DNA of 64,000 bases, from NCBI GenBank assembly GCA_964510085.1, contig CAZEAB010000002.1, positions 35,567-99,566 on the forward strand, written 5' to 3'. The first letter of the stretch is position 1. The number at the start of each line of letters is the position of its first letter. The DNA is from an uncultured Methanosarcinales archaeon. GTDB lineage: Archaea; Nanobdellota; Nanobdellia; Woesearchaeales; GW2011-AR9. Positions 1 to 64,000 of the stretch are shown here, in pieces. Made by a program: the position numbers and the translations under genes. The notes under the pieces were generated by a model. That model made no database searches. It was not told the origin of the DNA and saw only the letters and a program-made list of their open reading frames with translations.

Positions 1-473
1 AGGGTTTAGAGAGAAAAAGAAAAGAGATAGAAGTTTCAATACCAGCAGGAGTAGAAAACGGCATGCGCTTACGAGTTCGAGGAGAAGGAGAAGTTGGTTC
101 ATCTGGTGGCCCTTCTGGAGACTTATTTGTTCACGTACATGTTAGTAATCATAAATATTTTGAACGACATGGCTCAGACTTACACATTACTGTACCAATT
201 TCATTCACACAAGCAACTCTTGGAGACGAAATAGAAATACCCCTTATTTCTGGAAAGAAAGCAGATTTAAAAATACCTTCGGGAACACAATCAGAAACTG
301 TATTTAGAATGCGTGGAAAAGGAATGCCTAATCTTAACAGTGGCCATGGAGATCAGATGGTAAAAGTTCATGTAGAAATCCCAACCAAGTTAACCAAGAA
401 ACAGAAAGAATTACTTAAACAGCTTGGTGAAAAGAAACCATCTGTAAGTTTTCTAAAAAAAATATTTGGGTAA
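1..473 (+). CDS. dnaJ: Chaperone DnaJ, C-terminal fragment; the gene starts upstream of the window
   Basis: The frame is open from base 3. The translation (…KRKEIEVSIPAGVENGMRLRVRGEGE…VFRMRGKGMP…) matches the DnaJ C-terminal substrate-binding and dimerisation region. The listed ORF 63..473 is the internal-Met part. Confidence 0.8.
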   Translation, partial: GLERKRKEIEVSIPAGVENGMRLRVRGEGEVGSSGGPSGDLFVHVHVSNHKYFERHGSDLHITVPISFTQATLGDEIEIPLISGKKADLKIPSGTQSETVFRMRGKGMPNLNSGHGDQMVKVHVEIPTKLTKKQKELLKQLGEKKPSVSFLKKIFG

Positions 474-731
474 TTATTTCTTAACTGCTTGATATACTCC
501 AGCTGCAATTGTTCCATACAAAACTGCTTGATATCCAAGATTACCAAGTAATATACCTGCTGCAGTTGCTTGTAATACAGTGCCACCAATTGCTCCTACT
601 ACTTTACCTGCTGTTGGAAATCTATCATTAAATGTTTCATGAATTGTTCTACTATTACCTACATCTCTACCTAAATCCATTCCTTTTCTTGGAACGTATG
701 TAATTCCATTTGCTATCTTTTCTAAATTCAT
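474..731 (-). CDS. Small Gly/Ala-rich (glycine-zipper-like) membrane protein, hypothetical
   Basis: 85 aa ORF with repeated GxxxG/AxxxG segments (VVGAIGGTVLQATAAGILLGNLGYQAVLYGTIAAG). It is weakly similar in composition to the paralog pair at 8027..8906. Confidence 0.4.
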   Translation of the reverse strand: MNLEKIANGITYVPRKGMDLGRDVGNSRTIHETFNDRFPTAGKVVGAIGGTVLQATAAGILLGNLGYQAVLYGTIAAGVYQAVKK

Positions 732-853
732 TTTATTCCCTCGTATTTCTATACTATTTCTAAACTCTTTTCTTTATAAACATTTCGGAACAAACACCAC
801 TCAAAAGTAACAAAAATAGAAAACTATATAAATCACTTCCTCTATAACACAAT

Positions 854-1837
854 ATGAAGAAACATATCACGGCATCTGTAAACATACTCAAAAAATTACA
901 ACATCCGTCAGGATTATTTTCAGCAGCGCCTAGCAACAATACAGGATATCATAGAGCGTGGATTAGAGATACAATCTATGAAGCACTGGCATTAGAAAAA
1001 CACGCTCCAAAAGCCGCTATTAAAGCGTACAGAGCACTTCTAGGCATCTTCTTGAAACACGAATATAAGATAGATTGGGCCATAAAAGAGAAACCAAATG
1101 CCGCGTTTAAATACATTCATGCACGATATCATCCAACGTCATTAGAAGAAATACACGAAGAATGGGGAAATAAACAAAATGATGCAATAGGCGCATTCTT
1201 ATTTCATGTAGGAAAACTTCCAGAAATCTTGCGAGATATTAATGACTTCAGAATCATACAAAAATTAGTTTTCTATCTCGGAAGGGTTGAATATTGGCAC
1301 GATACTGACAATGGAATATGGGAAGAATATGAAGAAATACATGCTTCTTCAGTAGGAGCATGTGTAGCAGGATTAAAAGCTGTTCAAAATCTTGTATATG
1401 TTCCAGAAGAATACATCACAAAAGGACAAGAAACACTAAATTGGTTACTCCCAAGAGAGTCTGTTACAAAAGATGTAGATCTTGCATTATTATCATTAAT
1501 ATATCCTTACAATATTGTATCTGAAAAACAAGCAGAACAAATTCTTCATAATGTTGAAACAAAATTAGTTCGAGAAAAAGGAGTTATTCGATATGAAAAT
1601 GATGCATATTACAACGACAATGGAGAAGCACAATGGACGTTTGGATTTCCGTGGTTAGCAATTATTCATAAACAACAGGGAAATTCTGTAAAACATCAAG
1701 AATATCTTCAGAAAACAATTTCAATATTAACTAAAGAAAGTGAATTGCCAGAACTCTATTTATCAGAATCACAATTACCTAACGAAAATACACCTCTTGG
1801 CTGGAGTCAAGGTATGTTCTTGCTTGCATTAGAATAG
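854..1837 (+). CDS. GH15-family glycoside hydrolase (glucoamylase / glucodextranase / trehalase-like)
   Basis: 327 aa. It carries the GYHRAWIRDT and GIWEEYEE motifs typical of the GH15 catalytic (alpha/alpha)6 domain. Confidence 0.6.
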   Translation: MKKHITASVNILKKLQHPSGLFSAAPSNNTGYHRAWIRDTIYEALALEKHAPKAAIKAYRALLGIFLKHEYKIDWAIKEKPNAAFKYIHARYHPTSLEEIHEEWGNKQNDAIGAFLFHVGKLPEILRDINDFRIIQKLVFYLGRVEYWHDTDNGIWEEYEEIHASSVGACVAGLKAVQNLVYVPEEYITKGQETLNWLLPRESVTKDVDLALLSLIYPYNIVSEKQAEQILHNVETKLVREKGVIRYENDAYYNDNGEAQWTFGFPWLAIIHKQQGNSVKHQEYLQKTISILTKESELPELYLSESQLPNENTPLGWSQGMFLLALE

Positions 1838-2194
1838 TCAATGAAGTTCCATTCTTTCAATAGAGATATACTCTTTTGACGGTTTTATTGTTAATGTAGT
1901 GTTATAAAGAAGGTCAATACCAACTAAACTCAAATCAGAGTCAGATTCAATAATCAAAACTTTCTCCATTTTTCCTAACCATTGCATTTCAGTTTTATAT
2001 ACATTACATTCCTGACTTTGTCCATTTGCAAGAATATACCCACTGGTTGCAATTGGTCTTAGATGTAGCTTTCGTATTGTTTCTTTTGGTAACATTAACA
2101 TTCCATTAAACCCAGTATCAACAACCGCTTCAATTTCAATTTTCTGAATTGAGAATGTTACAAATGGCAAACCAAAAAGAAATCGTGTTTTCAT
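1838..2194 (-). CDS. Retropepsin-like (clan AA) aspartic protease
   Basis: 118 aa with a D-T-G-F active-site motif (VVDTGFNGMLMLP) and a size typical of single-domain retropepsin-like proteases. The start abuts (ATGA-type junction) the small ORF upstream. Confidence 0.55.
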   Translation of the reverse strand: MKTRFLFGLPFVTFSIQKIEIEAVVDTGFNGMLMLPKETIRKLHLRPIATSGYILANGQSQECNVYKTEMQWLGKMEKVLIIESDSDLSLVGIDLLYNTTLTIKPSKEYISIERMELH

Positions 2195-2412
2195 TCGATA
2201 ATTATTCCTACAACATATGCTGTTTTTACACCAACTCTTTTTAGAAAGAATTTTCGATGTGGGTGTTTCTTTTGAGCTTTCTCAATGGCATCAATAGATC
2301 TCTTAGCAACAAAATACTCCCCACTTTCTTCTTCAATTGCAACAACCTGGCCAACCTTATCTTTTAACTTTTTCTCAATATTGTACCATAATTCTTCTAT
2401 TTTTGTGTTCAT
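2191..2412 (-). CDS. Small hypothetical protein, putative partner of the retropepsin-like protease
   Basis: 73 aa ORF in the same orientation, overlapping the protease start by 4 nt (operon-like). No family was recognised. Confidence 0.4.
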   Translation of the reverse strand: MNTKIEELWYNIEKKLKDKVGQVVAIEEESGEYFVAKRSIDAIEKAQKKHPHRKFFLKRVGVKTAYVVGIIIE

Positions 2413-2485
2413 GTTTCTGTAATCACTTCAATTAATATAAATATTTCTATTAATTAAACAAAACTATTATAAATTAGGCCACAAT

Positions 2486-2791
2486 ATGCCCTCTATGGCT
2501 AGACCAAAATTCAAACAACGGTGTGCTCTCTGTAAAGAGAACATGGTAATAATGTATTCTCATAGACAATTCCCTAAATGTGTAGATTGTCACATGAAAG
2601 AAATTAACAAGCCAGTTACTGATAAGAAATACAAGAAACTTCTCGACATTCCAGAAGAATTATACCGAAAATCCTCATTTTTACGTAATATTAAATCAGC
2701 CTATCTTCGATTTGATAACTTAACAGAAAATCAAGTAACTGCATTTAAGAAGACAATCAAAGATCTTCAAGAAGATAAAAAGGAAGAATAA
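2486..2791 (+). CDS. Zinc-ribbon (CxxC…CxxC) basic protein, hypothetical
   Basis: 101 aa with CALCKE…CVDCH Cys pairs and a lysine-rich tail. Confidence 0.4.
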   Translation: MPSMARPKFKQRCALCKENMVIMYSHRQFPKCVDCHMKEINKPVTDKKYKKLLDIPEELYRKSSFLRNIKSAYLRFDNLTENQVTAFKKTIKDLQEDKKEE

Positions 2792-2811
2792 GCTTAATTT
2801 CTAACCAAAAG

Positions 2812-2825
2812 CCTTATAAATAACC
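2812..2825 (+). promoter_or_regulatory. Archaeal TATA-like box upstream of the uL1 cluster
   Basis: 'ccttataaataacc' lies about 50 nt upstream of the uL1 ATG. It is followed by a GGAGG Shine-Dalgarno-like element at 2864..2868. The same 'ccttataaat' box recurs before eS17, aIF2-gamma and nnr. Confidence 0.4.
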
Positions 2826-2874
2826 TCTATCCCCATTGAATAACCGTTTGAACTACCAGTGGTAGGAGGAAATA

Positions 2875-3513
2875 ATGAATAAAGAAGAAATACAAAAAGC
2901 ATTAGAACAACTCAAAGCGCAACCTAAGCGTAAATTCTCACAATCATATGACTTAATCATTAATTTAAAGAACCTCGTTATTAAAACAAGTCCAGTAGAC
3001 TTCTTCGTAACATTACACTACCCAAAAGGAAAACAAGTGAAAGTAGCAGCATTCGTTGGTACTCAATTACATGATCAAGCAAAACAATTCTGTGACCTTG
3101 CTATTAGCGAGACAGACTTTGCAAAATATTCTGATAAAAAAGAACTTAAAAAACTAGCTGATTCATATGACTACTTTATTGCACAAGCAAATCTGATGCC
3201 AAAAGTGGCTCAAGCGTTTGGTAAAGTTCTAGGAATAAAAGGAAAGATGCCAAATCCAAAATTAGGATGTGTAGTTCCACCAAATGCAAACTTAGAACCA
3301 TTAGTAAAGAGATTAAACTTATCAGTACGAATGCAAGCAAAGAAAGCAACAAACTTACAGTGTATGGTCGGAAAAGAAGACCAGCCAGACGCAGAGATTA
3401 TAGATAACATTCTTACAGTATACAATGCAACATTAAAACAATTACCAAATGAAATTCAAAACGTGAAAAACGTTGTATTAAAAACAACAATGGGAAAACC
3501 GGTGAAGTTATAA
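2875..3513 (+). CDS. rpl1: 50S ribosomal protein uL1
   Basis: 212 aa. The N-terminus (MNKEEIQKALEQLKAQPKRKFSQSYDLIINLKNL) and the overall sequence are typical of archaeal L1. Confidence 0.9.
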   Translation: MNKEEIQKALEQLKAQPKRKFSQSYDLIINLKNLVIKTSPVDFFVTLHYPKGKQVKVAAFVGTQLHDQAKQFCDLAISETDFAKYSDKKELKKLADSYDYFIAQANLMPKVAQAFGKVLGIKGKMPNPKLGCVVPPNANLEPLVKRLNLSVRMQAKKATNLQCMVGKEDQPDAEIIDNILTVYNATLKQLPNEIQNVKNVVLKTTMGKPVKL

Positions 3514-4352
3514 TGCCATCACAACAAAAGAAGGATCTTGTACAAAAGTTGATTGCACAGATTAAAGAATATCCTATTGTTGGTCTTGTAAACATGGAAA
3601 GTCTTCCAGCACAGCAATTACAGAAGATGCGTGCAATGTTACGAGGTAAAGATGTTCAAATAGTTATGACACGAAAGAAATTAATTGTTCGTGCTTTAAC
3701 AGAATCAGGAAAAGAAAATATTGCAGCACTTACAGAAAAAGTAAAAGGAATGCCTGCATTACTGTTTTCAAAAGATAACCCATTTACACTTAACGCAATC
3801 ATCCAAAAGAACAAATCAGCGGCTCCCGCAAAAGCTGGGCAAGTACTTCCAAATGACGTAGAAGTAAAAGCAGGCCCAACAAACTTTGCGCCGGGACCAA
3901 TTATCTCTGAATTGGCATCAGTTGGAATTAAAACAAAAGTTGAAGACGGAAAATTAGCTATTATTGCTGATACTACTGTTGCAAAGGAAGGCGATGTTGT
4001 CTCTCCGAAATTAGCAGAAACATTAAAACGTCTTGATATACAACCGATGGAGATTGGGTTAGATCTAGTTGCAGTATGGGAGAATGGTTTAGTCTTCAAT
4101 GCAAAGCAACTTCACATAGATGAACAAGAGTATGTACAGAAAATTACACAAGCAGCTCAGTGGGCAGTTAATTTAGCAATTGAATCTGCGTATCCTACAG
4201 CTGATACAACTGAATTACTCTTACAAAAAGCGTTTAGAGAAGCAAAAACGCTTGGTCTTGAACAGAACATAATCAATGACGTTACTAGGGACGATATCCT
4301 GGCAAAAGCAGACCGACAAGCTCAGTCTGTGAAGAATGAAGCAAAATTATAG
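3513..4352 (+). CDS. rpl10: 50S ribosomal protein uL10 (acidic ribosomal protein P0)
   Basis: 279 aa with an archaeal P0 architecture (L10 domain plus extension). The start overlaps the uL1 stop. Confidence 0.9.
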   Translation: MPSQQKKDLVQKLIAQIKEYPIVGLVNMESLPAQQLQKMRAMLRGKDVQIVMTRKKLIVRALTESGKENIAALTEKVKGMPALLFSKDNPFTLNAIIQKNKSAAPAKAGQVLPNDVEVKAGPTNFAPGPIISELASVGIKTKVEDGKLAIIADTTVAKEGDVVSPKLAETLKRLDIQPMEIGLDLVAVWENGLVFNAKQLHIDEQEYVQKITQAAQWAVNLAIESAYPTADTTELLLQKAFREAKTLGLEQNIINDVTRDDILAKADRQAQSVKNEAKL

Positions 4353-4368
4353 ACGGAGGACGTAAAAA

Positions 4369-4680
4369 ATGGAATACATTTACGCAGCAATGTTGCTCCA
4401 CAAAGCGGGAAAAGACGTGACAGAAGACGCAGTTAAAGCTGTTTTAACAGCAGCTGGTGTAACTGTCGATGAAGCACGTGTGAAAGCACTCGTTGCAGCT
4501 CTTCAAGGTGTAAACATTGATGAAGCAATCGAGAAAGCAGCAGCAGTAGCACCTGTTGCCGCAGCAGCAGCTCCAGCAGCTGGTGGAGAAACCAAAGAGG
4601 AAAAGAAAGAGGAGAAGAAAGAAGATAACCAAAAAGCAGAAGCATCTGCAGCAGCAGGTCTTGGTGCATTATTTGGATAA
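4369..4680 (+). CDS. rpl12: 50S ribosomal stalk protein P1 (aL12)
   Basis: 103 aa. It has an Ala-rich hinge, a [11 protein letters not shown] acidic/basic region and the conserved C-terminal GLGALFG stalk-protein tail. Confidence 0.9.
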
Positions 4681-4710
4681 ATCTTTTTTTTTCTCTTTTC
4701 TCTTTTTCAT
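4681..4710 (+). terminator. Oligo-T tract, archaeal-type terminator after the ribosomal cluster
   Basis: 'atcttttttttttctcttttctctttttc' lies immediately after the P1 stop. Confidence 0.35.
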
Positions 4711-4726
4711 AATTACGTGATCGTAC

Positions 4727-5569
4727 ATGACTGATAATGCAGAACTACGAAAAGAATTTGAAGGAAAAAGGAAAGAATTACACTCACTACTTTCTAAAAT
4801 AAAATCAATTAATACTGAGAAGGAAGATATTTATCGACAAATCCGTTCTATTCGAGATAAAATAAAAGATCGTTCTCTCAAAATTCAAACATACAAAGAA
4901 GAACGTGATTCTCTTACAAAAGAAGTAAAAGGCCTTAAGAAAGAGAGAGAGAAACTAAACCTAGATGTTAAACAGAAAGCATCAACAAAAAAAGAAGTAA
5001 CCGAAAGAACTCCATATACTCCAAGAGCAAATCCTGGTAGAATTAAAGCAGAGATCCGTAATTTAGAAGAAAAAATAGAAACCGAAGTAATGCCATTTAA
5101 CAAAGAACAACAATTACGTAAACAAATCAAAGAATTACAATCACAACTTAAAGAAATTGAGAAACACAATAAGGCAGTAAGTGAACAGAAATCTTCATCA
5201 TCTGACTTTGCAAAAGTACGAAAACAAGCACAAGAATCGCATAAACTCGTACAAGAAAAAGCACAAGCATCTCAAGAGAAGCACGAAAGTATGAATAAAT
5301 TGTATGAAGAAATACGAAAATATCGTGATGAAGAAAAACCTCTTGCACAAAAATATCTTGAAATGAAAAAAGAGTATTTGGCACTTAAAAAAACAGTAGA
5401 AGAATTACAAGCTCGTGTAAAAGAATTAAGCGAATTATTTAAAGACACAGATACTAAAAACTATAAACAAAGAGTCAAAGAAAAAACAGCTGAAGTTTCT
5501 GAAAAAATCAAGAAAGGAAAGAAGCTTAGTACTGAAGATATTCTAGCGTTTCAAGCGAGTAAGGATTAG
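4727..5569 (+). CDS. K/E-rich coiled-coil protein, hypothetical
   Basis: 280 aa. Heptad-like charged repeats run through the whole protein. No catalytic motif was found. Confidence 0.4.
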   Translation: MTDNAELRKEFEGKRKELHSLLSKIKSINTEKEDIYRQIRSIRDKIKDRSLKIQTYKEERDSLTKEVKGLKKEREKLNLDVKQKASTKKEVTERTPYTPRANPGRIKAEIRNLEEKIETEVMPFNKEQQLRKQIKELQSQLKEIEKHNKAVSEQKSSSSDFAKVRKQAQESHKLVQEKAQASQEKHESMNKLYEEIRKYRDEEKPLAQKYLEMKKEYLALKKTVEELQARVKELSELFKDTDTKNYKQRVKEKTAEVSEKIKKGKKLSTEDILAFQASKD

Positions 5570-5571
5570 GG

Positions 5572-6138
5572 TCAAATCTGTTCTAACAAATCTGCCTTAC
5601 TAACAACGCCCTTCACATCTCCTTTCTCTGCAACTAATAGAATAGCATAATTCTTCAATAATTCTGAAAGTGACCTAAACCCCATACTTAAAGAAACAAT
5701 CGGAGGAGCGTCATCCATAATATCTCCTGCTTTCAAATTCTCAGCACTACCTGGCTGTGTAAGAACTTTATTCAAAATAACTCTCTCCGTAATAATGCCA
5801 CATACTTTCTCACCAGACATAACTGGAACTTGAGAAATACCCTTACTTTTCATAATCTTAACAACATCTTTTAGAGAATCTTGTACATTGACAAAACTGA
5901 TTTTCTTACTCATAATCTGCTTAGCTTTCAACTCATCTCGCTGTTGTAACCTCTCAAGAGCTTGAAATATGCTTCTTGCTTTCGTATATGTTGGATCTAC
6001 TTGACCAGATTCAATCTTCGCAATAAGACTCTGTGAAACTCCCGCAGCAATAGCTAAATCATGTTGATTAAGTCCATGCTTCTTCCTAAGTTTTTTAATT
6101 TCTTCTATATTATTCATTATAGAGGATAAAAACCACAT
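5572..6138 (-). CDS. XRE-type HTH transcriptional regulator with a CBS-domain pair
   Basis: The N-terminal HTH (LNQHDLAIAAGVSQSLIAKIESG) is followed by two CBS-like modules. The likely true start is the internal Met at 6117 (MNNIEEIKKL). Confidence 0.6.
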   Translation of the reverse strand: MWFLSSIMNNIEEIKKLRKKHGLNQHDLAIAAGVSQSLIAKIESGQVDPTYTKARSIFQALERLQQRDELKAKQIMSKKISFVNVQDSLKDVVKIMKSKGISQVPVMSGEKVCGIITERVILNKVLTQPGSAENLKAGDIMDDAPPIVSLSMGFRSLSELLKNYAILLVAEKGDVKGVVSKADLLEQI

Positions 6139-6240
6139 TCATTAATAAATCTTTTGTGTAAAATATTCTTATATGAATAATCTTGTCAAGAGTGTTTATA
6201 TAGAGAAATGGATAAAATAACTGAATTGGGAGGCATGTAA

Positions 6241-6696
6241 ATGGGAGAATTAACAAATACAATACTTGAATATGATACAAACAAAATAAGAGACCTTGGG
6301 TGGGATAGTGGCAAACATATTGGAAGATCTGTGCTTGCTGAGGTAGGTATAGCCGTAATTAAAGAAGATAAGCGGGTTAAAGAAGAAGGGAAATACTCAC
6401 AACCACAATTATCCTCACATGAAGTAGTATATGGATTACGTGTGGCAATGGAATTAAGTTTTGGTGAACTTGAAAGAGACGTAAGACTTATGGCTAATCG
6501 TTATAATAAAGCTGCTAATCATGGAAGCCAAATTCATGGTGTTAAGTATTGGGACAGAGATGCAAGCAGAAAAGCAAACGAAGGAAATGATGATAGAGGT
6601 TCTCATGTACGAGTCTACTCTCACTTAGTATTAGATGAACATTACAAAATAGAGAAAACGCCTGCTAGGAGAGATGTAGAGTTAAAAGTAGCATAG
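6241..6696 (+). CDS. Hypothetical protein
   Basis: 151 aa ORF with a GGAGG-like element upstream. No recognisable family. Confidence 0.35.
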   Translation: MGELTNTILEYDTNKIRDLGWDSGKHIGRSVLAEVGIAVIKEDKRVKEEGKYSQPQLSSHEVVYGLRVAMELSFGELERDVRLMANRYNKAANHGSQIHGVKYWDRDASRKANEGNDDRGSHVRVYSHLVLDEHYKIEKTPARRDVELKVA

Positions 6697-6756
6697 ACTC
6701 TAGCACCATAAACTACTAAAATGATTACAATTAAAATTGAAGCGAGGTAAATAAAA

Positions 6757-7995
6757 ATGACAGATAAAAACCACTTTTTTACATCAGAAAGCGTTTCAGA
6801 AGGTCACCCAGATAAAATATGTGACCAAATCTCAGACGCTATCTTAGATGCAATGATCAAAGACGACCCAACAAGTAGGGTTGCAGTAGAATGTTTTACG
6901 AAAACAGGCTTTGTTGTAGTCGGTGGGGAAGTGAAAACAAACACCTACGTAAACATACAAGAAATAGCACGAAAAACAATCCTAGACATAGGATATAACA
7001 AACCAGAATTTGGATTTGAAGGCTCAACATGCGGAGTTCTTGTAGCAATATCAGAACAATCTCCAGACATCGCACAAGGCGTTGACGAAGGAACAGGATT
7101 ACATCAAGAACAAGGAGCAGGAGACCAAGGATTAATGTTTGGATATGCATGTGACGAAACGCCAGAACTAATGCCACTATCCGCAATTCTATCTCATAAA
7201 CTAGTACAAAGACTAGCAAGTATTAGAAAGCGAGGAGAACTATGGTACTTACGACCAGATTCAAAGTCTCAAGTAACTGTTGAATACGAAAACGGCAAAG
7301 TAAAACGAGTAGATGCTGTAGTCATCTCAACACAACATCATCCAGATGTAGACCTAGAAACAATTCGAAAAGATATGATTGAACGAGTTGTAAAACCAAT
7401 TTGCCATGATTACATTGATGAGAATACAAAATACTTCATCAACCCAACCGGCAAATTCGTAATAGGTGGACCTGTAGGAGATGCGGGTTTAACAGGACGA
7501 AAAATCATCGTTGACACATATGGTGGACACGGACGTCATGGTGGCGGTTGTTTCTCTGGAAAAGATCCTAGTAAGGTAGATCGTTCAGGTGCATATTATG
7601 CTCGGTATGTTGCAAAGAACATCGTAGCAGCAGGTCTCGCAACAAAATGTGAGGTACAAGTAGCATATGCAATTGGAGTAGCAGACCCGGTTTCCATATT
7701 AATAGAAACATTTGGTACAGAAACAATTCCAAATGCCAAGATAGTGGAACTAGTAAAACAACACTTTGACTTCAAACCAAAAGCAATGATAGAGCAGTTA
7801 AACTTACGACGACCGATCTATCAGAAAACTGCTGCATACGGACATTTTGGACGAAATGATCCAGATTTCACGTGGGAGAAAACAGATAAAGCAGAATTGT
7901 TAAAACAAGAATCAAATACACCACCACAAACTGCTACTGAAGAACCACAAGAAGTTGATGGAGACGTTCCGCCTCCGTTATATCAAAGTTATTGA
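6757..7995 (+). CDS. metK: S-adenosylmethionine synthetase, bacterial/eukaryal MetK type
   Basis: 412 aa. It carries the hallmark MetK motifs GHPDK, GAGDQG and the glycine-rich loop (GGGAFSGKD-like: GGGCFSGKD). An approximately 30 aa acidic/Pro-rich C-terminal extension is present. Confidence 0.9.
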
Positions 7996-8026
7996 ATAAG
8001 GGAATAATCTATTTTTAATTTATTTT

Positions 8027-8428
8027 TTATACATTTCTTCCTAAACCCATCAAAGCAGTTAAACCGCCAGCAAACATAGCTCCATATTCTGCAGTTTGAT
8101 AATTAGTTGCGTGATTTAATGTATCTCCAATACTCTGAACAAAATTAATACCACCCTGATAATCGCCAACAGCGTGACCTACAACGCCTCCAAGAATGGA
8201 CGCTAAACCAACTTTAGCCCAAGTTCGAGCCATTCTATTTGGAACTCTATTCATCTGTTGTGCAGCATAAGAAACAGCTCCAGTTGTTCCAAGAACGTCT
8301 GCAGCTAAATGTGCATTCTCTCCAATAGAGGGATTAACTTCTCCAGCAACGTACGCAGCTAATTGTGATAAACCTACAACTATCCCACCTACAACTAAAG
8401 AATTAACACCTGGATTTCCTTGTGACAT
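8027..8428 (-). CDS. Gly/Ala-rich glycine-zipper protein, paralog B; hypothetical
   Basis: 133 aa. It shares the VGHAVGDYQGG…SIGDTLNHATN block with the upstream paralog and is 1 nt downstream of it. Local GC is higher than in the surroundings. Confidence 0.4.
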   Translation of the reverse strand: MSQGNPGVNSLVVGGIVVGLSQLAAYVAGEVNPSIGENAHLAADVLGTTGAVSYAAQQMNRVPNRMARTWAKVGLASILGGVVGHAVGDYQGGINFVQSIGDTLNHATNYQTAEYGAMFAGGLTALMGLGRNV

Positions 8429-8429
8429 T

Positions 8430-8906
8430 TTATGGCCCCGGTATTGGTGGAGTTGTTCCTCTCCAACTTTGATACGCCCACTTTGCTGGTAATGCTAATC
8501 CACCCGCAATTGCACTTGCAGCAGTTGTATGATCTTCAGTAACTGCATTAGTTACATCTGCAATACTGGTCAATGTATCAACGGATCCATCATATCCTCC
8601 AACAGTATGTCCTACTAATGCCGCTAATGCTGCTGAACCAAGACACAATACTGCATCTCTTACTCTATGCCAATCATTGTCAGTTCTCGGACCGACTTGT
8701 GATAAAGCATAACCAACACCTACTGCTGGTGCTGCTACATCTGTACCATAATCTACAAAATCAGCAATGCTTGGATCCCCAATAACATTTGAAGTAATTC
8801 TACCTGCTAATTTAATGCCACCATAAGCCAAAGCTCCTAAAACTGGACCTCGTAAATCTCTTGTATCTCGTACAGCTTCTGCTGCATTTCTAATATAGTT
8901 TCTCAT
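8430..8906 (-). CDS. Gly/Ala-rich glycine-zipper protein, paralog A; hypothetical
   Basis: 158 aa. The homologous segment is VGHTVGGYDGSVDTLTSIADVTNAVT. It forms a tandem pair with 8027..8428. Confidence 0.4.
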   Translation of the reverse strand: MRNYIRNAAEAVRDTRDLRGPVLGALAYGGIKLAGRITSNVIGDPSIADFVDYGTDVAAPAVGVGYALSQVGPRTDNDWHRVRDAVLCLGSAALAALVGHTVGGYDGSVDTLTSIADVTNAVTEDHTTAASAIAGGLALPAKWAYQSWRGTTPPIPGP

Positions 8907-8967
8907 ACAAAGAAAATGGAGTTACTAGTATATAAATGTTGCGGAAAGTAACTACTTTAAAGTAGCA

Positions 8968-9420
8968 CTATCTCTTCCCTTTTTTCTCAACTTCACGAAG
9001 CCACATTAAACCAATTCGAATCATTAACTTATTGAACTTATCAGAAATCTTATACGTTTTCTTATACAAATCATACTCAATCATCCCCATACCTCTCATG
9101 GGTGTAAGAATACGATCATAAAATTGTCGTTTATTATAAGAAATACGGACCTCTTTCTGCAAAGGAGATCTTCCCTGCTCTTTCACGACAGCTTTACCCT
9201 CATGTAATGCCGTTGCAAACATACTCATTTCAGTCTTCCCAATCTCTCCACCATTCTCCCACATATATTTAATAAGCATCTTCCCCACAACTTCCTGTTG
9301 CTCAGTAGCAAAAATTACTTTAAATACGTCCTCTGGCAAATTAAATTGGTCTACAAGAATAACCATACAACCAGAAATGTAATTTATTATATAAATATTA
9401 CGTAAAGGTATACTGGCCAA
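8968..9420 (-). CDS. Hypothetical protein
   Basis: 150 aa ORF. No motif was recognised. Confidence 0.3.
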   Translation of the reverse strand: MASIPLRNIYIINYISGCMVILVDQFNLPEDVFKVIFATEQQEVVGKMLIKYMWENGGEIGKTEMSMFATALHEGKAVVKEQGRSPLQKEVRISYNKRQFYDRILTPMRGMGMIEYDLYKKTYKISDKFNKLMIRIGLMWLREVEKKGKR

Positions 9421-9433
9421 TTCCTTCCAAAAA

Positions 9434-9444
9434 CCTTATAAATG
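9434..9444 (+). promoter_or_regulatory. TATA-like box upstream of eS17
   Basis: 'ccttataaatg' lies about 25 nt upstream of the ATG at 9465, a leaderless-like geometry. Confidence 0.4.
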
Positions 9445-9464
9445 AGTGATAAACCCAATTAAAC

Positions 9465-9653
9465 ATGGGACGAATAAAGACAACATTTGTAAAACGACGA
9501 ACTAAAGAACTCCTACGAGATCACGGAGACAAGTTCACTGACGACTTTACTGAGAACAAGAAGATAACTGATCAATATGCCGAGATCCAGAGTAAGAAAT
9601 TACGAAACATAATGGCTGGGTATATGACGAGACTTAAAAAGAAACAACAGTGA
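9465..9653 (+). CDS. rps17e: 30S ribosomal protein eS17
   Basis: 62 aa. The sequence MGRIKTTFVKRRTKELL…KLRNIMAGYMTRLKK is typical of S17e. Confidence 0.8.
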   Translation: MGRIKTTFVKRRTKELLRDHGDKFTDDFTENKKITDQYAEIQSKKLRNIMAGYMTRLKKKQQ

Positions 9654-9660
9654 TTGTGCC

Positions 9661-9936
9661 ATGACAGATAATTCTGTATTTATTGGAAACAAGGCGTTTA
9701 TGAACTATGTTACAAGCGTCGTAATGCAATTTGCAACAAAAAACGCAGACGAAGTCATTGTCAAAGCTCGTGGCAAATTTATTTCTCGAGCAGTTGATGT
9801 TGCAGAAGTAGCACGAAAACGATTTTTAGATGGAAAACTTGCAATTAAAGATATTAAGATAGACAGTGACGAATTTGAAACAGAAGGTAAGCAAGTTCGT
9901 GTTAGCAATATAGAGATTACGCTTACCAAACAATAA
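9661..9936 (+). CDS. albA: DNA/RNA-binding protein Alba
   Basis: 91 aa. The sequence FIGNKAFMNYVTSVVMQF…KARGKFISRAVDVAEVARKRF is a strong match to the Alba family. Confidence 0.85.
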   Translation: MTDNSVFIGNKAFMNYVTSVVMQFATKNADEVIVKARGKFISRAVDVAEVARKRFLDGKLAIKDIKIDSDEFETEGKQVRVSNIEITLTKQ

Positions 9937-9985
9937 CTATATATACCTTATTTCCTTCCTAAAGTCACAAAAAGAGGTAATTACA

Positions 9986-11629
9986 TTGGACTTAGAGAGA
10001 GAAATCAAAGATATTGGGAGATTTAAGGAGATTCTTAAAGTATTTTTTGAAGAAGGTCTAGGCCATTATATAACTCATTTTAGAGAACACTTACCTTGGC
10101 ATCATCGAGTAAAAGCCCATTTAAGTAAAAATAAACGAACTGCTGCAGCACTACGACGTTCTTTTGAAAGACTTGGACCAACGTTTGTAAAACTCGGCCA
10201 ACTCCTCTCATTACGAGCAGATTTAGTTCCAAGAGAATTCACAGAAGAACTCTCAAAGTTACAAGATGAAGTCCCTTCATTTAGTTATGCAAAAGCAAAA
10301 AAGATTGTAGAAGGAGAGTTAGGTAAACCAATAAATACAGTTTTCAAATCGTTTGATAAAAAACCATACGCATCAGCTTCAATAGCGCAAGTACATAAAG
10401 CAGTTCTTAAGAATGGAAAGAAAGTAGCAGTCAAAGTACAAAGACCAAACGTGAGCGAGATAATAAATGAAGATCTTGACATATTATTCTTCATAGCAAA
10501 ACATCTTGAAGAGAGATTCCCAACAGTAAAAGATTATCATCCCGTAGATGTTATCAAAGAATTTGCAATATGGACACGAAAAGAACTTAACTTCAACATA
10601 GAAGCACGTCATGCAGAAAGAATCAAAGAAGAGATGCAAGATAATCCCAACATAAAAATTCCTGACATATATGAAGACCTTACCTCACATCGTGTGATGG
10701 TAATGGAGTTTATTGATGGTGTAAACATAGATGATGTAGAAGGTCTTAAAAAACAGAGACTAAACAAAAAGAAAATAGCAGAAAATTATTTTCTTGCGAT
10801 TCTCGAACAAGCACTACTATATGGATTATTTCATGCAGACCCACATCCCGCAAATATATTCATACAACGAGATGGAAAAATAGTATTTCTTGATTACGGG
10901 ATTGTTGGAGAAGTATCTGAAAAAGATAGAACAACGGTTATGGAATTTATATCTTCAATTCCAGAAAAGAATGCCGATAAAAGTATTGACTTAATTCTTA
11001 AACTAGCAAAATCTACTGACGAAGAAAAATTGCCTCTATTTAAACAGCACGTACATGATATTTTACAGGAAGTCTATTTCCATTCTGTAAAACAAGCAGG
11101 TGTTGGAAAAGGATTCTATGAAATTATATCAACCGGTGCTAAATATGGCATAATTTTCAAACCAGAACATGTATTGATGGCAAAAGCAATATATCAAGCA
11201 GAAGCAATTGTAATGGATTTATATCCTTCATTTAAATTGGCAAAAGGATTAAAAGATTTTGAAAAAGATTACATCAAAGAACAACTTTCACCAATCAGAA
11301 TAGCACGGAAATTAAAAAAGCAAATTATTAACCACAAAGAATTACTGCTAGAGTTACCAGAACGAATACAACATATCATTGATCGATTAGAAAATCCACC
11401 AAAACAACATTGTGAAAAAGAACATCTTGTAGAAATTGAACATAGGATGCACGAATTGTCTAACCAGAAAAATGTGGGATTTGCAGTAATAGTTTTATCA
11501 ATTGCAACTTTATTCTTTTTTTATGCAGAAGGAAAGACACACATATTTGGAATAGCAATAAGCACATATCTTATCATCGCAACATTTATTACTGTAATAT
11601 ATTTACTAATACACAAAAGGAGGCATTAA
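9986..11629 (+). CDS. ABC1/UbiB-family atypical protein kinase with C-terminal TM segments
   Basis: 547 aa. It has the ADCK-type kinase core (…AQVHKAVLKNGKKVAVKVQRP…FHADPHPANIFI…DYG) and a hydrophobic C-terminus. Confidence 0.8.
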   Translation: MDLEREIKDIGRFKEILKVFFEEGLGHYITHFREHLPWHHRVKAHLSKNKRTAAALRRSFERLGPTFVKLGQLLSLRADLVPREFTEELSKLQDEVPSFSYAKAKKIVEGELGKPINTVFKSFDKKPYASASIAQVHKAVLKNGKKVAVKVQRPNVSEIINEDLDILFFIAKHLEERFPTVKDYHPVDVIKEFAIWTRKELNFNIEARHAERIKEEMQDNPNIKIPDIYEDLTSHRVMVMEFIDGVNIDDVEGLKKQRLNKKKIAENYFLAILEQALLYGLFHADPHPANIFIQRDGKIVFLDYGIVGEVSEKDRTTVMEFISSIPEKNADKSIDLILKLAKSTDEEKLPLFKQHVHDILQEVYFHSVKQAGVGKGFYEIISTGAKYGIIFKPEHVLMAKAIYQAEAIVMDLYPSFKLAKGLKDFEKDYIKEQLSPIRIARKLKKQIINHKELLLELPERIQHIIDRLENPPKQHCEKEHLVEIEHRMHELSNQKNVGFAVIVLSIATLFFFYAEGKTHIFGIAISTYLIIATFITVIYLLIHKRRH

Positions 11630-11631
11630 CA

Positions 11632-11979
11632 ATGAAGGTAACAGCACAAAAAGCATTAAAGACAGGTTTTGGATTAGGACTTCTTACATTATCCCAAGGA
11701 AAAAAATTAGCAAAACAATTACAGAAAGAACTTGGATTAAATGAAAAAGAAAGTACTAAACTAGCAAAAGAATTTGTAAAAAGTTCAAGGAAAGCAAGTC
11801 AAGAAGTAGTAGGCATGGTAGGAAAACATGTTGAAAAAGCAGTAATTAGATCTGGCCTTGCAAAGAAAAGTGAACTCAAAGTTGTCAAGAACACGCTTAA
11901 GAGACGAGTAAAGAAAGTTGTCAAGAAAGTCGCTCCAAAGAAAGCAAAGAAAAAGACAACAAAAAGGAAGAAGAAATAA
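11632..11979 (+). CDS. Basic, lysine-tailed hypothetical protein
   Basis: 115 aa with a C-terminal KKVVKKVAPKKAKKKTTKRKKK tail. It starts 3 nt after the kinase gene. Confidence 0.4.
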   Translation: MKVTAQKALKTGFGLGLLTLSQGKKLAKQLQKELGLNEKESTKLAKEFVKSSRKASQEVVGMVGKHVEKAVIRSGLAKKSELKVVKNTLKRRVKKVVKKVAPKKAKKKTTKRKKK

Positions 11980-12034
11980 ATTTTGTTTTATTCTTTTACT
12001 CCCCTAAACCTTTATAAATACCCTACTTTTCTGT

Positions 12035-13273
12035 ATGAGTATGGCAAAGAAATCTACTTTTGTACAACCTGAACTCAATATTGCATTAGTTGGACACGTA
12101 GACCATGGTAAAACAACATTAACGGAAAGATTATCAGGAAAATGGACAGATACTCACTCTGAAGAATTAAAACGTGGAATTACCATTAGGTTAGGATATG
12201 CAGATTTCTCAATATACAAATGTGATAAATGTGACTTTTTTACAGGCAAAGAAAAATGTATTAAATGTAACTCTGCTACAAAACTTCAACGAAAAATCTC
12301 ATTAGTAGACGCACCTGGCCACGAATCATTAATGGCAACCATGTTATCTGGTGCATCTATAGTAAATTCAGCAATATTAATGGTGGCAGCAAATGAACGA
12401 TGCCCACAACCACAGACAAAAGAACATTTAATGGCATTACAAATCTCTGGAATTAAGAATATAATTGTAGTTCAAAATAAAATAGATTTAGTAGATGAAG
12501 AAGGAGCAATAAAAAATTATAAACAAATAAAAGAGTTTCTTGCAGACACAGATTACAAAGACGCACCAATAATCCCAATCTCAGCAAGAGCTAACGTAAA
12601 CATAGACATGCTACTTAATGCAATACAAGAACATTTCCCAACACCAAAAATAGATGCAAAAGCAGAACCATTGATGTTAGTAGCACGATCTTTTGACATT
12701 AATAAGCCAGGAATCAAACCAGCAGATTTGAAAGGTGGAGTTCTTGGTGGAACAGTTAAAGCAGGAAAATTTAAAGTTGGAGATAAAATCGAAATCAAAC
12801 CAGGATATATGGTACAAGAGAAAAATAAACTTAAATGGATTCCAATTACAACTAAAATCACAGGAATATTTTCTGGTGGTGAACCAGTAAAAGAAATTCT
12901 TCCAGGTGGAAGTATGGCACTCGGAACAGAACTTGATCCAACCATTGTCAAATCAGACAGTTTAACAGGGTCATTAGTTGGTGTACCAGGAAAATTACCC
13001 CCAGTACATTATGAAATTTCATTAGAAACACACTTACTTAAGAGAGTAGTTGGAACAAAAGACGAAGTAGAAGTAAAACCTCTTGCAAAGAAAGAAATGT
13101 TAATGTTAAATGTTAATAGTGCTGCTACAGTCGGTGTTGTAACAAATCCAAGTAAAAAGAAAACATCTTGTTTATTAAAGAAACCAATTTGTGCAAATCC
13201 TGGCGACAGAATTACTATTTCTCGTAGGGTTGGCGACAGGTTTAGATTAATTGGGTATGGAATTCTTAAATGA
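12035..13273 (+). CDS. eif2g: Translation initiation factor aIF2 gamma subunit
   Basis: It has a GTPase G1 motif (GHVDHGKTT) and the archaeal/eukaryal zinc-ribbon insertion (CDKCDFFTGKEKCIKCNS). The TATA-like 'cctttataaata' at 12009..12020 suggests the true start is the Met at 12041. Confidence 0.9.
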   Translation: MSMAKKSTFVQPELNIALVGHVDHGKTTLTERLSGKWTDTHSEELKRGITIRLGYADFSIYKCDKCDFFTGKEKCIKCNSATKLQRKISLVDAPGHESLMATMLSGASIVNSAILMVAANERCPQPQTKEHLMALQISGIKNIIVVQNKIDLVDEEGAIKNYKQIKEFLADTDYKDAPIIPISARANVNIDMLLNAIQEHFPTPKIDAKAEPLMLVARSFDINKPGIKPADLKGGVLGGTVKAGKFKVGDKIEIKPGYMVQEKNKLKWIPITTKITGIFSGGEPVKEILPGGSMALGTELDPTIVKSDSLTGSLVGVPGKLPPVHYEISLETHLLKRVVGTKDEVEVKPLAKKEMLMLNVNSAATVGVVTNPSKKKTSCLLKKPICANPGDRITISRRVGDRFRLIGYGILK

Positions 13274-13321
13274 ATTCCAAATCCTCGACTACGTCTGCGG
13301 TTATGGCATATTAAAATAAAG

Positions 13322-13451
13322 TGCCCCCGCCGAGATTTTCGCAACCAAAAGGTTATTTGAACTCGGGACCTCCAGCTTGCCAAGCGTACTACAGCCGTAA
13401 CTGCAGCATCATATAAGACTGGCGCTCTAGACCAGACTGAGCTATGGGGGC
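13322..13451 (-). tRNA. tRNA-Ile (encoded anticodon TAT) with two putative introns, at 37/38 (~34 nt) and in the T-loop at 59/60 (~20 nt)
   Basis: Hand-folded. The acceptor stem is GCCCCCA/CGGGGGC. The D-arm GCTC-AGTCTGGTCTA-GAGC is of Ile/Met type. The anticodon stem CCAGT/GCTGG is only formed after removing 34 nt, leaving loop CTTATAA. The T-arm CCGAG-TTCAAA[20 nt]T-CTCGG is split by an insert. Confidence 0.55.
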
Positions 13452-13586
13452 GTAATTCAACTAATAACGGCTTCTCTTTTTAAATATTCTCTCTAAACAC
13501 CTCTGTAACTCCTATTAAGTGGCACAAAATAGAAACATTTATATATGTCACCCTGTAGTAAATACATTCAGGGCACAAAAACGGCC

Positions 13587-13600
13587 CGTTTATATAAATC
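13587..13600 (+). promoter_or_regulatory. TATA-like box upstream of nnr
   Basis: 'cgtttatataaatc' lies about 12 nt upstream of the ATG at 13612. Confidence 0.4.
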
Positions 13601-13611
13601 AGAGGGATACA

Positions 13612-14490
13612 ATGAACTTAAATCAACTAAAAAAATTAATGGATAGGAAGAAAAATTCCAAAAAAGGAGATAATGGTAGAGCATTAGTTATAGGTGGTTC
13701 TGAAGAATATGTAGGTGCACTTGCATTAGCAGGATTAGGCGCATTACGAGCAAGTTGCGATGTAGTAACCGTAGCATCCTCTGACAAAGTAGCATGGGCA
13801 GTAAATAGATATGCACCAGACTTAATTACACATAAAATTAAAGGACAAAACACATATACTGTAAAAAATGCCAAAGAAATGGTAAAATTTGCAGACAGAT
13901 TCGATGCAACATTAGTTGGATGCGGAATGACTCGAAAAGGAGATAAATTCTCACAATTTTTTGTAAAAAAATTCCAAGGACCTAAAGTAGTAGATGCAGA
14001 TGCATTAAAAGGAATGTCATTTAAAGAATTTGAAAATTGTATTATAACCCCCCACGAAACAGAATTAGAAATGATGTTAGTAAACTCAGGAAAAGAATTC
14101 TTACTTCCAAAATTACGAGTATCAAACGCAAAAGAAAAAGCAGAGATCTTACAAGGAAACTTACGATATTTCTTACATAATAACAACGTATTACTCTTAA
14201 AAGGCGCAACAGACATAATTATATCTCGAAACAGAATCTCGTTTAACAGAACTGGAAATCAAGGAATGACAAAAGCTGGAACAGGCGACGTATTAGCAGG
14301 ATTATGTGTTGGATTCTTAGCAAAAACTCACGATTTATTCAAAAGTGCATGTGCAGCAGCATTCATCAACGGATTAGTTGGCGACGAACTTTTGAAGAAG
14401 AAGAAAGGATACAGTTTCATTGCATCAGACATTGTAGAAGATCTAAAGAAGATTGATACAATGAAGAAGACGAAGAAACGTAAGAAGTAA
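13612..14490 (+). CDS. nnr: ADP-dependent NAD(P)H-hydrate dehydratase (YjeF C-terminal / Nnr2 domain)
   Basis: It has a carbohydrate-kinase-like fold (GRALVIGGSEEYVGALALAG…GTGDVLAGL). The listed ORF starts at 13519, but the promoter box favours the in-frame Met at 13612. Confidence 0.75.
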   Translation: MNLNQLKKLMDRKKNSKKGDNGRALVIGGSEEYVGALALAGLGALRASCDVVTVASSDKVAWAVNRYAPDLITHKIKGQNTYTVKNAKEMVKFADRFDATLVGCGMTRKGDKFSQFFVKKFQGPKVVDADALKGMSFKEFENCIITPHETELEMMLVNSGKEFLLPKLRVSNAKEKAEILQGNLRYFLHNNNVLLLKGATDIIISRNRISFNRTGNQGMTKAGTGDVLAGLCVGFLAKTHDLFKSACAAAFINGLVGDELLKKKKGYSFIASDIVEDLKKIDTMKKTKKRKK

Positions 14491-14522
14491 AATTTTATAT
14501 ACTCTTTTTATTTACCCTTACC

Positions 14523-15365
14523 ATGAAAAAAAAGAGTGAACGTTCTAAATTATTCAATTTCCTAAAAGCAAATCTCGATAATTATGCTTCCAAAGCAGGA
14601 AGAAGAATGGAAGGAACACTCTTTTTCATCAACTTTCTTGCAATAGTAATCTTTGTAATAGAAACACATGACGTTTCGGAAGCGACGCACGCATTTCTTT
14701 TCGCATCAGAATTAGTATTAGTAAGCATCTTCGTACTTGAATATTTAGCAAGAATGTGGGTTGCAGAAAAGAGAGTCAAACATTTCTTTAATGTATATAG
14801 TATCATAGATTTAGTCGCAATCTTACCGATAGCATTAAACTTTATCAACTTAACATTCCTCAGAATCTTCAGAATACTAAGGATATTCAGAATTTTACGG
14901 ATACTGCGGTTCCAACGTGTTTTCAAATCTAAAGATACAATGTTTGGAGCTCTTAGTGATACACAACTAGTTATCATAAGAATTGTATTAACAGTATTCA
15001 CCATTGTCTTTGTATCTGCCAGCTTCATATGGGCGGTGGAGAACAAAGTTAATCCCGGACAGTTTAAAACCCTATGGCATGCATTATATTTTGCCATTGT
15101 AACACTCTCCACAGTAGGATATGGAGATGTAACCCCAGTATCTTCCTGGGGTAGAGGTATTACTGTAACAATGATACTTGCTGGTATCGCATTAATCCCT
15201 TGGCAACTTGGTAAGTTAGTAAAAATCATGTTTGACGCATCGAGGAAAACGTCTATTAAATGCCGTAAATGTGGAATGATAGAACACGACTTAGATGCAT
15301 TATTTTGTAAGATTTGTGGTACGAAGGTTAAACAGCAAGTTAAGAAGAAAGGAATGGTTAGTTAG
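14523..15365 (+). CDS. Voltage-gated K+ channel (KvAP-like) with a C-terminal zinc ribbon
   Basis: It has an S4 segment with Arg every third residue (RIFRILRIFRILRILRF) and the pore-helix / selectivity filter TVGYGD. The C-terminus is CRKCGMIEHDLDALFCKICG. Confidence 0.8.
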   Translation: MKKKSERSKLFNFLKANLDNYASKAGRRMEGTLFFINFLAIVIFVIETHDVSEATHAFLFASELVLVSIFVLEYLARMWVAEKRVKHFFNVYSIIDLVAILPIALNFINLTFLRIFRILRIFRILRILRFQRVFKSKDTMFGALSDTQLVIIRIVLTVFTIVFVSASFIWAVENKVNPGQFKTLWHALYFAIVTLSTVGYGDVTPVSSWGRGITVTMILAGIALIPWQLGKLVKIMFDASRKTSIKCRKCGMIEHDLDALFCKICGTKVKQQVKKKGMVS

Positions 15366-15367
15366 TT

Positions 15368-15898
15368 TTAATCTAAAAGACCAGCTCTCGCTAACTTACC
15401 TCCAATTCCTGCAGCTATATGTGGACTAGAGCCATTCCATTCTTTTGGAATTTCAAGAAATACAACTGTTGCAGCGTATTCTTTTCCATATAAACCCCAT
15501 GGCCAATATACAGCAAATTGACGGATCCCTTCTGTTTCTTTGAAGTAGAGAGGTTGTGTTGGAACAAACCTTAAACTTCCTTGAACTCTATCTAAGATTC
15601 CTTGTAAATAAGAGGGCGTCGGAACTTCTGCTTCAAAAAAATGATCATAATATTCTCTTAATAATGTTTTTACGCTTGTCAAAGCTGGTTCACCTCTCGC
15701 CACGAGTTCTATTAGAGAAGGTTTTACTTGTGGTGCGACATCAACTAAACCATTTCTAATATACGAAGTGCCAGTAGAACTTAACTCTGATTGAATTCTT
15801 CTTGTTAAAGAATAATTTTGTTCATAGTTTTCCATAAATATTGAAATTGATATTACTATAAAAAATTTTGTGAAAATATTCTTATTAGTAATAAACAT
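15368..15898 (-). CDS. Hypothetical protein with an N-terminal hydrophobic segment
   Basis: 176 aa ORF. No motif was recognised. Confidence 0.35.
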   Translation of the reverse strand: MFITNKNIFTKFFIVISISIFMENYEQNYSLTRRIQSELSSTGTSYIRNGLVDVAPQVKPSLIELVARGEPALTSVKTLLREYYDHFFEAEVPTPSYLQGILDRVQGSLRFVPTQPLYFKETEGIRQFAVYWPWGLYGKEYAATVVFLEIPKEWNGSSPHIAAGIGGKLARAGLLD

Positions 15899-15907
15899 AC
15901 AAATAAC

Positions 15908-18025
15908 TCAAACCTTCCAACCAGTAATAATAATAGTCTCAAACAATCCTTTCTTATGCTCTATTTGAACATCAAAACCAGCAGTTGCAAACATCTGCTT
16001 TAACTTCACATCGTTCTCAATCCATGCAACGTTCGGAATCAAGTAAAAGAACTTTTCATAATCAACAAAGATAATCTCCCCACCTTTCTTCACAAACTTT
16101 CCAATAGAATTCAAAATTTGTTGAGGTTTCTGCATACTAGATAACATGCCAATAGAAACAACACCATCAACAGTATGAGGAAGGTGTACAGTAAAATCAA
16201 CTAAACTTGGTTCATGAAACGTCTGAACATGAACATGTTTTTTCACTCTCTTTTGTGTATACCCTAGTTTTGTTTTAGAAATATCAACAGCAAATAACTT
16301 ACCATGCGCCTGCACAAGATGGGCCAACTTCTCAGTTAAGATTCCAACAGAACAACCATATTCTAAAATCTGTTTACCAGCAAGTTCATTCATACTTTCT
16401 AACAATTTCTTCTTAATACCAAACGAAAAGAACAACTTCTCCGTAATCAAACTTAGCCATGCCAAACTATCTCCTGTGCTCTTAATAGCCTTCTCACTAT
16501 AAAACATCTGTACCATGAAGAAAAATGGGATACCTAAAAATAAAAATGATAATGCCAGACGAGCAATAGCCCATGCACCACCACCTTCAAGATATAACCA
16601 ATTACCAATCAACCCAAAGAATATTAATACTAATATAATTGGACCAATCGTACCAAACGGAGCTCTAAATGGCCTTTCTAACTCTTTATACTTACGACGT
16701 AATATCGGAACGGCTAACACAATCATAGACACAACAAGTAAACTAAGTAACACATAAATCAAATAGATACTCCTATACGAATCCTTCCAACCTACTATAT
16801 CTCCTCGAAAAATAAACCACGAAAATAGTAACACCATCACAGACTGGAAATATACAGCTCTATGTGGGGATTTATGTTTTGGATGTAACACCGCAAGTTG
16901 CTTGATAAACAATTTATCTCCTGCCATCGCTTGCAATAAACGAGAACCAGCAATAGGCCATGCAGCAGCAGCTCCCACAATTACAAGATACATACCAAAC
17001 ACAAGAACTTCCTTACCCGTAGCGCCTAGCGTGTTAAACGCTTGCACAGCAAACGGACGGAGATCTTTTACATAATCACTATATGGGACAGTTCCCATAG
17101 AACTAATGATATATATCACCATAATAACAGCACAAATTAAAACTCCAGATATAATCACTCTATGCAATTTTCTTGGTTCTTTAGCTTCATTTCCCATATA
17201 TGTAACAGCTTCGAAACCAAAGAACGCTTCACTAATTAGCAATAAAGATAATCCCAAGAACATGTAGATACTCGTTCCCTCATGTTGAAAGAACGGTTCA
17301 AATAACACCGTATCAAACGGACTTGTAAACCCTCCACCAGAAAATAAAGTTGGGAAATCAATAAACGACGGAATTATCATTGCTAATACTGTAACAGTAG
17401 CAATAATTCCAAACGCAAGTAACATAGTCGAACCAGCATCAATACCACGGAATGCCATATAATTTAATACAAAAATCCAAATAACCACAAAAATCATCTG
17501 TAAAATTAACGCCCTACTTCCAGTTTCAGGAATAAAATATTGAGCTGCTGCAACAATATTAAGAGCCATCCCAAAGTTTCCTGCAATCCATATACCCCAA
17601 CCGGCCATGAATGAACCAAATCTCCCATACGCTTTCTTACAATACTCATACGTACCACCGGAACTTGGAAATAACGACGCTAATTCACCAATATATAACA
17701 TCATCCAACTTGCTAACGCAAATAAAACAACCCATGCTATAATAGAAGCAGCACCAGAACTTGACATTCCCAAACCAGGAAGATAGAATAAAGAAGAACC
17801 TAAAATGGAGTTAATAACAATGAAAAGTAATACGAAAAAACCAAGTTTCTTTTTCGATGTAGCCTGCGTAAGATCTTGAGGTATTTGTGGTTTTCCGGGT
17901 ACTTTTGGTTTAACAGATTGAGTAGGAGCTGCAACTTTAGCTTTAACGGGAACCTTTGCAACGGGTTTAACTTGAGCTACAACGGGCTTTGAGTCACCTA
18001 TACCTAAGAACTTCTTGAAATCCAT
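15908..18025 (-). CDS. APC-family amino-acid/polyamine permease fused to a C-terminal class I SAM-dependent methyltransferase domain
   Basis: 705 aa. About 12 TM helices with APC-like features (GSSLFYLPG…) are followed by a soluble domain with methyltransferase motif I (ILEYGCSVGILTEKLA) and post-I acidic residues. Confidence 0.7.
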   Translation of the reverse strand: MDFKKFLGIGDSKPVVAQVKPVAKVPVKAKVAAPTQSVKPKVPGKPQIPQDLTQATSKKKLGFFVLLFIVINSILGSSLFYLPGLGMSSSGAASIIAWVVLFALASWMMLYIGELASLFPSSGGTYEYCKKAYGRFGSFMAGWGIWIAGNFGMALNIVAAAQYFIPETGSRALILQMIFVVIWIFVLNYMAFRGIDAGSTMLLAFGIIATVTVLAMIIPSFIDFPTLFSGGGFTSPFDTVLFEPFFQHEGTSIYMFLGLSLLLISEAFFGFEAVTYMGNEAKEPRKLHRVIISGVLICAVIMVIYIISSMGTVPYSDYVKDLRPFAVQAFNTLGATGKEVLVFGMYLVIVGAAAAWPIAGSRLLQAMAGDKLFIKQLAVLHPKHKSPHRAVYFQSVMVLLFSWFIFRGDIVGWKDSYRSIYLIYVLLSLLVVSMIVLAVPILRRKYKELERPFRAPFGTIGPIILVLIFFGLIGNWLYLEGGGAWAIARLALSFLFLGIPFFFMVQMFYSEKAIKSTGDSLAWLSLITEKLFFSFGIKKKLLESMNELAGKQILEYGCSVGILTEKLAHLVQAHGKLFAVDISKTKLGYTQKRVKKHVHVQTFHEPSLVDFTVHLPHTVDGVVSIGMLSSMQKPQQILNSIGKFVKKGGEIIFVDYEKFFYLIPNVAWIENDVKLKQMFATAGFDVQIEHKKGLFETIIITGWKV

Positions 18026-18117
18026 AATAACCTCTTTTTTAATAGTAAGAAATTTTTGTTTATAAAAGTATTGTACATCTTCATAAAACTTAAAAACAAC
18101 CTAACTAAATCTACCTC

Positions 18118-18330
18118 ATGCTATATGAAATATATCAACGACCTTGGTTATTAATACTATTATTATTTACCTTAATCTTATGGGAACTAATATGGAAAGC
18201 AGTTGCATTATGGACTTCTGCAAAGAAACATCAAAAACTATGGTTCATATTTATATTAATATTCAACACCGTTGGAATTTTACCAATAGTATACTTACTC
18301 TTTGGAAGAAAGAAAGACGAAACTACGTAG
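18118..18330 (+). CDS. Small membrane protein, hypothetical
   Basis: 70 aa with two hydrophobic helices. Confidence 0.3.
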   Translation: MLYEIYQRPWLLILLLFTLILWELIWKAVALWTSAKKHQKLWFIFILIFNTVGILPIVYLLFGRKKDETT

Positions 18331-19399
18331 CTTCTTCAATTTCAATTTTACCTTTTCGTAACGTCAAAGCAAATTCTTTATCATCATGAAATTTAGCAAT
18401 TTTATTTGCAATTACCGGTAAGATAATTCGATCTCCCCTAAACGTTAAGGATGAGATTATTTTCTGAGATTCATTACCATCTAAACTAATTTCATTCATT
18501 ACTTCCTTTGCTTTCTCTTTCTTCTTTCCGTGAACTATTTCTTCTGTTTTACGAAAAAAGAATTTAGCAATTTCATCAGCAATATTAATAGTAGAAACAG
18601 ACTGAACTCCTTGTAATCCTGGAGAGATATTCGCTTCAATTACTAAAGGACCACGAGGACTTTCTAGAATATCAACACCACATACATCTGCTCCAAGAGC
18701 TTTTGCAGTCTTAACAGCAATCTTAGAAGCTTCGTGACTTAACAAAATAGCTTTTGGTTCTCCGCCAGAATGAGTATTTGCCCTCTTCTCACCTTTCTGA
18801 GCAACACGTTTCATTGACGCAACAACTTTGTCTCCAACAACAATGGCACGGATATCTTCACCATTTGTCTCAATATACTCTTGAATAATAAATGGTTGAT
18901 TTAACGCACCCAAAGCATCTAGTAATGACGCAGCAGAACTTTGTGACTCCGCAAACATAACACCCTTTCCTTGCGTTCCTTCAGGAAACTTCATCACAAT
19001 AGGATAATGAACTCTTTTCAATAATACTTTAGCTTCTTCAATAGTTGAAGAAATATATGTTCTTGGCATAGGAATATTTTGTTGTTCCAACGCAAGATGT
19101 GTTAATAATTTATTATGAACTGTTGTAAAAGAACTTGCAGGAAGAGGCATATACGGAACCTTCCCTTCAAGTAAAGCAGAGATAGATCGTAACAAGTTAG
19201 CAAATCTAAATGAACCCTTTACATATATGCAATCATAATGTTCTAATAATTTTCCTTCATAGAAAATACCACTTTCTTTTCCTAAACGAACTTCTATATT
19301 TCGCAACTGAATCATATCAACTTCATCAAAATGCTTCTTCATTGATTCAACAACCATTTCTGAACTAGTACTACCTAAAGAAATAACTGCCCCTTTCAT
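18323..19399 (-). CDS. RimK-like ATP-grasp ligase (alpha-L-glutamate ligase family) with a ~70 aa C-terminal extension
   Basis: It has an ATP-grasp fold with conserved Lys/Glu/Asp positions (…PIVMKFPEGTQGKGV…EYIE…GEDIRAIVVGDKVV…GVDI…VIEANISPG). It is co-oriented with and overlaps the retropepsin-like partner. Confidence 0.75.
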   Translation of the reverse strand: MKGAVISLGSTSSEMVVESMKKHFDEVDMIQLRNIEVRLGKESGIFYEGKLLEHYDCIYVKGSFRFANLLRSISALLEGKVPYMPLPASSFTTVHNKLLTHLALEQQNIPMPRTYISSTIEEAKVLLKRVHYPIVMKFPEGTQGKGVMFAESQSSAASLLDALGALNQPFIIQEYIETNGEDIRAIVVGDKVVASMKRVAQKGEKRANTHSGGEPKAILLSHEASKIAVKTAKALGADVCGVDILESPRGPLVIEANISPGLQGVQSVSTINIADEIAKFFFRKTEEIVHGKKKEKAKEVMNEISLDGNESQKIISSLTFRGDRIILPVIANKIAKFHDDKEFALTLRKGKIEIEEAT

Positions 19400-19863
19400 T
19401 CCTCTTCTCCCTTCTTCATGGGATCAATCAAAAATTTTCCCTCTAGAAGAATATTCTGTCCAATCAATAAAGGATATGTCATATGGCTTCTATCAGCAAG
19501 TGTAAATTCTTCTTCAATTTCAAGACCATTAATTATAATTTTTGCTTTTACGATTGGTCTCTTTCCAATACCTGAAGCAGACTTCACAACTTTAGATCGT
19601 GTAATTGGTCCTAATTCTAGCTTTGCAGCTACATTTAAATCAATAGAAGATGCAGTAGCTCCTGAGTCTATCCGTGCTAATACTTCTTCTCTTTCTTCAT
19701 TGTTACCTATGACGGTAACAGGTTCTGTTAAACCTAATATTGGTCTTTCGTCCATTTTATATACACTTGTGGAAGGGCGTTTATAAGCTTTGCTATGGTG
19801 TATTTTAAGCTTAAAAAAGGAATGAGCAGCGTCAATTTGTGAACGATTTTTAGATAAAAACAT
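19396..19863 (-). CDS. RimK-associated retropepsin-like aspartic protease (PF05618-type 'ATP-dependent zinc protease' family)
   Basis: 155 aa with a D-S-G-A motif (ARIDSGATASSIDL). It has a 4-nt overlap with the rimK-like gene, the usual arrangement of this pair. Confidence 0.6.
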   Translation of the reverse strand: MFLSKNRSQIDAAHSFFKLKIHHSKAYKRPSTSVYKMDERPILGLTEPVTVIGNNEEREEVLARIDSGATASSIDLNVAAKLELGPITRSKVVKSASGIGKRPIVKAKIIINGLEIEEEFTLADRSHMTYPLLIGQNILLEGKFLIDPMKKGEEE

Positions 19864-19870
19864 TTATTGC

Positions 19871-19905
19871 CTCAGGGGGAGGGCCCCTACGGGGATGGGG
19901 CAGTG
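19871..19905. other. GC-rich hairpin element in the divergent promoter region upstream of tRNA-Glu
   Basis: 'ctcagggggagggcccctacggggatggggcag' is a strong GC island in AT-rich DNA. It folds GCCCC-tac-GGGG and partly resembles the tRNA-Glu 5' end (gcccctgtgg). Confidence 0.3.
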
Positions 19906-19989
19906 CAATGTATCTATATGAAAAGTGAACCCGACTCTGCTCACAAATTAAGAAACATTTTTAAAGAGATTACCTTTTGGATTGAGTAA

Positions 19990-20108
19990 GCCCCTGTGGT
20001 GTAGTCCGGACAAATTCAAACACTGGATTCACAGGGTTTGTCTTTTGGGATAAACTATCATTCTGCCCTTTCGAGGCAGCGACCCGGGTTCAAATCCCGG
20101 CGGGGGCG
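19990..20108 (+). tRNA. tRNA-Glu (anticodon TTC) with a ~44 nt non-canonical intron in the D-arm (after ~position 21)
   Basis: Hand-folded. The acceptor stem is GCCCCTG/CGGGGGC. The D-arm GTGT-AGTCCGGACAA…TCAT matches the archaeal Glu type only after removing 44 nt. The anticodon arm is CTGCC-CTTTCGA-GGCAG and the T-arm is CCGGG-TTCAAAT-CCCGG. Confidence 0.6.
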
Positions 20109-20154
20109 CTTTTCTTTCCACAACTATTATATACATTAATACATTCTAACAAGC

Positions 20155-20397
20155 ATGCCAAGAAAGAAGAAGAACATTGCTACACTCTGTGTGGAAATGC
20201 CATTAAGATTAATCCCAGAAACAGCTAGAGTTCTAGAATCTGTTGGAAGAAAAGGTTCAGTGTATTGTAGACAATCAGTTAATGATTATAGATTTCTAGA
20301 TGCAACTTTTACAATGACTTATCATGGCTCTAAATTTGTAAGAAGAACATCAACAGCATTTATTGACACGTTATTTAAACCAAAATACTCAAAATAA
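20155..20397 (+). CDS. Hypothetical protein
   Basis: 80 aa ORF with no motif. Confidence 0.3.
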   Translation: MPRKKKNIATLCVEMPLRLIPETARVLESVGRKGSVYCRQSVNDYRFLDATFTMTYHGSKFVRRTSTAFIDTLFKPKYSK

Positions 20398-20877
20398 TTA
20401 TTTTTTCTTATATCTCCACACTAAAATTAAAATTAGTGAAATCCCAATCAAACCCCAATTAGTTATCATAAACCATTTCGTTCCCCAACTAATTCCAGGA
20501 AAAGCCCATTCAGATACTGGCCACAGAAATGGTGTTGGTAAAAATTCTCTCGTGTGCGTAAGCATATCAAGAAATACTTGTATAGGCCATGCAAACATAA
20601 AAATAGGAATTCGTCGAAGATAAAGATATACAAAAAGAAAGATTACAGCAATCACAACCAAACTATGTCCTAACCCATAACTTGCTTGTACCCAACTTGG
20701 AAGGATGGAAGAAGGTCTTCCAACTCCGCCATTAAATAATCTATAAAAGAAAAACGGAGCCCAACTAATAATATCTGCCAGCAACCCAAACAATACAGCA
20801 AACCACACATCTTTTCTCCTATGAAAAAGAATATATGACCAAGCCCCATGTGAAAAAAAATCCATACTTAGAAACAA
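20398..20877 (-). CDS. Membrane-bound metal-dependent hydrolase, YdjM/DUF457-like
   Basis: 159 aa polytopic membrane protein with a His-rich N-terminus (MDFFSHGAWSY), consistent with the YdjM family. Confidence 0.5.
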   Translation of the reverse strand: MFLSMDFFSHGAWSYILFHRRKDVWFAVLFGLLADIISWAPFFFYRLFNGGVGRPSSILPSWVQASYGLGHSLVVIAVIFLFVYLYLRRIPIFMFAWPIQVFLDMLTHTREFLPTPFLWPVSEWAFPGISWGTKWFMITNWGLIGISLILILVWRYKKK

Positions 20878-20888
20878 TACAAATCTCC

Positions 20889-21833
20889 TTATAAACTTTC
20901 CTTAAACTCCTCAAACAATGTCTTAATCTCATCAATAGATTTAACCTTCAACAACTTCCCACGTAATTCTTTACTACCCTTACACCCTTTACTAAAATTC
21001 ATTGCTTGCATTCTAATATTCGCCAATTTTATTTTATAGTTTTGAGCATACTTCAAATACTTAAAAAACGTAGTCAAACGACCTTTATCACTAACCTTCC
21101 TATAAGTTCCCTCAGATAAAAACTCATTAACCTGCGCAAACAGAAACGGATTCTTTGCAGCAGCCCTTCCAATCATCACATAATCACACCCAGTTTCAGA
21201 GATCATACGAGCAGCATCTTCTGGCGTTTCTATGTCACCATTACCACATACTGCAATTTCAACAGATTCCTTCAACTTTGTAATCAACGACCAATCTGAC
21301 TTCCCGGAATACCCTTGCTTAACAGTTCTTGGATGTAATGTAATCATCGCCAAACCTTCTTCCTCAGCAATTTTACCAATCTCTAAATACTTATCCGTTT
21401 TGTTAATACCTGCTCTTATCTTAACAGTAACTGGAACAGTAGCATGCTTCACTAACACCTTAAAAATCTCTCGAGTCAACTCTGGCTCTTGTAATAAAGC
21501 AGAACAAGCCATTGACTTTGTAATATGTGGAGCTGGACATCCCATGTTATAATCAATAATATCAAAATGTTTTGTAACTATCTTCACAGCTTCTTCTAAC
21601 TTTTCCAAATTAGAACCAAACAACTGTATAGAAATGGGCCTTTCCTTTTCAGAGAACTGAACAAACTCCATAATCTCATTTGCTTTAGCAGAAACTGCAT
21701 GTACGTTAACAAATTCAGTTACTACCAATCCCGCTCCTAATTCTTTACATATTAGACGCAGAGCTGGGTCTGATACACCTGCCATTGGTGCAAAGAATGC
21801 TTTACTTGTAAAATCTGGAAGTTTTTTCTTCAT
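20889..21833 (-). CDS. dus: tRNA-dihydrouridine synthase
   Basis: It has a TIM-barrel flavoenzyme fold (FAPMAGVSD…NMGCP…GNGDI…) typical of Dus. Confidence 0.85.
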   Translation of the reverse strand: MKKKLPDFTSKAFFAPMAGVSDPALRLICKELGAGLVVTEFVNVHAVSAKANEIMEFVQFSEKERPISIQLFGSNLEKLEEAVKIVTKHFDIIDYNMGCPAPHITKSMACSALLQEPELTREIFKVLVKHATVPVTVKIRAGINKTDKYLEIGKIAEEEGLAMITLHPRTVKQGYSGKSDWSLITKLKESVEIAVCGNGDIETPEDAARMISETGCDYVMIGRAAAKNPFLFAQVNEFLSEGTYRKVSDKGRLTTFFKYLKYAQNYKIKLANIRMQAMNFSKGCKGSKELRGKLLKVKSIDEIKTLFEEFKESL

Positions 21834-21906
21834 CTAAACTCACAAAACAAACCCCTTTTAAAAAATTATACATAAATTTTAAAAACAACATACTTAAAAT
21901 TCTATT

Positions 21907-22281
21907 ATGAATCAACACATTAAATATCCATTTAAGTTTTTAGAACCAATATTCAAAAAGGTAACACAAAAACAAATAGCACAAGCAGCTCTTATTGTAT
22001 CCTTAGCAAGCGGATATCTTACTGCAATAGGAATTCGAGAAATGGATGAATCCTATACTCCAGAAGTTGCAAGAGCAACACAAATCTATAAAGCTGTTAA
22101 TTCACACCAGCCAAGAGAAAAGAAATTACTTGCGAAAGAACATTTAGATACATTACTTCAAGAACCAGAAATAAGAAGACAATACGATAGACATTCTTCC
22201 GGTTCAGATAAAGCAACATGGGGTTTAATGGGGATCATTTTAAGTGGTTCATTAGCATACGTATTGTCAAAAAAAGATTAA
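21907..22281 (+). CDS. Hypothetical membrane-associated protein
   Basis: 124 aa with two hydrophobic segments. Confidence 0.3.
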   Translation: MNQHIKYPFKFLEPIFKKVTQKQIAQAALIVSLASGYLTAIGIREMDESYTPEVARATQIYKAVNSHQPREKKLLAKEHLDTLLQEPEIRRQYDRHSSGSDKATWGLMGIILSGSLAYVLSKKD

Positions 22282-22847
22282 ACTCTCTCACATTTTTCTA
22301 ATAATACACTTAATTTCTCAAAACCAAACTCACTCAGAGGAATAGTCCTAAAATATTCTTGATTTAACGGGCTATATAACCTCTTCGCATTTTCCATACA
22401 CTCTAACAATCTACCTTTAGAAATAATTCCATAAAAACGAACAACACCATCCTTATTGTGACATACAATATGATAATCACCAATCTTATCCTTTTCAGTT
22501 TGAAATCTATCATCTGGATATGCAACAGATTTCCATTTGAATAATGATTGTTCAGCAACACTTCGCAAACCAACACTTACTTCTTTCCCATCAATCTTCA
22601 CAATAAAATCAGCACCAGCACCTTGCGAATCCCCTACATATTGTCCTCTATTACGGAACCAGATTCCTTTATCAATAAGAATATCTTTAAACGCATGTTC
22701 AGTTACCCAGCAATGAGTAAAATTCTTTATTTTAACATCAACATTCCTGCCTTGCTTTCCCCACCCTTCACTTTGAATCTTCCTTGTAACATCCTCTTTA
22801 ATAATAGAAATACGTTCAGGTGATACACTCTTTTCAAGATAGTTCAT
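22278..22847 (-). CDS. Hypothetical protein; candidate restriction-endonuclease partner of the adjacent DNA methyltransferase
   Basis: 189 aa. It lies 21 nt downstream of the MTase gene in the same orientation. No clear PD-(D/E)xK motif could be confirmed by eye. Confidence 0.3.
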   Translation of the reverse strand: MNYLEKSVSPERISIIKEDVTRKIQSEGWGKQGRNVDVKIKNFTHCWVTEHAFKDILIDKGIWFRNRGQYVGDSQGAGADFIVKIDGKEVSVGLRSVAEQSLFKWKSVAYPDDRFQTEKDKIGDYHIVCHNKDGVVRFYGIISKGRLLECMENAKRLYSPLNQEYFRTIPLSEFGFEKLSVLLEKCERV

Positions 22848-22868
22848 AAAAATAGTTAATTAACCAAT

Positions 22869-23717
22869 TTATTTAATATTTTCCTTCTCTTCAATCTTCT
22901 TAAAAATTAAACAATAATGGTGATGTACATTCGGAACAAAACTATACCTATAACCATATGGATACAACGTCTTATTATCTTGACACCAGATCCTCTCACC
23001 ACGGAATTGAAAATGTTCTCTCATTCTTGTAGCAAAATCCCATGATAAGGTAACATAATTTCCTTTATTCATGTAATTCTGTAATACCACAACAAGATGT
23101 CCACCAACTTTAACCTTTGGTTTAATCTTCACAAAAATATCAACTAACCTATCCAAAAACTCTTCATATGTTTTCGCATTACCTAAATCTAAGTCATCTT
23201 CACTATATTGTGTGTCTAAACCTTCTTCCTCACGTTTTGCAGACGCTAAACCCTTCTTCTGTAACATCATTCCATACGGAGGAGATGTAACAACACAACT
23301 AATCTCCGGCAATGAATACTCCTTCCAAATCTTACCTATTTTTGACGAATCACCTTTAATAACTAACTGTTTAGATAAATCCCTTGCACCATCTTCAGTC
23401 AACGTCAATTGACTTTGTAAATCTTCAACTCTCTTCTGTGCTATATCTGCATACTTCTGCTGTAACTCAATACCAATACCATTCCGATGAGAATTATGAC
23501 ATGCAACTAACGTACTTCCTGTACCAAGAAACGGATCAAATACAACTTCTCCTTCTTTTGTAAAAAACCTAACAAACTCCTCCACCATTCCTTCAGGATA
23601 TTTTGCAGGATGTAACACCTCATTCTTCTTTCTTCTTGGAGGATTATGAACAAACCATGTTTTCGTAAACTGTAACCACTTCTTCGCCTCTAGATCGTTT
23701 AGCTTATTTACTCTCAT
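22869..23717 (-). CDS. DNA methyltransferase, N6-adenine / N4-cytosine (PF01555-type)
   Basis: It has motif I (FDPFLGTGST), the catalytic motif IV (SPPY) and the HPAKYPEGMVEEF AdoMet-binding region. Confidence 0.8.
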   Translation of the reverse strand: MRVNKLNDLEAKKWLQFTKTWFVHNPPRRKKNEVLHPAKYPEGMVEEFVRFFTKEGEVVFDPFLGTGSTLVACHNSHRNGIGIELQQKYADIAQKRVEDLQSQLTLTEDGARDLSKQLVIKGDSSKIGKIWKEYSLPEISCVVTSPPYGMMLQKKGLASAKREEEGLDTQYSEDDLDLGNAKTYEEFLDRLVDIFVKIKPKVKVGGHLVVVLQNYMNKGNYVTLSWDFATRMREHFQFRGERIWCQDNKTLYPYGYRYSFVPNVHHHYCLIFKKIEEKENIK

Positions 23718-23786
23718 ATCAAATTCAGTGAAATGGAAGTATATAAAATTATCATAAAATAAAATTAAAAAAAATATAAGAAAAAA

Positions 23787-24194
23787 TTATCTTTTTCTCT
23801 TTTTAGTTGCTTTTTTCTTGGTTGCTTTCTTTTTTACTGCCTTTTTCTTAACGGTCTTCTTCTTTGTAGCCTTCCGCTTAGTTGTTTTCTTCTTTGCAGT
23901 CTTTTTCTTAGCAACTTTTCGTTTTGTGGTTTTCTTTTTAGTCGCTTTTTTCTTCTTACCAGCTTTTCTACCACGAGCCATTTTTGCTCTTGCAACGTTT
24001 CCTTTCTTATCAACGAAATACAAGTAACCTGACTCCTTCTTAACTTTTGTCTTAGCAACTACTTCTTTTTTGGTTCTTCCTTTTTTCCGACCAGCTCGGC
24101 TCATTTTAGCTCTCGCTATATTTCCGTTCTTATCGACAAAATACAAGTAACCTGATTCTTTTTTTACTCCAGCTTTTGCAACAACTTGTGCCAT
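23787..24194 (-). CDS. Internally duplicated basic protein with a long lysine-rich tail; candidate nucleic-acid-binding / chromatin protein
   Basis: Two tandem ~40 aa repeats (…KKESGYLYFVDKNGNIARAKMSR… / …KKESGYLYFVDKKGNVARAKMAR…) are followed by a (KKKxTKK)n tail. Confidence 0.45.
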   Translation of the reverse strand: MAQVVAKAGVKKESGYLYFVDKNGNIARAKMSRAGRKKGRTKKEVVAKTKVKKESGYLYFVDKKGNVARAKMARGRKAGKKKKATKKKTTKRKVAKKKTAKKKTTKRKATKKKTVKKKAVKKKATKKKATKKRKR

Positions 24195-24294
24195 TACACA
24201 TCCCCTCTTTTCATGTTTTTGAAAACATTGCTGTTTTCTGACGATAAAGAAACGAAATGAGTATTTAAACTTTTCTTTTTTATTGACGAGAAAT

Positions 24295-25017
24295 CTATTG
24301 TAACGTGCTCAAAACACGCTCTGCCAGTAATGCATCATTTAAATTCAAAACACCGCGGTTAAACTTCTCTTGGTCATCAAACCCAATTCTCGGACATGCA
24401 GTATTAACCCATACCTCAATAAAAGGAAAGTTCTCCAACTGACCAAATGAAATGTTATCATCAATAAAGTAATAAAATTTTTTATTCGGAAACTTCTCCT
24501 CTAACATCAAACCAGCCTTTAACTGTTCCTGTCCAGGTTTAACCGTAACAATAACTCCAACAGAATCAGACGACAAATACTTTACTAAAGCACCTTTATA
24601 TTTATTAACCAATGTAGAAATATCCTCGCTAGATAATGTATACATCTTCTTTCCAATAGGATCATTACATACAACTTCTTTTTTCTCTTTCTGCTCCTTT
24701 TGACCTAATACTAATGCCAACGGATGAAACCTACCATCCCCAACATACAAAAATGAATCAAACTCTTCTTCTAGATGTAAAGAATCATGATAACTATCAC
24801 AACCTAATAATTGAGCAACAACATGGGCTCTATCAGCCTTAGACACAATATACTTAATACTTGCTTCATCTAATTGTTTTGTAACTGTATCTAACTTAGA
24901 TACAAATTGAACAGAAGCAAATAACGCTACTTTCTTTCCTTTCAAATAATCAAGAGTATCAGAACACAATTCTACATCACCAGAGTACGGGGCATCTAAG
25001 AATAACGTATTTACCAT
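24295..25017 (-). CDS. dph2: Diphthamide synthesis enzyme Dph2 (2-(3-amino-3-carboxypropyl)histidine synthase), C-terminal 240 aa part of a split gene
   Basis: It covers Dph2 domains 2 and 3 (…YVGDGRFHPL…VNTACPRI…). It overlaps by 7 nt, out of frame, the ORF encoding the N-terminal domain. Confidence 0.7.
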   Translation of the reverse strand: MVNTLFLDAPYSGDVELCSDTLDYLKGKKVALFASVQFVSKLDTVTKQLDEASIKYIVSKADRAHVVAQLLGCDSYHDSLHLEEEFDSFLYVGDGRFHPLALVLGQKEQKEKKEVVCNDPIGKKMYTLSSEDISTLVNKYKGALVKYLSSDSVGVIVTVKPGQEQLKAGLMLEEKFPNKKFYYFIDDNISFGQLENFPFIEVWVNTACPRIGFDDQEKFNRGVLNLNDALLAERVLSTLQ

Positions 25018-25280
25018 CCTTCCTTCCTCTCAAATCTATTATGTCCCCAACTAATAAGCAAATCAACACCCATTCTCTTCAAACCAAGTGGAATATCACA
25101 CGCACCAAAATTACTTCCTAACCAAATAAATACTCTCACATCCGTTTTTTCAACAAGAAAATCATGAATTCGTTGAGCTTCTGGCTTCATACCATCTGGT
25201 AGCTGAATACACACAGTTTTAGCACTAGTTTCTTCAATTTTTGCAAGTGCTTTGTCCAATTCTATCTCATACAAACCCAT
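25011..25280 (-). CDS. dph2: Dph2 N-terminal domain (89 aa) of the split/frameshifted dph2
   Basis: KTVCIQLPDGMKPEAQ…GSNFGACD matches Dph2 domain 1. Together the two ORFs give about 329 aa, full Dph2 length. Confidence 0.65.
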   Translation of the reverse strand: MGLYEIELDKALAKIEETSAKTVCIQLPDGMKPEAQRIHDFLVEKTDVRVFIWLGSNFGACDIPLGLKRMGVDLLISWGHNRFERKEGW

Positions 25281-25317
25281 AGTAACATTTTTATAACCAT
25301 TCTTTATATACTTTCTT

Positions 25318-25878
25318 ATGCATAATCAAGCATTACAATTTATAGAACAAACACGAGAATACAGAGATAAAAAACTAAACACTATTGGGAGATCTCTGAA
25401 GCGTCTGGGGATTAGTCCAAATATACTCTCATTCTTCTCATTATTAACCGGTCTAACTGCAATGTACTTTGCATTTACGCATCTTGGATACTTTATTCTC
25501 TTTGCACTTCTTCATGTTACGTTTGATGGATTAGATGGTGTAGTTGCACGTCTTGGAACACCTTCTTCATACGGAGCGTACCTAGATATTGGAGTTGATA
25601 CATTTATTACTCTATTAATATTAATAAAAATTGGTTATTACATTAATGATTTCTACCCATATATCATTGCAGGATTATTTACACTAGCCGTACTAATACA
25701 CATGATTACAAAACTAAAAGCACCAATTATGTTTATGAGATCGGTAGGGCTTATTCTTATTGGTATTTCAATGGTAGTACCATTTCAAGTAGGATTTCTT
25801 ACATTCAGTTATCTTTTTGGAGGGGTTGCTACAGCATATTCATTAGCGAAACAAGTACAATTTTTTATTCAACGATAA
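25318..25878 (+). CDS. CDP-alcohol phosphatidyltransferase family protein (archaeal polar-lipid head-group synthase)
   Basis: It has the DG-x2-AR-x8-G-x3-D-x3-D signature (FDGLDGVVARLGTPSSYGAYLDIGVDTF) and multiple TM helices. Confidence 0.6.
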   Translation: MHNQALQFIEQTREYRDKKLNTIGRSLKRLGISPNILSFFSLLTGLTAMYFAFTHLGYFILFALLHVTFDGLDGVVARLGTPSSYGAYLDIGVDTFITLLILIKIGYYINDFYPYIIAGLFTLAVLIHMITKLKAPIMFMRSVGLILIGISMVVPFQVGFLTFSYLFGGVATAYSLAKQVQFFIQR

Positions 25879-26269
25879 TTTTTCCAGATTGACCAATCAT
25901 AACACCATCAACGTATGTAAACTTTCCTGTATTGTCAAATGTATATGTAAATGAACTCTTTGATTTTACAAAAGGACTTTTCATATCAATAATCTCACGT
26001 ACACCAAGAAGTAATAGGGAAAGTTTCTTCCTTTCATTTCTCCATTCAATTGTAGCACCTTGAGAAATAGTAATCACTTCTGGTGTAAATCCAGTATCAT
26101 TCACTCGAACAATATGCCGCGTATATATTGTAGGACTTTTTGTAACAACATCAAATGGAGTTGAAAAGAATGGAGATAAAGATAACTCATAAGGAATAGC
26201 TACACTAGTAACACCTAATAAAACAAGTAAAATTAGTACTAAGAAAATTCTCTTAAAACATCGTGTCAT
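25865..26269 (-). CDS. Secreted hypothetical protein
   Basis: 134 aa with an N-terminal signal/anchor (LVLILLVLLGVTSVAI). Confidence 0.35.
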   Translation of the reverse strand: MTRCFKRIFLVLILLVLLGVTSVAIPYELSLSPFFSTPFDVVTKSPTIYTRHIVRVNDTGFTPEVITISQGATIEWRNERKKLSLLLLGVREIIDMKSPFVKSKSSFTYTFDNTGKFTYVDGVMIGQSGKIIVE

Positions 26270-26768
26270 TAATCTTCAACCAATACCCAATAACATTTGC
26301 AGCCACGTGTAATAATGGACTGACAAGTAACAATATCAAAATAACTTCGGCCTTTGGAACGTAAATAACAAATGAACCAATAATCCCCCCAATTACAAAA
26401 TCAAGTTGATCAAACGGAACCCACGATTTTCCAGGTTTAATCTCTGCCTTTCTCTTATAATAACTTTTTACAGCATCTCCCACAATCGCTCCAAGACCCA
26501 TAAAGAAACCTAGCATAATTGAGAAATCGCTGTAATCAAGTAACGCTAACGCTCTAAAACCATTAATGTACGCAATTTTCTGTAACCAAAACACTAGAAG
26601 GCCAACTAACGCAGCTGAAACAAGACCTCTCCACGTTTTGTGAGAACCAAGCTTTTTCTCCCAAATTGGTTTATTTGGAACATTTAACTTCATCGCAAAA
26701 ACAGGCGCCATATTAGCAATATATGCAGGTAGAAAGAAGTATAGACTTTTAAGTATTAATTCGAGCAT
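26253..26768 (-). CDS. carS: CDP-archaeol synthase
   Basis: 171 aa membrane protein with the conserved GSHKTWRG and DAVKSYYKR…G motifs of the CarS (DUF46) family. Confidence 0.75.
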   Translation of the reverse strand: MLELILKSLYFFLPAYIANMAPVFAMKLNVPNKPIWEKKLGSHKTWRGLVSAALVGLLVFWLQKIAYINGFRALALLDYSDFSIMLGFFMGLGAIVGDAVKSYYKRKAEIKPGKSWVPFDQLDFVIGGIIGSFVIYVPKAEVILILLLVSPLLHVAANVIGYWLKINDTMF

Positions 26769-27023
26769 GGTAATAGAAACTAGTTACTGTTTAAAAAGTT
26801 GTTGAAAGTACTCTCAAATCCTCCCCCAAAGTACTAACACTCACACATAAACATTTATCATAACTTTCAATCACTTATAATACACATTACAAAACTATAT
26901 TCTCAACCACTATAAACTATTTAAATCAACTAATCTCTAGAAATATCTAAACATTACTCAATGTTTTAGGGGGGTTGGACAAATTTTGTTTAGATTTAAG
27001 AATCTCCAATTAAAAGGTTAAAG

Positions 27024-30000
27024 GTGGTAAATATGGAAAATCAAGAAACAATTACAATGGAAAAACAAGGACTTAAAATTTCACGATATTTTACAGAAGA
27101 CGGCAAAAATCCGTTTGATATGTACACATTTGAAAAACGAAGTTCAACAATAAAAAATCCAGATGGTTCATTAGTATTTAACATGGATGATGTAGAAGTC
27201 CCATCAACATGGACGCAAGTAGCAACAGATATCCTCTCACAAAAATATTTCAGAAAAGCAGGAGTTCCATTACGAAATAACGAAGGAGAACTTCTACTAG
27301 ATGAGAACGGAAAAGTAATAACTGGTTCTGAAACATCAATCAAACAAGTTGCTCACAGAATTGCAGGCTGTTGGAGACATTGGGGAGAAAAATATGGATA
27401 CTTTGCATCTCCACATGACGCAGATATATTCTATGACGAAATGGTATTCATGATTACTGGTCAATATGCTGCACCAAATTCCCCACAATGGTTTACGACA
27501 GGATTAAACTGGGCGTACGGCATTACTGGACCAGCACAAGGACATAGCTATGTAGACCCAACAACCAAAAAATTGGAACTCTCAAAAGACGCATACGTAC
27601 GAAGTCAGCCGCATGCGTGCTTTATTCAATACGTCAACGACGACCTTGTACGGGACGGTGGAATTTTCTCACTTCTAACACGAGAAGCACGAATTTTCAA
27701 ATATGGAAGTGGGACCGGAAGTAATTTCTCAAATTTACGTGGAAGAGGTGAGAACCTATCTGGTGGTGGTTCAAGTTCTGGTTTAATGAGTTTCTTAAAA
27801 ATATTCGACACGGCAGCAGGAAGTATAAAATCCGGTGGAACGACAAGAAGAGCAGCAAAGATGGTATGTCTTGACTTAGATCATCCAGAAATAAAAGATT
27901 TCATTTGGTGGAAGGTGAAAGAAGAAGAAAAAGTAGCAGACCTTGTTGCAGGATCTCGAATTCTTCACAAAAGATTATCTAAATTAATTGATGCAGCAAA
28001 AAATCAAGAGAACCCACTTGCAATACCAGCAGTACAAACAATGATTCGTGAAGCTGTACAAGATGAAATACCAATAAACTATTTAGTACGATCGTTAGAT
28101 TTAGCAAAGCAAGGATATGAAATGCCATTGGAAGTCTTTGACACACATTACGAGTCGGAAGCATATCAAACAGTTTCAGGACAAAATTCAAACAACTCCG
28201 TTCGAATTCCAAATACCTTCTTTCATGCTCTTAAAACAGGAAATGAATGGGAACTCAAAAGTAGAACAGATGGGAGTACTATCTCTACAGTCTCCCCACA
28301 AGAATTATGGGATGATATTGGATACTGTGCGTGGGCTTCAGCAGATCCAGGAGTGCAATTTGATACCACCATCAATGAATGGCACACCTGTCCAGCTGGA
28401 GGAAGGATTAACGGAAGTAATCCATGCAGTGAATATATGTTCCTTGATGACACAGCATGTAACCTTGCATCTATCAACTTACGAAAATTCTATGATGATA
28501 CAAATAACACATTCGACGTAGTTGGATACAGACACGCAATTCGTCTATGGACTATCGCATTAGAAATATCTGTATTAATGGCACACTTCCCCTCAGAAAA
28601 AATTGCAGAACGTTCCTATCTTTACAGGACTCTAGGTTTAGGATATGCAAATGTAGGTTCTCTATTAATGATGAAAGGAATTACATACGATAGTGATGAA
28701 GGAAGAGCAATTGCAGGAGCTATGGCGGCAATCTTAACAGGAGATTCATATGCAACCTCTGCAGAACTCGCAAAAACACTTGGAGCATTTGAAGAATACG
28801 AAAAAAACAAAGAACCAATGTTACAAGTTATCAGAAACCATAGACGTGCTGCATACAATCAAACAGATTATGAAGGATTGTCAGTTACGCCATTAGGAAT
28901 CAACCAGGAATTATGTCCTCAAAATTTACTAAAAGCAGCTCATAGTGCGTGGGATAATGCACTTGAATGGGGGACACAATACGGATTTCGAAATGCACAA
29001 ACAACAGTTATTGCACCAACTGGAACAATTGGCTTAGTAATGGATTGTGATACAACAGGAGTAGAACCAGACTATGCACTTGTTAAATTTAAAAAATTAG
29101 CAGGTGGCGGTTTCTTTAAAATCGTAAACCAATCCGTTCCAAAAGCACTTCTTAATTTGGGATATGAAGAAAATGAAGTTCGAGAGATTATTGCATATTG
29201 CCTAGGAAGAGGCACGTTTGATGGTTCACCGACAATTAACAGAGAATCATTACTTGCAAAAGGACTTGATGAAAAACAGATTTCGGCAGTTGAAAAAGAA
29301 CTTGGAAATTCAATGGATATAACCTTTATGTTTAATGAATTTACCCTCGGTGAAGAATTTTACAAAAGCAAAATTGGAAACAACAAAAACTTTCTTCACG
29401 TAATTGGTTTCACTCAAGAAGACATAACTAAAGCAAATAATTACATCTGCGGAACAATGACTTTAGAAGGAGCACCACATTTGAAAGAAGAACACTACCC
29501 TGTGTTTGATTGTGCAAATAAATGTGGAAATACTGGAACAAGGTACATCCATCCGTATGGTCACATGAAAATGCTTGCTGCAGTTCAACCATTCATATCT
29601 GGTGCAATTTCAAAAACAATTAACATGCCACGGGAATGGACTGTTGAACAAATAAAGAAAGCATACCAAGATTCATGGAAAATGATGATTAAAGCAGTTG
29701 CTCTATATCGAGACGGATGTAAATTATCACAACCTCTAAATGCAACATTAAGTGAATCATCTGAATTTGCAAAGATACTTGCAGCACCAACAACAAAGGT
29801 AACAACACAAACTGCTTCGGAACCACTTGCACAGACCCCACTAGCTGCTCTTACAAGAATCATTAAACAAGTTCAAGTTGGAATGAAAAAAGTGGCATAC
29901 CATGCAGAGATTCACACAGATGTTTTAACAAACGTTAATATTCAGATGGAATGGGTCTCACCAATTCAGAAAGTAACCATGGACGCACTTTGTAATGTTG

Positions 30001-30323
30001 TAAACCTAAGTCTGCAGCAAGGAATTTCTCCTCGATTAATAGCAGAACAAAGTTTAACCATAGAAGGTAACCCAATCATAACAGAGTTACGCGACTTTTT
30101 AATTGATTTTGAACCAACAACTACTGATTCAATACCAGCAGGTAGTACAGTTCAAGAACAAGCTCAAGAAACACAACAAGAGATACAACAAGAAACATCC
30201 ACTGTATCATTTCAAGATACAAATGAAAAAACTAAATGTGCTGGTTGTGGTGCAACACAAATGAGACAGAACGGAACCTGCATGCTTTGTGAAGTATGTG
30301 GGGATACAACCGGATGTAGTTAA
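27024..30323 (+). CDS. nrdJ: Ribonucleotide reductase class II (adenosylcobalamin-dependent), long form with a C-terminal zinc ribbon
   Basis: 1099 aa. It has the active-site Cys motifs (…PHACFIQ…, [21 protein letters not shown]) and a C-terminal CAGCG…CMLCEVCG ribbon. No ATP cone. Confidence 0.9.
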
Positions 30324-30334
30324 GGAGGAATATT

Positions 30335-32386
30335 ATGAATGCTTCAGTACAAACAACAAAAATAAAACATGTTGTGAAGCGTGATGGAAGACGTGCGGAT
30401 TTTAATATTAATAAGATAGTTGAAGCAATATTCAAAGCAGCTCAATCTGTTGGTGGGGATAATAGAGACCTTGCACTTAACTTAGCATATCAAGTTCTCG
30501 AACAGCTAGAAGAGAGATATGATGAACCAACAGTAGAAAATCTTCAAGATTTAGTTGAAAGAATTCTTATCGAAAATGGACACGTACGTACAGCAAAAGC
30601 ATACATTCTTTATCGGTACAAAAAAACTAAAGAACGAGAGCGAAGTGCAATAATTCTTGGAAAGAAAGACACCTCTGATAGTTTAAACTTTACTTATGAC
30701 GCATTAAAAATACTTGAACGAAGATATCTATTAAGAGATAAAACAGGTGTAGCAGAAACACCTCGTGACATGATTTGGCGTGTTGCACTTAATGTTGCAA
30801 AAGCAGATAGTCTCTACGGATTAACGGAAGAACAAGTTGAAGAAACAGCTTCTAAATTCTTTGACATAATGGCTTCATTAAAATTTCTTCCTAACTCCCC
30901 TACTTTAATTAACGCAGGTGCAAAAGTCCAACAACTACCTGCATGTTTTGTACTTCCTGTTGAAGATAAAATGGAAGGCATTTTCAAAACTCTTCATGAT
31001 GCTGCTGTAATACACCAACGAGGTGCAGGAACGGGATTTAGTTTTTCCCGTCTTAGACCAAAGAATGATCCCGTTAGTAAAAATAAAGGAGTTGCAGCAG
31101 GCCCAGTAGCATTCATGAACGTCTTTGATAAAGCACTCGAATCAATAAAACAAGGAGGAGTACGTCCTGGAGCGAATATGGCCGTACTTCGAGTAGATCA
31201 TCCCGATGTCATACGATTTATTGAATGTAAAAGAAACAAGAACCGACTTAAGAACTTCAATGTTTCAGTTGCAGTGACAGATAGATTCATGCGAGCTGTT
31301 GAAGAAGATAGAGAATATTTCATTAAAAATCCAAGAACCAACAAATTTTTTGGGAAGTTACGTGCAAGAGACGTATTTGCAGTTATAACTCAAAACGCAT
31401 GGAAAACAGGAGATCCCGGATTAATATTCATAGACGAAATTAATCGTAAACACCCAGCAAAACACCTTGGCGAGATAGAAACAACCAACCAGTGTGCTGA
31501 AGCACCACTTCTTCCAAACGAATCTTGTTGTCTTGGTTCTATAGATGTTAATAAATTTGTTATGAGGAACCACTTTAATTGGACTGGATTAAAAGAAACA
31601 GTTAGAACCTCTGTACACTTCTTAGATAATGCAATAGATGTCACAACATACTCCACAAAAGAAACTGAAGAAGCAACAAAACTCACGCGTAAATTTGGAT
31701 TAGGTATAATGGGCTTTGCTGACATGTTAATGAATCTTGGAATCAAATATGATTCAGAACAAGGATTGGAAATTGGCGAGAAATTAATGAAATTCATCAA
31801 AGACGCCGCATATGAAATGTCAGAAGAACTCGCAAAAAAAAGAGGAGTTTGCCCTGCATGGAAAGGATCTGAACACGAACGAGTTGGAAGAAAAATTAGA
31901 AACATGACTTGCATAGCTCTTTCACCAACTGGCACTCGAAGTATTTTTGCAGACACCTCACCGGGATGTGAACCAGCATTTGCAATTAGTTATCATAAAA
32001 CCGTATTAGACAGCAACCAACTTGTATCTCTTAACAAAGCATTTGAGAGAGTAGCACATGAAAGAGAATTTTACTCTCCTGAACTAATCAACAAAGTCAC
32101 AAAATTAGGAAGCATTCAATCAATAAAAGAAATACCAAAAGACGTACGTGACATATTTGTAACAGCACAAGATATTGACCCAGAATGGCATATACGAATG
32201 CAAGCAACTTTACAGAAACACGTGGATAACGCAATATCAAAAACAATAAATTTTCCACGAACTGCCGCAATTAGAGATGTAGAAAATGCATACCTTCTTG
32301 CATGGAAAGCAAGATGTAAAGGAATAACAATTTACCGTGATGGAAGTTATGAAGATCAAGTAATTACAATAGGAGAAGGATTATGA
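30335..32386 (+). CDS. nrdJ: Ribonucleotide reductase class II, second paralog with an N-terminal ATP-cone
   Basis: 683 aa. It has an ATP-cone (VVKRDGRRADFNINKI), active-site motifs (LPACFVLPV; TNQCAEAPLLPNESCCLGSID) and a GGAGG element before the ATG. Confidence 0.85.
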   Translation: MNASVQTTKIKHVVKRDGRRADFNINKIVEAIFKAAQSVGGDNRDLALNLAYQVLEQLEERYDEPTVENLQDLVERILIENGHVRTAKAYILYRYKKTKERERSAIILGKKDTSDSLNFTYDALKILERRYLLRDKTGVAETPRDMIWRVALNVAKADSLYGLTEEQVEETASKFFDIMASLKFLPNSPTLINAGAKVQQLPACFVLPVEDKMEGIFKTLHDAAVIHQRGAGTGFSFSRLRPKNDPVSKNKGVAAGPVAFMNVFDKALESIKQGGVRPGANMAVLRVDHPDVIRFIECKRNKNRLKNFNVSVAVTDRFMRAVEEDREYFIKNPRTNKFFGKLRARDVFAVITQNAWKTGDPGLIFIDEINRKHPAKHLGEIETTNQCAEAPLLPNESCCLGSIDVNKFVMRNHFNWTGLKETVRTSVHFLDNAIDVTTYSTKETEEATKLTRKFGLGIMGFADMLMNLGIKYDSEQGLEIGEKLMKFIKDAAYEMSEELAKKRGVCPAWKGSEHERVGRKIRNMTCIALSPTGTRSIFADTSPGCEPAFAISYHKTVLDSNQLVSLNKAFERVAHEREFYSPELINKVTKLGSIQSIKEIPKDVRDIFVTAQDIDPEWHIRMQATLQKHVDNAISKTINFPRTAAIRDVENAYLLAWKARCKGITIYRDGSYEDQVITIGEGL

Positions 32387-32958
32387 AAGTCTATACAAAA
32401 ATAGGAGATCAGGGAAAAACACAATTTTTCGGATGCGGATTAATTTCAAAAGATGATCCTAGGATAGATGCCCTTGGCGCTTTTGATGAACTAAACTCTG
32501 TAATCGGACTAACTCTTAGCTTTGTAGAAGATGAAAGAATGGTAGCCCATCTCACAAAAATGCAACATGATTTATTCCAACTTAGTGCAGACTTAGTAGG
32601 TAGTGCCCTTCGCCCAGAATCACTTCCTCGAATTACACAAGAACATATTGACCATTTAGAAAAAGAAATAGACATATTAGAAGAAAAATTAGGCATGCCA
32701 ACAAGTTTTATTCTTCCAGGAGGAACAAAAGCAAGCGCATTCCTTCATCTATGTAGGGTTATTACAAGACGTGCTGAACGAACACTCGTTTGCGTAAAGA
32801 ATAAAAATGCAATACACATTAACCCAGAAATGCTAAGATTTGTTAACAGACTTAGCGACTTCCTTTACGTACTTGCACGTCAAGCAAATAAAGAAGTTAA
32901 CATGAGCGAACAAAAACCAATATACAAATACTTTAAAGAGGTACAAAATGACATTTGA
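32383..32958 (+). CDS. pduO: ATP:cob(I)alamin adenosyltransferase, PduO type
   Basis: The N-terminal signature of PduO/MMAB (KIYTKIGDQGKTQFFGCGLISKDDPRIDALGAFDELNS) is present. It overlaps the stop of the second nrdJ by 4 nt. Confidence 0.8.
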   Translation: MKVYTKIGDQGKTQFFGCGLISKDDPRIDALGAFDELNSVIGLTLSFVEDERMVAHLTKMQHDLFQLSADLVGSALRPESLPRITQEHIDHLEKEIDILEEKLGMPTSFILPGGTKASAFLHLCRVITRRAERTLVCVKNKNAIHINPEMLRFVNRLSDFLYVLARQANKEVNMSEQKPIYKYFKEVQNDI

Positions 32959-33457
32959 ACACATAGATAAGGAATTACAAAAAGAAATACATACAGCAAT
33001 AAAACATTTGCTAAAACAATTCCATGAAGCTGAAGAAATGGAACAAGTTATCACAAATGCTGGTGAAACCGTCAGCAAAGATGATGTAAAAAGATTATCC
33101 TGGTTATATCGTCATTTATCTCACGAAGAAAAAGAAGTTGCCGAAGAAGAAGGAGAGATATTAGATTTACTAGAAGAATTAAAAAAATTCATATCTAAAG
33201 CAGCACAACAACAGGAAGAACAATTCCATCAACAATTAGATGTAGCAGCAGCACATTTGAAAATTCTTGCCTCATTCAATGATGGAGAGCTGGCGAAAGC
33301 ACTTGCAGCATGCCAAGACGATTTTAACATTGCAGAACACAAAGAAGAATGGGAAAAGTTAGAAAAAGTTCTTGTTGATTTAGTTCAATGGATTAAGAAC
33401 AACGCAGCTATACTCAAATTACTGGAAGAATGGGAAGAAGGTTTGAATGAGGGGTGA
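32948..33457 (+). CDS. Acidic alpha-helical hypothetical protein
   Basis: 169 aa E/Q-rich ORF overlapping pduO by 11 nt. Confidence 0.4.
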   Translation: MTFEHIDKELQKEIHTAIKHLLKQFHEAEEMEQVITNAGETVSKDDVKRLSWLYRHLSHEEKEVAEEEGEILDLLEELKKFISKAAQQQEEQFHQQLDVAAAHLKILASFNDGELAKALAACQDDFNIAEHKEEWEKLEKVLVDLVQWIKNNAAILKLLEEWEEGLNEG

Positions 33458-33468
33458 TATTTTAATTA

Positions 33469-34341
33469 TTACCTCTTCAATTCCTTCACCAACAACGAAG
33501 TCACATCAATCTTATTTGTTTTATGTTCAATACAATTAGTTGTAATAACCTTATCAAAATATTTCTTCATCTGATCAACAGCTTTCTCAACAAACAAACC
33601 ATGAACTCCAATCGCAGTAACCGACTTCGCACCTAACTTTCTCGCCTTCTTCGCACCTTCAATCATAGTATGACCAGTAGAAATAATGTCATCAATAATA
33701 ACCACATTTTTTCCTTTCATTTCAATCGGTTTAATCATCTTACTCGTAACAGTTCGAGAAGAATATCTTGTCTTCGCTAAACACGTAGATTCAGATCCAA
33801 CCATCTTAGCAATAACATCTGCCCATTGGTATGACTCCCAATCGGGTCCGATAATAACCACATTCTTCATTTTCTTTTTAATAAACTCAGCAATAACAGT
33901 ATTTGCAGTCAACTTCTTTGTAGAAATTGTAAAAATATCTTTTAACGACTTATACCTATGTAAATGCGGATCAATAGTAATAATCTTATCAATAGAATTA
34001 TTCAACAACTTAGCCATAATCCTGCTTGTAATAGCCTCACCGGGATGAAACCTCTTATCCTGCCTCATATACGCAAGATACGGGGCAACCAAAATAACTT
34101 TCTTCGCTCCCAAATCCTTAGCAGTCTCTGCAGCAACAACAACATCAAACAAACTCATATCAGAATGAGGTTGAAATGATTGAACTATAACCACTTTCTT
34201 TCCTTTTACAGAGGTATTAAACTTCAAATAAATATCTCCATCTGGAAATGAAGAAATAGTAAGAGGAGAAAACTTCGCTTTAACCTTCTTTGCAAGAGCC
34301 TTTGCAATAGGAATAGAATTCCCACAAGTAGTAATTATCAT
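33469..34341 (-). CDS. prs: Ribose-phosphate pyrophosphokinase (PRPP synthetase)
   Basis: It has two PRTase-type domains with the PRPP-binding loop (VIIDDIISTGHTM). Confidence 0.85.
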   Translation of the reverse strand: MIITTCGNSIPIAKALAKKVKAKFSPLTISSFPDGDIYLKFNTSVKGKKVVIVQSFQPHSDMSLFDVVVAAETAKDLGAKKVILVAPYLAYMRQDKRFHPGEAITSRIMAKLLNNSIDKIITIDPHLHRYKSLKDIFTISTKKLTANTVIAEFIKKKMKNVVIIGPDWESYQWADVIAKMVGSESTCLAKTRYSSRTVTSKMIKPIEMKGKNVVIIDDIISTGHTMIEGAKKARKLGAKSVTAIGVHGLFVEKAVDQMKKYFDKVITTNCIEHKTNKIDVTSLLVKELKR

Positions 34342-34425
34342 ATGAACCTCTTTTTTTAATATTAAATTTTTGAGGTATATAAAGGTAATGATAAGGTATT
34401 TAAATGTTTAAATAATACTATAATC

Positions 34426-34521
34426 ATGAAAAAAGAGAACCTTGCTATAACTATAGCAACTGTTGGCATAATCCTAATTCTAATAACAATTCTCATTGGT
34501 CTTTATTTTCAATTTAGATGA
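34426..34521 (+). CDS. Small membrane peptide (31 aa), hypothetical
   Basis: MKKENLAITIATVGIILILITILIGLYFQFR. It is not in the ORF track (too short) and overlaps the next small membrane ORF by 4 nt. Confidence 0.2.
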   Translation: MKKENLAITIATVGIILILITILIGLYFQFR

Positions 34522-34736
34522 TGCAAACAAAAAAACAGTTACGGCTGGTTGGATATCTGTTTAATTCATATTCAACAATTATCAGTATGGTACTTATTAT
34601 TCTCCAGATTTTCAAAACAGGAAATTTATCTCCCTTAGAAATATCAATGCTAATTAGTTTATCTATTGGCTTTATAATGGTATTATTGCAGATATATTTT
34701 CAGACAACACATAAATTTTATATAATAACCTACTAA
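34518..34736 (+). CDS. Small membrane protein, hypothetical
   Basis: 72 aa with two hydrophobic helices. Confidence 0.3.
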   Translation: MMQTKKQLRLVGYLFNSYSTIISMVLIILQIFKTGNLSPLEISMLISLSIGFIMVLLQIYFQTTHKFYIITY

Positions 34737-34746
34737 CATACTCAAA

Positions 34747-36309
34747 ATGTCAAAAGAATCTAACAAATCAAAAGCATTTCATTGGACGGATGGAGCAGCA
34801 AGAAACATAATTGCAAAACGAGGAGACAAAAAGACTTACGTAGTAGAATCAGGTATCACTCCAAGCGGATTCATTCACCTTGGTAATTTCAGAGAAGCAG
34901 TTACACAAGACCTTGTACGTAAAGGACTAGAACGTGCAGGAAAAAAAGTCAAATTTTTGTATGTTTGGGATGATTATGACGTACTTAGAAAAGTACCAAA
35001 AAATCTTCCAAAACAAGATATGATTAAAGAAAACCTTGGAAGACCTGTTTTCAAAGTTCCAGACCCATTTGAATGCCACAAAAGTTATGCAGAACATTTT
35101 GAAAAAGTGTTTGAAGAAGAAATGAAACAAGTAGGAATTGAATGTACATTTATGTATAGTCATGAACACTATCTTAATTGTGAGTATGCGGATGAAATAA
35201 AAACAGCATTAGAAAACACAGAAAAAATTAAAAATATACTCAATGAATACAGACGAGAACCTCTTGCAAAAGAATGGTTACCAATATTTGTATTCTGTGA
35301 GAAATGTGATAAGGATAAAACCAAAATCACTTGGGAAAAGGGATATGAAGTAAACTATACTTGCGAATGTGGTCACAAGGATACAATTGATTTCAGAAAG
35401 AAAGGAATTGTAACATTACGATGGCGAGTAGACTGGCCAATGCGATGGCACCACAATAAAGTAGATTTTGAATCTGCTGGAAAAGATCATTTTGCATCTG
35501 GTGGTTCTGTAACTACCGGAAGAGAAATTCAAAAGCAAGTTTACAAAACAGAACCCCCTGTTGGATTCATGTACGAATGGATTGGAATTAAAGGAAAAGG
35601 TCAATTTGCATCATCTGCAGGAAATGTAATAACATTAACAGAAATGCTTAAAGTATACGAACCTGCATTAATTAGATATATCTTTGCTGGTACAAGACCT
35701 AACAGAGAATTTTCAATATCATTTGACACAGACGTACTTGCTATCTATGAAGAATTTGATAAAGTAGAAAGAATCTATTTTGGAGAAGATCATAAACACG
35801 CAGCTAAATTAAAAGCAGCATATGAATTAAGCATGAACACAATACCTAAATCACTTCCATATCAACCAAGTATCCGTCATCTATCAATGTTACTTCAGAT
35901 TTACAACTTTGATATGGACAAAGTAATAGGATATTTCTCAAAGGAACTTAAAAATAAATTTGATAAAGACCGTCTTAAAGCAAGAGCAGAATGTGCAGAG
36001 AATTGGGTAAAAGAACATGCACCAGAAGATTTTCGTTTTACTGTACAAGAAAAATCACAAGTAACACTTAGTAAAGAAGGGAAGGAAATTCTACATAAAG
36101 TTGCAGAGAAACTTCAAGAGAAAGATTGGACCGATAAAGAACTTCATGAAGAGATGTATATCCTTTGCACAAATGCAGAATTTCCGCCAGCAGATTTCTT
36201 TAAAACAGCATATCGTGTCTTAATAAACAAAGAGAAAGGCCCTAAACTAGCTTCTTTCATTCTAGAGATTGGAAAAGAAAGGGTTGCAGAACTTTTCAAG
36301 TCGGTGTAG
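34747..36309 (+). CDS. lysK: Lysyl-tRNA synthetase, class I
   Basis: It has the class I HIGH-like HLGN (GFIHLGNFREA) and a KMSKS-like region, with the archaeal LysK length and architecture. Confidence 0.9.
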   Translation: MSKESNKSKAFHWTDGAARNIIAKRGDKKTYVVESGITPSGFIHLGNFREAVTQDLVRKGLERAGKKVKFLYVWDDYDVLRKVPKNLPKQDMIKENLGRPVFKVPDPFECHKSYAEHFEKVFEEEMKQVGIECTFMYSHEHYLNCEYADEIKTALENTEKIKNILNEYRREPLAKEWLPIFVFCEKCDKDKTKITWEKGYEVNYTCECGHKDTIDFRKKGIVTLRWRVDWPMRWHHNKVDFESAGKDHFASGGSVTTGREIQKQVYKTEPPVGFMYEWIGIKGKGQFASSAGNVITLTEMLKVYEPALIRYIFAGTRPNREFSISFDTDVLAIYEEFDKVERIYFGEDHKHAAKLKAAYELSMNTIPKSLPYQPSIRHLSMLLQIYNFDMDKVIGYFSKELKNKFDKDRLKARAECAENWVKEHAPEDFRFTVQEKSQVTLSKEGKEILHKVAEKLQEKDWTDKELHEEMYILCTNAEFPPADFFKTAYRVLINKEKGPKLASFILEIGKERVAELFKSV

Positions 36310-36310
36310 A

Positions 36311-36940
36311 ATGAGCGAGTTAGAGCAATATGTAAATTATTTTAGAGCTGTTGATGTGCCACCAAGTAAAACCCATATTTGTAGAGTAACAGATAGAGGT
36401 GTTTATCTTCCATCAAACCCAGTTCATCTTCTACTTGGATTTATCTATCTCCTTAAGGAGGGTATTATCTCTCAAGATGATAGCTTATTAGATGCAGGGT
36501 CAGGTGATGGTCGAGTTGCAATATTGGGTTCATTGTTAGGAATGAGATCTACAGGAGTTGAGTATGATTCTAAATTAGTTGAATTAGCACGATATCATGC
36601 ACAGCAATTAGGAACAGACACAACATTTTTACAAGGAGATTTTACAGACAATGCAACATATCACCCTGGAAGTTTTAGAGACTTCTCACTTGTTTACAAT
36701 TTTATTAATAACGAAGATAAAGTAGCAGAAAAAATTGCTCAAGATTCAAGGGAAGGAACCAAATTTTTGTTATATGGGTGTGTTGATAACGAACAATTTC
36801 CTGGATTAGACTGTACTGGTGGTTTTAACCTTCACGATGATCTTGTTCCAACAAATCCAATAGCTCCCAGAATTGGTGCAATTCATATTTATCATAAACC
36901 ATTAGGTCAACGTGTTTGGGCTACTACTTCAAGATTATAG
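36311..36940 (+). CDS. Class I SAM-dependent methyltransferase
   Basis: Motif I (LLDAGSGDGRVAILG) is present. The ORF track start (36269) overlaps lysK. The Met at 36311 directly follows the lysK stop. Confidence 0.6.
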   Translation: MSELEQYVNYFRAVDVPPSKTHICRVTDRGVYLPSNPVHLLLGFIYLLKEGIISQDDSLLDAGSGDGRVAILGSLLGMRSTGVEYDSKLVELARYHAQQLGTDTTFLQGDFTDNATYHPGSFRDFSLVYNFINNEDKVAEKIAQDSREGTKFLLYGCVDNEQFPGLDCTGGFNLHDDLVPTNPIAPRIGAIHIYHKPLGQRVWATTSRL

Positions 36941-37012
36941 AAAGTGTGGACGGCAGACAAGTTAAAATCAAAGATTCACAAGCCTGCCTTACCTAATCTA
37001 AGAAATAAAATA

Positions 37013-37145
37013 TGTGGACGGCAGGGTTTGAACCTGCGTAGGCACTAAGCCACTGGGTCCTAAGCATAGCCAGGAAACTCAAGTGAGAATCCTTCCAGCC
37101 CGTTTATATGGCTCCCAGACGGAAGTGACCACTCCGGCACGTCCA
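37013..37145 (-). tRNA. tRNA-Leu (anticodon TAG) with a ~49 nt intron at a non-canonical site in the 5' side of the anticodon stem (30/31–31/32)
   Basis: Hand-folded. The acceptor stem is GTGGACG/CGTCCAC. The anticodon arm CTGGG-CTTAGGA-CCCAG forms only after removing 49 nt. The long variable arm (TGGCTTAGTGCCTAC) is of Leu type and the T-arm is GCAGG-TTCAAAC-CCTGC. Confidence 0.5.
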
Positions 37146-37287
37146 CGTGAAACATGGACTGACGGTTCCGAAAATCTAAGATTTTAGTTACCGGCACGTC
37201 CACGTAAAGAGAATAAAGCAGTGACCTCTTTAAAAACATTTCTACATTTTCATAAACTTTAAAAGAGGACCATACACAAACACCAAT

Positions 37288-37944
37288 ATGAAACTCGTAC
37301 CAATCATATTAATTGCAGTAACATTACTACTAACTGGCTGTCTTACAAACTCTACTGAAACAGGACCTTGTGCAGGACTATCAGATTCAGCGAAAGATGA
37401 ATGTTTCTTTGAAGAGCTATCATGTAGTAAAATTAAGAACGATAAATCACGAGATTCATGTGTTGCAGAACTAGCTAAAGCAAAAGATGATGTAACCGTC
37501 TGTGACTTAATTGTAGATTCCGCAACAAAAGACTTCTGTACTCAGACATTTGCAGTTAAAGAGGGTAATTTTGAAGTTTGTATGGGTATAAAAACCCCCT
37601 ACTGGCAGAATAACTGCTTCAATAGTATCGCAACAGACACAAATGATGACACATTATGTGCGTTTATTGTAAATGACAAACAACGTATAAGTTGCTATAA
37701 AGAAATTGCATTTAAAACAAATAACACAGATTTATGTGTATTTACTGAAGATCGTGATTTTTGTGTATACACCATTGCAAAAAATACAAAAGATTTCAAA
37801 TTATGTGATAAAATTGAAAGTAGTTTGAACCAAAATGCATGTAGATTAAAAGTAGCAAAAGAACGAAATGATAAGAGTTTATGTAAAGAGATTAAAATAG
37901 CCGATTTAGTTCAAATTTGTAACGAACATTTTGATTCAGCTTAA
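37288..37944 (+). CDS. Secreted/lipoprotein-like Cys-rich repeat protein
   Basis: It has a signal peptide with an LLTGC lipobox-like site. About 8 repeats each carry a conserved Cys pair (…D.C….C…). Confidence 0.5.
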   Translation: MKLVPIILIAVTLLLTGCLTNSTETGPCAGLSDSAKDECFFEELSCSKIKNDKSRDSCVAELAKAKDDVTVCDLIVDSATKDFCTQTFAVKEGNFEVCMGIKTPYWQNNCFNSIATDTNDDTLCAFIVNDKQRISCYKEIAFKTNNTDLCVFTEDRDFCVYTIAKNTKDFKLCDKIESSLNQNACRLKVAKERNDKSLCKEIKIADLVQICNEHFDSA

Positions 37945-37999
37945 ATATACCGCAACCTTTATATAACAACAACTTTCTGCGGTTATTGAGGTAATTACA

Positions 38000-38224
38000 A
38001 TGGAAGCATCACGTCCTTTAGACACATTAAATCAAGCACGAGGAAAGAAAGTCTTAGTAGACTTAAAAAACGGCCAACGATATGTTGGGATATTAAGAGC
38101 ATTTGATATTCATATAAACACAGTATTAGAAGAGTGTGAAGAACACAAGAATGGTGAAGTAGCTCGTAAGTTAGGCACTGTCTTTTTACGAGGAGATACA
38201 ATCATTCTTATAAACCCAAATTAA
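38000..38224 (+). CDS. Sm-like archaeal protein (SmAP/LSm)
   Basis: 74 aa with Sm1/Sm2 motifs (KVLVDLKNGQRYVGILRAFDIHINTVL…GDTIILI). Confidence 0.85.
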   Translation: MEASRPLDTLNQARGKKVLVDLKNGQRYVGILRAFDIHINTVLEECEEHKNGEVARKLGTVFLRGDTIILINPN

Positions 38225-38225
38225 A

Positions 38226-38387
38226 ATGAAAGGAACAGCAAGTATGGGCCGTAAGAGCGGTAAAACAAGCCACATTCAATGTAGAAGGTGCGGTGGCCAC
38301 TCATACCATATTCGTAAAAATCGATGTTCTTCATGCGGTTATGGCGCTACAGCACGAATGCGTTCTTATGCGTGGAATAAGAAATAG
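38226..38387 (+). CDS. rpl37e: 50S ribosomal protein eL37
   Basis: 53 aa (MKGTASMGRKSGKTSHIQCRRCGGHSYHIRKNRCSSCGY…), a C4 zinc-finger L37e. It is not in the ORF track and forms the conserved Sm–L37e gene pair. Confidence 0.8.
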   Translation: MKGTASMGRKSGKTSHIQCRRCGGHSYHIRKNRCSSCGYGATARMRSYAWNKK

Positions 38388-38438
38388 TAAGAATATACTA
38401 TTTATTATTTAAAATTCTTTATTAACTACTTTAAGGAA

Positions 38439-39275
38439 TTATAATATCAATTTAGCAACAGTTTTACGCCCATCTAATTCATATGCCATACCTAATTTTG
38501 AATCAGACATAAACCTAACCTTTTTCCCTGGATTCCATTCACTTTTAGAGGGGAAATATACTGATAATGAAGCAAGTTCCTGGTCATGTAAATAAGCTAA
38601 ATCCGAAGGCAATCTTCTTTGAACTATTTCTTCACCTAAGTTTAATACTGCATTTATGTTATCAAAATCTCCAGTAACTATTGCAACATTTGCAGTAGGA
38701 TCAAAACATTCCATCATTGCTGCTACAACTAGCTTTGCATCTTGACTTGAATAAGAAACTACTCTATTTTTTTGAAAAATATTTCTTCGAGGTTCATGGA
38801 GTCTTGCTTTACGCATGTATCTCTCTAATTCTGGCCACGAACACTCTTCTAAACGGGAGTCTAATAATCTATAAATCTCTTCATGTGCGTCAATTGATGA
38901 TTCTAAAGCTGTTTCTTTATGACCACTTTTAACACCTTTATGTGTTCTTACTACCTTTTGTAAATGGTTTATCATCACTTTATATTCTTGAAGTACTTCT
39001 TCTACCGTAACAATATTGGAATGATCTCTAATAATTGCTAATAAATCATCAACATGTTGTTTTTGTCTATTCAATAACCTTATTGACATTCCTTTAAATC
39101 CAAATGAATTACCACATCTTGGAACAACTCTTCCTTTTGCACCAATATAATCCGAAAAATTTGGAGCTCGTACTCTTATAGAACTAAGATTGTAATCCTT
39201 ACCCATAATAGAACCATCTAAAAAAACTTTTGTAGTACTTCTAGCTAACTCATCTAATGTAGTTGTGAGATCCAT
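38439..39275 (-). CDS. Hypothetical protein
   Basis: 278 aa ORF. No confident motif. Confidence 0.35.
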   Translation of the reverse strand: MDLTTTLDELARSTTKVFLDGSIMGKDYNLSSIRVRAPNFSDYIGAKGRVVPRCGNSFGFKGMSIRLLNRQKQHVDDLLAIIRDHSNIVTVEEVLQEYKVMINHLQKVVRTHKGVKSGHKETALESSIDAHEEIYRLLDSRLEECSWPELERYMRKARLHEPRRNIFQKNRVVSYSSQDAKLVVAAMMECFDPTANVAIVTGDFDNINAVLNLGEEIVQRRLPSDLAYLHDQELASLSVYFPSKSEWNPGKKVRFMSDSKLGMAYELDGRKTVAKLIL

Positions 39276-39376
39276 TTAACCCTCAAAATTACTATTCTTT
39301 ATAAGAGTTACTGAAATAACCACTCTACAGTAAATAAAACGCAAGGTTTATAAACCCCTCTTATTACCAGCTAGAT

Positions 39377-39940
39377 ATGATAGACTTCAATAAACTAGAA
39401 ACAAAATTCAAAGAATATGATTCATTGAGAGAACTGCTTATTAAGAAAAGTAGAGACGTTCTTAAACTAAGTAAACAACTCATTTATGCAGTACATAGAG
39501 ACGAATTAGACTCTGCTACTGAACTTTTACAAGAAATAGAAGAACAAAGAAAAGAACTAAATGTAATTGCCATTAAACAACCAAAACTGGTTTTTGAAGG
39601 AAGTTATAAAGTAGCAATACAAGAGTATGCTGAAGCAGTATTATACTACAATTTTGTTAAAACTGGAGAATTAGTAGCAATTGAAGGAATTTCTCACGAA
39701 CATTTCATTCTTGGTTTAGCAGATTTACCTGGAGAATTAGTCCGAAAAGCAGTATTTCTAGCAGGAAAAGGCGAAGTTGAAAAAGTAAGTAAGATCCGTG
39801 ATGCTGTTGACATGATTTATGGAAAATTATTAACATTTGACTTCCGTGATAATGAAATTAGACGTAAAGTAGATGCAGTAAAATACGACTTACGGAAGTT
39901 AGAAGATCTTGTTCTAGACTTGAAGTTAAAAGGACGTTAA
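39377..39940 (+). CDS. Alpha-helical hypothetical protein (possibly translin-like)
   Basis: 187 aa, all-helical composition. The assignment is tentative. Confidence 0.3.
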   Translation: MIDFNKLETKFKEYDSLRELLIKKSRDVLKLSKQLIYAVHRDELDSATELLQEIEEQRKELNVIAIKQPKLVFEGSYKVAIQEYAEAVLYYNFVKTGELVAIEGISHEHFILGLADLPGELVRKAVFLAGKGEVEKVSKIRDAVDMIYGKLLTFDFRDNEIRRKVDAVKYDLRKLEDLVLDLKLKGR

Positions 39941-40182
39941 AACCAGTTATCAGAAGTATCAAAATAAATTTTCTTACCGTCTTTTTCCAACATTAATAAG
40001 TTTTTATCATTAATTTTAGTAAAATATTCAATCTTACCTTTATACTCACAAGACATAAATTGAGGATGAGAGTCTACTGTATCACAAAATCTTGGTTTAT
40101 CGGAACAAGCGTAAAGTGAAGCAGCTAATCCAATTCCTACTCCTATTTTTACAAATTTATCAGCTAAACTATTTTTATTCAT
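39937..40182 (-). CDS. Small lipoprotein-like hypothetical protein
   Basis: 81 aa with a signal peptide and Cys (LAASLYACSD). It is 2 nt upstream of the M23 peptidase gene. Confidence 0.35.
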   Translation of the reverse strand: MNKNSLADKFVKIGVGIGLAASLYACSDKPRFCDTVDSHPQFMSCEYKGKIEYFTKINDKNLLMLEKDGKKIYFDTSDNWF

Positions 40183-40184
40183 TT

Positions 40185-40976
40185 TTACTTCTCTTTTGGC
40201 ATAATACCATAATCAATCACTTGACCTAAATCAAATAATTCCCAATTTCCATTTTGTTGAACATATCCAACCATGTGTAAATGTGAGTTTTTCACATTTT
40301 CGTTAGCTAAATTTCCAGTCATTCCAACTGTTCCAATTTGAGCTTCTTGTGAAACTTTAATGGGTACATTAACAGAATGAGGATTTTTATCATTCATCTT
40401 AGAACCAATCGATGCTTTTATCTTATCTGATAAATCTTCATCAAATGTTCCTAAGTGAGCATATTTTGTTCGAATTTTAGTGCCATTTACATCATGTTCT
40501 ATGACCACATAATTTCCATATTTCCCATTATCTGTATTTGAATATTCAAAAGTTCCGTCTTCATTTTTCTTGAAACCTCCTTGAACTTCTACCACAATTC
40601 CTTCTAATGGGTTATATACTTCTGTACCTGGTTTAACCATAAAATCAGTTCCATCATGTAATTTTGCTTGTACTTTTCCAAAAAGATGAGGTTTACCTGG
40701 TACATTGCACCCTCCTATAGTTTTAACTCTTCCATAACCAAAAGTTCCCGTTCGTTCAACTACATCTAATTCTCCTTTAAGTGGATTTGTTGCAGTTGAT
40801 TTATATTGTCTAATAACTTGCTCATCTAATGATGCATGTTGTTCTGGTTCTTTAACTTCAACACCTTGATTACAAATTTCGTCTCTAAATATATAACCAA
40901 TACCTAATGCAGCAGCTCCACCAACAGCTCCCATCTTAAACATACTCTTCAATAAATCTCGTCTTGTTTGTTCCAT
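40185..40976 (-). CDS. M23-family (LytM-like) zinc metallopeptidase with a twin-arginine signal
   Basis: It has a TAT motif (RRDLLKSMFKMGAVGGAAA) and the M23 zinc ligands HxxxD (IEHDVNG) and HLH (NSHLHMVGY). Confidence 0.75.
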   Translation of the reverse strand: MEQTRRDLLKSMFKMGAVGGAAALGIGYIFRDEICNQGVEVKEPEQHASLDEQVIRQYKSTATNPLKGELDVVERTGTFGYGRVKTIGGCNVPGKPHLFGKVQAKLHDGTDFMVKPGTEVYNPLEGIVVEVQGGFKKNEDGTFEYSNTDNGKYGNYVVIEHDVNGTKIRTKYAHLGTFDEDLSDKIKASIGSKMNDKNPHSVNVPIKVSQEAQIGTVGMTGNLANENVKNSHLHMVGYVQQNGNWELFDLGQVIDYGIMPKEK

Positions 40977-41086
40977 TTTAGATCTTATTTATTATAAGAA
41001 TAATATTGTATATAAACCTTTCGGTTTTTACTACTCTTCAGTCACAAACCAAAACATTTATATACTAGTAAATCCCCTAATATACT

Positions 41087-41686
41087 ATGAAAATTCTCGC
41101 ATTATCAGACGTACATTCAGACCGAACGTTCATCAAAAAAATGGCAGAAAGAGGAGCCAAAGAGAACGTAGATCTTGTTATTCTAGCAGGAGATATATTT
41201 GATTTTGATCAACCTGTAAAAGGAATGGTTCAACCATTTAAAGATGCAGGATTAGAAGTAGCTCTTATACCCGGAAATCATGAAGGATTAGCAGAAATTA
41301 ACGCTCTGGCAGAGAAATATCAGGCAAAGAATCTTCACGGATATGTTATTCAAAAAGGAGATGTAGGAATCTTCGGATGTGGTTATGCTGACGTAGGAAT
41401 GCATCAATTAACGGAAGAACAATTCTTTAACACATTAAAAACAGCACACGATTCTCTTAAAGATGTAAAGAAGAAAGTAATGGTAACACACATCCAACCA
41501 AATGACAGTATAATCGGATTAAAACACCCAGTGTGGGGATCTTCAGGAGTTCGTAAAGCAATTGAAGAATTCAAACCAGATATCCACATATGTGGCCATA
41601 TACACGAAACACATGGGATTGAAGAAATGATTGGTAATACTAAAGTTATTAACGTCGGTAAAACCGGTCGTATTATTGAATTGTAA
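41087..41686 (+). CDS. Calcineurin-like metallophosphoesterase
   Basis: The motifs D-x-H (LSDVHSD), GDxxD (AGDIFD), GNHE and a GH pair are present. Confidence 0.75.
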   Translation: MKILALSDVHSDRTFIKKMAERGAKENVDLVILAGDIFDFDQPVKGMVQPFKDAGLEVALIPGNHEGLAEINALAEKYQAKNLHGYVIQKGDVGIFGCGYADVGMHQLTEEQFFNTLKTAHDSLKDVKKKVMVTHIQPNDSIIGLKHPVWGSSGVRKAIEEFKPDIHICGHIHETHGIEEMIGNTKVINVGKTGRIIEL

Positions 41687-41718
41687 AGTTTATATACTAC
41701 TTCTCACTACAAACCCAC

Positions 41719-41841
41719 ATGCTAACACATTGCCCAGATTGCAAACAGAACTTACATGAAGGCCAACATAAATACCCAGATGGAATGTTCATGGTAAAAT
41801 ATTGTAAGAAATGTGGTTTTCGAACAGAAAGAGGAATATAG
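41719..41841 (+). CDS. Small zinc-ribbon protein (40 aa)
   Basis: MLTHCPDCKQNLHEGQHKYPDGMFMVKYCKKCGFRTERGI, with a CPxC…CxxC pattern. It is not in the ORF track and abuts the next ORF. Confidence 0.35.
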   Translation: MLTHCPDCKQNLHEGQHKYPDGMFMVKYCKKCGFRTERGI

Positions 41842-42117
41842 ATGGGAAATCCTTTCTTAATACAAGCTTGTTTACGAATACCTATTCCTACCTCTCTAAA
41901 CAAAGACACTATTTATAATTTTGAAAAAGAAGGTCATAGAATTTACCAAATAAATGTTCCAATGGACCTTAGAGCCGAGAATTGGGATTTCATTGCTAGA
42001 ATTGTAGTAACAGAATTTACTGTTGGCAATAATAAAACTACTGGTAAATTTAAAGTTGTAAAAGAATTTTCTGAAGAAGAAAGAAAAATTATTACAAAAA
42101 CATATGTCAAGTACTAA
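41842..42117 (+). CDS. Hypothetical protein
   Basis: 91 aa ORF immediately upstream of the fic gene region. Confidence 0.35.
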   Translation: MGNPFLIQACLRIPIPTSLNKDTIYNFEKEGHRIYQINVPMDLRAENWDFIARIVVTEFTVGNNKTTGKFKVVKEFSEEERKIITKTYVKY

Positions 42118-42195
42118 TGTAGTGGTTAACTCAAATTTTAAAATAATCAATCCTCATTTTAAAGACGAAACATTTAAATAAATGTAGTGGTTAAC
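42116..42195 (+). repeat. Two copies of a 15-bp direct repeat (aatgtagtggttaac) upstream of fic
   Basis: Copies lie at 42116..42130 and 42181..42195. Each contains the GTTAAC palindrome. The second copy ends 8 nt before the fic ATG. Confidence 0.6.
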
Positions 42196-42202
42196 ATAAT
42201 AA

Positions 42203-43123
42203 ATGGTTAGCATACTCACTAAAAAAATAAAGAATAATGACTATCTCTACTTAGTTACATCTATCCGGAAAGGAAAAAAAATACAACAAAAAACAATCAA
42301 ATATATTGGAAAAAAGAGACCCATACCCAAAGAAGAATTTACATGCATGGAACTTTCTTACGAAAACAAAGATTGGATTCTTAATGAGATGTGCGATAAA
42401 CTTTCTTATACAAAGCACGAAGATCTAAAAGTGGCATCTAACAACTATAAAAAATACTTTTTAACCTTATCAAAAACAGCAAAAGAAAAGGAAGAAGAGA
42501 AATTCCTTGGCAAATTTATTGCTAATAGTAATGCATTGGAAGGCTCTACATTAACTGCAAAAGAAACAACAGATTTTCTATTTAATGATATTGTTCCATT
42601 ACATCACTCTAAAAAAGAATTGTACATGGCTACTAATATGTTAGAAGCATGGAATTATATAAAATCTAACTACAAAAAATTTCCTACTCATAAAGACTTA
42701 AAAGAATTACATGAAAGGGTAAATCGAAACATTGAAACGGAAGATTCTCTTGGAAAATACAAAAAAGTACAGAATTATATTGGGGATATTCACACCACCT
42801 CTTTCTTATTTGTAGAAGAGAAAATGGAACAACTTTTACAATGGATAAAAGACGCTTTTCGAAAAATAAACGATTTTGAAGTTGCTTTTCAGTCTCATGC
42901 TCAGTTTGAGATAATTCATCCTTTCATTGATGGGAATGGACGAGTTGGCAGAATTTTAATAAACTGGATATTACTACATAAAAATCTTCAACCTCTAGCA
43001 ATCCCAATAAAAAAGAAAGCCGAATACATTATTGCTCTAGAAAATTCTCGTAGAGAAAAAGTTGAAGCTATTAGTGAATTTTGTTACAAAAGTTACCTTG
43101 AACAATATAGCTTTATGAACTAA
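42203..43123 (+). CDS. fic: Fic-family protein (class II, with an intramolecular inhibitory helix)
   Basis: It has the Fic motif HPFIDGNGRVGR and an N-terminal SxxxEG inhibitory motif (SNALEG). Confidence 0.85.
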   Translation: MVSILTKKIKNNDYLYLVTSIRKGKKIQQKTIKYIGKKRPIPKEEFTCMELSYENKDWILNEMCDKLSYTKHEDLKVASNNYKKYFLTLSKTAKEKEEEKFLGKFIANSNALEGSTLTAKETTDFLFNDIVPLHHSKKELYMATNMLEAWNYIKSNYKKFPTHKDLKELHERVNRNIETEDSLGKYKKVQNYIGDIHTTSFLFVEEKMEQLLQWIKDAFRKINDFEVAFQSHAQFEIIHPFIDGNGRVGRILINWILLHKNLQPLAIPIKKKAEYIIALENSRREKVEAISEFCYKSYLEQYSFMN

Positions 43124-43186
43124 ATTTAATCTCATCCGCTACATCACGGCCTTTTACAAAAGCTCGAACAAAAGAAATAAAATTAA

Positions 43187-44527
43187 TCACATGCCAGGAA
43201 TTCTTCCTTTCATCTTCTTCATCATTTTATTCATGTCCTTCTCGCCTTTAAACATTTTCATCATTTTCTTACTCTGACGATACTGCTTAAGCAACTCACG
43301 AATCTGACCAACACCTAATCCAGAACCAGACGCAATTCTATCAATTCTCTCAGCATTAATAACATCGGGCTCTTCCAATTCCTGTTGAGTCATACTATCC
43401 ATAGCAAATTTCCATTTTCCTAACTTCTCTTCCTGGACATTCAACATATCTTTTGGCATCTTTAATTGACCCATACCGGGAATCATTTCCATAATCTTAC
43501 CAAAAGAACCCATCTTCTTCATAGCACTCATCTGCTCATATAAATCAACTAAATTAAAATCACCCTTCAAAAATTTCTCCTGCATATCAGCAGCAGATTC
43601 CTCACTAATTACCTCTTTAGCCTTCTCAAGTAATGTCTCAATATCCCCCATACCTAACAATCTACCAACAAATCGTTCCGGATGGAAGACTTCTAAATCC
43701 TCAACCTTTTCACCAATTCCAATAAACGAAATTTTTGCGTCAGTAACAGCACATGCAGATAACGCACCACCACCTTTAGCCGTCCCCTCTAATTTTGTAA
43801 CAACAACACCAGTAACACCACACGTATCGTGAAATGCCTGTGCTTGCTTCTGAGCTGCCTGACCAATGTCGGCAGAAATAACTAACAACTTTTCATCAGC
43901 TTGTACAGCATTATGTATTTGTGTTAATTCATCAATTAACTCATCTGATAACGCATCTCTTCCAGCTGTATCTACAATAACTACATCATACCCTGGCAAT
44001 TTATCTTCAAAAGCTGCATAAATTGAAACAGGGTCTTTCTCTCCTTTAATACCCAAGAAATCAACACCAACGGACTCAGCCAACATCTTCAATTGGTCAT
44101 ATGCAGCAGGCCTCCATGTGTCAGTAGCCATTACCGCAACTTTAAATCCACGCTTTTTGTAATACTTTGCTAATTTCCCAGTAGTTGTTGTCTTACCACT
44201 TCCAAACAAACCAACCATCATAATCTTCGTCGGCTTCTTTTCAACCTTAATCTCATACGCTTCCTTCCCTAAGAAATTTGTCAATTCTTCATATACAATC
44301 TTAACCAAATATTCTCGTTGTGTAATCCCGGTAGGAGATTTTTCCTTAGCTCGTTCTTTTATCTTAGAAGTTAACTCAAACACCAGTTTAACATTCGTAT
44401 CTGACTGCAATAGTGCTCTTTGAATATCTTTAACAAGTTCATTAATCAGCTTTTCATCTACAAAAACCGACTTCGTAATCTTCTGTAACGTGTTCTTTAA
44501 CGAATCACCGAGCTTGTCAAGTACCAT
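43187..44527 (-). CDS. srp54: Signal recognition particle protein SRP54
   Basis: It has N, G (GLFGSGKTTT, DTAGR) and M domains, with a Met-rich C-terminus. Confidence 0.9.
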   Translation of the reverse strand: MVLDKLGDSLKNTLQKITKSVFVDEKLINELVKDIQRALLQSDTNVKLVFELTSKIKERAKEKSPTGITQREYLVKIVYEELTNFLGKEAYEIKVEKKPTKIMMVGLFGSGKTTTTGKLAKYYKKRGFKVAVMATDTWRPAAYDQLKMLAESVGVDFLGIKGEKDPVSIYAAFEDKLPGYDVVIVDTAGRDALSDELIDELTQIHNAVQADEKLLVISADIGQAAQKQAQAFHDTCGVTGVVVTKLEGTAKGGGALSACAVTDAKISFIGIGEKVEDLEVFHPERFVGRLLGMGDIETLLEKAKEVISEESAADMQEKFLKGDFNLVDLYEQMSAMKKMGSFGKIMEMIPGMGQLKMPKDMLNVQEEKLGKWKFAMDSMTQQELEEPDVINAERIDRIASGSGLGVGQIRELLKQYRQSKKMMKMFKGEKDMNKMMKKMKGRIPGM

Positions 44528-44564
44528 TGTTGTATAAGAATATAGACGCTATTTAAATGTTATC

Positions 44565-44590
44565 CTAAATAAAGAGAATACTTTATTTAG
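44565..44590. other. Perfect 10-bp inverted repeat (ctaaataaag-N6-ctttatttag)
   Basis: A hairpin lies in the intergenic region between the 223-aa gene stop and the srp54 start. It may be a terminator or operator. Confidence 0.3.
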
Positions 44591-44624
44591 ATCTTAAAAA
44601 AGCATTTTTTTATGATTTATTGAT

Positions 44625-45296
44625 TTATACCCTAAGCGCATGCGGAAATAATCTAATATATTCGGAACCAGAAAGTCCAGTAGCCCTCATAACATCTTCA
44701 ACAGGAATATTAATCTTTGGCAAACCTAAAACGCCAGCCAAATCTCGTTGTTTAATACTTCTTCGCAAGATTAATTCATCAACAGAAGCCCCATAATTTG
44801 CGGCTGTTTCCTGAATTCCATTATCAGCCATCTCATCAAGAATCACATCTCGTCTTGGTAGTCTATCTTCTAACGAAAAAGGTTCAGATGCTCCATTACC
44901 CTTCACACCATCTTGTTTCTTAGCAGATTTCTTTTTTCTTCTTCTAGATTTCTTTTTAGGTTTGTTCCCAGAAATTTCATACGTATCTCGTAGAAATCCT
45001 TCCGGAACATGATATTTTAAACAAACTTCTTGAATTCCTTCATTTTCAATCTCTGCCAAAATTCGTGGACCTTCTTCCTGAATTTGAGCATATGTCTTAA
45101 TACCTAATGTTCTCTTCATACCTCTTGGTGACATCTGATATTTGAATAAAGCGGTAGCAGCACAATACCTCTCCAATAATGCTTCAACATCTTCTTTAGG
45201 ATCTTCAGAAAATGTTGGAGGCCGTGAGTAGAAAGTGTTATGATACTCACTCATATCTAAACGAAAGCTCTGTACTTGTTCATCTCTTATTGCCAT
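44625..45296 (-). CDS. Hypothetical DNA-binding-like protein with a central basic linker and a C-terminal HTH-like segment
   Basis: 223 aa. It has a KKKSRRRKKKSAKK linker and a C-terminal …AANYGASVDELILRRSIKQRDLAGVLG… segment resembling a sigma-r4/terminase-like HTH. GC is higher than in neighbouring genes. Confidence 0.35.
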   Translation of the reverse strand: MAIRDEQVQSFRLDMSEYHNTFYSRPPTFSEDPKEDVEALLERYCAATALFKYQMSPRGMKRTLGIKTYAQIQEEGPRILAEIENEGIQEVCLKYHVPEGFLRDTYEISGNKPKKKSRRRKKKSAKKQDGVKGNGASEPFSLEDRLPRRDVILDEMADNGIQETAANYGASVDELILRRSIKQRDLAGVLGLPKINIPVEDVMRATGLSGSEYIRLFPHALRV

Positions 45297-45349
45297 AATA
45301 ACCTAAAAATAACCACCTTATAAAAAGATTATCACCAAAAAGTGAGGAA

Positions 45350-45730
45350 TTAAAAAAATATTAAAATAAACTGTACTATCACAACAATAAAACTACCTAT
45401 ATGAAGATTACTTGTTAATTTTTTGCCAATTGGAATACCCATGTACTGCAACTGTTCATGAATATACGCATGTCCAACATTCTTCTCATCATCTCGAGCA
45501 TATCCACGTAAATCCTGCATCCAAGTAGTTAACGGACAAATTGAAGCAACCTTCCCAAACACAACAATCCCCCACATAACTTGCGTTCCTACTAATAAAA
45601 CAGCCCACCAAAATTGAAACACCATTCTCTCCGGCCATACTGATGTAGGAATAAGAAACCATGCCCACCATATGAAAAAGAATGGAGAATGTACAAGGTG
45701 TAAGATATTTAGTTTAGTTATTTTCTTCAT
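45350..45730 (-). CDS. Small polytopic membrane protein, hypothetical
   Basis: 126 aa with Trp-rich TM helices. Confidence 0.4.
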   Translation of the reverse strand: MKKITKLNILHLVHSPFFFIWWAWFLIPTSVWPERMVFQFWWAVLLVGTQVMWGIVVFGKVASICPLTTWMQDLRGYARDDEKNVGHAYIHEQLQYMGIPIGKKLTSNLHIGSFIVVIVQFILIFF

Positions 45731-45809
45731 TTGAGTAAAATTAGCATGATTTATTATAAATATTCTTGAAGGAAATAATCACTTCAGAAAGAAATACTTT
45801 TGTATGTTA

Positions 45810-45867
45810 GGGGCCCTGTCGTAGACGAGCCAGGTACTTCAAGGAAGTACGATCCTGGCGTGCCCCA
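45810..45867 (+). other. tRNA-like GC-rich structured element (acceptor-like stem plus extended hairpin)
   Basis: GGGGCCC…GGGGCAC terminal pairing encloses CCAGG-[GTACTTC-AAG-GAAGTAC]-GAT-CCTGG. The 5' end resembles the adjacent tRNA 5' end (GGGCCTGT). It is too short to be a tRNA. Confidence 0.3.
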
Positions 45868-45908
45868 ATAATACAAAGTAATATGTTTCTGAAGAAAGTT
45901 AAAAAATG

Positions 45909-46048
45909 CGGGCCTGCAGGGACAGTCGTTCCCTAGGGAAATTCGAACCCCGATGAGCAGGTTTCATCTTGTATGAAAACCGAAGCCTACCATTTGATAT
46001 CCTTGCAGCATGTACTGACAGGGATGCTATCCATTACATCACAGGCCC
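45909..46048 (-). tRNA. Candidate tRNA-Arg (anticodon TCG, tentative) with three putative introns (~25/26, 37/38 and 59/60)
   Basis: Hand-folded. The acceptor stem is GGGCCTG/CAGGCCC. The D-arm is ATGT-AATGGATA-GCAT. The anticodon arm GTAGG-CTTCGG[17 nt]A-CCTGC and T-arm CGGGG-TTCGAA[19 nt]T-CCCTG form only after removing inserts of ~32, 17 and 19 nt. Confidence 0.4.
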
Positions 46049-46092
46049 ACAAACAACTAAGAACTTAATTGATTTAAAAAGCTTTCTTATAG

Positions 46093-47046
46093 TTACTCTA
46101 ATAAACGTCTCACAACCATCGTAGCATAACTTCCCTTTCCAAGAACAAAACGTAATTTCACAATATCATCACCCAACTTCTCAACAACTAAATCTTTAAC
46201 ATCAACAAACACATCTCTTAATTCTCCCTCCATACTTAATTCTGGGATTTGTTTAATTATAAAATCTCGATGTGTAATGTTCTCTTTTTTCATAATCTCT
46301 CTTATAATCTCTCTAACGTCTTCAAAAACTAAACTAGAATCAAATCCAACTAATGGAACTTTCTCCCCTACTTTCTCTTTTACAAAAACTAACTTCCCTA
46401 ACTTATACTCAACCTTTTTAACAACATCAAAAGAAGATAAATACCTACTAACACACTCATTCCACAAATAACTTTGATACGCATGCACATAAAACCTCAA
46501 CATTCGCAATGGAATCTTTCTCAAAGCACTAATATAATCATTTTTCACAACAGATAACTCTAACAACTCACACGCTCCCTTAAAATCTTTCTTCACAATC
46601 GCTTTCCCAATCTTCTCATTCTGACCACCAAATCTCTGCTCATCATAATAATTTACAACAAAATCCACTTCTTCAACTTCTCCAGAATAATCTCTCACAA
46701 CAATCTCAAACTTATTACCCTCAAGATCTCCCAACGAAATTGGAATATCTCCAAACCCTTTTAACTTTACAGAAACATTCTCAATATCCAACTTTTCAAT
46801 CTTATCTTTACCAACACTAAAAATGGACATCATCTGCTCTGTGACAGCATGTTTATCTTTTGTACCAGCAAACCCAATTTTCTTTTCGGGAACTCCTACC
46901 TGTCGAGAAATCTGCTTCACAACATCTAACGTATTTCTATTCTTTTTCCGTACAAGAACATATGCATACCTTCCAGACGTAGCAAACTTCACAGTACTAA
47001 TTTCTTTCACAATAAAATCTTCTGGTTTTTGCTTAAGCACATACAT
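46093..47046 (-). CDS. truD: tRNA pseudouridine synthase TruD/Pus7 family
   Basis: It has the N-terminal F-x-V-x-E-I block (EDFIVKEI) and the catalytic GTKDKHAVTEQ motif. The probable start is the Met at 47046 (MYVLKQ). The ORF track extends to 47106. Confidence 0.7.
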   Translation of the reverse strand: MYVLKQKPEDFIVKEISTVKFATSGRYAYVLVRKKNRNTLDVVKQISRQVGVPEKKIGFAGTKDKHAVTEQMMSIFSVGKDKIEKLDIENVSVKLKGFGDIPISLGDLEGNKFEIVVRDYSGEVEEVDFVVNYYDEQRFGGQNEKIGKAIVKKDFKGACELLELSVVKNDYISALRKIPLRMLRFYVHAYQSYLWNECVSRYLSSFDVVKKVEYKLGKLVFVKEKVGEKVPLVGFDSSLVFEDVREIIREIMKKENITHRDFIIKQIPELSMEGELRDVFVDVKDLVVEKLGDDIVKLRFVLGKGSYATMVVRRLLE

Positions 47047-47077
47047 ATTAATCAAAAAACATAGATACAATAAAAAA

Positions 47078-47530
47078 CTATTCCAAAAGATACTCAAAAT
47101 ACACACACTTCACATTCTTAGGATCATCAAAGAACACAACACTCTTACAACTTCTATAAAATTCAAAACCACGACCTTCAGTTTGAAACACTCTGTTTTC
47201 ATTTATTTCAACAGCATTAAATTCCTTCTCTTGACTAATTCCAATCACAAACCCTTTTTTCCCAAACCAAACATGAAACTGAAATGGAAATCCACAATAA
47301 TGGAAAACATTATTACCAGCTTCATTCAAAAAATACGCAACTTCATCACTTTCCTTATAGTGCAACCAATTGTGGTGATCAAAAGTAGTGTTATACCTTA
47401 GATTCAACAAATCAGGTATTGTCCATTTATGTTTATTATACCCCTCTTGATCTTGTATTCGAATAACTTTATACCTATCTAACCCAATTTTCTCAAAACA
47501 AGTACTCAATTTCCTCCCAAAATCAATCAT
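47078..47530 (-). CDS. Hypothetical protein
   Basis: 150 aa ORF with no motif. Confidence 0.3.
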   Translation of the reverse strand: MIDFGRKLSTCFEKIGLDRYKVIRIQDQEGYNKHKWTIPDLLNLRYNTTFDHHNWLHYKESDEVAYFLNEAGNNVFHYCGFPFQFHVWFGKKGFVIGISQEKEFNAVEINENRVFQTEGRGFEFYRSCKSVVFFDDPKNVKCVYFEYLLE

Positions 47531-47641
47531 GAAAACAAAATATCTCCAAAATATAAAAGTATTTTGGATGTTACGTCAAATATCCTTTTGACACAACATT
47601 CTTAAACAATAAAAATATTCCTAGTATAAAGGAGTTAATAG

Positions 47642-48391
47642 ATGGTAAAAATCAACTGGGAAACTTTCAAATGTAGCGTATTTTTTGTATTAGGTTTTTC
47701 ACTTATCTTCTCAATTGTGGGGATACTCTTACAAACAATCTTAACAAACGTTGGATATACCGTTCAAACTTGGCTAGGGAGAATAGGGGGGATAGTAATA
47801 ATTTTCTTTGGATTGTATATTGTTGGATTAGTAAAACCAAAATTTCTTGAAAAAGAACATAAGTTAACGGTTAAAAGAAAATTTAAATCATCATATGTGA
47901 CGTCATTTGTATTTGGTGCAGCTTTTGCAATTGGTTGGACACCGTGTGTTACAGCAGCATTAGGTGCAATACTAGCTCTCGCAGCAACAAAAGCATCAAG
48001 TGCATTCATACTTCTGATGGCCTACACATTAGGTTTGGGCATACCATTCTTACTTGTTGGTTTATTTTCAACACAAGCGCAAAAATGGATACAGAAAGGT
48101 GGAAAATGGATTAAGCCACTTCAAATATTTTTTGGCATACTATTAATTTTAATTGGTATTCTCATCTTTGTAAATCAACTAAATAGACTTGCTAACTTGG
48201 AGATTGTAGCTACACTATTTAGTAATGTCTCGCTGTCAGTTGGAGGAGCTGGTGTTATGTCTCTATCTCTATTAAATGTAGGAATTGCATTTTTTGCAGG
48301 ACTGATATCATTCCTAAGCCCGTGCGTCTTACCATTAATCCCCGGATTTTTAGTATACCTCTCCTCAATATCTCTTAAAAATGAAAACTAG
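47642..48391 (+). CDS. ccdA: Cytochrome c-type biogenesis / thiol-disulfide transporter CcdA (DsbD beta-domain family)
   Basis: Six TM helices with the two conserved Cys (…TPCVTAALGAIL… / …SPCVLPLIPG…). Confidence 0.8.
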   Translation: MVKINWETFKCSVFFVLGFSLIFSIVGILLQTILTNVGYTVQTWLGRIGGIVIIFFGLYIVGLVKPKFLEKEHKLTVKRKFKSSYVTSFVFGAAFAIGWTPCVTAALGAILALAATKASSAFILLMAYTLGLGIPFLLVGLFSTQAQKWIQKGGKWIKPLQIFFGILLILIGILIFVNQLNRLANLEIVATLFSNVSLSVGGAGVMSLSLLNVGIAFFAGLISFLSPCVLPLIPGFLVYLSSISLKNEN

Positions 48392-49529
48392 AAATGTTAT
48401 ACTTGTAATAGCTATAATTTGTATCGTAGCAGTTATTGGTTATTTTGAATTACAAAAGCCAGATATTTCTGATATTGATGAAAATGTTGATATAATCATA
48501 GAATCTGGACCAATAGGAAATATAAATGAACAATCTGCAACAACTAAAGAACCAAAAGTAAAACTTACAGAAGAAGACAAGAAAAGAATTGCTACAAAAG
48601 CCAGAAATTATGTACGAGCAAAGGAATTAGTATCCCCAGATGGATACATCAACACCAACAGCATCACACTCCAAGAACATGTTGGAAAAAATATTCTCCT
48701 TGTAGATTTTTGGACGTATAGCTGCATTAATTGTCAAAGAACTCTTCCTTATGTAACTAGTTGGTATGAAAAATATAAAGATGAAGGCCTGGTAATCATT
48801 GGAGTTCACACACCGGAATTTGGCTTTGAAGAAAAGTATGATAATGTTCTAAAAGCAACAGAAAAATGGGGTATAACATACCCTGTTGTGCAAGACAACG
48901 CATACAAAACATGGCGAGCATATAATAACAGATATTGGCCACGAAAATATTTGATAGACATTGATGGATTTATTGTATATGACCATATTGGTGAAGGTGG
49001 GTATGAAGAAACTGAAAGAGTAATACAAGAACTTTTAGAAGAAAGAAATGAAGTATTGGGCTTGGATGGGAAAACAACTCAAGAACTGTCTCAAATAAAA
49101 ACCATAAAGCCAGAATCTCACAAAATTCAAACACCAGAACTTTACTTAGGGTATGGTTTCGAAAGAAATCAAATGGGTAACAAAGAGGGATGGCAACCAA
49201 ATAAGGTTATTGAATATGGATCTCCAGACACATTTATTGAAAACAAGTTCCATCTTGAAGGAATGTGGAAAAACAACAAAGATAACATGGAAGTAATAAG
49301 CCAAAAAGGAAAAATAATATTACCTTATACTGCTAAAGTAGTTAACATTGTTGCAGGATCAAATGAGAAAAAAGAAATAACTGTTTTATTAGATGGGAAA
49401 AAGACAAATACAATTTCAATATCTAACTTTGACCTTTATACAATTGTAGAAAGTAAAGATTACTCAGAACATATGCTTGAACTTGAAATCCCACAAGGAG
49501 TGATGGTATACACATTTACATTTGGTTAG
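48381..49529 (+). CDS. Membrane-anchored thioredoxin-fold thiol:disulfide oxidoreductase (TlpA/ResA-like) with a C-terminal extra domain
   Basis: It has an N-terminal TM helix and a CxxC active site in a thioredoxin-like context (FWTYSCINCQRTLPY). It overlaps ccdA by 11 nt. Confidence 0.7.
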   Translation: MKTRNVILVIAIICIVAVIGYFELQKPDISDIDENVDIIIESGPIGNINEQSATTKEPKVKLTEEDKKRIATKARNYVRAKELVSPDGYINTNSITLQEHVGKNILLVDFWTYSCINCQRTLPYVTSWYEKYKDEGLVIIGVHTPEFGFEEKYDNVLKATEKWGITYPVVQDNAYKTWRAYNNRYWPRKYLIDIDGFIVYDHIGEGGYEETERVIQELLEERNEVLGLDGKTTQELSQIKTIKPESHKIQTPELYLGYGFERNQMGNKEGWQPNKVIEYGSPDTFIENKFHLEGMWKNNKDNMEVISQKGKIILPYTAKVVNIVAGSNEKKEITVLLDGKKTNTISISNFDLYTIVESKDYSEHMLELEIPQGVMVYTFTFG

Positions 49530-49587
49530 ATACACATTTTAATTATTGTTACTTTTTATTATTACTCTTTATGTTATTATTATCAAA

Positions 49588-50955
49588 TCATTTTTTCTTC
49601 TTCCTGATAACTTTTTTAATTTTTGTAATTTCTTTCTTATGTTTCAAGATTTTTTTCCTTTCTTCTTTCGCTTTTTCTTTTATTTCCTGTATTTTTCTTT
49701 CCTTTTTCTTAACTCTTTTAACTTTTGATTTGAGCTGTGTGGTTTCCTTCTTAACTCCTCGAATTTTCTTATCTAATTTTGCAGGTAAATTGTTATTATT
49801 TTCTAATCTCTTATGAAACAATTTTATCAGAAATGGACTAATTAACGTTGTAACTATTGATAATACAATAATTGAAGTTACCAACGTTTCATCAAATAGA
49901 TTTGCTTCTAACGCAACAAGAGCTACAACTAAAGTAGTCGACAATTGCGGAATTGTTGCTGAACCAATCAACAAACTTTGACGATTATTATGGCCAGTTA
50001 ACATCCCTCCTAACCACCCACTACAAAACTTTGAAAAAATTAAAGCACCAACAATAGCTCCAGTTAACAACAAATGTTCCTGCACTGTAAATAAAGATAG
50101 AACATCTGTCCTCATTCCAATAACAAGGAAAAAAATTGGAATAAAAATTCCATAACTAATAGTATACAATTTCTCTGAAACTAATCTATGTCCAATCGCA
50201 TCTGAAAGGAATAATCCAACAAAGAAACCAGCAATTATTGCATGTAGTCCTAATAATTCAAAGAATAACGCCGTTACAATCAGGACTGTTACTATAAAAC
50301 GTAATTCTCCCTCAAAAACATCTCCCTTCTGCGTTTCTTTTCTTTGTTTTACAAAGAATGCTTGTAATTTCGGAAGGAAGAAAAATAATAAGAGTAACGA
50401 GACAATCACTAGCGGTATGTACATACTTAATGGAATTACCTGACTAGTATCAACAGATTGCAGTAAGAACGCTAAAATCAGTAATGAAGTAACATCTTCA
50501 AAAACAGTAGAAGAAATAATAGTTCTTCCTAAATCAGTATCAGCTAATTTTGTTTCCTTTAAAGATGGAATCACAATAGCAATGGATGAAGAAACAAAAA
50601 TCGCTCCCAAAATTAATGAAGTTATTAGGTTATAACCAAAATAAGAAGCAACAAAGTAACCTACAATAAATGGAAGAACTCCATTCGTTAGAGCTATTAT
50701 TAATGACTTCTTCCCAATCCTTCGTAATGATGAAATTCTTACATCCAATCCTGCCGTGAACATTAAAAATATAGCTCCAATGAATGCAAGGAAAGAAGCC
50801 GTATCCCCTAAATCAAGAATATTAAACCCAAAAGGTCCAATTAAAACCCCTGTAATTATAATTGAAGTAACATATGGGATATGAATTTTTTTAGCTAACT
50901 CTGGAAGAATAAAACTTGCTCCAATTATCAACAAGAAAAATATGAGATAATCCAT
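49588..50955 (-). CDS. Cation:proton antiporter (CPA2 / Kef-type) with a lysine-rich C-terminal tail
   Basis: It has about 12 TM helices with the Na+/H+ exchanger family pattern. The C-terminal ~80 aa is a K/E/R-rich low-complexity tail. Confidence 0.75.
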   Translation of the reverse strand: MDYLIFFLLIIGASFILPELAKKIHIPYVTSIIITGVLIGPFGFNILDLGDTASFLAFIGAIFLMFTAGLDVRISSLRRIGKKSLIIALTNGVLPFIVGYFVASYFGYNLITSLILGAIFVSSSIAIVIPSLKETKLADTDLGRTIISSTVFEDVTSLLILAFLLQSVDTSQVIPLSMYIPLVIVSLLLLFFFLPKLQAFFVKQRKETQKGDVFEGELRFIVTVLIVTALFFELLGLHAIIAGFFVGLFLSDAIGHRLVSEKLYTISYGIFIPIFFLVIGMRTDVLSLFTVQEHLLLTGAIVGALIFSKFCSGWLGGMLTGHNNRQSLLIGSATIPQLSTTLVVALVALEANLFDETLVTSIIVLSIVTTLISPFLIKLFHKRLENNNNLPAKLDKKIRGVKKETTQLKSKVKRVKKKERKIQEIKEKAKEERKKILKHKKEITKIKKVIRKKKK

Positions 50956-51065
50956 AACGGAAGGAATTTATTATGCTTAATAAAATTATTGTTTGATACA
51001 TCCCCTTTCTAGAGAGTAAACTCACAATGGTAACATTTAAAAATTTCGTTTGATTTATTCAAATA

Positions 51066-51791
51066 ATGGTAGATGTTTTAGTAACGTTTTGGAACAGATT
51101 TATAGATCTTTTAGATTTACCAATCCATCACCCTGAAGCATTTTGGATAGTTCTTCCATTAATATTGATAATTATATTGATGACAGTTTATTTTGCACGA
51201 TACAAAGACGAAGAACTTGGTTGGAATACCGCATTAGGAAACAGTTTTATCTTAATCTTCGTATCAATAGATTTATTCAGAACAATATTTAATGATGGAA
51301 GATCAACAGGTGCAATCATTCTCGCATCAATCCTTCTTTTAGAGGGCGTTGTACTTCTTTTTGTCAACTTCACCCACTATTTACCAAAGAAAATAAGTTA
51401 CTTCATCTCATCACCATTACCAATCAATCTTACTGCATATGTTTTTATTAGCATTATTTATAGTAAAGTTTCAGTAGACATATACACCATTCTTTCAGCA
51501 ATCTTATTGTTTGCACTTCTTTTAGGAATATTCCTTACAATCGGCTTTATTTCCAAGAAATGGTGGACAAGAATAGAAAGAATCAAAGCAATGGAAAATA
51601 TAGAGGATGTTAAGGAGGAGAAAAAAATATTAGAATCAAAGAAGAAAGAAGTAAAACAGGAAGAAAAGAAGATTAAGAAAGCAGTAGTTTCTCATGAAAA
51701 AGAAGTAAAGAAGAAAAAAGAAGAATTAAAAAAGATTAAAAAAGTAACTAAGAAGAAAACCTCTAAAAAGAAAGCAACAAAGAAAAAATGA
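51066..51791 (+). CDS. Membrane protein with a lysine-rich tail, hypothetical
   Basis: 241 aa with about 5 TM helices and a KK-rich C-terminus. It overlaps the next ORF by 4 nt. Confidence 0.4.
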   Translation: MVDVLVTFWNRFIDLLDLPIHHPEAFWIVLPLILIIILMTVYFARYKDEELGWNTALGNSFILIFVSIDLFRTIFNDGRSTGAIILASILLLEGVVLLFVNFTHYLPKKISYFISSPLPINLTAYVFISIIYSKVSVDIYTILSAILLFALLLGIFLTIGFISKKWWTRIERIKAMENIEDVKEEKKILESKKKEVKQEEKKIKKAVVSHEKEVKKKKEELKKIKKVTKKKTSKKKATKKK

Positions 51792-52357
51792 TTGCACATG
51801 AACACATACAGAAGTTTACAATAAAAGAATTAGCGTTAATTCTACTTTTGAGTGTGTTCTCTTTTCTTCTAATTTACTTTGGAACACATCTTATTAATCC
51901 ATCTTATACCCTTATTTTTTCTTTAGGAATTACTATTGTTTTAATGAATCTTCTTATGTATGTAATCTCAAAATCAGGGACAGCTCTTTTCTACTACACA
52001 CTTGTAGCTTTTTTTACAATGAACATTCATGACATTGGTATTACTGGATATGATAAAGTGATAGCATTCGTAATTGCTGTACTAGTTTTTGAAGTAGTCT
52101 TCTTAATATTAAAACTACATCTACATAATGTTCCAGCAGATATGATACTTGGCAGTTCTCTTTTTGGCCCGGCACTTATGTTTGCAGCAGCATTTATTCT
52201 TTCTACAATAGATCTAATAATGGGAATTGGATTCATTAATATGCTACTTCTAAGTTTCGGAGTTACTCTAGGGTCTTCTGTAATAGCATTTTTATTATGG
52301 TACCACATTGCACGGGCAAAGCCAATTGTCAAGTTTAGAAATTACATCTCATACTAG
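51788..52357 (+). CDS. Polytopic membrane protein, hypothetical
   Basis: 189 aa with about 5 TM helices. Confidence 0.4.
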   Translation: MIAHEHIQKFTIKELALILLLSVFSFLLIYFGTHLINPSYTLIFSLGITIVLMNLLMYVISKSGTALFYYTLVAFFTMNIHDIGITGYDKVIAFVIAVLVFEVVFLILKLHLHNVPADMILGSSLFGPALMFAAAFILSTIDLIMGIGFINMLLLSFGVTLGSSVIAFLLWYHIARAKPIVKFRNYISY

Positions 52358-52548
52358 GAATTGCTTATTCTAAAAATTTATTAAAGAAAATGTTACAAAC
52401 TTCCACAAACAAAACATCAATCCGAAGATATCAATCAAGTAAGCTTCAGTAAGTAACAAGACACCAAATTTCAATGAGTATATATAACTTCTCTAACACT
52501 TCAAAATGACAACAAAGTTTTTAAGAACTAGACAGAAATAAGAGAGAT

Positions 52549-53070
52549 ATGAAAATAACTGACATATCTGAATTAGAACAACAATCACAAGATCGAAAAA
52601 TACCAATAATTGGTCCTAAGAAAGGCGAATGGCTTCTTTCAGTTGTAAAGAAACATCAACCACATAAAATTCTAGAACTCGGAACAGCTAATGGGTATTC
52701 TGGAATAATACTTGGATCAGAAGGAGGAGAACTGATTACATTAGAATTAAACCACAAAATAGCAGAAGAAGCACAAACAAACTTTACAAAACATAACACG
52801 GACGCTATAATCATCGTTGGAGATGCTGTAGAAAATACACACAAACTCATAGAAAGATTTGACCTCATTTTCATAGATTTTGCAAAAAAGAAGTACATAG
52901 ACGTTCTGGAAAAGTGTATAGAACTTCTCAACACAGGTGGCATACTTATAGCAGATAATATTTCTATGGAAGGCTGTCAAGATTTCAAAGAAGCTGTTCT
53001 TCACCATCCAGAATTTGATTCAGAAATAATTGATGTTGGGGATGGATTGAGTTATAGTATTAAGGTGTGA
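52549..53070 (+). CDS. Class I SAM-dependent O-methyltransferase (CCoAOMT-like)
   Basis: It has motif I (ILELGTANGYSGIIL) and the overall ~170 aa O-methyltransferase family layout. Confidence 0.65.
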   Translation: MKITDISELEQQSQDRKIPIIGPKKGEWLLSVVKKHQPHKILELGTANGYSGIILGSEGGELITLELNHKIAEEAQTNFTKHNTDAIIIVGDAVENTHKLIERFDLIFIDFAKKKYIDVLEKCIELLNTGGILIADNISMEGCQDFKEAVLHHPEFDSEIIDVGDGLSYSIKV

Positions 53071-54367
53071 ATCGTTCCATCGTCCTTGGAAATGGAATTA
53101 CATCCTTAATACTTTCTAAACCGCAAATCCATTTAATAACTCTCTCAACTCCAAGACCATATCCTGAATGTGGTACGCTTCCATACTTACGTAAATCAAT
53201 ATACCATTCATATGTTTTAGGATCTTCTCCTTCCTTCTTTAATTCCTCAACAAGTCTTTTAGAATCTGTTTCTCTCTCACTTCCACCAACAATTTCACCA
53301 AAACTTTCTGGAGCTAGCATATCAAAACACTTTGCAACAGGACCTGGAACATTTTCTTGCTTTCCCTCTCGTTCAGGTTTATAGAACGCCATAACTTCTT
53401 TAGGATAATCAATTACAACAACAGGAGTATCAAACAACTCCATCAATTTCTCCTCCTCAATTGTCCGTAAATCTTTTCCCCATTCTACATCCATATCACA
53501 CTTCTCTTTCAACAATCGAAGAGCTTCAGTATACGTAATAGTTGGATAATCTTTTTCACTACAAATCTTCAACTTCTCAATATCTCTACCAAGCATCTCC
53601 AACTCACTTTGATGTTTTTCAAGAACTTTCTGAACAATAAACTTAACTTCTGCTTTCGCAACTTCGGTAACATCTTCTAAATGCATCCACGCAGCTTCCA
53701 TTTCCGCCATCCAAAATTCTGCTAAATGACGTGATGTTTTACTTTTCTCAGAACGAAACGTAGGTGAAACATTATAGATTTTTTCTAACGAAAACACAGC
53801 AGACTCTGCATATAATTGCCATGATTGTGCAAGATACATGATGGAATCAAAATACTTCACTTCAAATAACGTAGAACCACCTTCACATGCATTCGGCTGA
53901 AAGATTGGTGCATGAAACTCATAATAACCCCTCTCGCGGAAAAAATCATGAATCGCACCAAGAACAGTACTTCGAATTTTGAGAATGGCTTGCATCTTTC
54001 TACTTCGTAACCACAAGTGCCTATTGTCTGCAAGGAACTCAATACTTTGATCTTTAGTAATAGGATATGTGTCACTCTTACCAACAATTGAAAAATTACT
54101 TACCTGAATTTCATACCCAGTAGGAGCTCGAGGATCTTCTTTAATCTCTCCTTCAATTTCAATAGAAGATTCTACTTGTAAAGCATCAATTTCATCCCAT
54201 CTATCTTCAAAAGCATCCTTCTTAATTACACATTGAATGGTGTTAGAACTATCTCGTAACACAACGAACTTCATCTTATTACTTCCACGTTCTCGATGAA
54301 CCCATCCTCTAATAGAAACAGTTCCTGTTCCTAAGTTCATAGCCTCTTGAATTGAAATATATGTCAT
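53060..54367 (-). CDS. asnS: Asparaginyl-tRNA synthetase (archaeal/eukaryal-type class IIb)
   Basis: It closely matches the AsnRS signature blocks (SPTFRSEKSKTSRHLAEFWMAEMEAAWM; EWYIDLRKYGSVPHSGYGLGVERV). Confidence 0.75.
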   Translation of the reverse strand: MTYISIQEAMNLGTGTVSIRGWVHRERGSNKMKFVVLRDSSNTIQCVIKKDAFEDRWDEIDALQVESSIEIEGEIKEDPRAPTGYEIQVSNFSIVGKSDTYPITKDQSIEFLADNRHLWLRSRKMQAILKIRSTVLGAIHDFFRERGYYEFHAPIFQPNACEGGSTLFEVKYFDSIMYLAQSWQLYAESAVFSLEKIYNVSPTFRSEKSKTSRHLAEFWMAEMEAAWMHLEDVTEVAKAEVKFIVQKVLEKHQSELEMLGRDIEKLKICSEKDYPTITYTEALRLLKEKCDMDVEWGKDLRTIEEEKLMELFDTPVVVIDYPKEVMAFYKPEREGKQENVPGPVAKCFDMLAPESFGEIVGGSERETDSKRLVEELKKEGEDPKTYEWYIDLRKYGSVPHSGYGLGVERVIKWICGLESIKDVIPFPRTMERFTP

Positions 54368-54399
54368 AGATAGAAAAATATTCAGTCACTATAAAAAAC

Positions 54400-55785
54400 T
54401 TACCCCAAAACTTCTTTCATAATCTTATTAACAACAGCCGGATCTGCTTTACCTTGCGTAATACGCATAACCTGACCAACTAGAAAATTAAAACTCTTCT
54501 CACTTCCACTTTTATAATCTTCAACAGCTTTCTCATTAGACTTAACAACATCCTCACATACAAAACGAATCTCCGAATCATCACCAACCAACATCAAACC
54601 TTCTCGAATAACATACTCTTTTGGAGAAAAGGGTGCATCGATCAACTTCTCCATCAATTTTTGACCAGTCCTTTCAGAAATATCTTTTCCTTCAACTAAT
54701 CGTAATATCTCCATAACATGTTGTTCATCTAACTCAACTTCTTTCAAACTCTTTTTATTGTAATTTAACACCCGCATCAACTCATGACGTAACCACTTCG
54801 CAGCAATTTTAGGATCAATTTCCGCAGCTACTCTCTCAAACAATTCAGCAAGTTCTAATTCCATAGACAAAACTTCAGCATCTATCGTGTCAATTTTATG
54901 TTCTTCAACATATCGTACAGAGCGAACATGCGCTAATTCTGGAACATCCTTACGAATAGATTCAATCTTATCATTACTAACACTAAATACAGGAAGATCT
55001 GGCTCAATAATATACCCATAATCTGCTTCATTCTCTTTTAAACGTAACATAGTTGTCTTTCTTCCAGTCCACGCTCTTGTATGAACTTTTTTCTCTCCAG
55101 GTTTCTTCAACGCAATTTTCTGACGAACTAACTCATAATTCATAGCTCTCTCCGCATCTTTAAAACTGCTAACATTCTTAATCTCTACACGGGGATGTCC
55201 TTCAATATTTACATTTAAATCAGATTTTACAACACCAGTTCGTTCATCAAAAATCTTAAGATACTTTACAATTCTAACAAGCTCATTCAAAAATTCACGA
55301 GCTTCTGCAGGAGAATTCATACAAGGTGTTGTTACAATCTCTACTAATGGAACACCACTTCTGTTATAATCAATCAACACACTATCTGATTCATCAATAG
55401 CTCCATCATGAATTAATGCTGCAGGATCTTCTTCAATATGAATACGTTCAATTTCAACAACTTTTCCACTCTTTAATTTAACACTTCCATTTCTTCCAAG
55501 TGGAATTTCAAATTGTGTAATCTGATAATTCTTACTCATATCGGGATAGAAATACGTCTTTCTTGAGAAAGCAACTTCATTCTCAATTTTGCATCCAAGT
55601 GCTATACATAACTTCAAAGCATAATCTAACACCTTTTTGTTAAACATTGGTTTACTCCCAGGATGTCCTAAACAAATTTCACATACCTGTGTATTTGGTT
55701 TCCCCTCACTAGTAGGACAACCACAGAAAGCTTTCGTATCAGTATTCAATTGAATGTGCGTTTCCAAACCAACCAATGTTACCAT
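54400..55785 (-). CDS. gatB: Asp/Glu-tRNA(Asn/Gln) amidotransferase subunit B
   Basis: It has the GatB N-terminus (VGLETHIQLNTDTKAFCGC…) and a length of 461 aa, not the longer GatE. Confidence 0.9.
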   Translation of the reverse strand: MVTLVGLETHIQLNTDTKAFCGCPTSEGKPNTQVCEICLGHPGSKPMFNKKVLDYALKLCIALGCKIENEVAFSRKTYFYPDMSKNYQITQFEIPLGRNGSVKLKSGKVVEIERIHIEEDPAALIHDGAIDESDSVLIDYNRSGVPLVEIVTTPCMNSPAEAREFLNELVRIVKYLKIFDERTGVVKSDLNVNIEGHPRVEIKNVSSFKDAERAMNYELVRQKIALKKPGEKKVHTRAWTGRKTTMLRLKENEADYGYIIEPDLPVFSVSNDKIESIRKDVPELAHVRSVRYVEEHKIDTIDAEVLSMELELAELFERVAAEIDPKIAAKWLRHELMRVLNYNKKSLKEVELDEQHVMEILRLVEGKDISERTGQKLMEKLIDAPFSPKEYVIREGLMLVGDDSEIRFVCEDVVKSNEKAVEDYKSGSEKSFNFLVGQVMRITQGKADPAVVNKIMKEVLG

Positions 55786-55804
55786 TTTTTATCTATTTCC
55801 CATT

Positions 55805-57070
55805 CTATTTTTTCTCATAATAATCTGCAACTTGTATAATTCTCTTTTCATTCCAATGATCTCCAATAAGTAACATCCCAATTGGCATTCCATCCTTCTT
55901 CCCACAAGGAATACTAATGTGTGGCAATCCAGCTAAGTTAGGGCCTACTGTTAGAATATCCATCATATATTGTTGCATAGGAGTCATCTTCTCTACTTCA
56001 TCAAACTTAGGTGCTATAACTGGCATAGATGGAGAGATTAACACGTCATACTTCTCAAACAACTTCTTATACTCATCAATAATTAATTGACGAACCTTCA
56101 TGGCTTTAATGTAATACGCATCTCTATACCCCACCATTCTTGCAAATGTACCAAGAATAATTCGTCTTTTAGTTTCTTTATTAAAATTCTCTGAACGAAC
56201 TGAAGAAAAGTAATCATTAAAACTAACTCCAGAAGGTTCCCCCTCAACACCATACCGTAAACCACAATATTTTGCTAAATTAGTAGAAGCTTCCGTTAAC
56301 GCAATAAGATAATACGTAGACACACCATACTTCATAGTAATTGGAAGACTAACTTCCTCAACCTCTCCCAACATACCAGCAGCATGTCGAACAGCTTCAG
56401 CAATCTCTGGATCAACACCCTCTCCAAATGCTTCCGCTATTACTCCTATTTTCAAACCACTAATATCTCTTCCAATATCCTCACTAAACCCCTTCTCTTT
56501 CTCAACACACGTAGCATCTTTTCCATCAGCACCAGAAATAATCTCTAACACCTCAGCACATTTCTTAACGGTTTTAGCAATAGGACCAATCTTATCTAAT
56601 GAATTTGCATAACTTAATAACCCATATCTACTCACTCTTCCATACGTTGGAGTTAAACCAATAACTCCACAAAATGCTGCAGGACATGCAATACTTCCAC
56701 CAGTTGATTGACCTAATGCAATATGGTTCTCATCAAGTAAAGCAACAGCACCAGCCGCACCACCACTAGAACCACCACATACCCTCTCTTTATCTAACGG
56801 ATTCTTTGGAACTTCTTTATCCAAACCAACATTCACAGAGAAACTACCAAACCCAAATGCATCCATTGCAGTCTTCCCAATACACACACCACCTGCTTTC
56901 TTTAACCTCTCAACAACAGTCGCATCAAATCGTGGTATATAATTAAACAAAATCTGTGAACCTGCAGTTGTGGGCATATCTTCTGTACAGATAGAATCTT
57001 TCACACTAAATTTAAATTTGCCAGTAGAAGAATCAACACGATGATTAAATAAATGAAATTCATCCATCAT
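55805..57070 (-). CDS. gatA: Glu/Asp-tRNA amidotransferase subunit A (amidase)
   Basis: It has the amidase signature GGSSGG(A)AAAV and Ser-cisSer-Lys triad context. Confidence 0.9.
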   Translation of the reverse strand: MMDEFHLFNHRVDSSTGKFKFSVKDSICTEDMPTTAGSQILFNYIPRFDATVVERLKKAGGVCIGKTAMDAFGFGSFSVNVGLDKEVPKNPLDKERVCGGSSGGAAGAVALLDENHIALGQSTGGSIACPAAFCGVIGLTPTYGRVSRYGLLSYANSLDKIGPIAKTVKKCAEVLEIISGADGKDATCVEKEKGFSEDIGRDISGLKIGVIAEAFGEGVDPEIAEAVRHAAGMLGEVEEVSLPITMKYGVSTYYLIALTEASTNLAKYCGLRYGVEGEPSGVSFNDYFSSVRSENFNKETKRRIILGTFARMVGYRDAYYIKAMKVRQLIIDEYKKLFEKYDVLISPSMPVIAPKFDEVEKMTPMQQYMMDILTVGPNLAGLPHISIPCGKKDGMPIGMLLIGDHWNEKRIIQVADYYEKK

Positions 57071-57399
57071 ACTGCTTTTGGTCCTTTGAAATAACCTTCC
57101 TCCTTATTCTTTACAGCAGAATCAAACACTTCTTCTTCAGAAAAACAATCCTCTACTTTATCTTCTCTAAAAACATTACGAACAGTAATTGGATGGAATG
57201 CAGGTTCAACATGATCAGTATTAACTTCTTCTAGTTTAGAGAAAACTTCCATAACTTCTTTTAATTGTGGTAAAAATTCAGAAACCTCTTCCTCACTAAG
57301 TTTAAGACGAGAATTTGCTGCAATCTGCAACAACAACTCTTTAGTCAGTTCCATCCTAATCCTCGTAGATAAAAACACCCAACTCATGGAGTTGATCAT
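57067..57399 (-). CDS. gatC: Asp/Glu-tRNA amidotransferase subunit C
   Basis: It is about 95–110 aa and sits between aspS and gatA. The likely true start is the internal Met at 57354 (MELTKELL). Confidence 0.7.
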   Translation of the reverse strand: MINSMSWVFLSTRIRMELTKELLLQIAANSRLKLSEEEVSEFLPQLKEVMEVFSKLEEVNTDHVEPAFHPITVRNVFREDKVEDCFSEEEVFDSAVKNKEEGYFKGPKAV

Positions 57400-58735
57400 C
57401 TTTTACAACACTTGGAGAGTCCGACATTAAATCTCGTGCTTCCTGATTCTTTGGAAATGCAATAACTTCTCTAATACTATCCCCACCAGCCATAATCATA
57501 GCCCATCTATCAAGACCAAACGCAATACCTCCGTGAGGTGGTGCAAACTGAAGAGCCTTTAACAGAGAACCAAATTTCTCCTCAGCTTCTCTTTCACCAA
57601 GACCAAGAGCATCAAACACTTGCTTCTGAATATCTGCATCATGAATTCGAATACTTCCCCCACCAATCTCATGACCATTTAATACCAAATCATATGCTCG
57701 ACTTTTTACTTTTGCTTTATCATTATGGATATATTTCATATCCTCTAAAAAAGGACTTGTAAAAGGATGATGAACACTTACAAATCTATTATCAGTTTCA
57801 CTAAATTCAAACATAGGGAAATCTGTAACCCATGTAAACGCATATTCTTTATCTTGCTCTTTACGCAAATCTGGATTATCCATCCCATACTTCTTCATAC
57901 TCTCATCATACGTAATTCGTGGAAAAGGAATTTGTACATCAACATCAAGAACTTCCTTAAACACATACTTAACCATTAGTTCCATTAAAGCATACATATC
58001 TTCTTCATCAATAAACGACATTTCTAAATCTAGTTGAGTAAATTCTGGTTGTCTGTCTGCACGTAAATCTTCATCTCGGAAACAACGTGCTATTTGGAAA
58101 TATCTGTCAAAACCAGATACCATTAACAACTGTTTAAACGTTTGTGGACTTTGTGGTAACGCAAAGAACTTTCCAGGAAAAGTTCTACTTGGAACAAGGT
58201 AGTCTCGTGCTCCTTCTGGAGTAGATTTTGCAAGAATTGGCGTTTCAACTTCCATAAAATCTTCCTTATCAAAAAAATCTCGAATAGCTTTAATCATTTT
58301 ATGTCGAATCATAAGATTCTTCTGCATTTTCTCTCTTCGTAAATCTAAATAACGATACTTCATTCTTGTAGATTCAGAAGATTCAATATGTTCATCTAAA
58401 TCGATAGGCAATTCAGGAACTTCTTTCAACATAGTGATTTTCTTCGCACTTAATTCAATCTCTCCAGTACCAGCGTCTTTAATTTGATTCTCAGGACGAG
58501 TTTTAACCTCTCCCTCAACTTGGATAACATCTTCCTTATTCACATTTCGAAAATCGTGAGCTAAATCCTTATTCAGAAATACTTGAGTCTTTCCATATCT
58601 ATCCCTGATATCAATAAACCCAATCTTACTGCTAATTCTCGCAGAGTCAACCCATCCAACAAGTGTAACTGTGTCACCTGCATCTTTCTTAGATAATCCA
58701 CCGCATGTATGCGTTCGAAATGCTGTTTTTGTCAT
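57356..58735 (-). CDS. aspS: Aspartyl-tRNA synthetase, bacterial-type but lacking the GAD insertion domain (likely non-discriminating)
   Basis: It has bacterial AspRS motif 2 (FQIARCFRDEDLRADRQPEFTQLD) and motif 3 (GGIAFGLDR). It is only 459 aa. The region equivalent to the E. coli GAD domain is replaced by a short linker. It heads the gatCAB operon. Confidence 0.85.
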   Translation of the reverse strand: MTKTAFRTHTCGGLSKKDAGDTVTLVGWVDSARISSKIGFIDIRDRYGKTQVFLNKDLAHDFRNVNKEDVIQVEGEVKTRPENQIKDAGTGEIELSAKKITMLKEVPELPIDLDEHIESSESTRMKYRYLDLRREKMQKNLMIRHKMIKAIRDFFDKEDFMEVETPILAKSTPEGARDYLVPSRTFPGKFFALPQSPQTFKQLLMVSGFDRYFQIARCFRDEDLRADRQPEFTQLDLEMSFIDEEDMYALMELMVKYVFKEVLDVDVQIPFPRITYDESMKKYGMDNPDLRKEQDKEYAFTWVTDFPMFEFSETDNRFVSVHHPFTSPFLEDMKYIHNDKAKVKSRAYDLVLNGHEIGGGSIRIHDADIQKQVFDALGLGEREAEEKFGSLLKALQFAPPHGGIAFGLDRWAMIMAGGDSIREVIAFPKNQEARDLMSDSPSVVKDDQLHELGVFIYED

Positions 58736-58758
58736 TTTATATCTCTTAATGTAAAAAG

Positions 58759-58896
58759 CGGCTCTGACCAGACTTTCGAAAAAGTGAACTTTTTCTAAAT
58801 CATCAAGTACACTTGATACTCGAACTGGTGACCTCGAGGTCGCTGTTGGTTTCCACCACTAACAGCCCCGCGCTCTACCTACTAAGCTACAGAGCC
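58759..58896 (-). tRNA. tRNA-Asn (anticodon GTT) with two putative introns (37/38, ~19 nt; T-loop 59/60, ~46 nt)
   Basis: Hand-folded. The acceptor stem is GGCTCTG/CAGAGCC. The D-arm is GCTT-AGTAGGTA-GAGC. The anticodon arm is CGGGG-CTGTTA[19 nt]A-CCTCG. The T-arm is ACCAG-TTCGAG[46 nt]T-CTGGT. Confidence 0.55.
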
Positions 58897-58976
58897 GCAA
58901 TAGAAGAGCAGAAGATTTAATCATTATAAAGGTTTCCTCAAATTTAGGCGTATCTCGAAATCTTTTCGGACGGAAC

Positions 58977-59237
58977 TTATAGGTGTCTTTTGTAAATATT
59001 TCTTCTATGACTAATAATTCTTACAGCAATTACTTTTTCTTCTTCAATAATATCAACAATTGCTCTGTAATCCCCAGAACGAATTTTATATCCTGGATCT
59101 CCTGAAAGGCTCTCAAGAAAATGTTTTGGATTAGCTTTAGTAGAGTCGACTTTCTTAACAATCCGCGTAGCAATATCTTTAGGTAGTTTACGTAACTCTT
59201 GTAAAGCTTTAGAACGCCACTTAATAACGTAACTCAT
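58977..59237 (-). CDS. RelE/ParE-family type II toxin
   Basis: 86 aa, basic, with RelE-like conserved C-terminal Arg/Tyr (…IISHRRNIYKRHL). It is overlapped by 1 nt by the upstream small ORF. Confidence 0.65.
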   Translation of the reverse strand: MSYVIKWRSKALQELRKLPKDIATRIVKKVDSTKANPKHFLESLSGDPGYKIRSGDYRAIVDIIEEEKVIAVRIISHRRNIYKRHL

Positions 59238-59428
59238 TATGCAAACTCTTTAAGAACTTCTTCATGATCAACATAGTCAGATAATGGTTCTTTTCTAGCA
59301 CTTTCTAAGGCTTTCTTTGCACTTTCGCTTAATTCAAAATCTTCTGTAAGAATATGTGTTATTTTGTTCAATTGAATTTTAACTTCATTAATATCTTTTT
59401 CAAGTTTTTTAAGTGTTACAGTTTCCAT
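59237..59428 (-). CDS. Type II antitoxin (partner of the RelE/ParE toxin)
   Basis: 63 aa acidic helical protein immediately upstream of the toxin and translationally coupled to it. Confidence 0.5.
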   Translation of the reverse strand: METVTLKKLEKDINEVKIQLNKITHILTEDFELSESAKKALESARKEPLSDYVDHEEVLKEFA

Positions 59429-59506
59429 AATTTACAAATATTATACAGAATATATAAATTTATCCAACAAAACCCTTAAAAACAACCTTTCAAAACAATG
59501 AACCAA

Positions 59507-59631
59507 GGACCTGTGGCCCAGTGGATAAGGCGATTCCCTCCTAATACTCAAGTAGAGAGGAATAGATCGGGGGTTCGAAACAGCAGACTGCATTCTCTAT
59601 GCTGTATGCTGCGCAATTCCTCCCAGGTCCG
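59507..59631 (+). tRNA. tRNA-Arg (anticodon CCT) with two putative introns (37/38, ~14 nt; T-loop 59/60, ~38 nt)
   Basis: Hand-folded. The acceptor stem is GGACCTG/CAGGTCC. The anticodon arm is ATTCC-CTCCTA[14 nt]A-GGAAT. The T-arm is GGGGG-TTCGAA[38 nt]T-CCTCC. Confidence 0.55.
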
Positions 59632-59674
59632 TATTTTTCAAAACACATAAATACTTCTTCATTATTCTAATTAT

Positions 59675-60142
59675 ATGCTAAACATAAACGATCTCGCCCC
59701 AGATTTTTCAGTTCCAGACCAAGATGATCATTTAGTAACATTAAAAAATTTTAAGGGCAAATGGTTAGTGATATACTTCTATCCAAAAGATAACACTCCT
59801 GGATGTACAATTGAGGCGATAGATTTCACCACTTTAAAACCAATGTTTGGAGAACTAAATGCATATGTTCTTGGAGTAAGTAAAGATTCAAAGAAATCAC
59901 ATTGTACTTTCATAGAAAAGCATGATCTTAATATCACCCTTCTTGCAGATATAGAAAAAAAGATGATTCAGGATTATGGTGTATGGGCACCAAAAAAATT
60001 TATGGGTCGTGAATTTATGGGAATAGTAAGAAGTACATTCTTAATCAATCCTGAGGGAAAAATCGCTTTTATATGGTCAAAGGTTAAAGCAAAAGACCAT
60101 GCAGCAGAAGTACTAAAAAAATTAAAAGAATTACAAGAGTAA
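59675..60142 (+). CDS. bcp: Peroxiredoxin, Bcp/PrxQ type
   Basis: It has an AhpC/TSA fold with the peroxidatic Cys in FYPKDNTPGCTIEA. Confidence 0.85.
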   Translation: MLNINDLAPDFSVPDQDDHLVTLKNFKGKWLVIYFYPKDNTPGCTIEAIDFTTLKPMFGELNAYVLGVSKDSKKSHCTFIEKHDLNITLLADIEKKMIQDYGVWAPKKFMGREFMGIVRSTFLINPEGKIAFIWSKVKAKDHAAEVLKKLKELQE

Positions 60143-60146
60143 ATTA

Positions 60147-60800
60147 TTAACAACTTAAACTATGCTCACCATTACTAACACAATGAACATTTGTATCACT
60201 TACAGTATAAGAATTAATAGAATTATCATACACTTTCTCAACACAACATAACTTCTTCGCAACATTTGCAATTATTGGATCATATTTATCCTCAATCTCA
60301 GCTAATTCATCTTTTAAATCCTGAATTTCATCTTCCCTATCTTCAATTTCTTTTTGACTAGCCTTTAAAGTATCTGAAGAAACACTCGTTTCCTTATCTT
60401 CTTCTAAATTACGAATTTCTTCTAACAAAGCAGTTTTTTGGGTAGTACATGCAATTAAATCGTCCGAAGTTCCTCGAATAGAAACCATTAACTCAGAATT
60501 CCTTTCTGTACATGCAGCCATTTCTGAAGAAACATTAACATTTAAACCTAAAGAATCTAATTTCTTCTCAACAGAATCGGCAATAGTGGTTGCAGTTGCT
60601 TCAGTATCTAATGTGGCTGCACCAGTAATAGAAGAACCAATCATAAGTAAGAGACCAACAACAGCAATTACAACAACTCCCCCAATAAGAACTCTTTTGA
60701 CTTCTGGCTTTAAAGTAACCTTCTTAGGAGCTTCTTTTGGCTCTTCCTCAACAACAGGAATCTCTTCGTGCTTCACTTCCTCTTTTTTTACATCTTTCAT
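60147..60800 (-). CDS. Membrane-anchored coiled-coil protein, hypothetical
   Basis: 217 aa with an N-terminal charged region, one TM helix and a coiled-coil ectodomain carrying several Cys. Confidence 0.35.
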   Translation of the reverse strand: MKDVKKEEVKHEEIPVVEEEPKEAPKKVTLKPEVKRVLIGGVVVIAVVGLLLMIGSSITGAATLDTEATATTIADSVEKKLDSLGLNVNVSSEMAACTERNSELMVSIRGTSDDLIACTTQKTALLEEIRNLEEDKETSVSSDTLKASQKEIEDREDEIQDLKDELAEIEDKYDPIIANVAKKLCCVEKVYDNSINSYTVSDTNVHCVSNGEHSLSC

Positions 60801-60894
60801 ATCCTATGAGAAAGAGTTAACCTATATAAGTATTTCTACAGAACCATAACTCAATTTAATAAACCTTATAAAACGCTTCTCAAAAAAATATCAA

Positions 60895-61638
60895 ATGAAG
60901 CTAACTAAACAAGTAAAAACTAATATCCTTCTCGCATTCTTTATTGCTGCACTAATTATGGCAAACTTATTGGGAGCAAAAATCACAGAATTTGACCTTC
61001 CTAATACTCTTGCAACAATCATGAACTTTATATTCTTACCAATCATCTACCCATTAAAATTATTTTTACAAAGCGTGGGAGGAAGAGAAATCTCTCTTCA
61101 ATTCTTTAATACTATTAGAGTTTCAGTAGGAATATTAACAGTTCCACTTATGTTCCTTATTACAGACATTATAGAAGAAGTTCATGGGAAAAAGAAAGCG
61201 TATGAATTTATCATAATTGGGGTATTAACACTCTTATTAGTATTAGTTATAACCTCTATCTCTGTTGCACTACCTGCTGGTGCAAGGTCTATTGACGACG
61301 CAACCTATGCAAGTATTTTTGGAGTCGCAATCCGTATAACAATCGCAAGCATCATCGCCTTTGTAATTGCACAAGTACATGACATGTGGTCATTTGCATT
61401 TTGGAGAAAGAAAACAGAAGGAAGATTCTTATGGTTACGGAACAACTTTTCAACCATAGTAAGCCAACTAATTGATAGCACAGTATTCATGTTCATCGCA
61501 TTCTATAAAACAACGCCAATGTGGGATGCAGTATTTGTAATATCACTAATAATCCCGTATTGGATATTCAAGATACTCTTTGCCGTACTTGATACACCGC
61601 TAGCATATCTTGGAGTCTGGTGGATGAAGAAGGAGTAG
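60895..61638 (+). CDS. Queuosine/archaeosine-precursor transporter family (YhhQ / VUT, PF02592-like)
   Basis: 247 aa with about 6 TM helices. The N-terminal region and overall topology resemble the YhhQ family. The assignment is moderate. Confidence 0.5.
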   Translation: MKLTKQVKTNILLAFFIAALIMANLLGAKITEFDLPNTLATIMNFIFLPIIYPLKLFLQSVGGREISLQFFNTIRVSVGILTVPLMFLITDIIEEVHGKKKAYEFIIIGVLTLLLVLVITSISVALPAGARSIDDATYASIFGVAIRITIASIIAFVIAQVHDMWSFAFWRKKTEGRFLWLRNNFSTIVSQLIDSTVFMFIAFYKTTPMWDAVFVISLIIPYWIFKILFAVLDTPLAYLGVWWMKKE

Positions 61639-61757
61639 GTTTCTCCCCAATAACCTTATATAAAACAGTATAAATCTCTATCCATCTCAAGATCCAATGA
61701 CGATTCCCAGAGTAATTCCACTATGGAATGATCTAAGTAGGCTGAGGATGAGAATAC

Positions 61758-62144
61758 TTAATACGTTTCAACTTTTATTCCTTTAATTTTGTTAAAATGC
61801 TTCTTGTTTCTGGTAATAATTGTCTTAACTCCTTTACTTAACGCAATACCTGCAATAAGACAATCACAATCATCAATTGTTTCTCCTTTTCTCATTAATG
61901 TACCAGATATTTCGGCAGCCCTAACGATTCCTAAATCATCTAAAGGTAACACTCGTATGTTTGAAAAAAGAAATTCAGTCTTAAGAAACTTTTCTGGAGC
62001 AACATTTTTATGAAATAAACCCACCAAAATTTCAAACATGTTAATTTGGGTAGTCAATAAATCTTCATCCGAGTCTAATATCTTCTGAACTTCTTTTTTA
62101 CCTCGCAATACATCAACTAAAAAAGTTGTATCAAGTAGTTTCAT
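61758..62144 (-). CDS. vapC: PIN-domain ribonuclease VapC (type II toxin)
   Basis: It has the PIN acidic residues (MKLLDTTFLVD…E…D.CD). The start is the Met at 62144. The ORF track extends to 62168. Confidence 0.75.
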   Translation of the reverse strand: MKLLDTTFLVDVLRGKKEVQKILDSDEDLLTTQINMFEILVGLFHKNVAPEKFLKTEFLFSNIRVLPLDDLGIVRAAEISGTLMRKGETIDDCDCLIAGIALSKGVKTIITRNKKHFNKIKGIKVETY

Positions 62145-62382
62145 TAAACAAATTCCTCCTCTCCACAAAACGTTTTTTGTTAGCTTTCCTTCTTAATTCT
62201 ATTGACTTTAAAATTGCATCTCCCTCTTCATTACTTAATATCCCAAAGAAATCACTTAAAGGACGTTTTTTCTCTGTCGAAAGAATTCTTCTAATCTCCT
62301 CGGAAAAACTTTCTCCCTTCTTCTTGTGAGAACTAAGTAACTTGTAGGCATCTTCCATAATCGTTATTGTTTTAGTTGCCAT
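62131..62382 (-). CDS. vapB: VapB-type antitoxin
   Basis: It has a small N-terminal RHH/AbrB-like segment (MATKTITIMEDAYKLL) and overlaps the vapC start. The start is the Met at 62382. The upstream MCMCTCMCM extension is an artefact of the (CA)n repeat. Confidence 0.65.
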   Translation of the reverse strand: MATKTITIMEDAYKLLSSHKKKGESFSEEIRRILSTEKKRPLSDFFGILSNEEGDAILKSIELRRKANKKRFVERRNLFNETT

Positions 62383-62411
62383 ACACATACATGTACACAT
62401 ACACATATATA
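62381..62411. repeat. Short CA/TG-rich microsatellite (atacacatacatgtacacatacacatatata)
   Basis: A simple-sequence tract lies immediately upstream of the vapB start. Confidence 0.6.
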
Positions 62412-62419
62412 AACTTTTC

Positions 62420-63253
62420 TTGACTTTTTTGTCCCACTTATTTTATATTCTAAAAAGATATCTTTACAGTATAATGTACCAAACGTCACAGTATTCGGGA
62501 TTAGAATCAATTGCGTCTAGCTACAGCCCTCAACCTTCTGTGCAACCTTTCTACTCCACATCTGCACAACAAACATATACTATAACACCTACATTCACAC
62601 CAACAATCTCTACATTCTCAACTCATTACCACCAACCAACGCCTTCATACACAATTCCACAAGCAACGTATCAACTTATAACACCACACAAAGAATACCA
62701 CTTCCAACCAGATAACTTTCTAAAACCAAGAAATAACCCCATCTTCATAAAAAAAGCAAACCAAATAAAACCATTTGTAGAAGAAACATTCCAAAAAATG
62801 TTCAATCAACCATTTCCAAACGATGTCGCAATCTCTATCTTAGATGAGAAAGAATTCAGAAAAGTAGCACCACATCCATCAACGGTTGGAGTTTCATTCA
62901 ACCGTAAAGCTCACGGTCTAATCTCAGAAATCTTTGTACTTAATGACACATTAGGAAGAATAATGTTAACACTCGGCCACGAACTGGGACACGTGTTAAC
63001 AGAAACGCTAGAAGATCCAACTTTAGAAGAAGCGAAAGCCTATTCATTCTCCTTTTACTGGATGGAAGTAATAAAGAAACATAACATCGCAAATCTTGGC
63101 AATTCATTAATTCTTGAAAATCCTGCAATGAACGGATTACATGATAAAGCATTTGAACTTGTTCTAAAAGAAAAGAAAGACAATAAAACATACTATCAAA
63201 TTTACTTTGACATTCTCAGAAACTTTAAATACACTAACTTCTTCCTACATTAA
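62420..63253 (+). CDS. Putative HEXXH zinc metallopeptidase with an S/T/P/Q/Y-rich N-terminal low-complexity region
   Basis: It has an HELGH motif (LTLGHELGHVLTE) with a downstream Glu (EEAKAYSFS). The likely start is the internal Met at 62474 (MYQTSQ). Confidence 0.45.
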   Translation: MTFLSHLFYILKRYLYSIMYQTSQYSGLESIASSYSPQPSVQPFYSTSAQQTYTITPTFTPTISTFSTHYHQPTPSYTIPQATYQLITPHKEYHFQPDNFLKPRNNPIFIKKANQIKPFVEETFQKMFNQPFPNDVAISILDEKEFRKVAPHPSTVGVSFNRKAHGLISEIFVLNDTLGRIMLTLGHELGHVLTETLEDPTLEEAKAYSFSFYWMEVIKKHNIANLGNSLILENPAMNGLHDKAFELVLKEKKDNKTYYQIYFDILRNFKYTNFFLH

Positions 63254-63255
63254 TC

Positions 63256-64000
63256 ATGAAAAAGTGGTTGATACTGATTATCGTACTTATTAGTGTAATT
63301 TCCATAGCAGAAGATGTTAATTATGGAGACTTACAAACAGAAGAAGAAAAAAAACAATACCTTCAACAAAATTATGGGATTAAAATTTTGTCAAATACAG
63401 ATAATGTTATTGTACAAGGAGATACAGTTGTAATTTCAAACACCATTTTTAATTATCGAGGAGCTTCATTCTTTGGAGGGAAAGTAATTCTAAACAAAGG
63501 CGGTCAACTAATCCAAGCAGAAAGTGTGCAAGCTTCTTCTCCATTTTTACATAAAGGAGTTCTGATGGCAGGAACGTTCTCACTTCTTGGAGGACAGCTA
63601 ATTATGGAAAAAGGAAGAATGGCATTAGGAAGTGAATCAAATCCAGATTTTCAGCTAGTAGCAATGAAAGGTACAAGAATCAGCGTTGATGGTGGTGAAG
63701 GATTTACTGGTTTTATAGACGCAGCAAATGGCCCATTTAAAATAGGAACAAATGAAAATAATGTTGCCGTATCAAAGAAAGTAAAAGTTGTTAATGGAAA
63801 AATACAGGCAGCAGAAGAAATTGAAGCTGTTGCACATACAGAAGGTTTATTTTCAGATATAGATAAAAAAGTCTCTTTTGGAAAAGGAAACCTAAACAAA
63901 AACAAAATCACAGCAAAAGACGTATGTGTTAACTTTGAATGTTTCTCTTCTACAAAAGATGTTACAGTAACAATTACAAAAGATGTTCCAACTTCATTAA
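63256..64000 (+). CDS. Secreted hypothetical protein, 5' partial (runs off the window end)
   Basis: The frame is open from the ATG at 63256 to the window end, with no stop. A signal peptide (MKKWLILIIVLISVISIA) is present. It is not in the ORF track because no stop lies within the window. Confidence 0.5.
   Translation, partial: MKKWLILIIVLISVISIAEDVNYGDLQTEEEKKQYLQQNYGIKILSNTDNVIVQGDTVVISNTIFNYRGASFFGGKVILNKGGQLIQAESVQASSPFLHKGVLMAGTFSLLGGQLIMEKGRMALGSESNPDFQLVAMKGTRISVDGGEGFTGFIDAANGPFKIGTNENNVAVSKKVKVVNGKIQAAEEIEAVAHTEGLFSDIDKKVSFGKGNLNKNKITAKDVCVNFECFSSTKDVTVTITKDVPTSL

Follow-up and report, generated by a model that had tools for sequence, protein, structure and literature searches.

The stretch of DNA analysed here raises the question of whether 64 kb of archaeal sequence (hereafter, the window), in which plain ARAGORN finds no contiguous tRNA gene (0 genes), can carry six tRNA genes that are all disrupted by introns, as an earlier note had proposed. 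No tRNA reached the Rfam gathering score over the window, two partial tRNA matches being the only ones below threshold, and ARAGORN allowing anticodon-loop introns returned two genes, one of them with a forced wrong anticodon. Removal of the inserts in silico converted all six loci into intron-less ARAGORN cloverleafs (Ile-UAU, Glu-UUC, Leu-UAG, Arg-UCG, Asn-GUU and Arg-CCU) with intact D-, anticodon and T-loops restored and correct anticodon loops. The claim that none of the six is contiguous is thereby borne out, and neither plain ARAGORN nor Rfam offers an alternative, canonical uninterrupted fold in the window. A scan anchored on the acceptor stem and T-arm found these six genes, compared with 0.95 matches per simulated window. 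The exons of each gene are colinear inside 119-140 nt, which rules out split or circularly permuted tRNA genes of the Nanoarchaeum, Caldivirga or C. merolae type.

The six genes contain 12 introns of 14-46 nt, one to three per gene, located at 37/38 (four), 59/60 (four), the D-loop (two), 23/24 (one) and 30/31 (one). The contig carries a seventh tRNA gene 5.3 kb upstream of the window, and it too has a 37/38 intron; over 73 kb, 7/7 tRNA genes are interrupted and none is intact. The window is a real, unusually dense case of an already known archaeal gene interruption.

A common architecture is predicted at the junctions. The six exon nucleotides directly upstream of the intron and the six at the intron's 3' end would form a bulge-helix-bulge (BHB) in the precursor, with a central helix H of four exon nucleotides paired with four intron nucleotides and a 3-nt bulge after each H strand, which would be cut after its second nucleotide (^ in the motifs below). 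The outer helix (h) of the 37/38 and 59/60 introns would be the anticodon stem or the T stem, and the D-loop and 30/31 introns would combine the central helix with an intron-internal helix (h'; HBh' type). The endonuclease EndA would cut both bulges and an RtcB-type ligase would join the exons, thus restoring the D-loop, anticodon loop and T-loop. The T-arm at 59/60 mimics the anticodon arm, with a stem of 5 bp and a 7-nt loop that the intron enters after nucleotide six; because the T stem acts as the outer helix, the 59/60 intron would be a structural copy of the canonical arrangement in the T-arm. The 59/60 inserts claimed for Ile, Asn, Arg-CCU and Arg-UCG were found in all four genes, and the same four also use the canonical 37/38 site, in keeping with the reported mixture of canonical and non-canonical positions.

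The individual models are as follows, with introns on the strand of their gene. The tRNA-Ile(UAU) gene (13322..13451, minus strand; precursor 130 nt, mature 76 nt) is called tRNA-Ile(tat) by ARAGORN when spliced; its acceptor stem contains the mismatch A7·C66. It contains a canonical 37/38 intron of 34 nt (13378..13411; CTTA TA^T...TTGG CA^A; H 3/4, h 5, h' 1) and a T-loop 59/60 intron of 20 nt (13336..13355; TTCA AA^T...CGAA AA^T; H 3/4, h 5 from the T stem, h' 0), the register of which is the best among 81 tested. The tRNA-Glu(UUC) gene (19990..20108, plus strand; precursor 119 nt, mature 75 nt; tRNA-Glu(ttc) when spliced) has one 44-nt intron in the D-loop, after G19 (20010..20053; GTCC GG^A...GGAT AA^A; H 4/4, h 0, h' 4, HBh' type). 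The D-arm intron reported for this gene is retained as a D-loop intron: placements from 19/20 to 20a/20b yield an identical mature sequence, and the BHB motif favours 19/20, not far from the earlier ~21/22.

The tRNA-Leu(UAG) gene (37013..37146, minus strand; precursor 134 nt, mature 84 nt; tRNA-Leu(tag) when spliced) encodes a class II tRNA with a long variable arm. Its 5' end lies at 37146 rather than 37145, the sole coordinate change among the six loci. It is modelled with a 21-nt D-loop intron at 20a/20b (37106..37126; GTGG TC^A...CCAT AT^A; H 4/4, h' 6) and a 29-nt intron in the 5' strand of the anticodon stem at 30/31 (37066..37094; GGCT GG^A...GGCT AT^G; H 4/4, h' 4). With both removed, the D-loop is canonical, AGUGGUCAAA. 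Decayed partial copies of tRNA-Leu flank the gene.

The tRNA-Arg(UCG) gene (45909..46048, minus strand; precursor 140 nt, mature 72 nt; tRNA-Arg(tcg) when spliced) carries three introns, the maximum per gene that had been claimed. The first, of 32 nt, is placed in the 3' strand of the D stem at 23/24 (45994..46025; GATA GC^A...TATC AA^A; strict BHB, H 4/4, h 2, h' 3); placements from 23/24 to 25/26 leave the mature sequence unchanged, and the previously suggested position near 25/26 falls within them. The other two are a canonical 37/38 intron of 17 nt (45963..45979; CTTC GG^T...GATG AA^A; H 3/4, h 6, h' 2) and a T-loop 59/60 intron of 19 nt (45923..45941; TTCG AA^T...CGAC TG^T; H 3/4, h 5, h' 5). 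In tRNA-Asn(GUU) (58759..58896, minus strand; precursor 138 nt, mature 73 nt; tRNA-Asn(gtt) when spliced), the canonical 37/38 intron of 19 nt (58841..58859; CTGT TA^G...ACAG CG^A; H 4/4, h 5, h' 4) forms a strict hBHBh' motif, and a 46-nt intron occupies T-loop position 59/60 (58773..58818; TTCG AG^T...CGAA AG^T; H 4/4, h 5, h' 1). Finally, tRNA-Arg(CCU) (59507..59631, plus strand; precursor 125 nt, mature 73 nt; tRNA-Arg(cct) when spliced) has a canonical 37/38 intron of 14 nt (59544..59557; CTCC TA^A...GTAG AG^A; H 3/4, h 5, h' 1) and a T-loop 59/60 intron of 38 nt in an unambiguous register (59580..59617; TTCG AA^A...CGCA AT^T; H 3/4, h 5, h' 5).

The BHB-like folding expected at the junctions was found throughout, every one of the 12 junction pairs fitting BHB geometry with at least three of four H pairs. 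Overall, 42/48 central-helix positions are paired versus ~18 expected (binomial p ~1e-12), a figure in which three introns had their register picked by the BHB. In the initial manual parse, the register given by tRNA numbering was the best BHB register of 81 for 9/11 introns. We further analyzed 16 junctions from the window and its relatives in which the register was fixed independently at 37/38 or 59/60. In this covariation set, 93.8% of cells are paired, versus 56.6% in shuffles (0/500 reach the observed value) and 40-54% in slid registers, and in the exon-intron helix pairing reaches 89%, three of the four pairs having changed on both sides. The motif shapes (n = 12) comprise two strict hBHBh', three HBh' that lack the outer helix, one hBH that lacks the inner one and six with one mismatch in H; h' is 0 or 1 in 4/12. 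Because of these departures from the strict form, some junction models may be off by one nucleotide or need alternative local folds. Several registers can be shifted at constant mature sequence, and the exact position therefore rests on the BHB model.

A comparison with orthologous genes reveals that exons are kept, whereas introns are gained, lost or replaced precisely where the junctions had been predicted, even in a pair with 90% nucleotide identity. For tRNA-Ile, the orthologue in the related locus L005 (14272-14444) differs by compensatory changes in three stems, those of the acceptor, anticodon and T arms. In the tRNA-Glu orthologue of L005 (7853-8013), the exons are nearly identical, 37/38 and 59/60 introns are present in addition, and the D-loop site holds an intron of 21 nt that is unlike that of the window in sequence and has GGAC, not GGAT, as H3. 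The tRNA-Leu orthologue in L039 (7145-7287; 86% identity) lacks the D-loop intron, and GAGTGGTCAAACGGG is contiguous there exactly at the predicted junction. At 30/31 it has an intron of equal length with a diverged middle and compensatory changes in h', and it has an extra 37/38 intron at a position where the window gene is contiguous.

The syntenic orthologue of tRNA-Asn in L006 (9911-9984) has no intron and runs colinear with the mature tRNA predicted here. In the close relative L036, whose AspRS is 90% identical in nucleotides and 97% in amino acids, the 37/38 intron of tRNA-Asn is 18/19 identical, and an unrelated 35-nt intron stands in place of the 59/60 intron; there, the exon change G57A is matched by a C to T change in the intron (TTCA/TGAA) that compensates in helix H. 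Among the orthologues of tRNA-Arg(CCU) (L036 6603-6711; L006 7407-7544), that of L036 keeps the 37/38 intron with two substitutions, lacks the 59/60 intron and has a D-loop intron instead. That stems change in a compensatory way from one orthologue to another shows that the mature tRNA is under selection. Relatedness between introns of different genes is marginal (best Bonferroni-corrected p ~0.03). The fast intron turnover, together with the apparent density of 2.0 introns per gene, is notable.

Each gene would be transcribed from its own TATA-box promoter and end at a T-run. A TATA-like box at -30 to -34 was found for 5/6 genes versus 9.7% in the background, and a T-run lies 3' of all six. 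The putative promoters are TTTAAAA for tRNA-Ile (13478..13484, minus strand; -33 to -27 from the 5' end), TTTTTAAA for tRNA-Glu (19958..19965, plus strand; about -32 to -25), TTTTAAA for tRNA-Arg(UCG) (46073..46079, minus strand; -31 to -25), TTTATAA for tRNA-Asn (58924..58930, minus strand; -34 to -28) and TTAAAA for tRNA-Arg(CCU) (59476..59481, plus strand; -31 to -26). The candidate box near tRNA-Leu, TTTAAA (37229..37234, minus strand), lies at -31 when counted from 37203, where a duplicate of the Leu 5' end sits upstream of the gene, and its position implies a 57-nt leader for the gene proper. The even spacing of the promoters could point to near-leaderless transcription of the tRNA genes, comparable to that in Nanoarchaeum equitans. 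The GC content is 61% in exons, 42% in introns and 34% in the genome.

These observations bear on several other explanations of the inserts. Decaying tRNA pseudogenes with random insertions, backed by functional intron-less copies elsewhere in the genome, would account for loci that standard tools miss and for the tRNA-Ile acceptor mismatch, and the decayed partial copies beside tRNA-Leu mean that tRNA-derived debris exists at that locus. Such decay is highly improbable, given that orthologues have conserved exons in which stem changes compensate each other, the inserts are confined to BHB-forming positions with a covarying helix, promoter and terminator signals are intact, relatives have different introns at the same sites, and all seven genes in 73 kb are interrupted. 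The inserts might instead be removed or tolerated without EndA or a BHB, as self-splicing group I/II introns, as retained expansion segments or through trimming by another nuclease, a view to which the many relaxed motifs and a window without an EndA gene lend some colour. Group I and II introns span hundreds of nucleotides and have a conserved catalytic core. The 14-46 nt inserts are far below that size, and Rfam gave no group I or II intron match, even at E up to 10. Retained inserts would destroy tRNA function because the universally conserved T-loop and anticodon loop would be broken. Since the geometry of a 4-bp helix with 3-nt bulges is statistically supported and covaries, and EndA is encoded in the lineage, a route of this kind is very unlikely.

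The source is a metagenome assembly, in which chimeric contigs or mis-joined reads could mimic insertions. The likelihood of such an assembly or binning artefact is negligible: tRNA-Ile and tRNA-Glu recur unchanged, introns included, in independently assembled data from other samples and pipelines, the pair in two further assemblies and tRNA-Ile in a third, which makes four independent assemblies for tRNA-Ile, and orthologous genes in related genomes are likewise interrupted. For tRNA-Leu, the earlier note and ARAGORN with introns both arrive at a single 49-nt insert near 31/32, and the product is still called tRNA-Leu. However, that insert does not admit a BHB, and the D-arm it leaves is poor, with 10:25 mismatched and nucleotide 26 missing, whereas the two-intron model has H 4/4 at both sites. 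The single insert is extremely improbable on these grounds and is refuted by the D-loop junction of L039, contiguous as the two-intron model predicts. An anticodon-stem intron in this gene thus stands, at 30/31, accompanied by the second, D-loop intron.

Very probably, then, the window contains six functional DPANN tRNA genes, each with one to three introns of the BHB/EndA type, for which we infer splicing, its enzymes and intron mobility from sequence. What the sequences show directly are the gene models, the BHB geometry with its covariation, and the differences in intron presence between genomes. The introns would be fast-evolving, possibly mobile, near-neutral elements whose turnover by gain, loss and replacement leaves the exons unchanged. 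The core of the earlier reading, canonical and non-canonical introns, several to a gene, with predicted BHB-type splicing, is strongly supported by the motifs, their covariation and the comparison of genomes.

The best protein relatives and the related loci belong to Ca. Woesearchaeota, Nanoarchaeota or Nanoarchaeia MAGs. By these affinities the host is a DPANN archaeon (Woesearchaeota/GTDB Nanoarchaeota), represented by a MAG of low GC content (34%); a Thermoproteales host is ruled out by the protein relatives and the GC content. Neither EndA (PF01974/PF02778) nor an RNA ligase (RtcB) is encoded within the 64-kb window. MAGs labelled Nanoarchaeota or Woesearchaeota encode a single-unit EndA of 170-211 aa with the catalytic Tyr/His/Lys conserved, and no obvious internal insertion was seen in the alignment of DPANN EndA, only Lys-rich N-terminal tails. 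Archaeal EndA recognises the BHB motif regardless of its location. The recurrent use of 59/60, from which a relaxed-specificity endonuclease had been deduced, does not in itself imply one, as this site copies the canonical geometry; the mostly relaxed motif shapes do point to a broad specificity and, because the window carries no endonuclease gene, this suggestion is drawn from the shapes by themselves.

All intron positions in the window are documented BHB-intron sites (PMC4090602), and tRNAs with three introns are already documented. In Thermoproteales, Pyrobaculum calidifontis has 71 introns in 46 genes, and the tRNA-Pro of P. islandicum is interrupted at 25/26, 37/38 and 56/57 (PMC4090602, PMC8450103, PMC4033280). 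The window resembles these genomes in that a gene can hold as many as three introns with BHB or relaxed-BHB motifs, that the D-arm, the anticodon stem and the T-loop (59/60 among its positions) all serve as sites, and that introns come and go between related genomes. By contrast, its host is a low-GC DPANN archaeon and not a crenarchaeote, the EndA matches in the host's lineage are single alpha units, unlike the (alpha-beta)2 heterotetramer that bears the crenarchaeal loop, and the 2.0 introns per gene (12 in 6, a very small sample) compare with a Thermoproteales average of 0.84 and record of 1.54.

For this host, naming Thermoproteales as the main group with such introns is outdated. The relevant passages of Kaneta et al. 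(2018, NAR; PMC5829648) report markedly increased tRNA gene disruption in DPANN and suspect undetected disrupted genes. That survey, with tRNA genes predicted by tRNAscan-SE 2.0, included Ca. Woesearchaeota archaeon RBG_13_36_6 and describes a DPANN alpha4-type EndA with an 'L3' loop; those passages give no per-genome numbers. The superphylum, and probably the phylum, is that of the window, and both the disruption and the undetected genes match it; unlike that set, as those passages present it, the window offers genes resolved by hand, junction-level comparative proof and fast turnover among close relatives. The tRNA introns of ARMAN-1/-2 (Ca. Micrarchaeum) are cleaved by a three-unit epsilon2 EndA (PMC3239211, PMC3488258). 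These ultrasmall DPANN share non-canonical and multiple introns and relaxed motifs (BHL and hBH in ARMAN), but belong to another phylum with another EndA architecture, epsilon2 being ~2x the length of the 170-211 aa enzymes.

According to PMC4033280, which cites Fujishima 2010, tRNA genes are disrupted at the population level in Ca. Caldiarchaeum and introns transpose in Thermoproteales; shared with these cases are the presence or absence of introns between very close genomes and the hints of related introns across tRNAs, although cross-gene relatedness is marginal here. It is conceivable, if rather doubtful, that the Woesearchaeota lineage combines the most intron-dense tRNA set known (all genes, ~2 introns per gene versus a published maximum of 1.54) with active intron mobility at 90% nucleotide identity and a simple alpha-type EndA, judged by relatives, without known specificity loops. 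Such a lineage would be a natural system in which to watch tRNA intron gain under way, and a test of relaxed-BHB cutting by a plain alpha4 enzyme. A red alga gene has the same tRNA species and three-arm intron distribution as the L005 Ile-UAU orthologue, with BHB-dependent recognition; this resemblance is convergent, because the alga is a eukaryote with a eukaryotic endonuclease.

In agreement with the earlier note, no tRNA gene of the window can be read as a contiguous sequence. Plain ARAGORN and an Rfam scan at the gathering score both returned zero tRNAs in the window, and a permissive Rfam scan yielded only two partial, sub-threshold tRNA matches (20041–20108 and 13367–13451). When anticodon-loop introns were allowed (option -i), ARAGORN found two of the six genes and mis-modelled both. 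All six regions hold the pieces of a tRNA, namely matching 7-bp acceptor halves, GTTCRA T-loops and the D-arm consensus, and once the inserts were cut out in silico, ARAGORN called intron-less cloverleaf tRNAs for all six (Ile-UAU, Glu-UUC, Leu-UAG, Arg-UCG, Asn-GUU and Arg-CCU). An independent insert-tolerant scan, with a GC-rich acceptor stem, U8 and a TTCRA loop enclosed by a T stem as its requirements, returned the six genes and no others, where simulated windows gave 0.95 hits on average; a GC-island scan of the window gave no additional tRNA. The GC content is 60.7% in the exons and 41.7% in the introns. The tRNA-Ile and tRNA-Glu genes, introns included, are identical in two further independent assemblies from other samples, and the tRNA-Ile gene also in a third. 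A seventh tRNA gene lies on the same contig, 5.3 kb upstream of the window (locus L034, 3831–3919); it encodes a second, different tRNA-Asn(GUU) with a 15-nt intron at 37/38 that ARAGORN masked as a variable arm. Seven of seven tRNA genes in ~73 kb of contig are interrupted. The presence of intron-containing tRNA genes throughout the window is thus confirmed, with one gene model, that of tRNA-Leu, corrected.

The tRNA-Ile-UAU gene (13322–13451, minus strand) carries introns at the canonical anticodon-loop site 37/38 (34 nt) and at the T-loop site 59/60 (20 nt). In tRNA-Glu-UUC (19990–20108, plus strand) a 44-nt intron follows G19 in the D-loop; a first splice of this gene (GGACAA^...^ATCATT) left one extra A and was replaced by the register supported by a motif of the bulge-helix-bulge (BHB) type, and the ARAGORN -i model of the gene as 'Arg-tct' was rejected as forced. 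The tRNA-Arg-UCG gene (45909–46048, minus strand) has three introns, at 23/24 (32 nt; placements up to 25/26 leave the mature sequence unchanged), 37/38 (17 nt) and 59/60 (19 nt). One intron at 37/38 and one at 59/60 are found both in tRNA-Asn-GUU (58759–58896, minus strand; 19 and 46 nt) and in tRNA-Arg-CCU (59507–59631, plus strand; 14 and 38 nt). The four genes with a 59/60 intron, the four with a 37/38 intron, the D-arm site of tRNA-Glu and the three introns of tRNA-Arg-UCG all agree with the earlier note. By contrast, its single 49-nt insert at ~31/32 in tRNA-Leu-UAG (37013–37146, minus strand) was wrong: the gene has a 21-nt intron in the D-loop at 20a/20b and a 29-nt intron at 30/31. 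The single 49-nt intron modelled by ARAGORN -i was likewise rejected, because in L039, a related locus whose LysRS is 86% identical, the tRNA-Leu D-loop is contiguous (GAGTGGTCAAACGGG) exactly at the predicted junction, which settles the two-intron model. The total is 12 introns in the six window genes and 13 in seven on the contig, and CCA is not encoded in any of the six. The UAU anticodon of tRNA-Ile is kept in a relative (L005, 14272–14444). The usual archaeal solution for AUA codons is a tRNA-Ile with the anticodon CAU (agmatidine), and UAU also occurs in Nanoarchaeum equitans and Korarchaeum.

The junctions were examined for BHB motifs. The geometry sought has a central 4-bp helix (H) between exon nucleotides s-6 to s-3 and intron nucleotides e-5 to e-2, a 3-nt bulge on each side of it with the cut after nucleotide two, an outer helix (h) linking the two exons and an inner helix (h') inside the intron. 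The register picked from tRNA numbering alone was the best of 81 neighbouring registers in nine of the 11 introns of the first parse. In the finished models 42 of the 48 H positions pair (~18 expected), a figure that includes three introns whose register had been picked by the BHB; the nine others give a fairer count of 30/36. Each of the 12 junctions has a strict or relaxed motif: strict hBHBh' motifs are formed at two (Asn 37/38 and Arg-UCG 23/24), HBh' motifs without an outer helix at three (the two Leu introns and the Glu D-loop intron) and hBH at one (Asn 59/60), and at six there is a single mismatch in H. A strict hBHBh' filter used alone (H 4, with a minimum of 2 for h and h') gave 1–6 hits per gene, mostly chance, and was too noisy. 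The 59/60 introns follow the canonical architecture, in which a 5-bp stem closes a 7-nt loop and the intron is inserted behind the sixth nucleotide of that loop, and they pair T54–R57 with a CGAA- or TGAA-like tetramer at the intron 3' end. A formal count over 16 distinct junctions from the window and its relatives, with registers independently fixed at 37/38 or 59/60, found 93.8% of cells paired, as opposed to 56.6% in shuffles (the observed value was reached by 0/500) and 40–54% in slid registers. The exon–intron helix alone is 89% paired at these junctions, and double-sided changes occur at three of its four pairs.

Comparison with orthologous loci shows introns to be present, absent or replaced at single sites. 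In L006 (AspRS 73% identical) a syntenic, intron-less tRNA-Asn is colinear with the predicted mature window sequence, so that both window introns appear as clean gaps, and there are compensatory changes in the anticodon and T stems. The tRNA-Arg(CCU) of this locus has introns at all three sites (D-loop, 37/38 and 59/60). In the syntenic L005 (permease 63% identical) the tRNA-Glu exons are near-identical to those of the window; a different 21-nt intron occupies the same D-loop site, with GGAC in place of the window GGAT in H3, and extra introns lie at 37/38 and 59/60, where the window gene is contiguous. Three introns (29/30, 37/38 and 59/60) interrupt the tRNA-Ile(UAU) of L005, whose anticodon stem differs by two compensatory base-pair changes, and H is paired 4/4 in all six introns of the locus. 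In L039 the tRNA-Leu keeps an intron at 30/31, which is 29 nt long, has conserved ends and shows compensatory changes in h'; an additional intron of 30 nt lies at 37/38.

The closest comparison is with L036, where AspRS identity is 90% at the nucleotide and 97% at the amino acid level. Its tRNA-Asn retains the 37/38 intron (18/19 identical) and has an unrelated 35-nt sequence in place of the 59/60 intron, with the exon change G57A matched by an intron C-to-T change (TTCG/CGAA to TTCA/TGAA). In its tRNA-Arg(CCU) the situation is opposite to that in the window gene: a 22-nt intron interrupts the D-loop, and the 59/60 intron is absent. Given these gains, losses and replacements, intron content turns over much faster than the surrounding genes; a T-loop intron replacement and a 59/60-for-D-loop swap at 97% AspRS identity indicate very rapid turnover, which bears on how tRNA introns spread and persist. 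Synteny is short-range, since no tRNA was found near 14 further AspRS loci from related MAGs (two additional hits, both bacterial, were dropped). Introns of different tRNAs share the cores TTCC(C/T)TAGGGAA (Arg-UCG 59/60, 45923–45941, and L005 Ile 29/30), TTGATG..TTAGAA.AAAG..TCACTT (window 58773–58818 and L005 Ile 59/60) and AACCTTTT (window 13336–13355 and L005 Glu 59/60). This likeness is marginal after multiple-test correction (best p ~0.03) and gives a hint of possible intron transposition between tRNAs.

The best-supported reading is ordinary archaeal protein-dependent tRNA splicing at an unusually large number of sites, in which each BHB would be cut by EndA at its two bulges, after which an RtcB-type ligase would join the exons. 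What the data show are the gene models, the motif geometry with its covariation, and the intron polymorphism; the act of splicing, its enzymes and intron mobility are inferred. In the window, an approximate M. jannaschii probe and Pfam scans of ~40 ORFs detected no EndA, and no RtcB is encoded in the 64 kb. The probe, 91% identical to Methanocaldococcus EndA, retrieved many single-unit EndA proteins of 170–211 aa from Nanoarchaeota and Woesearchaeota MAGs, with invariant catalytic Tyr/His/Lys columns in their alignment; a search through shared samples found no link between the lineage EndA and the host genome. A Lys-rich N-terminal extension of 25–35 aa, absent from the M. jannaschii enzyme, is present in P0215, P0216, P0209, P0186 and P0200; such a tail could bind RNA and so bear on relaxed substrates. 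No internal or C-terminal 'L3' insertion is evident in a 10-sequence alignment of DPANN EndA. The earlier note had derived a relaxed-specificity endonuclease from the recurrent use of 59/60. Position alone does not imply this, since what archaeal EndA recognises is the motif rather than the tRNA body; it is the predominance of predicted hBH, HBh' and mismatched-H motifs that argues for broad specificity, and the interpretation as a whole is partly supported. In some relatives a 29/30 or 30/31 intron interrupts the stem used as the outer helix of the 37/38 site, so introns would be removed in order, as described for other archaea (PMC8450103).

The window (34% GC) carries ordinary archaeal housekeeping genes, including class I LysRS, AspRS, GatA/GatB, SRP54, eIF2-gamma, TruD, Dus, ribosomal proteins L1 and L10 and two ribonucleotide reductases. 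One protein, a permease-methyltransferase fusion, has a 100% identical counterpart on a JGI metagenome contig of 133 kb, and this contig recurs in other samples. Because the named relatives of this fusion, AspRS and LysRS are Candidatus Woesearchaeota, Nanoarchaeota or Nanoarchaeia MAGs, the host is, by protein affinities, a DPANN archaeon (NCBI kingdom Nanobdellati) and not a member of the Thermoproteales. The earlier note's view that such introns are known mainly from Thermoproteales is dated with respect to this host; three-intron tRNAs and non-canonical sites are documented in Crenarchaeota and Nanoarchaeota (PMC4090602).

Across these two groups, documented non-canonical BHB introns lie at 20/21, 22/23, 25/26, 29/30, 30/31, 45/46, 53/54, 56/57 and 59/60 (PMC4090602), and multiple-intron tRNAs are listed for ARMAN-1 and -2 (PMC4033280). 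A DPANN genome survey, Kaneta et al. 2018, includes one Woesearchaeota MAG, reports that tRNA gene disruption rises markedly in DPANN lineages, takes incomplete tRNA sets to point to undetected disrupted genes, and proposes, without a test, broad specificity of the small alpha-type DPANN EndA (PMC5829648). Given these sites and this survey, such tRNA gene disruption is already known in kind and, in outline, in the host lineage. Introns per tRNA gene number 0.21 in archaea overall, 0.84 in Thermoproteales and 1.54 in the record holder P. calidifontis (PMC8450103); the 12 introns in six window genes and 13 in seven contig genes compare with this last value as a sample far too small for a record. 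Two points tentatively go beyond the known: intron density, and turnover between genomes that have diverged very little. None of the tRNA genes of the window is caught by standard annotation and ARAGORN mis-models those it finds, so DPANN MAGs of this type will wrongly appear tRNA-poor and 'incomplete'. The main value of the locus set lies in this annotation warning for DPANN genomes and in well-controlled substrates for work on intron turnover and EndA specificity: introns of the T-loop, D-loop and anticodon stem are resolved to the junction, with presence/absence controls in close relatives, and are ready for testing the proposed broad specificity of the small alpha-type enzyme.

A TATA-like box starts 30–34 nt upstream of the mature 5' end in five of the six genes (background 9.7%), at 13478–13484 (Ile), 19958–19965 (Glu), 46073–46079 (Arg-UCG), 58924–58930 (Asn) and 59476–59481 (Arg-CCU), and a T-run lies within 1–3 nt downstream of all six. 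Given this near-uniform spacing, transcription would start at or within a few nucleotides of +1, reminiscent of Nanoarchaeum equitans, whose tRNAs are transcribed without leaders and independently of RNase P; an RNase P RNA was not seen in the window. Copies of the two tRNA-Leu ends lie immediately outside the gene, as GTGGACGTGCCGG 57 nt upstream (37191–37203) and CTGCCGTCCACA 68 nt downstream (36945–36956), and an anticodon-loop-like CTTAGAT occurs in both flanks. The upstream copy forms a stable hairpin mimicking the acceptor stem (dG -22.3, z -4.4), and the only TATA-like box there (37229–37234) is positioned at -31 relative to this outer copy, so that a structured leader of 57 nt is implied. 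L039 (7290–7345; 86% relative) has a comparable GTGGACG hairpin upstream, which also has a TATA box. Treating the outer 5' copy as a true exon with a 57-nt intron was tried in 14 registers that give the same mature sequence; only one yields a 4-bp palindromic H, without flanking helices, and a leader or relic copy is favoured. The duplication may be either what remains of a decayed gene copy or a leader with a function.

Other elements were noted in the window. A GC-rich structured element ~40 nt downstream of tRNA-Arg(UCG) (~45808–45868, minus-strand sense; UUGGGGCACGCCAGG...CCUGGCUCGUCUACGACAGGGCCCCUAAC; dG -28.7, z -3.2 against shuffles) has no Rfam match; a small RNA and a terminator-like structure are both conceivable. 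The intergenic GC-rich stretch GCCUCAGGGGGAGGGCCCCUACGGGGAUGGGGCAGUGC upstream of tRNA-Glu (19866–19906, plus strand) folds no better than shuffles (z +0.8). A 74-nt island (61684–61757), 98.6% identical to L036 within a region otherwise ~83% identical, contains C-box-like AUGACGA and D-box CUGA motifs and is a candidate C/D-box sRNA, with no detection by Rfam. A gene for a TruD-family tRNA pseudouridine synthase (46093–47106, minus strand) lies directly upstream of tRNA-Arg(UCG), and a dihydrouridine synthase (Dus) gene (20889–21833) near tRNA-Glu. The cluster AspRS, GatC (inferred), GatA, GatB and a second AsnRS/AspRS-like gene (53060–58896 region) directly adjoins tRNA-Asn(GUU), and suggests that Asn-tRNA may be formed by transamidation. 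Between tRNA-Asn and tRNA-Arg(CCU) stand an AhpC gene and a toxin-antitoxin-like two-gene module (58977–59428, minus strand; 86 and 63 aa, one-base overlap), whereas in L036 the two tRNA genes are just ~115 nt apart, which marks this interval as a variable insertion spot flanked by tRNA genes.

Follow-up and report, generated by a model that had tools for sequence, protein, structure and literature searches.

A basic question raised by the stretch of archaeal DNA analysed here (64 kb in length, referred to below as the window) is how its host reads the isoleucine codon AUA. The canonical archaeal solution is tRNA-Ile2(CAU), which, with its C34 modified to agmatidine by TiaS, reads AUA without reading AUG. 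Within 54 non-overlapping long ORFs of the window (16,341 codons), ATA occurs 354 times, or 21.7 per 1000 codons compared with 25.0 per 1000 for ATG, and accounts for 27% of the isoleucine codons, making a dedicated AUA decoder indispensable. A preliminary description of the locus had proposed a tRNA-Ile gene with a genomically encoded UAU anticodon at positions 13322–13451, interrupted by an intron between tRNA positions 37 and 38. Read directly on the minus strand, a tRNA gene begins and ends precisely at those coordinates, with G1 at 13451 and the discriminator base A73 at 13322, and ARAGORN returns a 77-base tRNA-Ile(tat) when both insertions present in the gene are deleted in silico.

The layout of the gene is given in Table 1. 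While the 37/38 intron had been described correctly, a second intron of 20 nt in the T-loop, at 59/60, had been left unmentioned. After removal of both insertions the sequence folds into a cloverleaf with stems of 7, 4, 5 and 5 bp and with 7-nt anticodon and T loops, and the tertiary positions are all present in the spliced sequence (U8, A14, G18-G19, U33, G53, T54-T55-C56, A58, C61 and G15:C48). The acceptor stem contains one mismatch, A7·C66, and CCA is absent from the gene sequence. The TTTAAAAA and CTTTATTTT elements that flank the gene would presumably act as its promoter and terminator, respectively. Orthologues of the gene (see below) end in T-runs too, and four of them (L003, L007, L012 and L015) have a CTTTTAAA box ~30 nt upstream, at the same distance as the box of the window gene; for the remaining one, L008, the stretch examined stops short of this region.

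Table 1 Features of the tRNA-Ile(UAU) gene and other tRNA genes of the window.
Feature	Position	Strand	Description and basis
Whole tRNA-Ile(UAU) gene	13322–13451	−	130 nt, three exons and two introns; direct reading
Exon 1, tRNA positions 1–37	13412–13451	−	In order: acceptor 5′ strand GCCCCCA, U8 A9 (TA), D-arm GCTC/AGTCTGGTCTA/GAGC, G26 (G), anticodon stem 5′ strand CCAGT, loop CTTATA; direct reading, 5′ half aligned by Rfam tRNA model
Anticodon T34 A35 T36 (UAU)	13413–13415	−	Plus strand reads ATA
Intron 1, canonical 37/38	13378–13411	−	34 nt, TGATGCTGCAGTTACGGCTGTAGTACGCTTGGCA; fold, junction table, register test
Exon 2, positions 38–59	13356–13377	−	In order: A38, anticodon stem 3′ strand GCTGG, variable loop AGGTC, T-stem 5′ strand CCGAG, T-loop TTCAAA
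Intron 2, T-loop 59/60	13336–13355	−	20 nt; fold, junction table, register test
Exon 3, positions 60–73	13322–13335	−	In order: T60, T-stem 3′ strand CTCGG, acceptor 3′ strand CGGGGGC, A73
Likely archaeal TATA box TTTAAAAA	13477–13484	−	−33 to −26 from tRNA position 1
Oligo-T stretch CTTTATTTT	13313–13321	−	Directly after A73; likely transcription terminator
tRNA-Glu(UUC)	19990–20108	+	…CTGCC CTTTCGA GGCAG…, ~40-nt D-loop insertion
tRNA-Leu(UAG)	37013–37146	−	ARAGORN -i call correct
tRNA-Arg(UCG)	45909–46048	−	140 nt; ARAGORN Arg(tcg) after in-silico splicing; default tools miss it
tRNA-Asn(GUU)	58759–58896	−	37/38 intron and long 59/60 intron; ARAGORN after in-silico splicing
tRNA-Arg(CCU)	59507–59631	+	37/38 intron and long 59/60 intron; ARAGORN after in-silico splicing

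The gene is easily overlooked. Over its full length, the window yields no tRNA with default ARAGORN (no intron detection) and no RNA family with Rfam at the gathering score; with intron detection (-i), ARAGORN calls two other tRNAs in the window and misses the tRNA-Ile(UAU) gene. The two insertions explain why default ARAGORN and the Rfam gathering score pass it over. The Rfam tRNA model scores the unspliced gene at 24.2 bits, below the gathering score of 29 because of the insertions, and the posterior probability of the alignment is high throughout the 5′ half as far as CUUAUA. A custom insertion-tolerant scan recovers the gene at 13322–13451; such scans are permissive and return mostly noise, and matches were kept only where the tRNA context was clear. 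Since ARAGORN (-i or not) and Rfam both miss the gene, automated annotation of genomes of this kind would report a missing AUA decoder. Two GC islands considered as tRNAs were rejected, the one at 4521–4605 being Ala-rich coding sequence and the one at 19876–19935 folding no better than shuffles.

The window (34.5% G+C) is identical to positions 58,757–122,756 of JGI metagenome contig Ga0104999_1000095, which has a length of 133 kb; the genes of the window recur in Logan and ENA assemblies, and the sequence of the tRNA gene is identical in independent JGI, Logan and ENA assemblies. Adjoining the tRNA gene in convergent orientation is the gene for aIF2-gamma (12035–13273), whose nearest relatives among species-representative genomes are from Woesearchaeota MAGs (75–81% identity), followed by other DPANN; judged by this marker, the host is a Woesearchaeote (DPANN). 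Orthologues of the tRNA gene are found in five Woesearchaeal loci (L003, L007, L008, L012 and L015), 1–4 kb downstream of aIF2-gamma and on the opposite strand. A BLAST search of aIF2-gamma loci with the precursor found L007 only, and a pattern search added the other four. Several public records titled 'uncultured Methanosarcinales archaeon' or 'Desulfurococcales' (L004, L007, L008, L013 and others) encode an aIF2-gamma that is 75–80% identical and share the tRNA-Ile(UAU) neighbourhood, and their titles look taxonomically wrong. In the L008 locus the tRNA-Ile(UAU) gene occurs twice (~12441–12456 and ~17561–17576), at a spacing of exactly 5,120 bp, as part of a duplicated block; the block reflects either a genuine tandem duplication or an error of assembly. 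The L008 tRNA carries an insertion in the D-loop but lacks one in the T-loop.

For a wider comparison, a degenerate pattern covering the 5′ half of the gene and ending in CTTATA was run against metagenome contigs, giving at least 120 loci. The matches listed are a mixture of intron-free bacterial-looking genes, intron-bearing eukaryote-like genes and 14 archaeal-type genes, and these last, together with the window gene and L007, form a comparison set of 16. When the 16 spliced sequences are aligned, 99.1% of the cells form standard pairs, a value that is partly built in because the parser located the exons of the homologues by their stem pairing. Not affected by the parser are the compensatory changes, seen in 13 of the 21 pairs, and the slid controls, in which displacement of the 3′ partners cuts pairing to 25–48% (controls at most 47.6%). 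None of 500 shuffles matches the pairing and covariation values. The sole unpaired cell of the window gene is 7:66, whereas L007 has a perfect acceptor stem; the anticodon stem of L007 differs from that of the window gene by compensatory changes (CTGGT/GCCAG vs. CCAGT/GCTGG). Insertions are present in L007 at the same two sites, and these are unrelated in sequence and length (49 and 28 nt) to those of the window gene. This covariation, along with the ARAGORN call after splicing, bears out the tRNA gene of the preliminary description.

The other matches deserve a brief mention. Of 121 parsed UAU-pattern matches among those listed (loci L058–L177), 74 are intron-free and bacterial-looking, with CTTATAA or CTTATAC loops and GGTTCGA T-loops, which suggests that uncultured bacteria, too, commonly have tRNA-Ile genes with a TAT anticodon. 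A further group among the listed matches is eukaryotic-looking and has 37/38 introns.

Which anticodon the mature tRNA would carry depends on the register in which the first intron is removed. For example, if the T-loop insertion alone is deleted, ARAGORN shifts the junction by three bases and calls Ala(tgc) with an intron after position 34, and other registers in the window gene would yield GGC or UAC anticodons. At 37/38 the sequence forms a relaxed bulge-helix-bulge motif with the central helix CUUA:UUGG (C32:G, U33:G, U34·U, A35:U), bulges UAU and CAA, a G:C pair closing the inner helix and a 9-bp hairpin beyond, which leaves three out of four pairs in the central helix and both pairs that flank it. 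The window gene alone leaves the register ambiguous, and the homologues were therefore compared by sliding both cuts together in the 15 archaeal-type genes that have an anticodon-loop intron (the window gene plus 14 archaeal-type homologues). With the cuts at 37/38, the genes average 3.73 out of 4 central-helix pairs (4/4 in 11 genes, 3/4 in four including the window gene) and have both flanking pairs in 15/15, compared with at most 2.67 helix pairs and 1.33 flanking pairs for every other register. The anticodon UAU is obtained in 15/15 genes only at registers on or beside 37/38; the remaining ones would make plainly orthologous genes variously Ala, Ser, Thr, Val or Leu tRNAs. The preliminary description had allowed for a different splice junction yielding another anticodon, and this is answered by the loss of helix pairs and the inconsistent anticodons away from 37/38 in the 15 genes. 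Moreover, the intron-free homologue L073 has the architecture predicted for the mature tRNA, including a CUUAUAA loop, and scores 72.5 bits on the Rfam tRNA model. By the register test and L073, the predicted mature anticodon is UAU within the loop CUUAUAA, in agreement with the original proposal. The window gene, its five Woesearchaeal orthologues and the independent assemblies all have T at position 34. The U34·U mismatch of the splice helix is common to the window gene, L007 and L003. We rejected a canonical tRNA-Ile2(CAU), since the gene has T34 (13415, minus strand) in place of C34.

The second intron was analysed in the same manner. At 59/60 the window gene has a relaxed hBH motif with the central helix UUCA:CGAA (3/4 pairs, with an A57·C mismatch), bulges AAU and AAU, and an AACC/GGUU inner hairpin beyond. 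Among the six genes with a T-loop insertion, this register gives a mean of 3.67 out of 4 helix pairs and is the sole one to yield TTCAAAT in 6/6; the family helix is TTCA:TGAA where the window gene has CGAA, and the motif is classed as relaxed hBH because only 3/6 have the inner closing pair. As judged from the sequence, both introns match the bulge-helix-bulge pattern, in which two 3-nt bulges on opposite strands are separated by a 4-bp helix and the cuts fall after the second base of the bulge.

As to the amino acid, A35, U36, A37, A38, A73, C4:G69 and U12:A23 are all present in the gene and match the E. coli Ile identity set, and the tRNA body as a whole (A73, A37, A38, U33 and the standard tertiary positions) would fit an isoleucine tRNA. 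A tRNA-Ala is defined by the G3:U70 pair; an alanine identity was rejected, as the gene has C3:G70 instead and the UGC register is not conserved.

These features suggest the following pathway. Transcription from the gene's own TATA-type promoter would give a 130-nt precursor, in which the archaeal splicing endonuclease would cut the two relaxed bulge-helix-bulge motifs, releasing the 34-nt (37/38) and 20-nt (59/60) introns. The positions of the introns come from comparison with the homologues, and cleavage at these positions is predicted. An RNA ligase would then join the three exons, and CCA, for which we propose addition since none is encoded, would complete the tRNA. No EndA or RtcB was found among the 36 window ORFs scanned. 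The 76-nt product (CUUAUAA, A37, A73) would be charged by IleRS and read AUA, replacing tRNA-Ile2(CAU) together with TiaS and its agmatidine by analogy with Nanoarchaeum, Korarchaeum and ARMAN. In our view the locus is very probably a functional AUA-decoding tRNA-Ile gene of a Woesearchaeote, with a genome-encoded UAU that would stand in for tRNA-Ile2(CAU) plus TiaS. Counting against this reading are the imperfections of the two central helices (U34·U, A57·C), the A7·C66 mismatch and the Rfam score of the unspliced gene, which lies below the gathering score.

Could the genome encode the canonical system as well? A search by tblastn with the A. fulgidus TiaS sequence, validated against PDB 4RVZ/3AMT, gave no match in the 64-kb window, in the 177 loci (1.55 Mb) or in 16 kb of flanks. 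Pfam shows no TiaS domain in any of the 36 ORFs of the window that were scanned, and a CAU tRNA was likewise not found in the window, the flanks or the comparison loci. These negative results agree with a TiaS-less genome. For the host itself the search covered ~80 kb of the genome (window plus 16 kb of flanks), and the tRNA is in itself compatible with a situation in which a genuine tRNA-Ile(UAU) is an extra isoacceptor alongside tRNA-Ile2(CAU) and TiaS encoded elsewhere. We consider this unlikely, given that every archaeal case described pairs UAU with the loss of both CAU-Ile2 and TiaS (PMC3239211, PMC3575796), and that neither TiaS nor a CAU tRNA turned up in the window, the flanks or 853 kb of related DPANN loci. 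By analogy with those cases, it is reasonable to infer that TiaS would be absent from the host genome.

It is less likely still that the locus is a decaying pseudogene, in which the weakened splice motifs and A7·C66 would block maturation. Along with those of L007, L096 and L127, the motifs of the window gene are indeed the weakest in the family, and the window gene supplies the sole unpaired 7:66 cell. However, its invariant tRNA positions are all intact, promoter-like and terminator-like signals have been kept, and U34·U is also found in the orthologues L007 and L003, whose acceptor stems are perfect. Relaxed motifs are cut by DPANN endonucleases (PMC3239211, PMC5829648), and all six tRNA genes of the window are similarly interrupted. 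Finally, no other AUA decoder was seen, and the 54 ORFs use the codon 354 times. A different register with another mature anticodon (Ala-UGC as called by ARAGORN once the T-loop insertion is removed, Ala-GGC or Val-UAC) has next to no chance of being correct and is effectively refuted by the register tests and the CTTATAA of intron-free L073 as we read them: three bases away (k=−3) the window gene taken alone also forms 3/4 pseudo-helix pairs, but the family mean falls to 2.67 helix pairs and 0.87/2 flanking pairs, and clear orthologues would become Ala (3), Ser (10) and Thr (2).

The conservation of the first intron raises the separate possibility that it has a role of its own. Among the matches listed plus the orthologues, 19 of 20 archaeal-type tRNA-Ile(UAU) genes have kept a 37/38 intron, as have the genes of Korarchaeum and ARMAN-2, and its 3′ end always pairs with C32–A35 of the anticodon loop. 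In eukaryotic tRNA-Ile(UAU) the wobble pseudouridine depends on the intron. By analogy with those intron-dependent pseudouridines, the intron could be needed for modification of U34 and/or U36 on the precursor, letting TiaS-less archaea avoid reading AUG as Ile. We regard this as a long shot, because DPANN tRNAs are intron-rich in general and six out of six tRNAs of the window are interrupted. The state of U34 is of some importance, as haloarchaeal Ile tRNAs mutated to U34 bind AUA, AUU and AUG (PMC3895270); Mycoplasma mobile, by contrast, has an unmodified UAU tRNA, which does not misread AUG (PMC3575796). Natural archaeal UAU tRNAs would be good material for learning how a U34 tRNA avoids AUG.

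How does the gene relate to known systems? In a survey of 167 archaeal genomes, tRNA-Ile(UAU) was present in only two, those of Nanoarchaeum and Korarchaeum, the Korarchaeum gene being intron-bearing (PMC6000648). In 2011, all three ARMAN (DPANN) lineages were reported to have tRNA-Ile(UAU) and to lack tRNA-Ile(CAU) and TiaS; the pre-tRNA-Ile(UAU) of ARMAN-2 has a 25-nt 37/38 intron that is cut in vitro by the ARMAN-2 endonuclease, and a relaxed intron at 59/60 is found in a different tRNA of ARMAN-2 (PMC3239211). A 2013 study linked tiaS-lacking archaea to TAT-anticodon tDNA-Ile and reported 371 such tDNAs from metagenomes (PMC3575796). DPANN archaea including a Woesearchaeote have multi-intron tRNAs, and predictors leave their tRNA sets incomplete (PMC5829648). 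Our own literature search (TiaS, agmatidine and UAU in DPANN or Woesearchaeota) found nothing beyond the ARMAN paper, and no description of the trait for Woesearchaeota. The preliminary description had called UAU a rare alternative reported for Nanoarchaeum and Korarchaeum, which is correct for these two but understates its occurrence in view of ARMAN (PMC3239211) and the metagenomic TAT tDNAs (PMC3575796). Likewise, the suggestion of a lineage marker holds in the sense of a clade trait (five related Woesearchaeal genomes), but this trait lies within an already known DPANN pattern.

The closest parallel is ARMAN-2 (Candidatus Micrarchaeum acidiphilum; PMC3239211), which shares with the window gene a DPANN host, a genome-encoded UAU, a 37/38 intron and the proposed replacement of tRNA-Ile(CAU) and TiaS, the same genomes also holding other tRNAs with relaxed hBH 59/60 introns. 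It differs in that its 25-nt intron has a strict hBHBh′ motif, whereas the 37/38 motif of the window gene is relaxed (U34·U), and the window tRNA-Ile(UAU) carries a 59/60 intron as well and belongs to a Woesearchaeote. Nanoarchaeum equitans and Korarchaeum cryptofilum likewise have natural archaeal UAU Ile tRNAs in tiaS-less genomes (PMC6000648; PMC3575796; PMC3895270), but they are from other lineages and have no T-loop intron described in these papers, the comparison being one of published descriptions. The canonical tRNA-Ile2(CAU) does the same job but needs C34 and TiaS, in contrast to the T34 of the window gene. Eukaryotic nuclear tRNA-Ile(UAU) is similar in its anticodon and its obligatory 37/38 intron that pairs with the anticodon, and differs in having pseudouridine as the wobble base (PMC3575796), another body sequence and no T-loop intron. 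Mycoplasma mobile is another prokaryote that reads AUA by UAU without a C34-modifying enzyme, with t6A37 present in its tRNA-Ile2(UAU); this tRNA is, however, bacterial and intron-free with an unmodified U34, and IleRS and the ribosome are thought to be co-adapted (PMC3575796).

Given the precedents in ARMAN, Nanoarchaeum and Korarchaeum, the window gene extends a known pattern and is no surprise. What appears from its sequence to be particular to it is the presence of two relaxed introns in one tRNA-Ile(UAU) gene, together with the shared U34·U splice-helix mismatch. With this gene, the use of UAU to read AUA is extended to the Woesearchaeota, which are a very large lineage within DPANN. This supports the notion that this strategy is widespread, and perhaps ancestral, in DPANN rather than an oddity of a few genomes.

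The interruption of tRNA genes is not confined to tRNA-Ile(UAU). Five further tRNA genes were picked up in the window by the insertion-tolerant scan (Table 1), bringing the number to six, all of them interrupted and none reading CAU; a 59/60 intron is present in 4/6. For these six genes, ARAGORN -i gets Leu right, miscalls Glu as Arg and misses four. The miscall, a tRNA-Arg(tct) of poor structure, was rejected after deletion of any D-loop segment of ~40 nt made ARAGORN call Glu(ttc). Three insertions interrupt the tRNA-Arg(UCG) gene, one of 17 nt at 37/38, one of 19 nt at 59/60 and a third (~30 nt) that separates the D-arm from the anticodon stem; directly upstream of this tRNA gene lies a gene for a TruD/Pus7 pseudouridine synthase (46093–47046). 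In the AT-rich spacer beside this tRNA gene there is a GC-rich branched hairpin (~45820–45866, on either strand: GGGGC…GCCAGG…CCUGGC…GCCCC) with a fold z-score of −2.2 to −2.5 and no Rfam family at E<0.7, which may be a small non-coding RNA. Around the tRNA-Leu(UAG) gene (36945–37203, minus strand), the first 13 nt of the gene (GTGGACGTGCCGG) recur ~57 nt upstream and its last 12 nt (CTGCCGTCCACA) ~56 nt downstream; these repeats may be vestigial integration sites or traces of a gene rearrangement.

Three other loci of the window are worth recording. A Dus-family dihydrouridine synthase is encoded at 20889–21833 (minus strand), and a bacterial-type three-domain S-adenosylmethionine synthetase (MetK) is present in this archaeal genome at 6757–7995 (plus strand). 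Finally, two adjacent ribonucleotide reductase genes are located at 27033–32386 (plus strand), one for a class II B12-dependent enzyme (1096 aa) and the other for a protein with an ATP-cone domain.

Follow-up and report, generated by a model that had tools for sequence, protein, structure and literature searches.

In a window of 64,000 nucleotides, by which we mean the whole stretch of DNA that was analysed, a tRNA-Leu gene is accompanied on one side by a short direct copy of its own 5' end and on the other side by a short direct copy of its 3' end. How did these copies arise, and do they act together with the gene that they flank? A preliminary description had offered two answers, namely that the outer copies pair in the primary transcript to form a helix enclosing the whole tRNA, or that they are att-like scars of integrative elements that targeted this tRNA. 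Partial tRNA copies are known to border archaeal mobile elements, as in the 44-bp tRNA-Arg repeat of SSV1 and the 44-bp tRNA-Gln repeats of the PYG1 island, and in Caldiarchaeum a 5' fragment (tRNA-Thr-F) lies 1.8 kb upstream of tRNA-Thr (PMC3293823; PMC9897764).

A two-intron tRNA-Leu gene and the copies of its ends

The window has a G+C content of 34.5%, and its class I LysRS matches proteins of Woesearchaeota and Nanoarchaeota, the matching genome records being Woesearchaeota MAGs; the host of the tRNA-Leu gene is a tiny DPANN archaeon (Woesearchaeota). Neither ARAGORN with default settings nor Rfam at its gathering threshold called a tRNA at this locus. ARAGORN -i placed a tRNA-Leu(tag) at c[37013,37146] and assigned it one intron of 49 nt, and the Rfam tRNA model matched with 30.4 bits (E = 1.8e-4). 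A BHB scan found two introns, with cuts after pre-tRNA positions 20 and 41 for intron 1 and after positions 52 and 81, around a central helix GGCU/GGCU, for intron 2. In both BHB motifs the central helix measures 4 bp, the bulges 3 nt and the inner helix 4-6 bp; the outer helix is weak, so that they are of the relaxed type. In silico removal of the two introns gave an 84-nt tRNA, whose perfect D-arm is restored by the removal of intron 1 and which differs by 1 nt from the intronless ortholog in the related locus L013; ARAGORN identified the spliced sequence as an 84-nt tRNA-Leu(tag) with perfect acceptor, D, anticodon, variable and T arms. The locus thus has the cloverleaf and the BHB-removable introns of an archaeal class II tRNA-Leu. 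Comparison with orthologs shows that the one-intron model of ARAGORN -i, with its mispaired D-stem, is wrong; it is misled by CCGTCTGGG in intron 1, which is a pseudo-copy of the exon CGGGCTGGG further downstream. The practical lesson is that default tRNA finders overlook this gene and that an intron-aware finder models one intron wrongly.

The features of the locus, all on the minus strand, are as follows:

37229..37236, minus: putative TATA box of the tRNA, TTTTTAAA, a motif shared with tRNA-Arg and with tRNA-Leu of L012
37191..37205, minus: upstream (outer) 15-mer copy, exact match, 25 nt past the TATA box
37134..37148, minus: genic 15-mer copy (leader AC plus tRNA positions 1-13), from the exact-match search
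37013..37146, minus: tRNA-Leu(UAG), class II, A73, 134 nt including two introns (ARAGORN -i; Rfam tRNA)
37106..37126, minus: intron 1, 21 nt, in the D-loop (BHB scan; borders +/-1 nt owing to a run of A)
37066..37094, minus: intron 2, 29 nt, inserted between positions 31 (anticodon stem) and 32 (loop) (BHB scan)
37013..37024, minus: genic 12-mer copy (T-stem 3' strand, 3' acceptor strand and A73), from the exact-match search
37000..37012, minus: oligo-T run TATTTTATTTCTT, a likely terminator by its sequence, directly after the tRNA 3' end
36945..36956, minus: downstream (outer) 12-mer copy, 5 nt from the stop codon of a convergent methyltransferase gene

Intron positions vary among close relatives. 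Intron 1 is missing from L003, L013 and L024, and a homologue of intron 2 is present in L012, L003, L005, L024 and L045; L003 and L005 carry their introns at 31/32 and 37/38, and L013 has none. The tRNA-Leu(CAA) of L031 has an intron of 43 nt in the D-loop, made up of 37 nt of novel sequence and a second CCGGAG copy. It lies between CCGGAG direct repeats, and its palindromic CCGG pairs with itself as a perfect BHB central helix; therefore, short exon repeats at intron borders can stem from BHB symmetry. A second disrupted gene in the window, tRNA-Arg(UCU) at 19990..20109 (plus strand), has a 37-nt intron and is likewise missed by the default tools.

Both repeats proved to be exact. In the window, the 15-mer CCGGCACGTCCACGT matches solely at 37134..37148 and 37191..37205, so that the repeat itself stands while the coordinates first given for it (37133..37147 and 37190..37204) were 1 nt too low; at up to 2 mismatches there is no additional match, and 100 shuffles gave an expectation of 0. 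The 12-mer TGTGGACGGCAG matches solely at 36945..36956 and 37013..37024, as originally placed, with 0.05 matches expected from shuffles at up to 1 mismatch. Every copy lies in tRNA orientation. The upstream repeat measures 57 nt start to start with a spacer of 42 nt, and the downstream repeat 68 nt with a spacer of 56 nt. With mismatches allowed, both run into flank that is not tRNA: the upstream repeat extends to 18 nt at 94% identity (TTYAC plus tRNA positions 1-13, one mismatch) and the downstream repeat to 20 nt at 85% (three mismatches). The concern that such repeats could be generic simple sequence present at many loci can be set aside, as neither repeat has a further copy in the window. 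A chance origin has next to no probability, given the expectations of 0 and 0.05 matches and the recurrence of the arrangement at orthologous loci. A further exact 9-mer, AATCTAAGA (TCTTAGATT in tRNA orientation), occurs in both spacers at 37173..37181 and 36995..37003 and resembles the anticodon loop CTTAGGA; it could be due to chance or could be a trace of tRNA-derived filler.

The motif TTTTTAAAGAG stops 21-22 nt before G1 of tRNA-Arg, and its TATA core TTTTTAAA 24-25 nt before G1; the spacing of TTTTTAAAGAG before tRNA-Leu is the same in L012 and in several other loci. This fixed distance between TATA box and tRNA 5' end suggests a near-leaderless tRNA transcription, like that of Nanoarchaeum. 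In the window, and likewise in L003, L035 and L042, TTTTTAAAGAG stands at the standard spacing from the upstream copy and not from the gene. By comparison with tRNA-Arg and L012, the upstream copy occupies the usual position of a tRNA 5' end in this organism; this puts the upstream block between the promoter and the gene, so that it should be transcribed as a leader of ~59 nt. With regard to a possible internal promoter in the upstream spacer, all five upstream blocks that we compared (5/5) carry a degenerate T-rich motif, TTTnnGRA, ~20 nt before G1, which is mostly not TATA-like. In the window, an inverted repeat CCTCTTTAAAA / TTTAAAAGAGG at 37225..37268 resembles a divergent pair of TATA boxes, for the tRNA and for a leaderless-looking lipoprotein gene at 37288. 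At the other end of the gene, T-runs follow the genic 3' end in every related locus but one; the window has a weaker oligo-T run after the downstream outer copy as well, and L026 has no T-run between the tRNA and its downstream element.

Local hairpins and the proposed outer helix

A fold of 36930..37215 gave three separate domains, namely a leader hairpin, the tRNA and a trailer hairpin. The two flanking domains are:

37152..37205, minus: leader hairpin, in which the upstream copy pairs with its imperfect complement CCGTCAGTCCATGT (37165..37152)
36945..36993, minus: trailer hairpin, in which GGTAAGGCAGGC and GTCTGCC of the outer copy form a 7-bp stem, with an inner hairpin GAATC/GATT

In the leader hairpin, ACGUGGAC..CCGG of the upstream copy pairs with CCGUCAGUCCAUGU, 3 nt before the genic copy, and an inner hairpin is formed by AAAATC (37185..37180) with GATTTT (37176..37171). 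Its minimum free energy is -21.9 kcal/mol (z = -4.17), and its architecture recurs in L042, L007, L035 and L003. The trailer hairpin has a minimum free energy of -17.6 kcal/mol (z = -2.86). The inverted pair ggcag...ctgcc that had been noticed in the downstream spacer takes part in such pairing, GGCAGGC at 36988..36982 with GTCTGCC at 36958..36952. Both blocks have the same layout, with the copy in the distal position, then a hairpin, then the complement beside the tRNA.

A helix enclosing the tRNA would have the outer copies pair with each other in the primary transcript, in the manner of rRNA processing stems or permuted tRNAs, and GUGGACG of the upstream copy is indeed complementary to CGUCCAC of the downstream copy. 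This complementarity is there by construction, however, and both the MFE and the centroid folds pair each copy within its own spacer; moreover, the downstream copy is separated from the tRNA by an oligo-T run, and no BHB motif connects leader and trailer. In ~40 related tRNA-Leu loci, the occurrence of one block is independent of the other and the window alone has both, therefore a leader-trailer helix is not a conserved feature. With copies that pair locally and blocks that are independent in relatives, the enclosing helix was not borne out, and we regard it as very improbable.

We also considered the blocks as parts of a split or intron-containing gene. An exhaustive scan found no BHB motif joining the outer to the genic copies, the leader to the trailer, or the halves. 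Taking the blocks as BHB introns, with the upstream copy as 5' exon and the downstream copy as 3' end, fared no better, as the scan returned the two real introns only. If the upstream copy were used as an exon and spliced at the palindromic CCGG, UA would replace A14 G15, including the conserved A14. A BHB-like cut at -1/+1 (score 13) was judged to be a chance motif because its partner cut falls within intron 1, with the loss of positions 1-37.

Turnover of the blocks and their neighbourhood in related loci

Some 45 related tRNA-Leu loci were gathered by LysRS synteny and by a T-arm pattern in metagenome and genome contigs. Comparison of the locus across relatives had been recommended at the outset as a check on the repeats, and it revealed a presence/absence polymorphism with borders at the repeats. 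In the closest relative, L012, whose LysRS is 93% identical and whose flanks are 83-89% identical, the promoter lies directly before the tRNA and exactly the 57 nt of the upstream block are absent. Homologous upstream blocks are found in L003, L007/L036, L035 and L042 (the last at tRNA-Leu(CAA)), all with the same topology, different inner hairpins and a common GAACCGTCAC-like arm. Downstream blocks are present in L012, L005, L015/L020, L018/19/47, L037, L023, L026 and L046, with a weak one in L043. An exact copy of the 3'-end 7-mer lies within 200 nt downstream in 12 of the 39 loci, against an expectation of 0.012 per locus.

Two pairs of loci delimit the downstream insertions. L046 differs from L013 (flanks ~90% identical) by ~80 extra nt bounded by a perfect 41-nt repeat, which takes in 12 nt of trailer, and its filler contains a perfect 10-bp palindrome; L026 has ~69 extra nt relative to L021, and the shared host flank resumes past the outer copy. 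Across loci the repeat length ranges from 7 to 41 nt and bases of the leader or trailer are often included, those repeats that reach leader or trailer measuring 18-41 nt in L023, L037, L020 and L046. L015 carries a tandem array of two units. Longer inserts occur too: a 3'-end copy lies 246 nt downstream in L014, and in L016/L044 a 21-nt copy lies 458 nt downstream with a 77-aa ORF between, which (examined in L016) had no PHROG or Pfam match. Without exception, the acceptor variant of a gene recurs in its outer copy, CCGTTCACA (T) in L012 and CCGTCCGCA (G) in L026 and L014, which fits a duplication of local sequence. Filler motifs are TAAGGCAGG...TATCTGCC and GAACCGTCAC. The motifs of both blocks were not found away from tRNA-Leu in 425 kb comprising the window and the loci, and no self-copies lie beside two other tRNAs (Arg and Lys). 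As a separate observation, L026 and L021/L032 are ~85% identical in the downstream flank and differ in the upstream flank, with Leu(CAA) in L026 and Leu(UAG) in L021, a pattern which suggests that paralogous tRNA-Leu genes may have recombined at their shared 3' ends.

Some features of the blocks point to constraint. Of the 8 aligned downstream elements, 7 have the same ends, AAGGCAGG and TCTGCCGTCCRCA, and the L012 element differs at both. The distance from the genic 3' 12-mer to the downstream copy is 64-68 nt, start to start, in seven lineages. By locus, this distance is 64 nt in L005, L018/19/47, L023 and L037, 65 in L026, 66 in L012 and 68 in the window, and it is near-constant despite differing linker and hairpin lengths. 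The 7-bp outer stem contains a compensatory U-A/C-G pair that splits the elements into two subtypes, and the inner stem covaries, with 92.6% of cells paired against 84.8% in shuffles, and with a covariation score that 1 of 500 shuffles reached and that was far lower in slid controls, on the basis of 8 related sequences. A double change from A-U to G-C separates the syntenic loci L020 and L047, and L037 and L047 share a near-identical element although their flanks are otherwise unalignable. Six of the eight downstream elements folded have z values from -2.9 to -5.4; those of L012 and L005 are structurally degenerate (z = +0.9 and -1.55). On the upstream side, the five blocks have a common architecture and the motif GAACCGTCAC, with different inner hairpins, and four of the five leader hairpins reach z <= -3.15 with one topology. 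The downstream element is more conserved than expected of a neutral scar. Taken together, the conserved ends, near-constant spacing, covariation, sharing between L037 and L047 and common upstream architecture suggest either selection or sequence-specific mobility. A search of 36850..37300 against Rfam with E up to 10 matched the tRNA model alone, the other matches being noise.

The surroundings of the gene vary among relatives. The slot between the 3' end of tRNA-Leu and the 3' end of the LysRS gene, which corresponds to 36269..36940 in the window, is empty in some relatives and holds variable genes in others, with contents that vary in L003, L005, L012, L016, L017, L037 and L155; these genes include a methyltransferase, TrmB, AlaX-like, DUF7523, GT25 and HATPase-like genes, toxin-antitoxin pairs and LAGLIDADG endonucleases. 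Compared with L012, the window has ~65% identity on the methyltransferase side and 83-89% on the lipoprotein side. Sequence comparison thus suggests that the slot is replaced by recombination anchored in the tRNA and the LysRS gene. In L013, L046 and L051, tRNA-Leu lies between LysRS and the lipoprotein gene in the orientation opposite to that of the window (34747..37944), which implies that the tRNA gene was inverted locally.

Endonuclease genes abut the tRNA in several relatives. In L018/19/47, L045 and L153/154, a LAGLIDADG ORF of 229-233 aa immediately precedes tRNA-Leu and runs on into it, so that its C-terminus VDVPEWSNG is encoded by tRNA positions 1-26, and it carries the TATA box of the tRNA within its coding sequence. 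The cassette is present in L045 and not in its close relative L024. LAGLIDADG ORFs are also found downstream of tRNA-Leu or in the slot in L031, L039 and L150. In L007, the upstream copy makes up the last codons of a homing-endonuclease remnant ORF, and in L007 and L009 C-terminal remnants of the endonuclease act as promoter and leader. The window has no endonuclease gene, and the end of its spacer (ATGTTTCAC) is closer to the leader of the endonuclease alleles than to the native leader. The LAGLIDADG cassettes share a common upstream motif, CCACTGG..ACAACCAC..GAGTTTATATA. The tRNA-Leu gene is a hot spot for recombination and mobile DNA in Woesearchaeota.

Origin of the blocks

The analysis shows that the repeats are exact, that gain and loss occur precisely at the repeats among close relatives, and that the blocks are independent of each other and self-folding. 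We favour, with a probability of roughly 0.55, the reading that the repeats delimit two partial duplications with filler, independent of each other, at a hot spot of recombination and mobile DNA. In this model, two short insertion blocks would have been added, one at each end of the two-intron tRNA-Leu(UAG), each consisting of filler DNA and a duplicated gene end, with the repeats as their outer borders. The filler holds an inverted, imperfect copy of the adjacent tRNA segment, giving a direct-inverted-direct layout, and owing to this inverted copy each block folds into its own hairpin. The blocks may have been produced by illegitimate recombination or template-switch repair at the tRNA gene, and endonuclease activity may be linked to the duplications; a donor sequence for the filler was searched for and none was found. 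Given the spacing of the TATA box, transcription would start at the upstream copy and yield the leader of ~59 nt. In this leader the upstream copy could sequester the complementary arm and thereby keep it from invading the acceptor/D region of the tRNA, and 5' processing would then remove the leader. The downstream block, located behind the oligo-T run, would probably be made in read-through transcripts only. If the structure is dispensable, degenerate elements such as those of L012 and L005 are to be expected. Three other sources of the blocks were rejected. A tandem duplication of promoter and 5' end has no support as a recent event, since the spacer is only faintly like the promoter and L012 is without the block. 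A target-site duplication by a transposon or casposon does not agree with spacer ends that are not mutual inverted repeats or with a repeat length of 7-41 nt, and a dispersed repeat or MITE family does not agree with block motifs that, in the 425 kb of window and loci, occur beside tRNA-Leu only.

The suggestion that the copies are att-like scars held up in part. Presence and absence of the blocks precisely at the repeats, the larger inserts with the same borders and the variable gene content on the 3' side of the tRNA are all as expected if plasmids or viruses with an integrase had once inserted at the tRNA 5' and 3' ends, left attL/attR remnants and later been almost wholly deleted; direct repeats of the tRNA termini, 15 nt and 12 nt exact, do flank inserted DNA, and the 21-nt copy of L016/L044 even encloses an ORF. 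A classical integrase scar, however, agrees poorly with the rest of the evidence. The spacers of 42 and 56 nt contain no ORF, and no integrase or recombinase, nor any integrase domain among neighbouring genes, was found near any of the ~45 loci. The repeats measure 12-15 nt against ~44 bp in known cases, and their identity is not confined to tRNA sequence, as they run into the host-specific leader and trailer. The leftover insert is uniform in size and architecture across many lineages, unlike the products of random deletion, and within the filler the neighbouring tRNA segment is repeated in inverted form. In viral contigs, the tRNA 3' 22-mer had 0 matches, so that no attP was detected there, and the 98 matches of a loose element pattern are attributable to chance, none reaching CCRCA. 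We therefore find the classical att origin doubtful. A somewhat better case can be made for blocks that are selected RNA or DNA elements mimicking the tRNA ends, which might help the pre-tRNA to fold or be processed, or might protect the gene, as decoys or through target-site immunity, from endonucleases and recombinases directed at the ends of tRNA-Leu genes. In the leader hairpin it is the 5' acceptor/D strand that is displayed, and the trailer has the form of a minihelix, (GUGG)-UAA-GGCAGG-hairpin-CUGCC-GUCCACA.

Selection of this kind would account for the conserved ends, the spacing of ~64 nt, the stable folds with a single leader topology in four of five cases, the compensatory pair of the outer stem together with the covariation of the inner stem, the A-U to G-C change between L020 and L047, and the sharing of an element by L037 and L047, and it would also fit the way in which the outer copy follows the acceptor variant of its own gene. 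In L026, where the T-run is lacking, tRNA and element would therefore be co-transcribed. Set against this, most tRNA-Leu loci have no blocks, L012 is without the upstream one, the downstream elements of L012 and L005 are degenerate, and at nearly every locus the downstream element comes after an oligo-T run; neither tRNA-Arg nor tRNA-Lys has flanking copies, no Rfam family matches, and the covariation is drawn from 8 related sequences. We consider selected elements a possibility that is less probable than the duplication reading. Its specific form, with the leader hairpin and trailer minihelix as conserved, selected mimics of the tRNA-Leu ends that act as decoys or immunity for an essential single-copy tRNA gene or as modules of a multi-intron pre-tRNA, is offered tentatively and is unlikely as it stands; in such a case, the trailer element might be released as a tRNA-like RNA of ~64 nt.

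Partial duplication with filler, as we prefer to read the blocks, can be placed beside several known systems. With archaeal integration borders they share a direct repeat of a tRNA terminus beside an intact gene, polymorphism among close relatives and an association with rearranged tRNA genes and with introns gained or lost (PMC3293823; PMC9897764). In contrast to those borders, the repeats here are of 12-15 nt instead of ~44 bp, lie 42-56 nt from the gene instead of 1.8-23 kb, enter the non-tRNA flank and are accompanied by no integrase; the filler includes an inverted tRNA-end copy and a conserved hairpin, and both ends of the gene are affected. The gene itself resembles other disrupted archaeal tRNA genes in its two non-canonical introns, relaxed BHB motifs and intron positions that vary among close relatives, but the flanking blocks are not introns and no split or permuted halves are evident. 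Free-standing homing endonuclease genes are found beside tRNA genes elsewhere, as with segB in the tRNA cluster of phage T4; the LAGLIDADG gene directly at tRNA-Leu, present or absent among close relatives, is comparable, whereas the window is without an endonuclease gene. Template-switch (quasipalindrome) duplication is a general mutational mechanism, and the direct-inverted-direct layout, the variable repeat length and the perfect palindrome in the young filler of L046 are all in keeping with it, although motifs recur in the fillers of different lineages and no local template can be recognised for most of the filler.

Partial tRNA copies are usually taken as the footprints of large integrated elements, whereas those described here are miniature and hairpin-structured. 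A single gene has them on either side, and they are gained and lost between close relatives, within a DPANN lineage with heavily disrupted tRNA genes. Within a few hundred bases, the locus combines intron gain and loss, homing-endonuclease cassettes joined to the tRNA 5' end, a turnover of cargo genes, a local inversion and duplicated ends. It thus offers a useful natural setting in which to study the disruption of tRNA genes and their survival under attack by mobile DNA.

Follow-up and report, generated by a model that had tools for sequence, protein, structure and literature searches.

A probable native gene neighbourhood between truD and srp54 of a Woesearchaeal archaeon, with a three-intron tRNA-Arg gene and a lineage-specific palindrome

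The DNA between truD and srp54 on a metagenome contig of Woesearchaeota/Nanoarchaeota (DPANN; genome GC 34.5%) is probably a native, inherited gene neighbourhood, with a three-intron tRNA gene, an orphan foldback insertion and a gene, p223, for a protein with transposase-type HTH units, and probably not the remnant of an integrated element. The window, that is, the whole stretch of DNA that was analysed, is 64 kb long. The genes of the locus lie on one strand in the order p150, truD, tRNA-Arg(UCG), a small membrane gene, p223 and srp54. The anatomy of the locus, presence and absence among relatives, synteny, composition and single-copy status were observed directly. As we picture it, the neighbourhood would have been inherited vertically within the Woesearchaeota, and 129 nt of extra DNA may have entered the strain lineage between the T6 terminator of the tRNA gene and the promoter of the next gene, both of which would have been left intact.

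The conserved anchor of the locus is srp54 (43187..44527, minus strand), which encodes the SRP54 GTPase with matches to Pfam SRP54_N, SRP54 and SRP_SPB and whose orthologs are 67-85% identical across 80 Woesearchaeota/Nanoarchaeota genomes. Its syntenic upstream neighbour truD (46093..47106, minus strand) encodes tRNA pseudouridine synthase D and matched PF01142 at 4e-75. The arrangement truD ... tRNA-Arg ... srp54 is conserved in many related loci. The order truD ... srp54 was kept in L009, L083, L020, L026, L031, L034, L047, L050 and L068, and p150 was likewise matched in six of these nine loci. In the nearest relative (L087, L090, L091), whose SRP54 is 92-94% identical, tRNA-Arg is followed by a DUF2784-like gene, a p223 homolog and srp54. 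The gene content of the slot from tRNA-Arg to srp54 varies among Woesearchaeota, and only more distant relatives differ from the window: no gene is present in L034, where tRNA-Arg lies ~30 nt from srp54, and an NYN-domain gene occupies the slot in other relatives. In L083, the place equivalent to that of the window palindrome described below holds 83 nt of inserted, hairpin-rich DNA, and the tRNA 3' end is duplicated there in an att-like manner. Even without an integrated element, the slot shows plasticity.

The tRNA-Arg(UCG) gene (45909..46048, minus strand) contains three introns and was missed in its unspliced form by both ARAGORN and Rfam. The introns are located after the D-arm (intron 1, ~46022-45991, 32 nt), at the canonical position 37/38 (intron 2, ~45979-45963, 17 nt) and in the T-loop (intron 3, ~45940-45922, 19 nt), with boundaries placed to within +/-1-2 nt. 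After removal of 32, 17 and 19 nt in silico, ARAGORN called a canonical tRNA-Arg(tcg). Orthologs of the gene have no intron (L062, L014), two introns (L089) or three introns (L009, L083, L034, L026). The three-intron call, first made by the sequence-only reading, was borne out by the splicing in silico and by these orthologs. Manual inspection of the exon-intron junctions for a bulge-helix-bulge motif gave a central helix for the 37/38 intron alone among the three, with 3 of 4 pairs (CTTC/GATG). Multi-intron archaeal tRNA genes occur in Thermoproteales and in DPANN lineages whose splicing endonucleases have broad specificity (PMC5829648; PMC4090602), and heavily disrupted tRNA genes have been documented in DPANN lineages (PMC5829648). 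Like members of this class, the tRNA-Arg of the window is interrupted by short inserts behind the D-arm, at 37/38 and within the T-loop whose removal restores a canonical cloverleaf, and its intron number and position differ between close relatives. Nothing in it is unusual for the class; its exon-intron junction motifs look relaxed by inspection. The archaeal splicing endonuclease presumably removes the three short introns, as in other DPANN lineages.

A T6 run, read from the sequence, directly follows the tRNA gene (45901..45906, minus strand) and is probably an archaeal terminator; a T-run also follows the tRNA-Arg orthologs in L091 and L089. The next gene (45350..45730, minus strand) encodes a 126-aa hydrophobic membrane protein that is weakly DUF2784-like (PF10861, E 1.3e-3, with 19.3 bits under the 29.7-bit cut-off). 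Homologs of this protein, 71-77% identical, were found in L089, L090 and L091, each time downstream of tRNA-Arg. Upstream of the gene lies a conserved TATA-like block, CTTCAAGAATATTTATAATAAATC on the minus strand (45748..45771), which aligns with CTTCAATAATATTTATAAAAAAG of L091 (0/1000 shuffles scored as well). We infer that this block is the promoter of the 126-aa gene.

Between the terminator and the TATA-like block, the window lineage carries a 129-nt segment (45772..45900) that is missing at the equivalent junction in L091, as seen by alignment, and in L089. It contains a 113-nt imperfect palindrome, or foldback (45782..45894), in which AT-rich 33-nt arms surround a GC-rich core of 58 nt (45810..45867, plus strand; GC 60%). 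The arms are 76% complementary and make up the strongest inverted repeat of the window. The core consists of a 5-bp closing stem, a 3-bp mini-hairpin and a 12-bp hairpin with a 4-nt bulge. The whole palindrome folds at -43.7 kcal/mol (z -5.25) and the core at -25.3 kcal/mol, with a z of -3.2 on the plus strand (0/200 shuffles as good) and of -1.9 on the minus strand. The GC-rich hairpin that had been picked out at 45810-45867 is present and folds better than shuffles, as the core of a larger palindrome. Its likeness to the tRNA, once seen at their 5' ends, was not significant, as 400 of 2000 shuffles aligned as well. The same holds for what the core shares with the neighbouring tRNA or with intron 1 of the latter (CCCTGTC). 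A second GC-rich hairpin was noted at 19858-19920, beside tRNA-Arg(UCU).

The site of the palindrome is otherwise conserved but polymorphic for its presence. In L091, the tRNA and its T6 run are directly followed by the conserved promoter block, CTTCAATAATATTTATAAAAAAG, and L089 likewise has no palindrome between the tRNA-Arg terminator and the downstream DNA. Nor was it found by nhmmer, blastn or a covariance model in 80 more distant relatives, so that the hairpin proved not to be conserved in any of these genomes. Searches of the 80 related loci and of ~17 kb of extra source contig with nhmmer, blastn-short and a single-sequence covariance model returned the element itself only, and so did the covariance model in 905 kb of related DNA. 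The copy number is 1 in ~81 kb of source contig. Scans of viral contigs with two 20-21-mers of the element gave 0 matches. A metagenome scan with an 18-mer, in a collection that does not include the source contig, gave 22 matches, each attributable to chance and lying in unrelated coding DNA of high GC. The same-strain contigs L001-L006 are identical across the element, core included, and so show no covariation.

MITEs and foldback elements are non-autonomous inverted-repeat insertions, for example the MITEs of Sulfolobus. The palindrome is most likely a lineage-specific insertion of this non-autonomous foldback (MITE-like) kind, or a locally generated inverted duplication. Like such elements, it is small (113-129 nt), non-coding and intergenic, has long terminal inverted arms and is present or absent between close relatives. 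It differs from them in lacking a partner IS or transposase and in its GC-rich branched core, which is atypical; the multi-copy hallmark of MITEs is also missing, since the palindrome is single-copy and was not recovered in the viral and metagenome scans. The insert is flanked by TTTCTTCA and TTTCCTTCA, which by inspection are AT-rich and overlap the arm sequence; they are at most suggestive of a target-site duplication. A possible homology between the tRNA-proximal arm, which would then be native DNA, and the post-tRNA sequence of L089 hints at a local inverted duplication but is confounded by the shared tRNA end. A gain in the window lineage, by a mode of insertion that is likewise conjectural, would explain the polymorphism, and a loss in the relatives could still do so because the branching of the three closest lineages is unsettled. 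The palindrome is probably neutral and would have no function.

The p223 gene (44625..45296, minus strand) encodes, as had been noted, a 223-aa protein with a polybasic linker (residues ~110-127); the protein is lineage-restricted and has three HTH_Tnp_1-like units. No match was obtained in Pfam (E<=0.1), NCBIfam or PHROGs, only 8 matches were found among 1.84 billion representatives, and no clear housekeeping homolog emerged from these searches. The protein aligned in three units with P0011, a tandem-HTH_Tnp_1 protein (BLASTP E 1e-9), which itself matches PF01527 HTH_Tnp_1 at 3.6e-19, so that the link of p223 to the family is only indirect, via P0011. The AF2 model of the C-domain is all-helical (pLDDT 88) and has no significant PDB or viral fold match; the weak fold matches of p223 are mostly HTH proteins. 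N-domain homologs were located upstream of srp54 in L062, L020, L115, L087 and L090, with more distant relatives among them. HTH_Tnp_1 (PF01527) is the DNA-binding HTH of IS3-type transposase OrfA proteins. With these, p223 shares the units aligned to P0011 and the all-helical fold model, whereas it falls below every Pfam threshold, has no catalytic transposase domain, and has a polybasic linker and a fixed place beside srp54. It is predicted to be a narrow-family nucleic-acid-binding protein composed of transposase-type (HTH_Tnp_1-like) HTH units.

The hairpin, the membrane gene and p223 had together been proposed as a possible degraded element integrated at the 3' end of tRNA-Arg. Integrase-mediated integration at archaeal tRNA genes is known for SSV- and pNOB8-type elements, and like these the block of the window lies immediately 3' of a tRNA gene. 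The variable slot, the resemblance of L034 to an empty site, the att-like duplicated tRNA 3' end at the tRNA-Arg of L083, and the transposase-type HTH units of p223 with its almost complete lack of homologs all speak for such a remnant. The block was said to be visibly higher in GC than its flanks, but its composition is native. The GC of 44601-45800 is 0.346, which is the window median (52nd percentile of 1.2-kb windows) and lower than that of srp54 itself; in 3- and 4-mer distance from the window it ranks at the 18th-25th percentile, and the block is therefore more typical than average. The perfect 10-bp inverted repeat CTAAATAAAG-N6-CTTTATTTAG described as closing the block is present at 44565..44590, in AT-rich intergenic DNA between p223 and srp54, but it is a chance match and the boundary of nothing (first-order Markov simulations of the window yield 1.4 such repeats on average, and 1 was observed). 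Between srp54 and truD, the ORFs are only p223 and the DUF2784-like gene, in which no integrase or phage family was found in Pfam, NCBIfam or PHROGs. A 15-mer of the tRNA 3' end, with <=3 mismatches allowed, occurred in the window only at the tRNA itself, and no att-like direct repeat was present. Close relatives offered no empty site: unlike the SSV- and pNOB8-type elements, the genes are syntenic in relatives, the nearest of which has both in order, and in five lineages srp54 adjoins a member of the p223 N-domain family. Typical composition, a chance repeat, no integrase or att repeat and the synteny of relatives leave an integrated element unsupported; given synteny and composition, such a remnant is largely refuted, and we regard it as improbable. 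The DNA 3' of the tRNA is variable, as the 129-nt insertion, the slot content and the L083 scar indicate, but it did not turn out to hold an integrated element, and for this reason the headline claim of the sequence-only reading is of little consequence. The palindrome alone might be a scar of integration and excision, with a larger element lost from downstream of the tRNA and a remnant of an att site or terminal repeat left behind. Its position immediately behind the tRNA terminator corresponds to that of the L083 insertion, and on the tRNA strand the palindrome ends in ACAGGGCCCC, reminiscent of the tRNA 3' GCAGGCCCG. This resemblance, 7-8 nt long and including an indel, lacks significance; the palindrome is similar neither to viral contigs nor to the L083 insert, and a scar is very unlikely.

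Among other explanations of the palindrome, the GC-rich core might be a lineage-specific gene for a small structured RNA, for example a T-arm-less tRNA-like RNA, with an acceptor-like stem and discriminator A, a mini D-arm and a long anticodon-like arm, flanked by AT-rich arms as a processing stem. All other intergenic GC islands of the window but one are tRNAs, and a core with 60% GC in a genome of 34.5% GC therefore leaves room for a functional RNA. The significant folds of core and palindrome and the 6/7 acceptor-like pairs followed by A, as read by eye, are consistent with it, and the closing stem, small 5' hairpin and long central hairpin recall tRNAs that lack the T-arm and tRNA-like structures. 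Unlike these, the core has neither a covariance-model signal nor the architecture of an anticodon loop, and it is not conserved. The Rfam scan proposed earlier gave no family for the hairpin at the gathering threshold over the whole window, and at E<=10 only noise in 45700-46150, such as snoZ118 and Oskar_OES at E 0.3-3. The tRNA covariance model (RF00005) did not match the core even at E<=10, ARAGORN found nothing in it with or without introns allowed, and inspection of both strands revealed no T-loop motif. Inspection also spoke against the core as a C/D-box or H/ACA RNA, a K-turn, a bulge-helix-bulge, a split tRNA half or an anticodon with intron, since it has no C/D boxes in register, no sheared G-A pairs, a single 4-nt bulge and no U33 loop. 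With no clear plus-strand oligo-T terminator, absence from the two closest relatives and from the 905 kb of related DNA, and a similarity to the neighbouring tRNA at chance level, an RNA gene is unlikely. The palindrome might instead act as DNA, as the operator or upstream activating site of a dimeric HTH protein, for instance p223, that controls the transcription unit of membrane gene, p223 and srp54, or as an insulator of this unit from tRNA read-through. The TATA-like block is preceded at 10-120 bp by the perfect nested palindromes GCCAGG...CCTGGC and GTACTTC-AAG-GAAGTAC, which would suit such a site, as would the HTH-repeat protein encoded two genes downstream. A relative with an equivalent operon and a p223 homolog has no palindrome at all, and no second copy lies near other genes; we give a regulatory site the same very low probability as an excision scar. 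The least probable proposal is that the core is a new small mobile or lineage-specific RNA element, tRNA-like but T-arm-less and flanked by a processing stem, that targets the DNA downstream of DPANN tRNA genes. If it were true, the 83-nt insertion of L083 and the hairpin at 19858-19920 would be further instances.

The palindrome illustrates concretely that an RNA gene need not lie behind every GC-rich hairpin of an AT-rich DPANN genome. Should the palindrome prove to be expressed or mobile, this group would gain its first described small foldback element. The p223 protein represents a narrow family with transposase-like HTH units that persistently adjoins srp54. The locus also provides a validated three-intron tRNA-Arg that standard tools miss, and the 0-3 introns among close Woesearchaeota orthologs document rapid intron turnover in DPANN.

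The window is AT-rich (34.5% GC) and derives from a DPANN archaeon. Read along the minus strand, its features are p150, truD (47106..46093), tRNA-Arg (46048..45909), a GC-rich hairpin, the gene of a 126-aa DUF2784-like membrane protein (45730..45350), the gene of p223, a 223-aa protein with a polybasic linker (45296..44625), and srp54 (44527..43187). An identical p223 protein is encoded on a JGI metagenome contig of 133 kb (3300007504, Ga0104999_1000095), and near-identical contigs in other samples carry it too. SRP54 showed 67-85% identity to orthologs in 80 MAGs, labelled mostly Woesearchaeota, Nanoarchaeota or Nanoarchaeia, with a few other labels. The compound locus is four things: a multi-intron tRNA, a native gene pair, a chance inverted repeat and an orphan 113-nt palindrome. 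As judged from the contigs compared, the GC-cored palindrome is peculiar to this lineage, where it forms an insertion that separates the tRNA terminator from the next promoter.

The 58-nt GC-rich hairpin described in the sequence-only reading exists and has a significant plus-strand fold (z −3.2); it forms the centre of a larger structure, the imperfect palindrome at 45782-45894, whose 33-nt arms are AT-rich and 76% complementary. The 113-nt palindrome (fold −43.7 kcal/mol, z −5.25) is the strongest local inverted repeat of the 64 kb. The supposed mimicry of the neighbouring tRNA was at chance level, as 400 of 2000 shuffles aligned equally well. An Rfam scan of the hairpin matched no family, and the tRNA model gave no match at E≤10. 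By inspection, the hairpin had neither the T-loop nor the U33-type anticodon loop of a tRNA, no K-turn or bulge-helix-bulge motif, and no C/D or H/ACA boxes in register.

Proteins homologous to the 126-aa protein (71-77% identity) gave access to short contigs of the closest available relatives. In L091, a contig of the nearest relative, CTTCAATAATATTTATAAAAAAG comes straight after the tRNA-Arg 3' end and its T-run. This sequence is the counterpart of the conserved promoter-like block at 45748-45771 in the window, and about 50 nt separate the tRNA from the start of the gene. At the same tRNA-to-gene junction the window has 129 nt (45772-45900) that L091 lacks, and the palindrome lies within them. 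In another relative, L089, the palindrome is absent and an unrelated 137-aa ORF lies in its place. No further copies turned up when 80 more distant relatives, together with some 17 kb of further sequence from the source contig, were searched with nhmmer, blastn-short and a core-based covariance model; two scans of viral contigs gave no match and one of metagenomes gave chance matches only. Because L091 and L089 lack the palindrome and no further copies were found, it appears to be a lineage-specific, single-copy insertion. Contigs of the same strain were identical across the element. The imperfect short direct repeats flanking the insertion (TTTCTTCA / TTTCCTTCA) were unconvincing as a target-site duplication. 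Since the core is GC-rich and well folded, there is a small probability that it is expressed as a lineage-specific RNA. Most likely, the palindrome has no required function and arose when a foldback or MITE-like element inserted or when local sequence was duplicated in inverted orientation.

The sequence-only reading had joined the hairpin, the membrane protein gene and p223 into a possible degraded integrative element of higher GC, closed by an inverted repeat. The GC content of the gene block between tRNA-Arg and srp54 (44601-45800) was 0.346, the 52nd percentile of 1.2-kb windows; srp54 was richer in GC, and the 3- and 4-mer profiles of the block were nearer the window average than those of most windows. 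The 10-bp inverted repeat (44565-44590) is present and perfect, but it is a chance occurrence rather than a closing element, since the window contains one such repeat and Markov simulations gave 1.4 on average. No repeat of the tRNA 3' end (att site) was found, and neither ORF, 126-aa protein or p223, matched integrase, phage or defence-type families. The nearest relative, whose SRP54 is 92-94% identical, shares the window's order of DUF2784-like gene, p223 homolog (63% identity) and srp54. In contigs L062, L020 and L115, srp54 is preceded by more distant homologs of the N-terminal domain of p223, either directly or at a distance of up to 1.4 kb. Given typical composition, a chance repeat, no att site or integrase, and synteny shared with the nearest relative, the integrated-element remnant was not borne out; these results include two of the three findings that the reading itself had named as counting against it. 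The DUF2784-like gene and p223 are both lineage-restricted and form a native, syntenic pair.

No match to p223 was detected in Pfam, NCBIfam, PHROG or PDB sequences. A search of 5.8 billion clusters returned three homologs and an exhaustive HMMER search of 1.84 billion representatives returned eight. A small family (P0007-P0010) is recognised by the N-terminal domain (residues 11-113), and only the closest relatives also have the polybasic linker and the C-terminal domain. The weakest homolog match, P0011, is a tandem HTH_Tnp_1 array (PF01527, E 3.6e-19) with which three units of p223 align (BLASTP E 1e-9): LLERYCAATALFKYQMS..., ILAEIENEGIQEVCLKYHVPEGFL and ILDEMADNGIQETAANYGASVDELI. AlphaFold2 modelled the C-domain as a confident six-helix bundle (pLDDT 88), for which Foldseek found no significant PDB or viral match; its weak matches were mostly HTH regulators. 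The earlier description of an HTH-like segment is reasonable, and we infer that p223 is a putative nucleic-acid-binding protein. None of PHROGs, PDB and BFVD yielded a significant match for p223, whether to a terminase, an excisionase or anything else. The called 167-aa protein P0003 (L092 91-594) is identical at its C-terminus to the p223 homolog P0001 and has an unrelated N-terminus; the low-coverage contig behind it is probably frameshifted or chimeric.

What lies between tRNA-Arg and srp54 varies across the phylum, so that this slot is plastic. It is empty in L034, holds other small ORFs in L009 and L083, and in L016 (5406-5927), L024 (5452-5958) and L033 (5346-5918) contains an NYN-domain (predicted RNase) protein gene in place of the p223 and DUF2784-like genes. 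Directly after the tRNA-Arg trailer, L083 carries an 83-nt hairpin-rich insertion (4966-5048; compared with L009 at 4940), which terminates in an imperfect repeat of the tRNA 3' end and trailer (GTGCAGGTCCACTTTTATATTTT vs CTGCTGGCCCACTTTTTATTTT). The insertion looks like an att-like integration scar, and its terminal repeat is similar to a tRNA 3' end of the window type (CAGGCCC). The view of the 3' flank of this tRNA as a hot spot finds some support in relatives, but does not extend to the gene block of the window.

Elsewhere in the window there is a second non-tRNA GC-rich intergenic island (19858-19920), in which an AT-rich outer stem encloses a GC-rich hairpin. It precedes the intron-containing tRNA-Arg(TCT) at 19990-20109 by about 70 nt. 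It had no Rfam match, and its fold was only slightly better than those of shuffled sequences (z −1.7). The two unexplained GC islands of the window each adjoin a tRNA-Arg gene. Further GC-rich islands at 13357-13458 (minus strand, reading GCCCCCATAGCTCAGTCTGG...), 58818-58904 (minus) and 59499-59543 (plus) look like candidate intron-containing tRNA genes, and were missed by default ARAGORN, ARAGORN -i and Rfam at the gathering threshold. With introns allowed, ARAGORN called only two tRNAs in the window, 19990-20109 and 37013-37146. The source contig (L119), from a small DPANN genome, encodes two pairs that resemble toxin-antitoxin systems, a ParE_toxin next to a small ORF (8083-8534; window ~58978-59429) and PIN with VapB (10864-11488; window ~61759-62383). 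The same-strain contigs L004/L005 differ from L001 (12999-13136) by about 38 substitutions within about 140 nt and are otherwise 100% identical; the patch covers the N-terminus of a Fic-domain gene and its upstream region (window ~42160-42300, 5' end of the Fic gene), which points to localized recombination or diversification.

The unspliced tRNA-Arg gene was called by neither ARAGORN nor Rfam. Removal of three inserts, one of 32 nt following the D-arm, one of 17 nt at the canonical 37/38 site and one of 19 nt within the T-loop, yielded a sequence that ARAGORN called tRNA-Arg(tcg), which bears out the proposed three-intron gene. Heavy tRNA disruption has been described in DPANN (PMC5829648), and the multi-intron tRNA-Arg here is real and of a known kind. 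Many relatives carry an orthologous tRNA-Arg(UCG) upstream of srp54 with differing intron counts: none in L062 (2115-2188) and L014, two in L089 (79-197), and three in L009 (4785-4932), L083, L034 (4449-4596) and L026 (3024-3171). In L062, the real gene (ACATTTGTGGGCCTGTAGCAT) is preceded, 65 nt upstream, by a partial duplicate of the tRNA-Arg leader and 5' end (ACATTTGTGGGTTTGTAGCAT, 2045-2070). Intron sites vary among the orthologs (D-loop or D-arm, 37/38, variable region, T-arm), and the T-arm introns of L091 (tRNA at 1-70) and the window lie on opposite sides of the T-loop. The fact that orthologs carry 0, 2 or 3 introns at differing positions indicates that introns in tRNA-Arg(UCG) are gained and lost rapidly among closely related Woesearchaeota.
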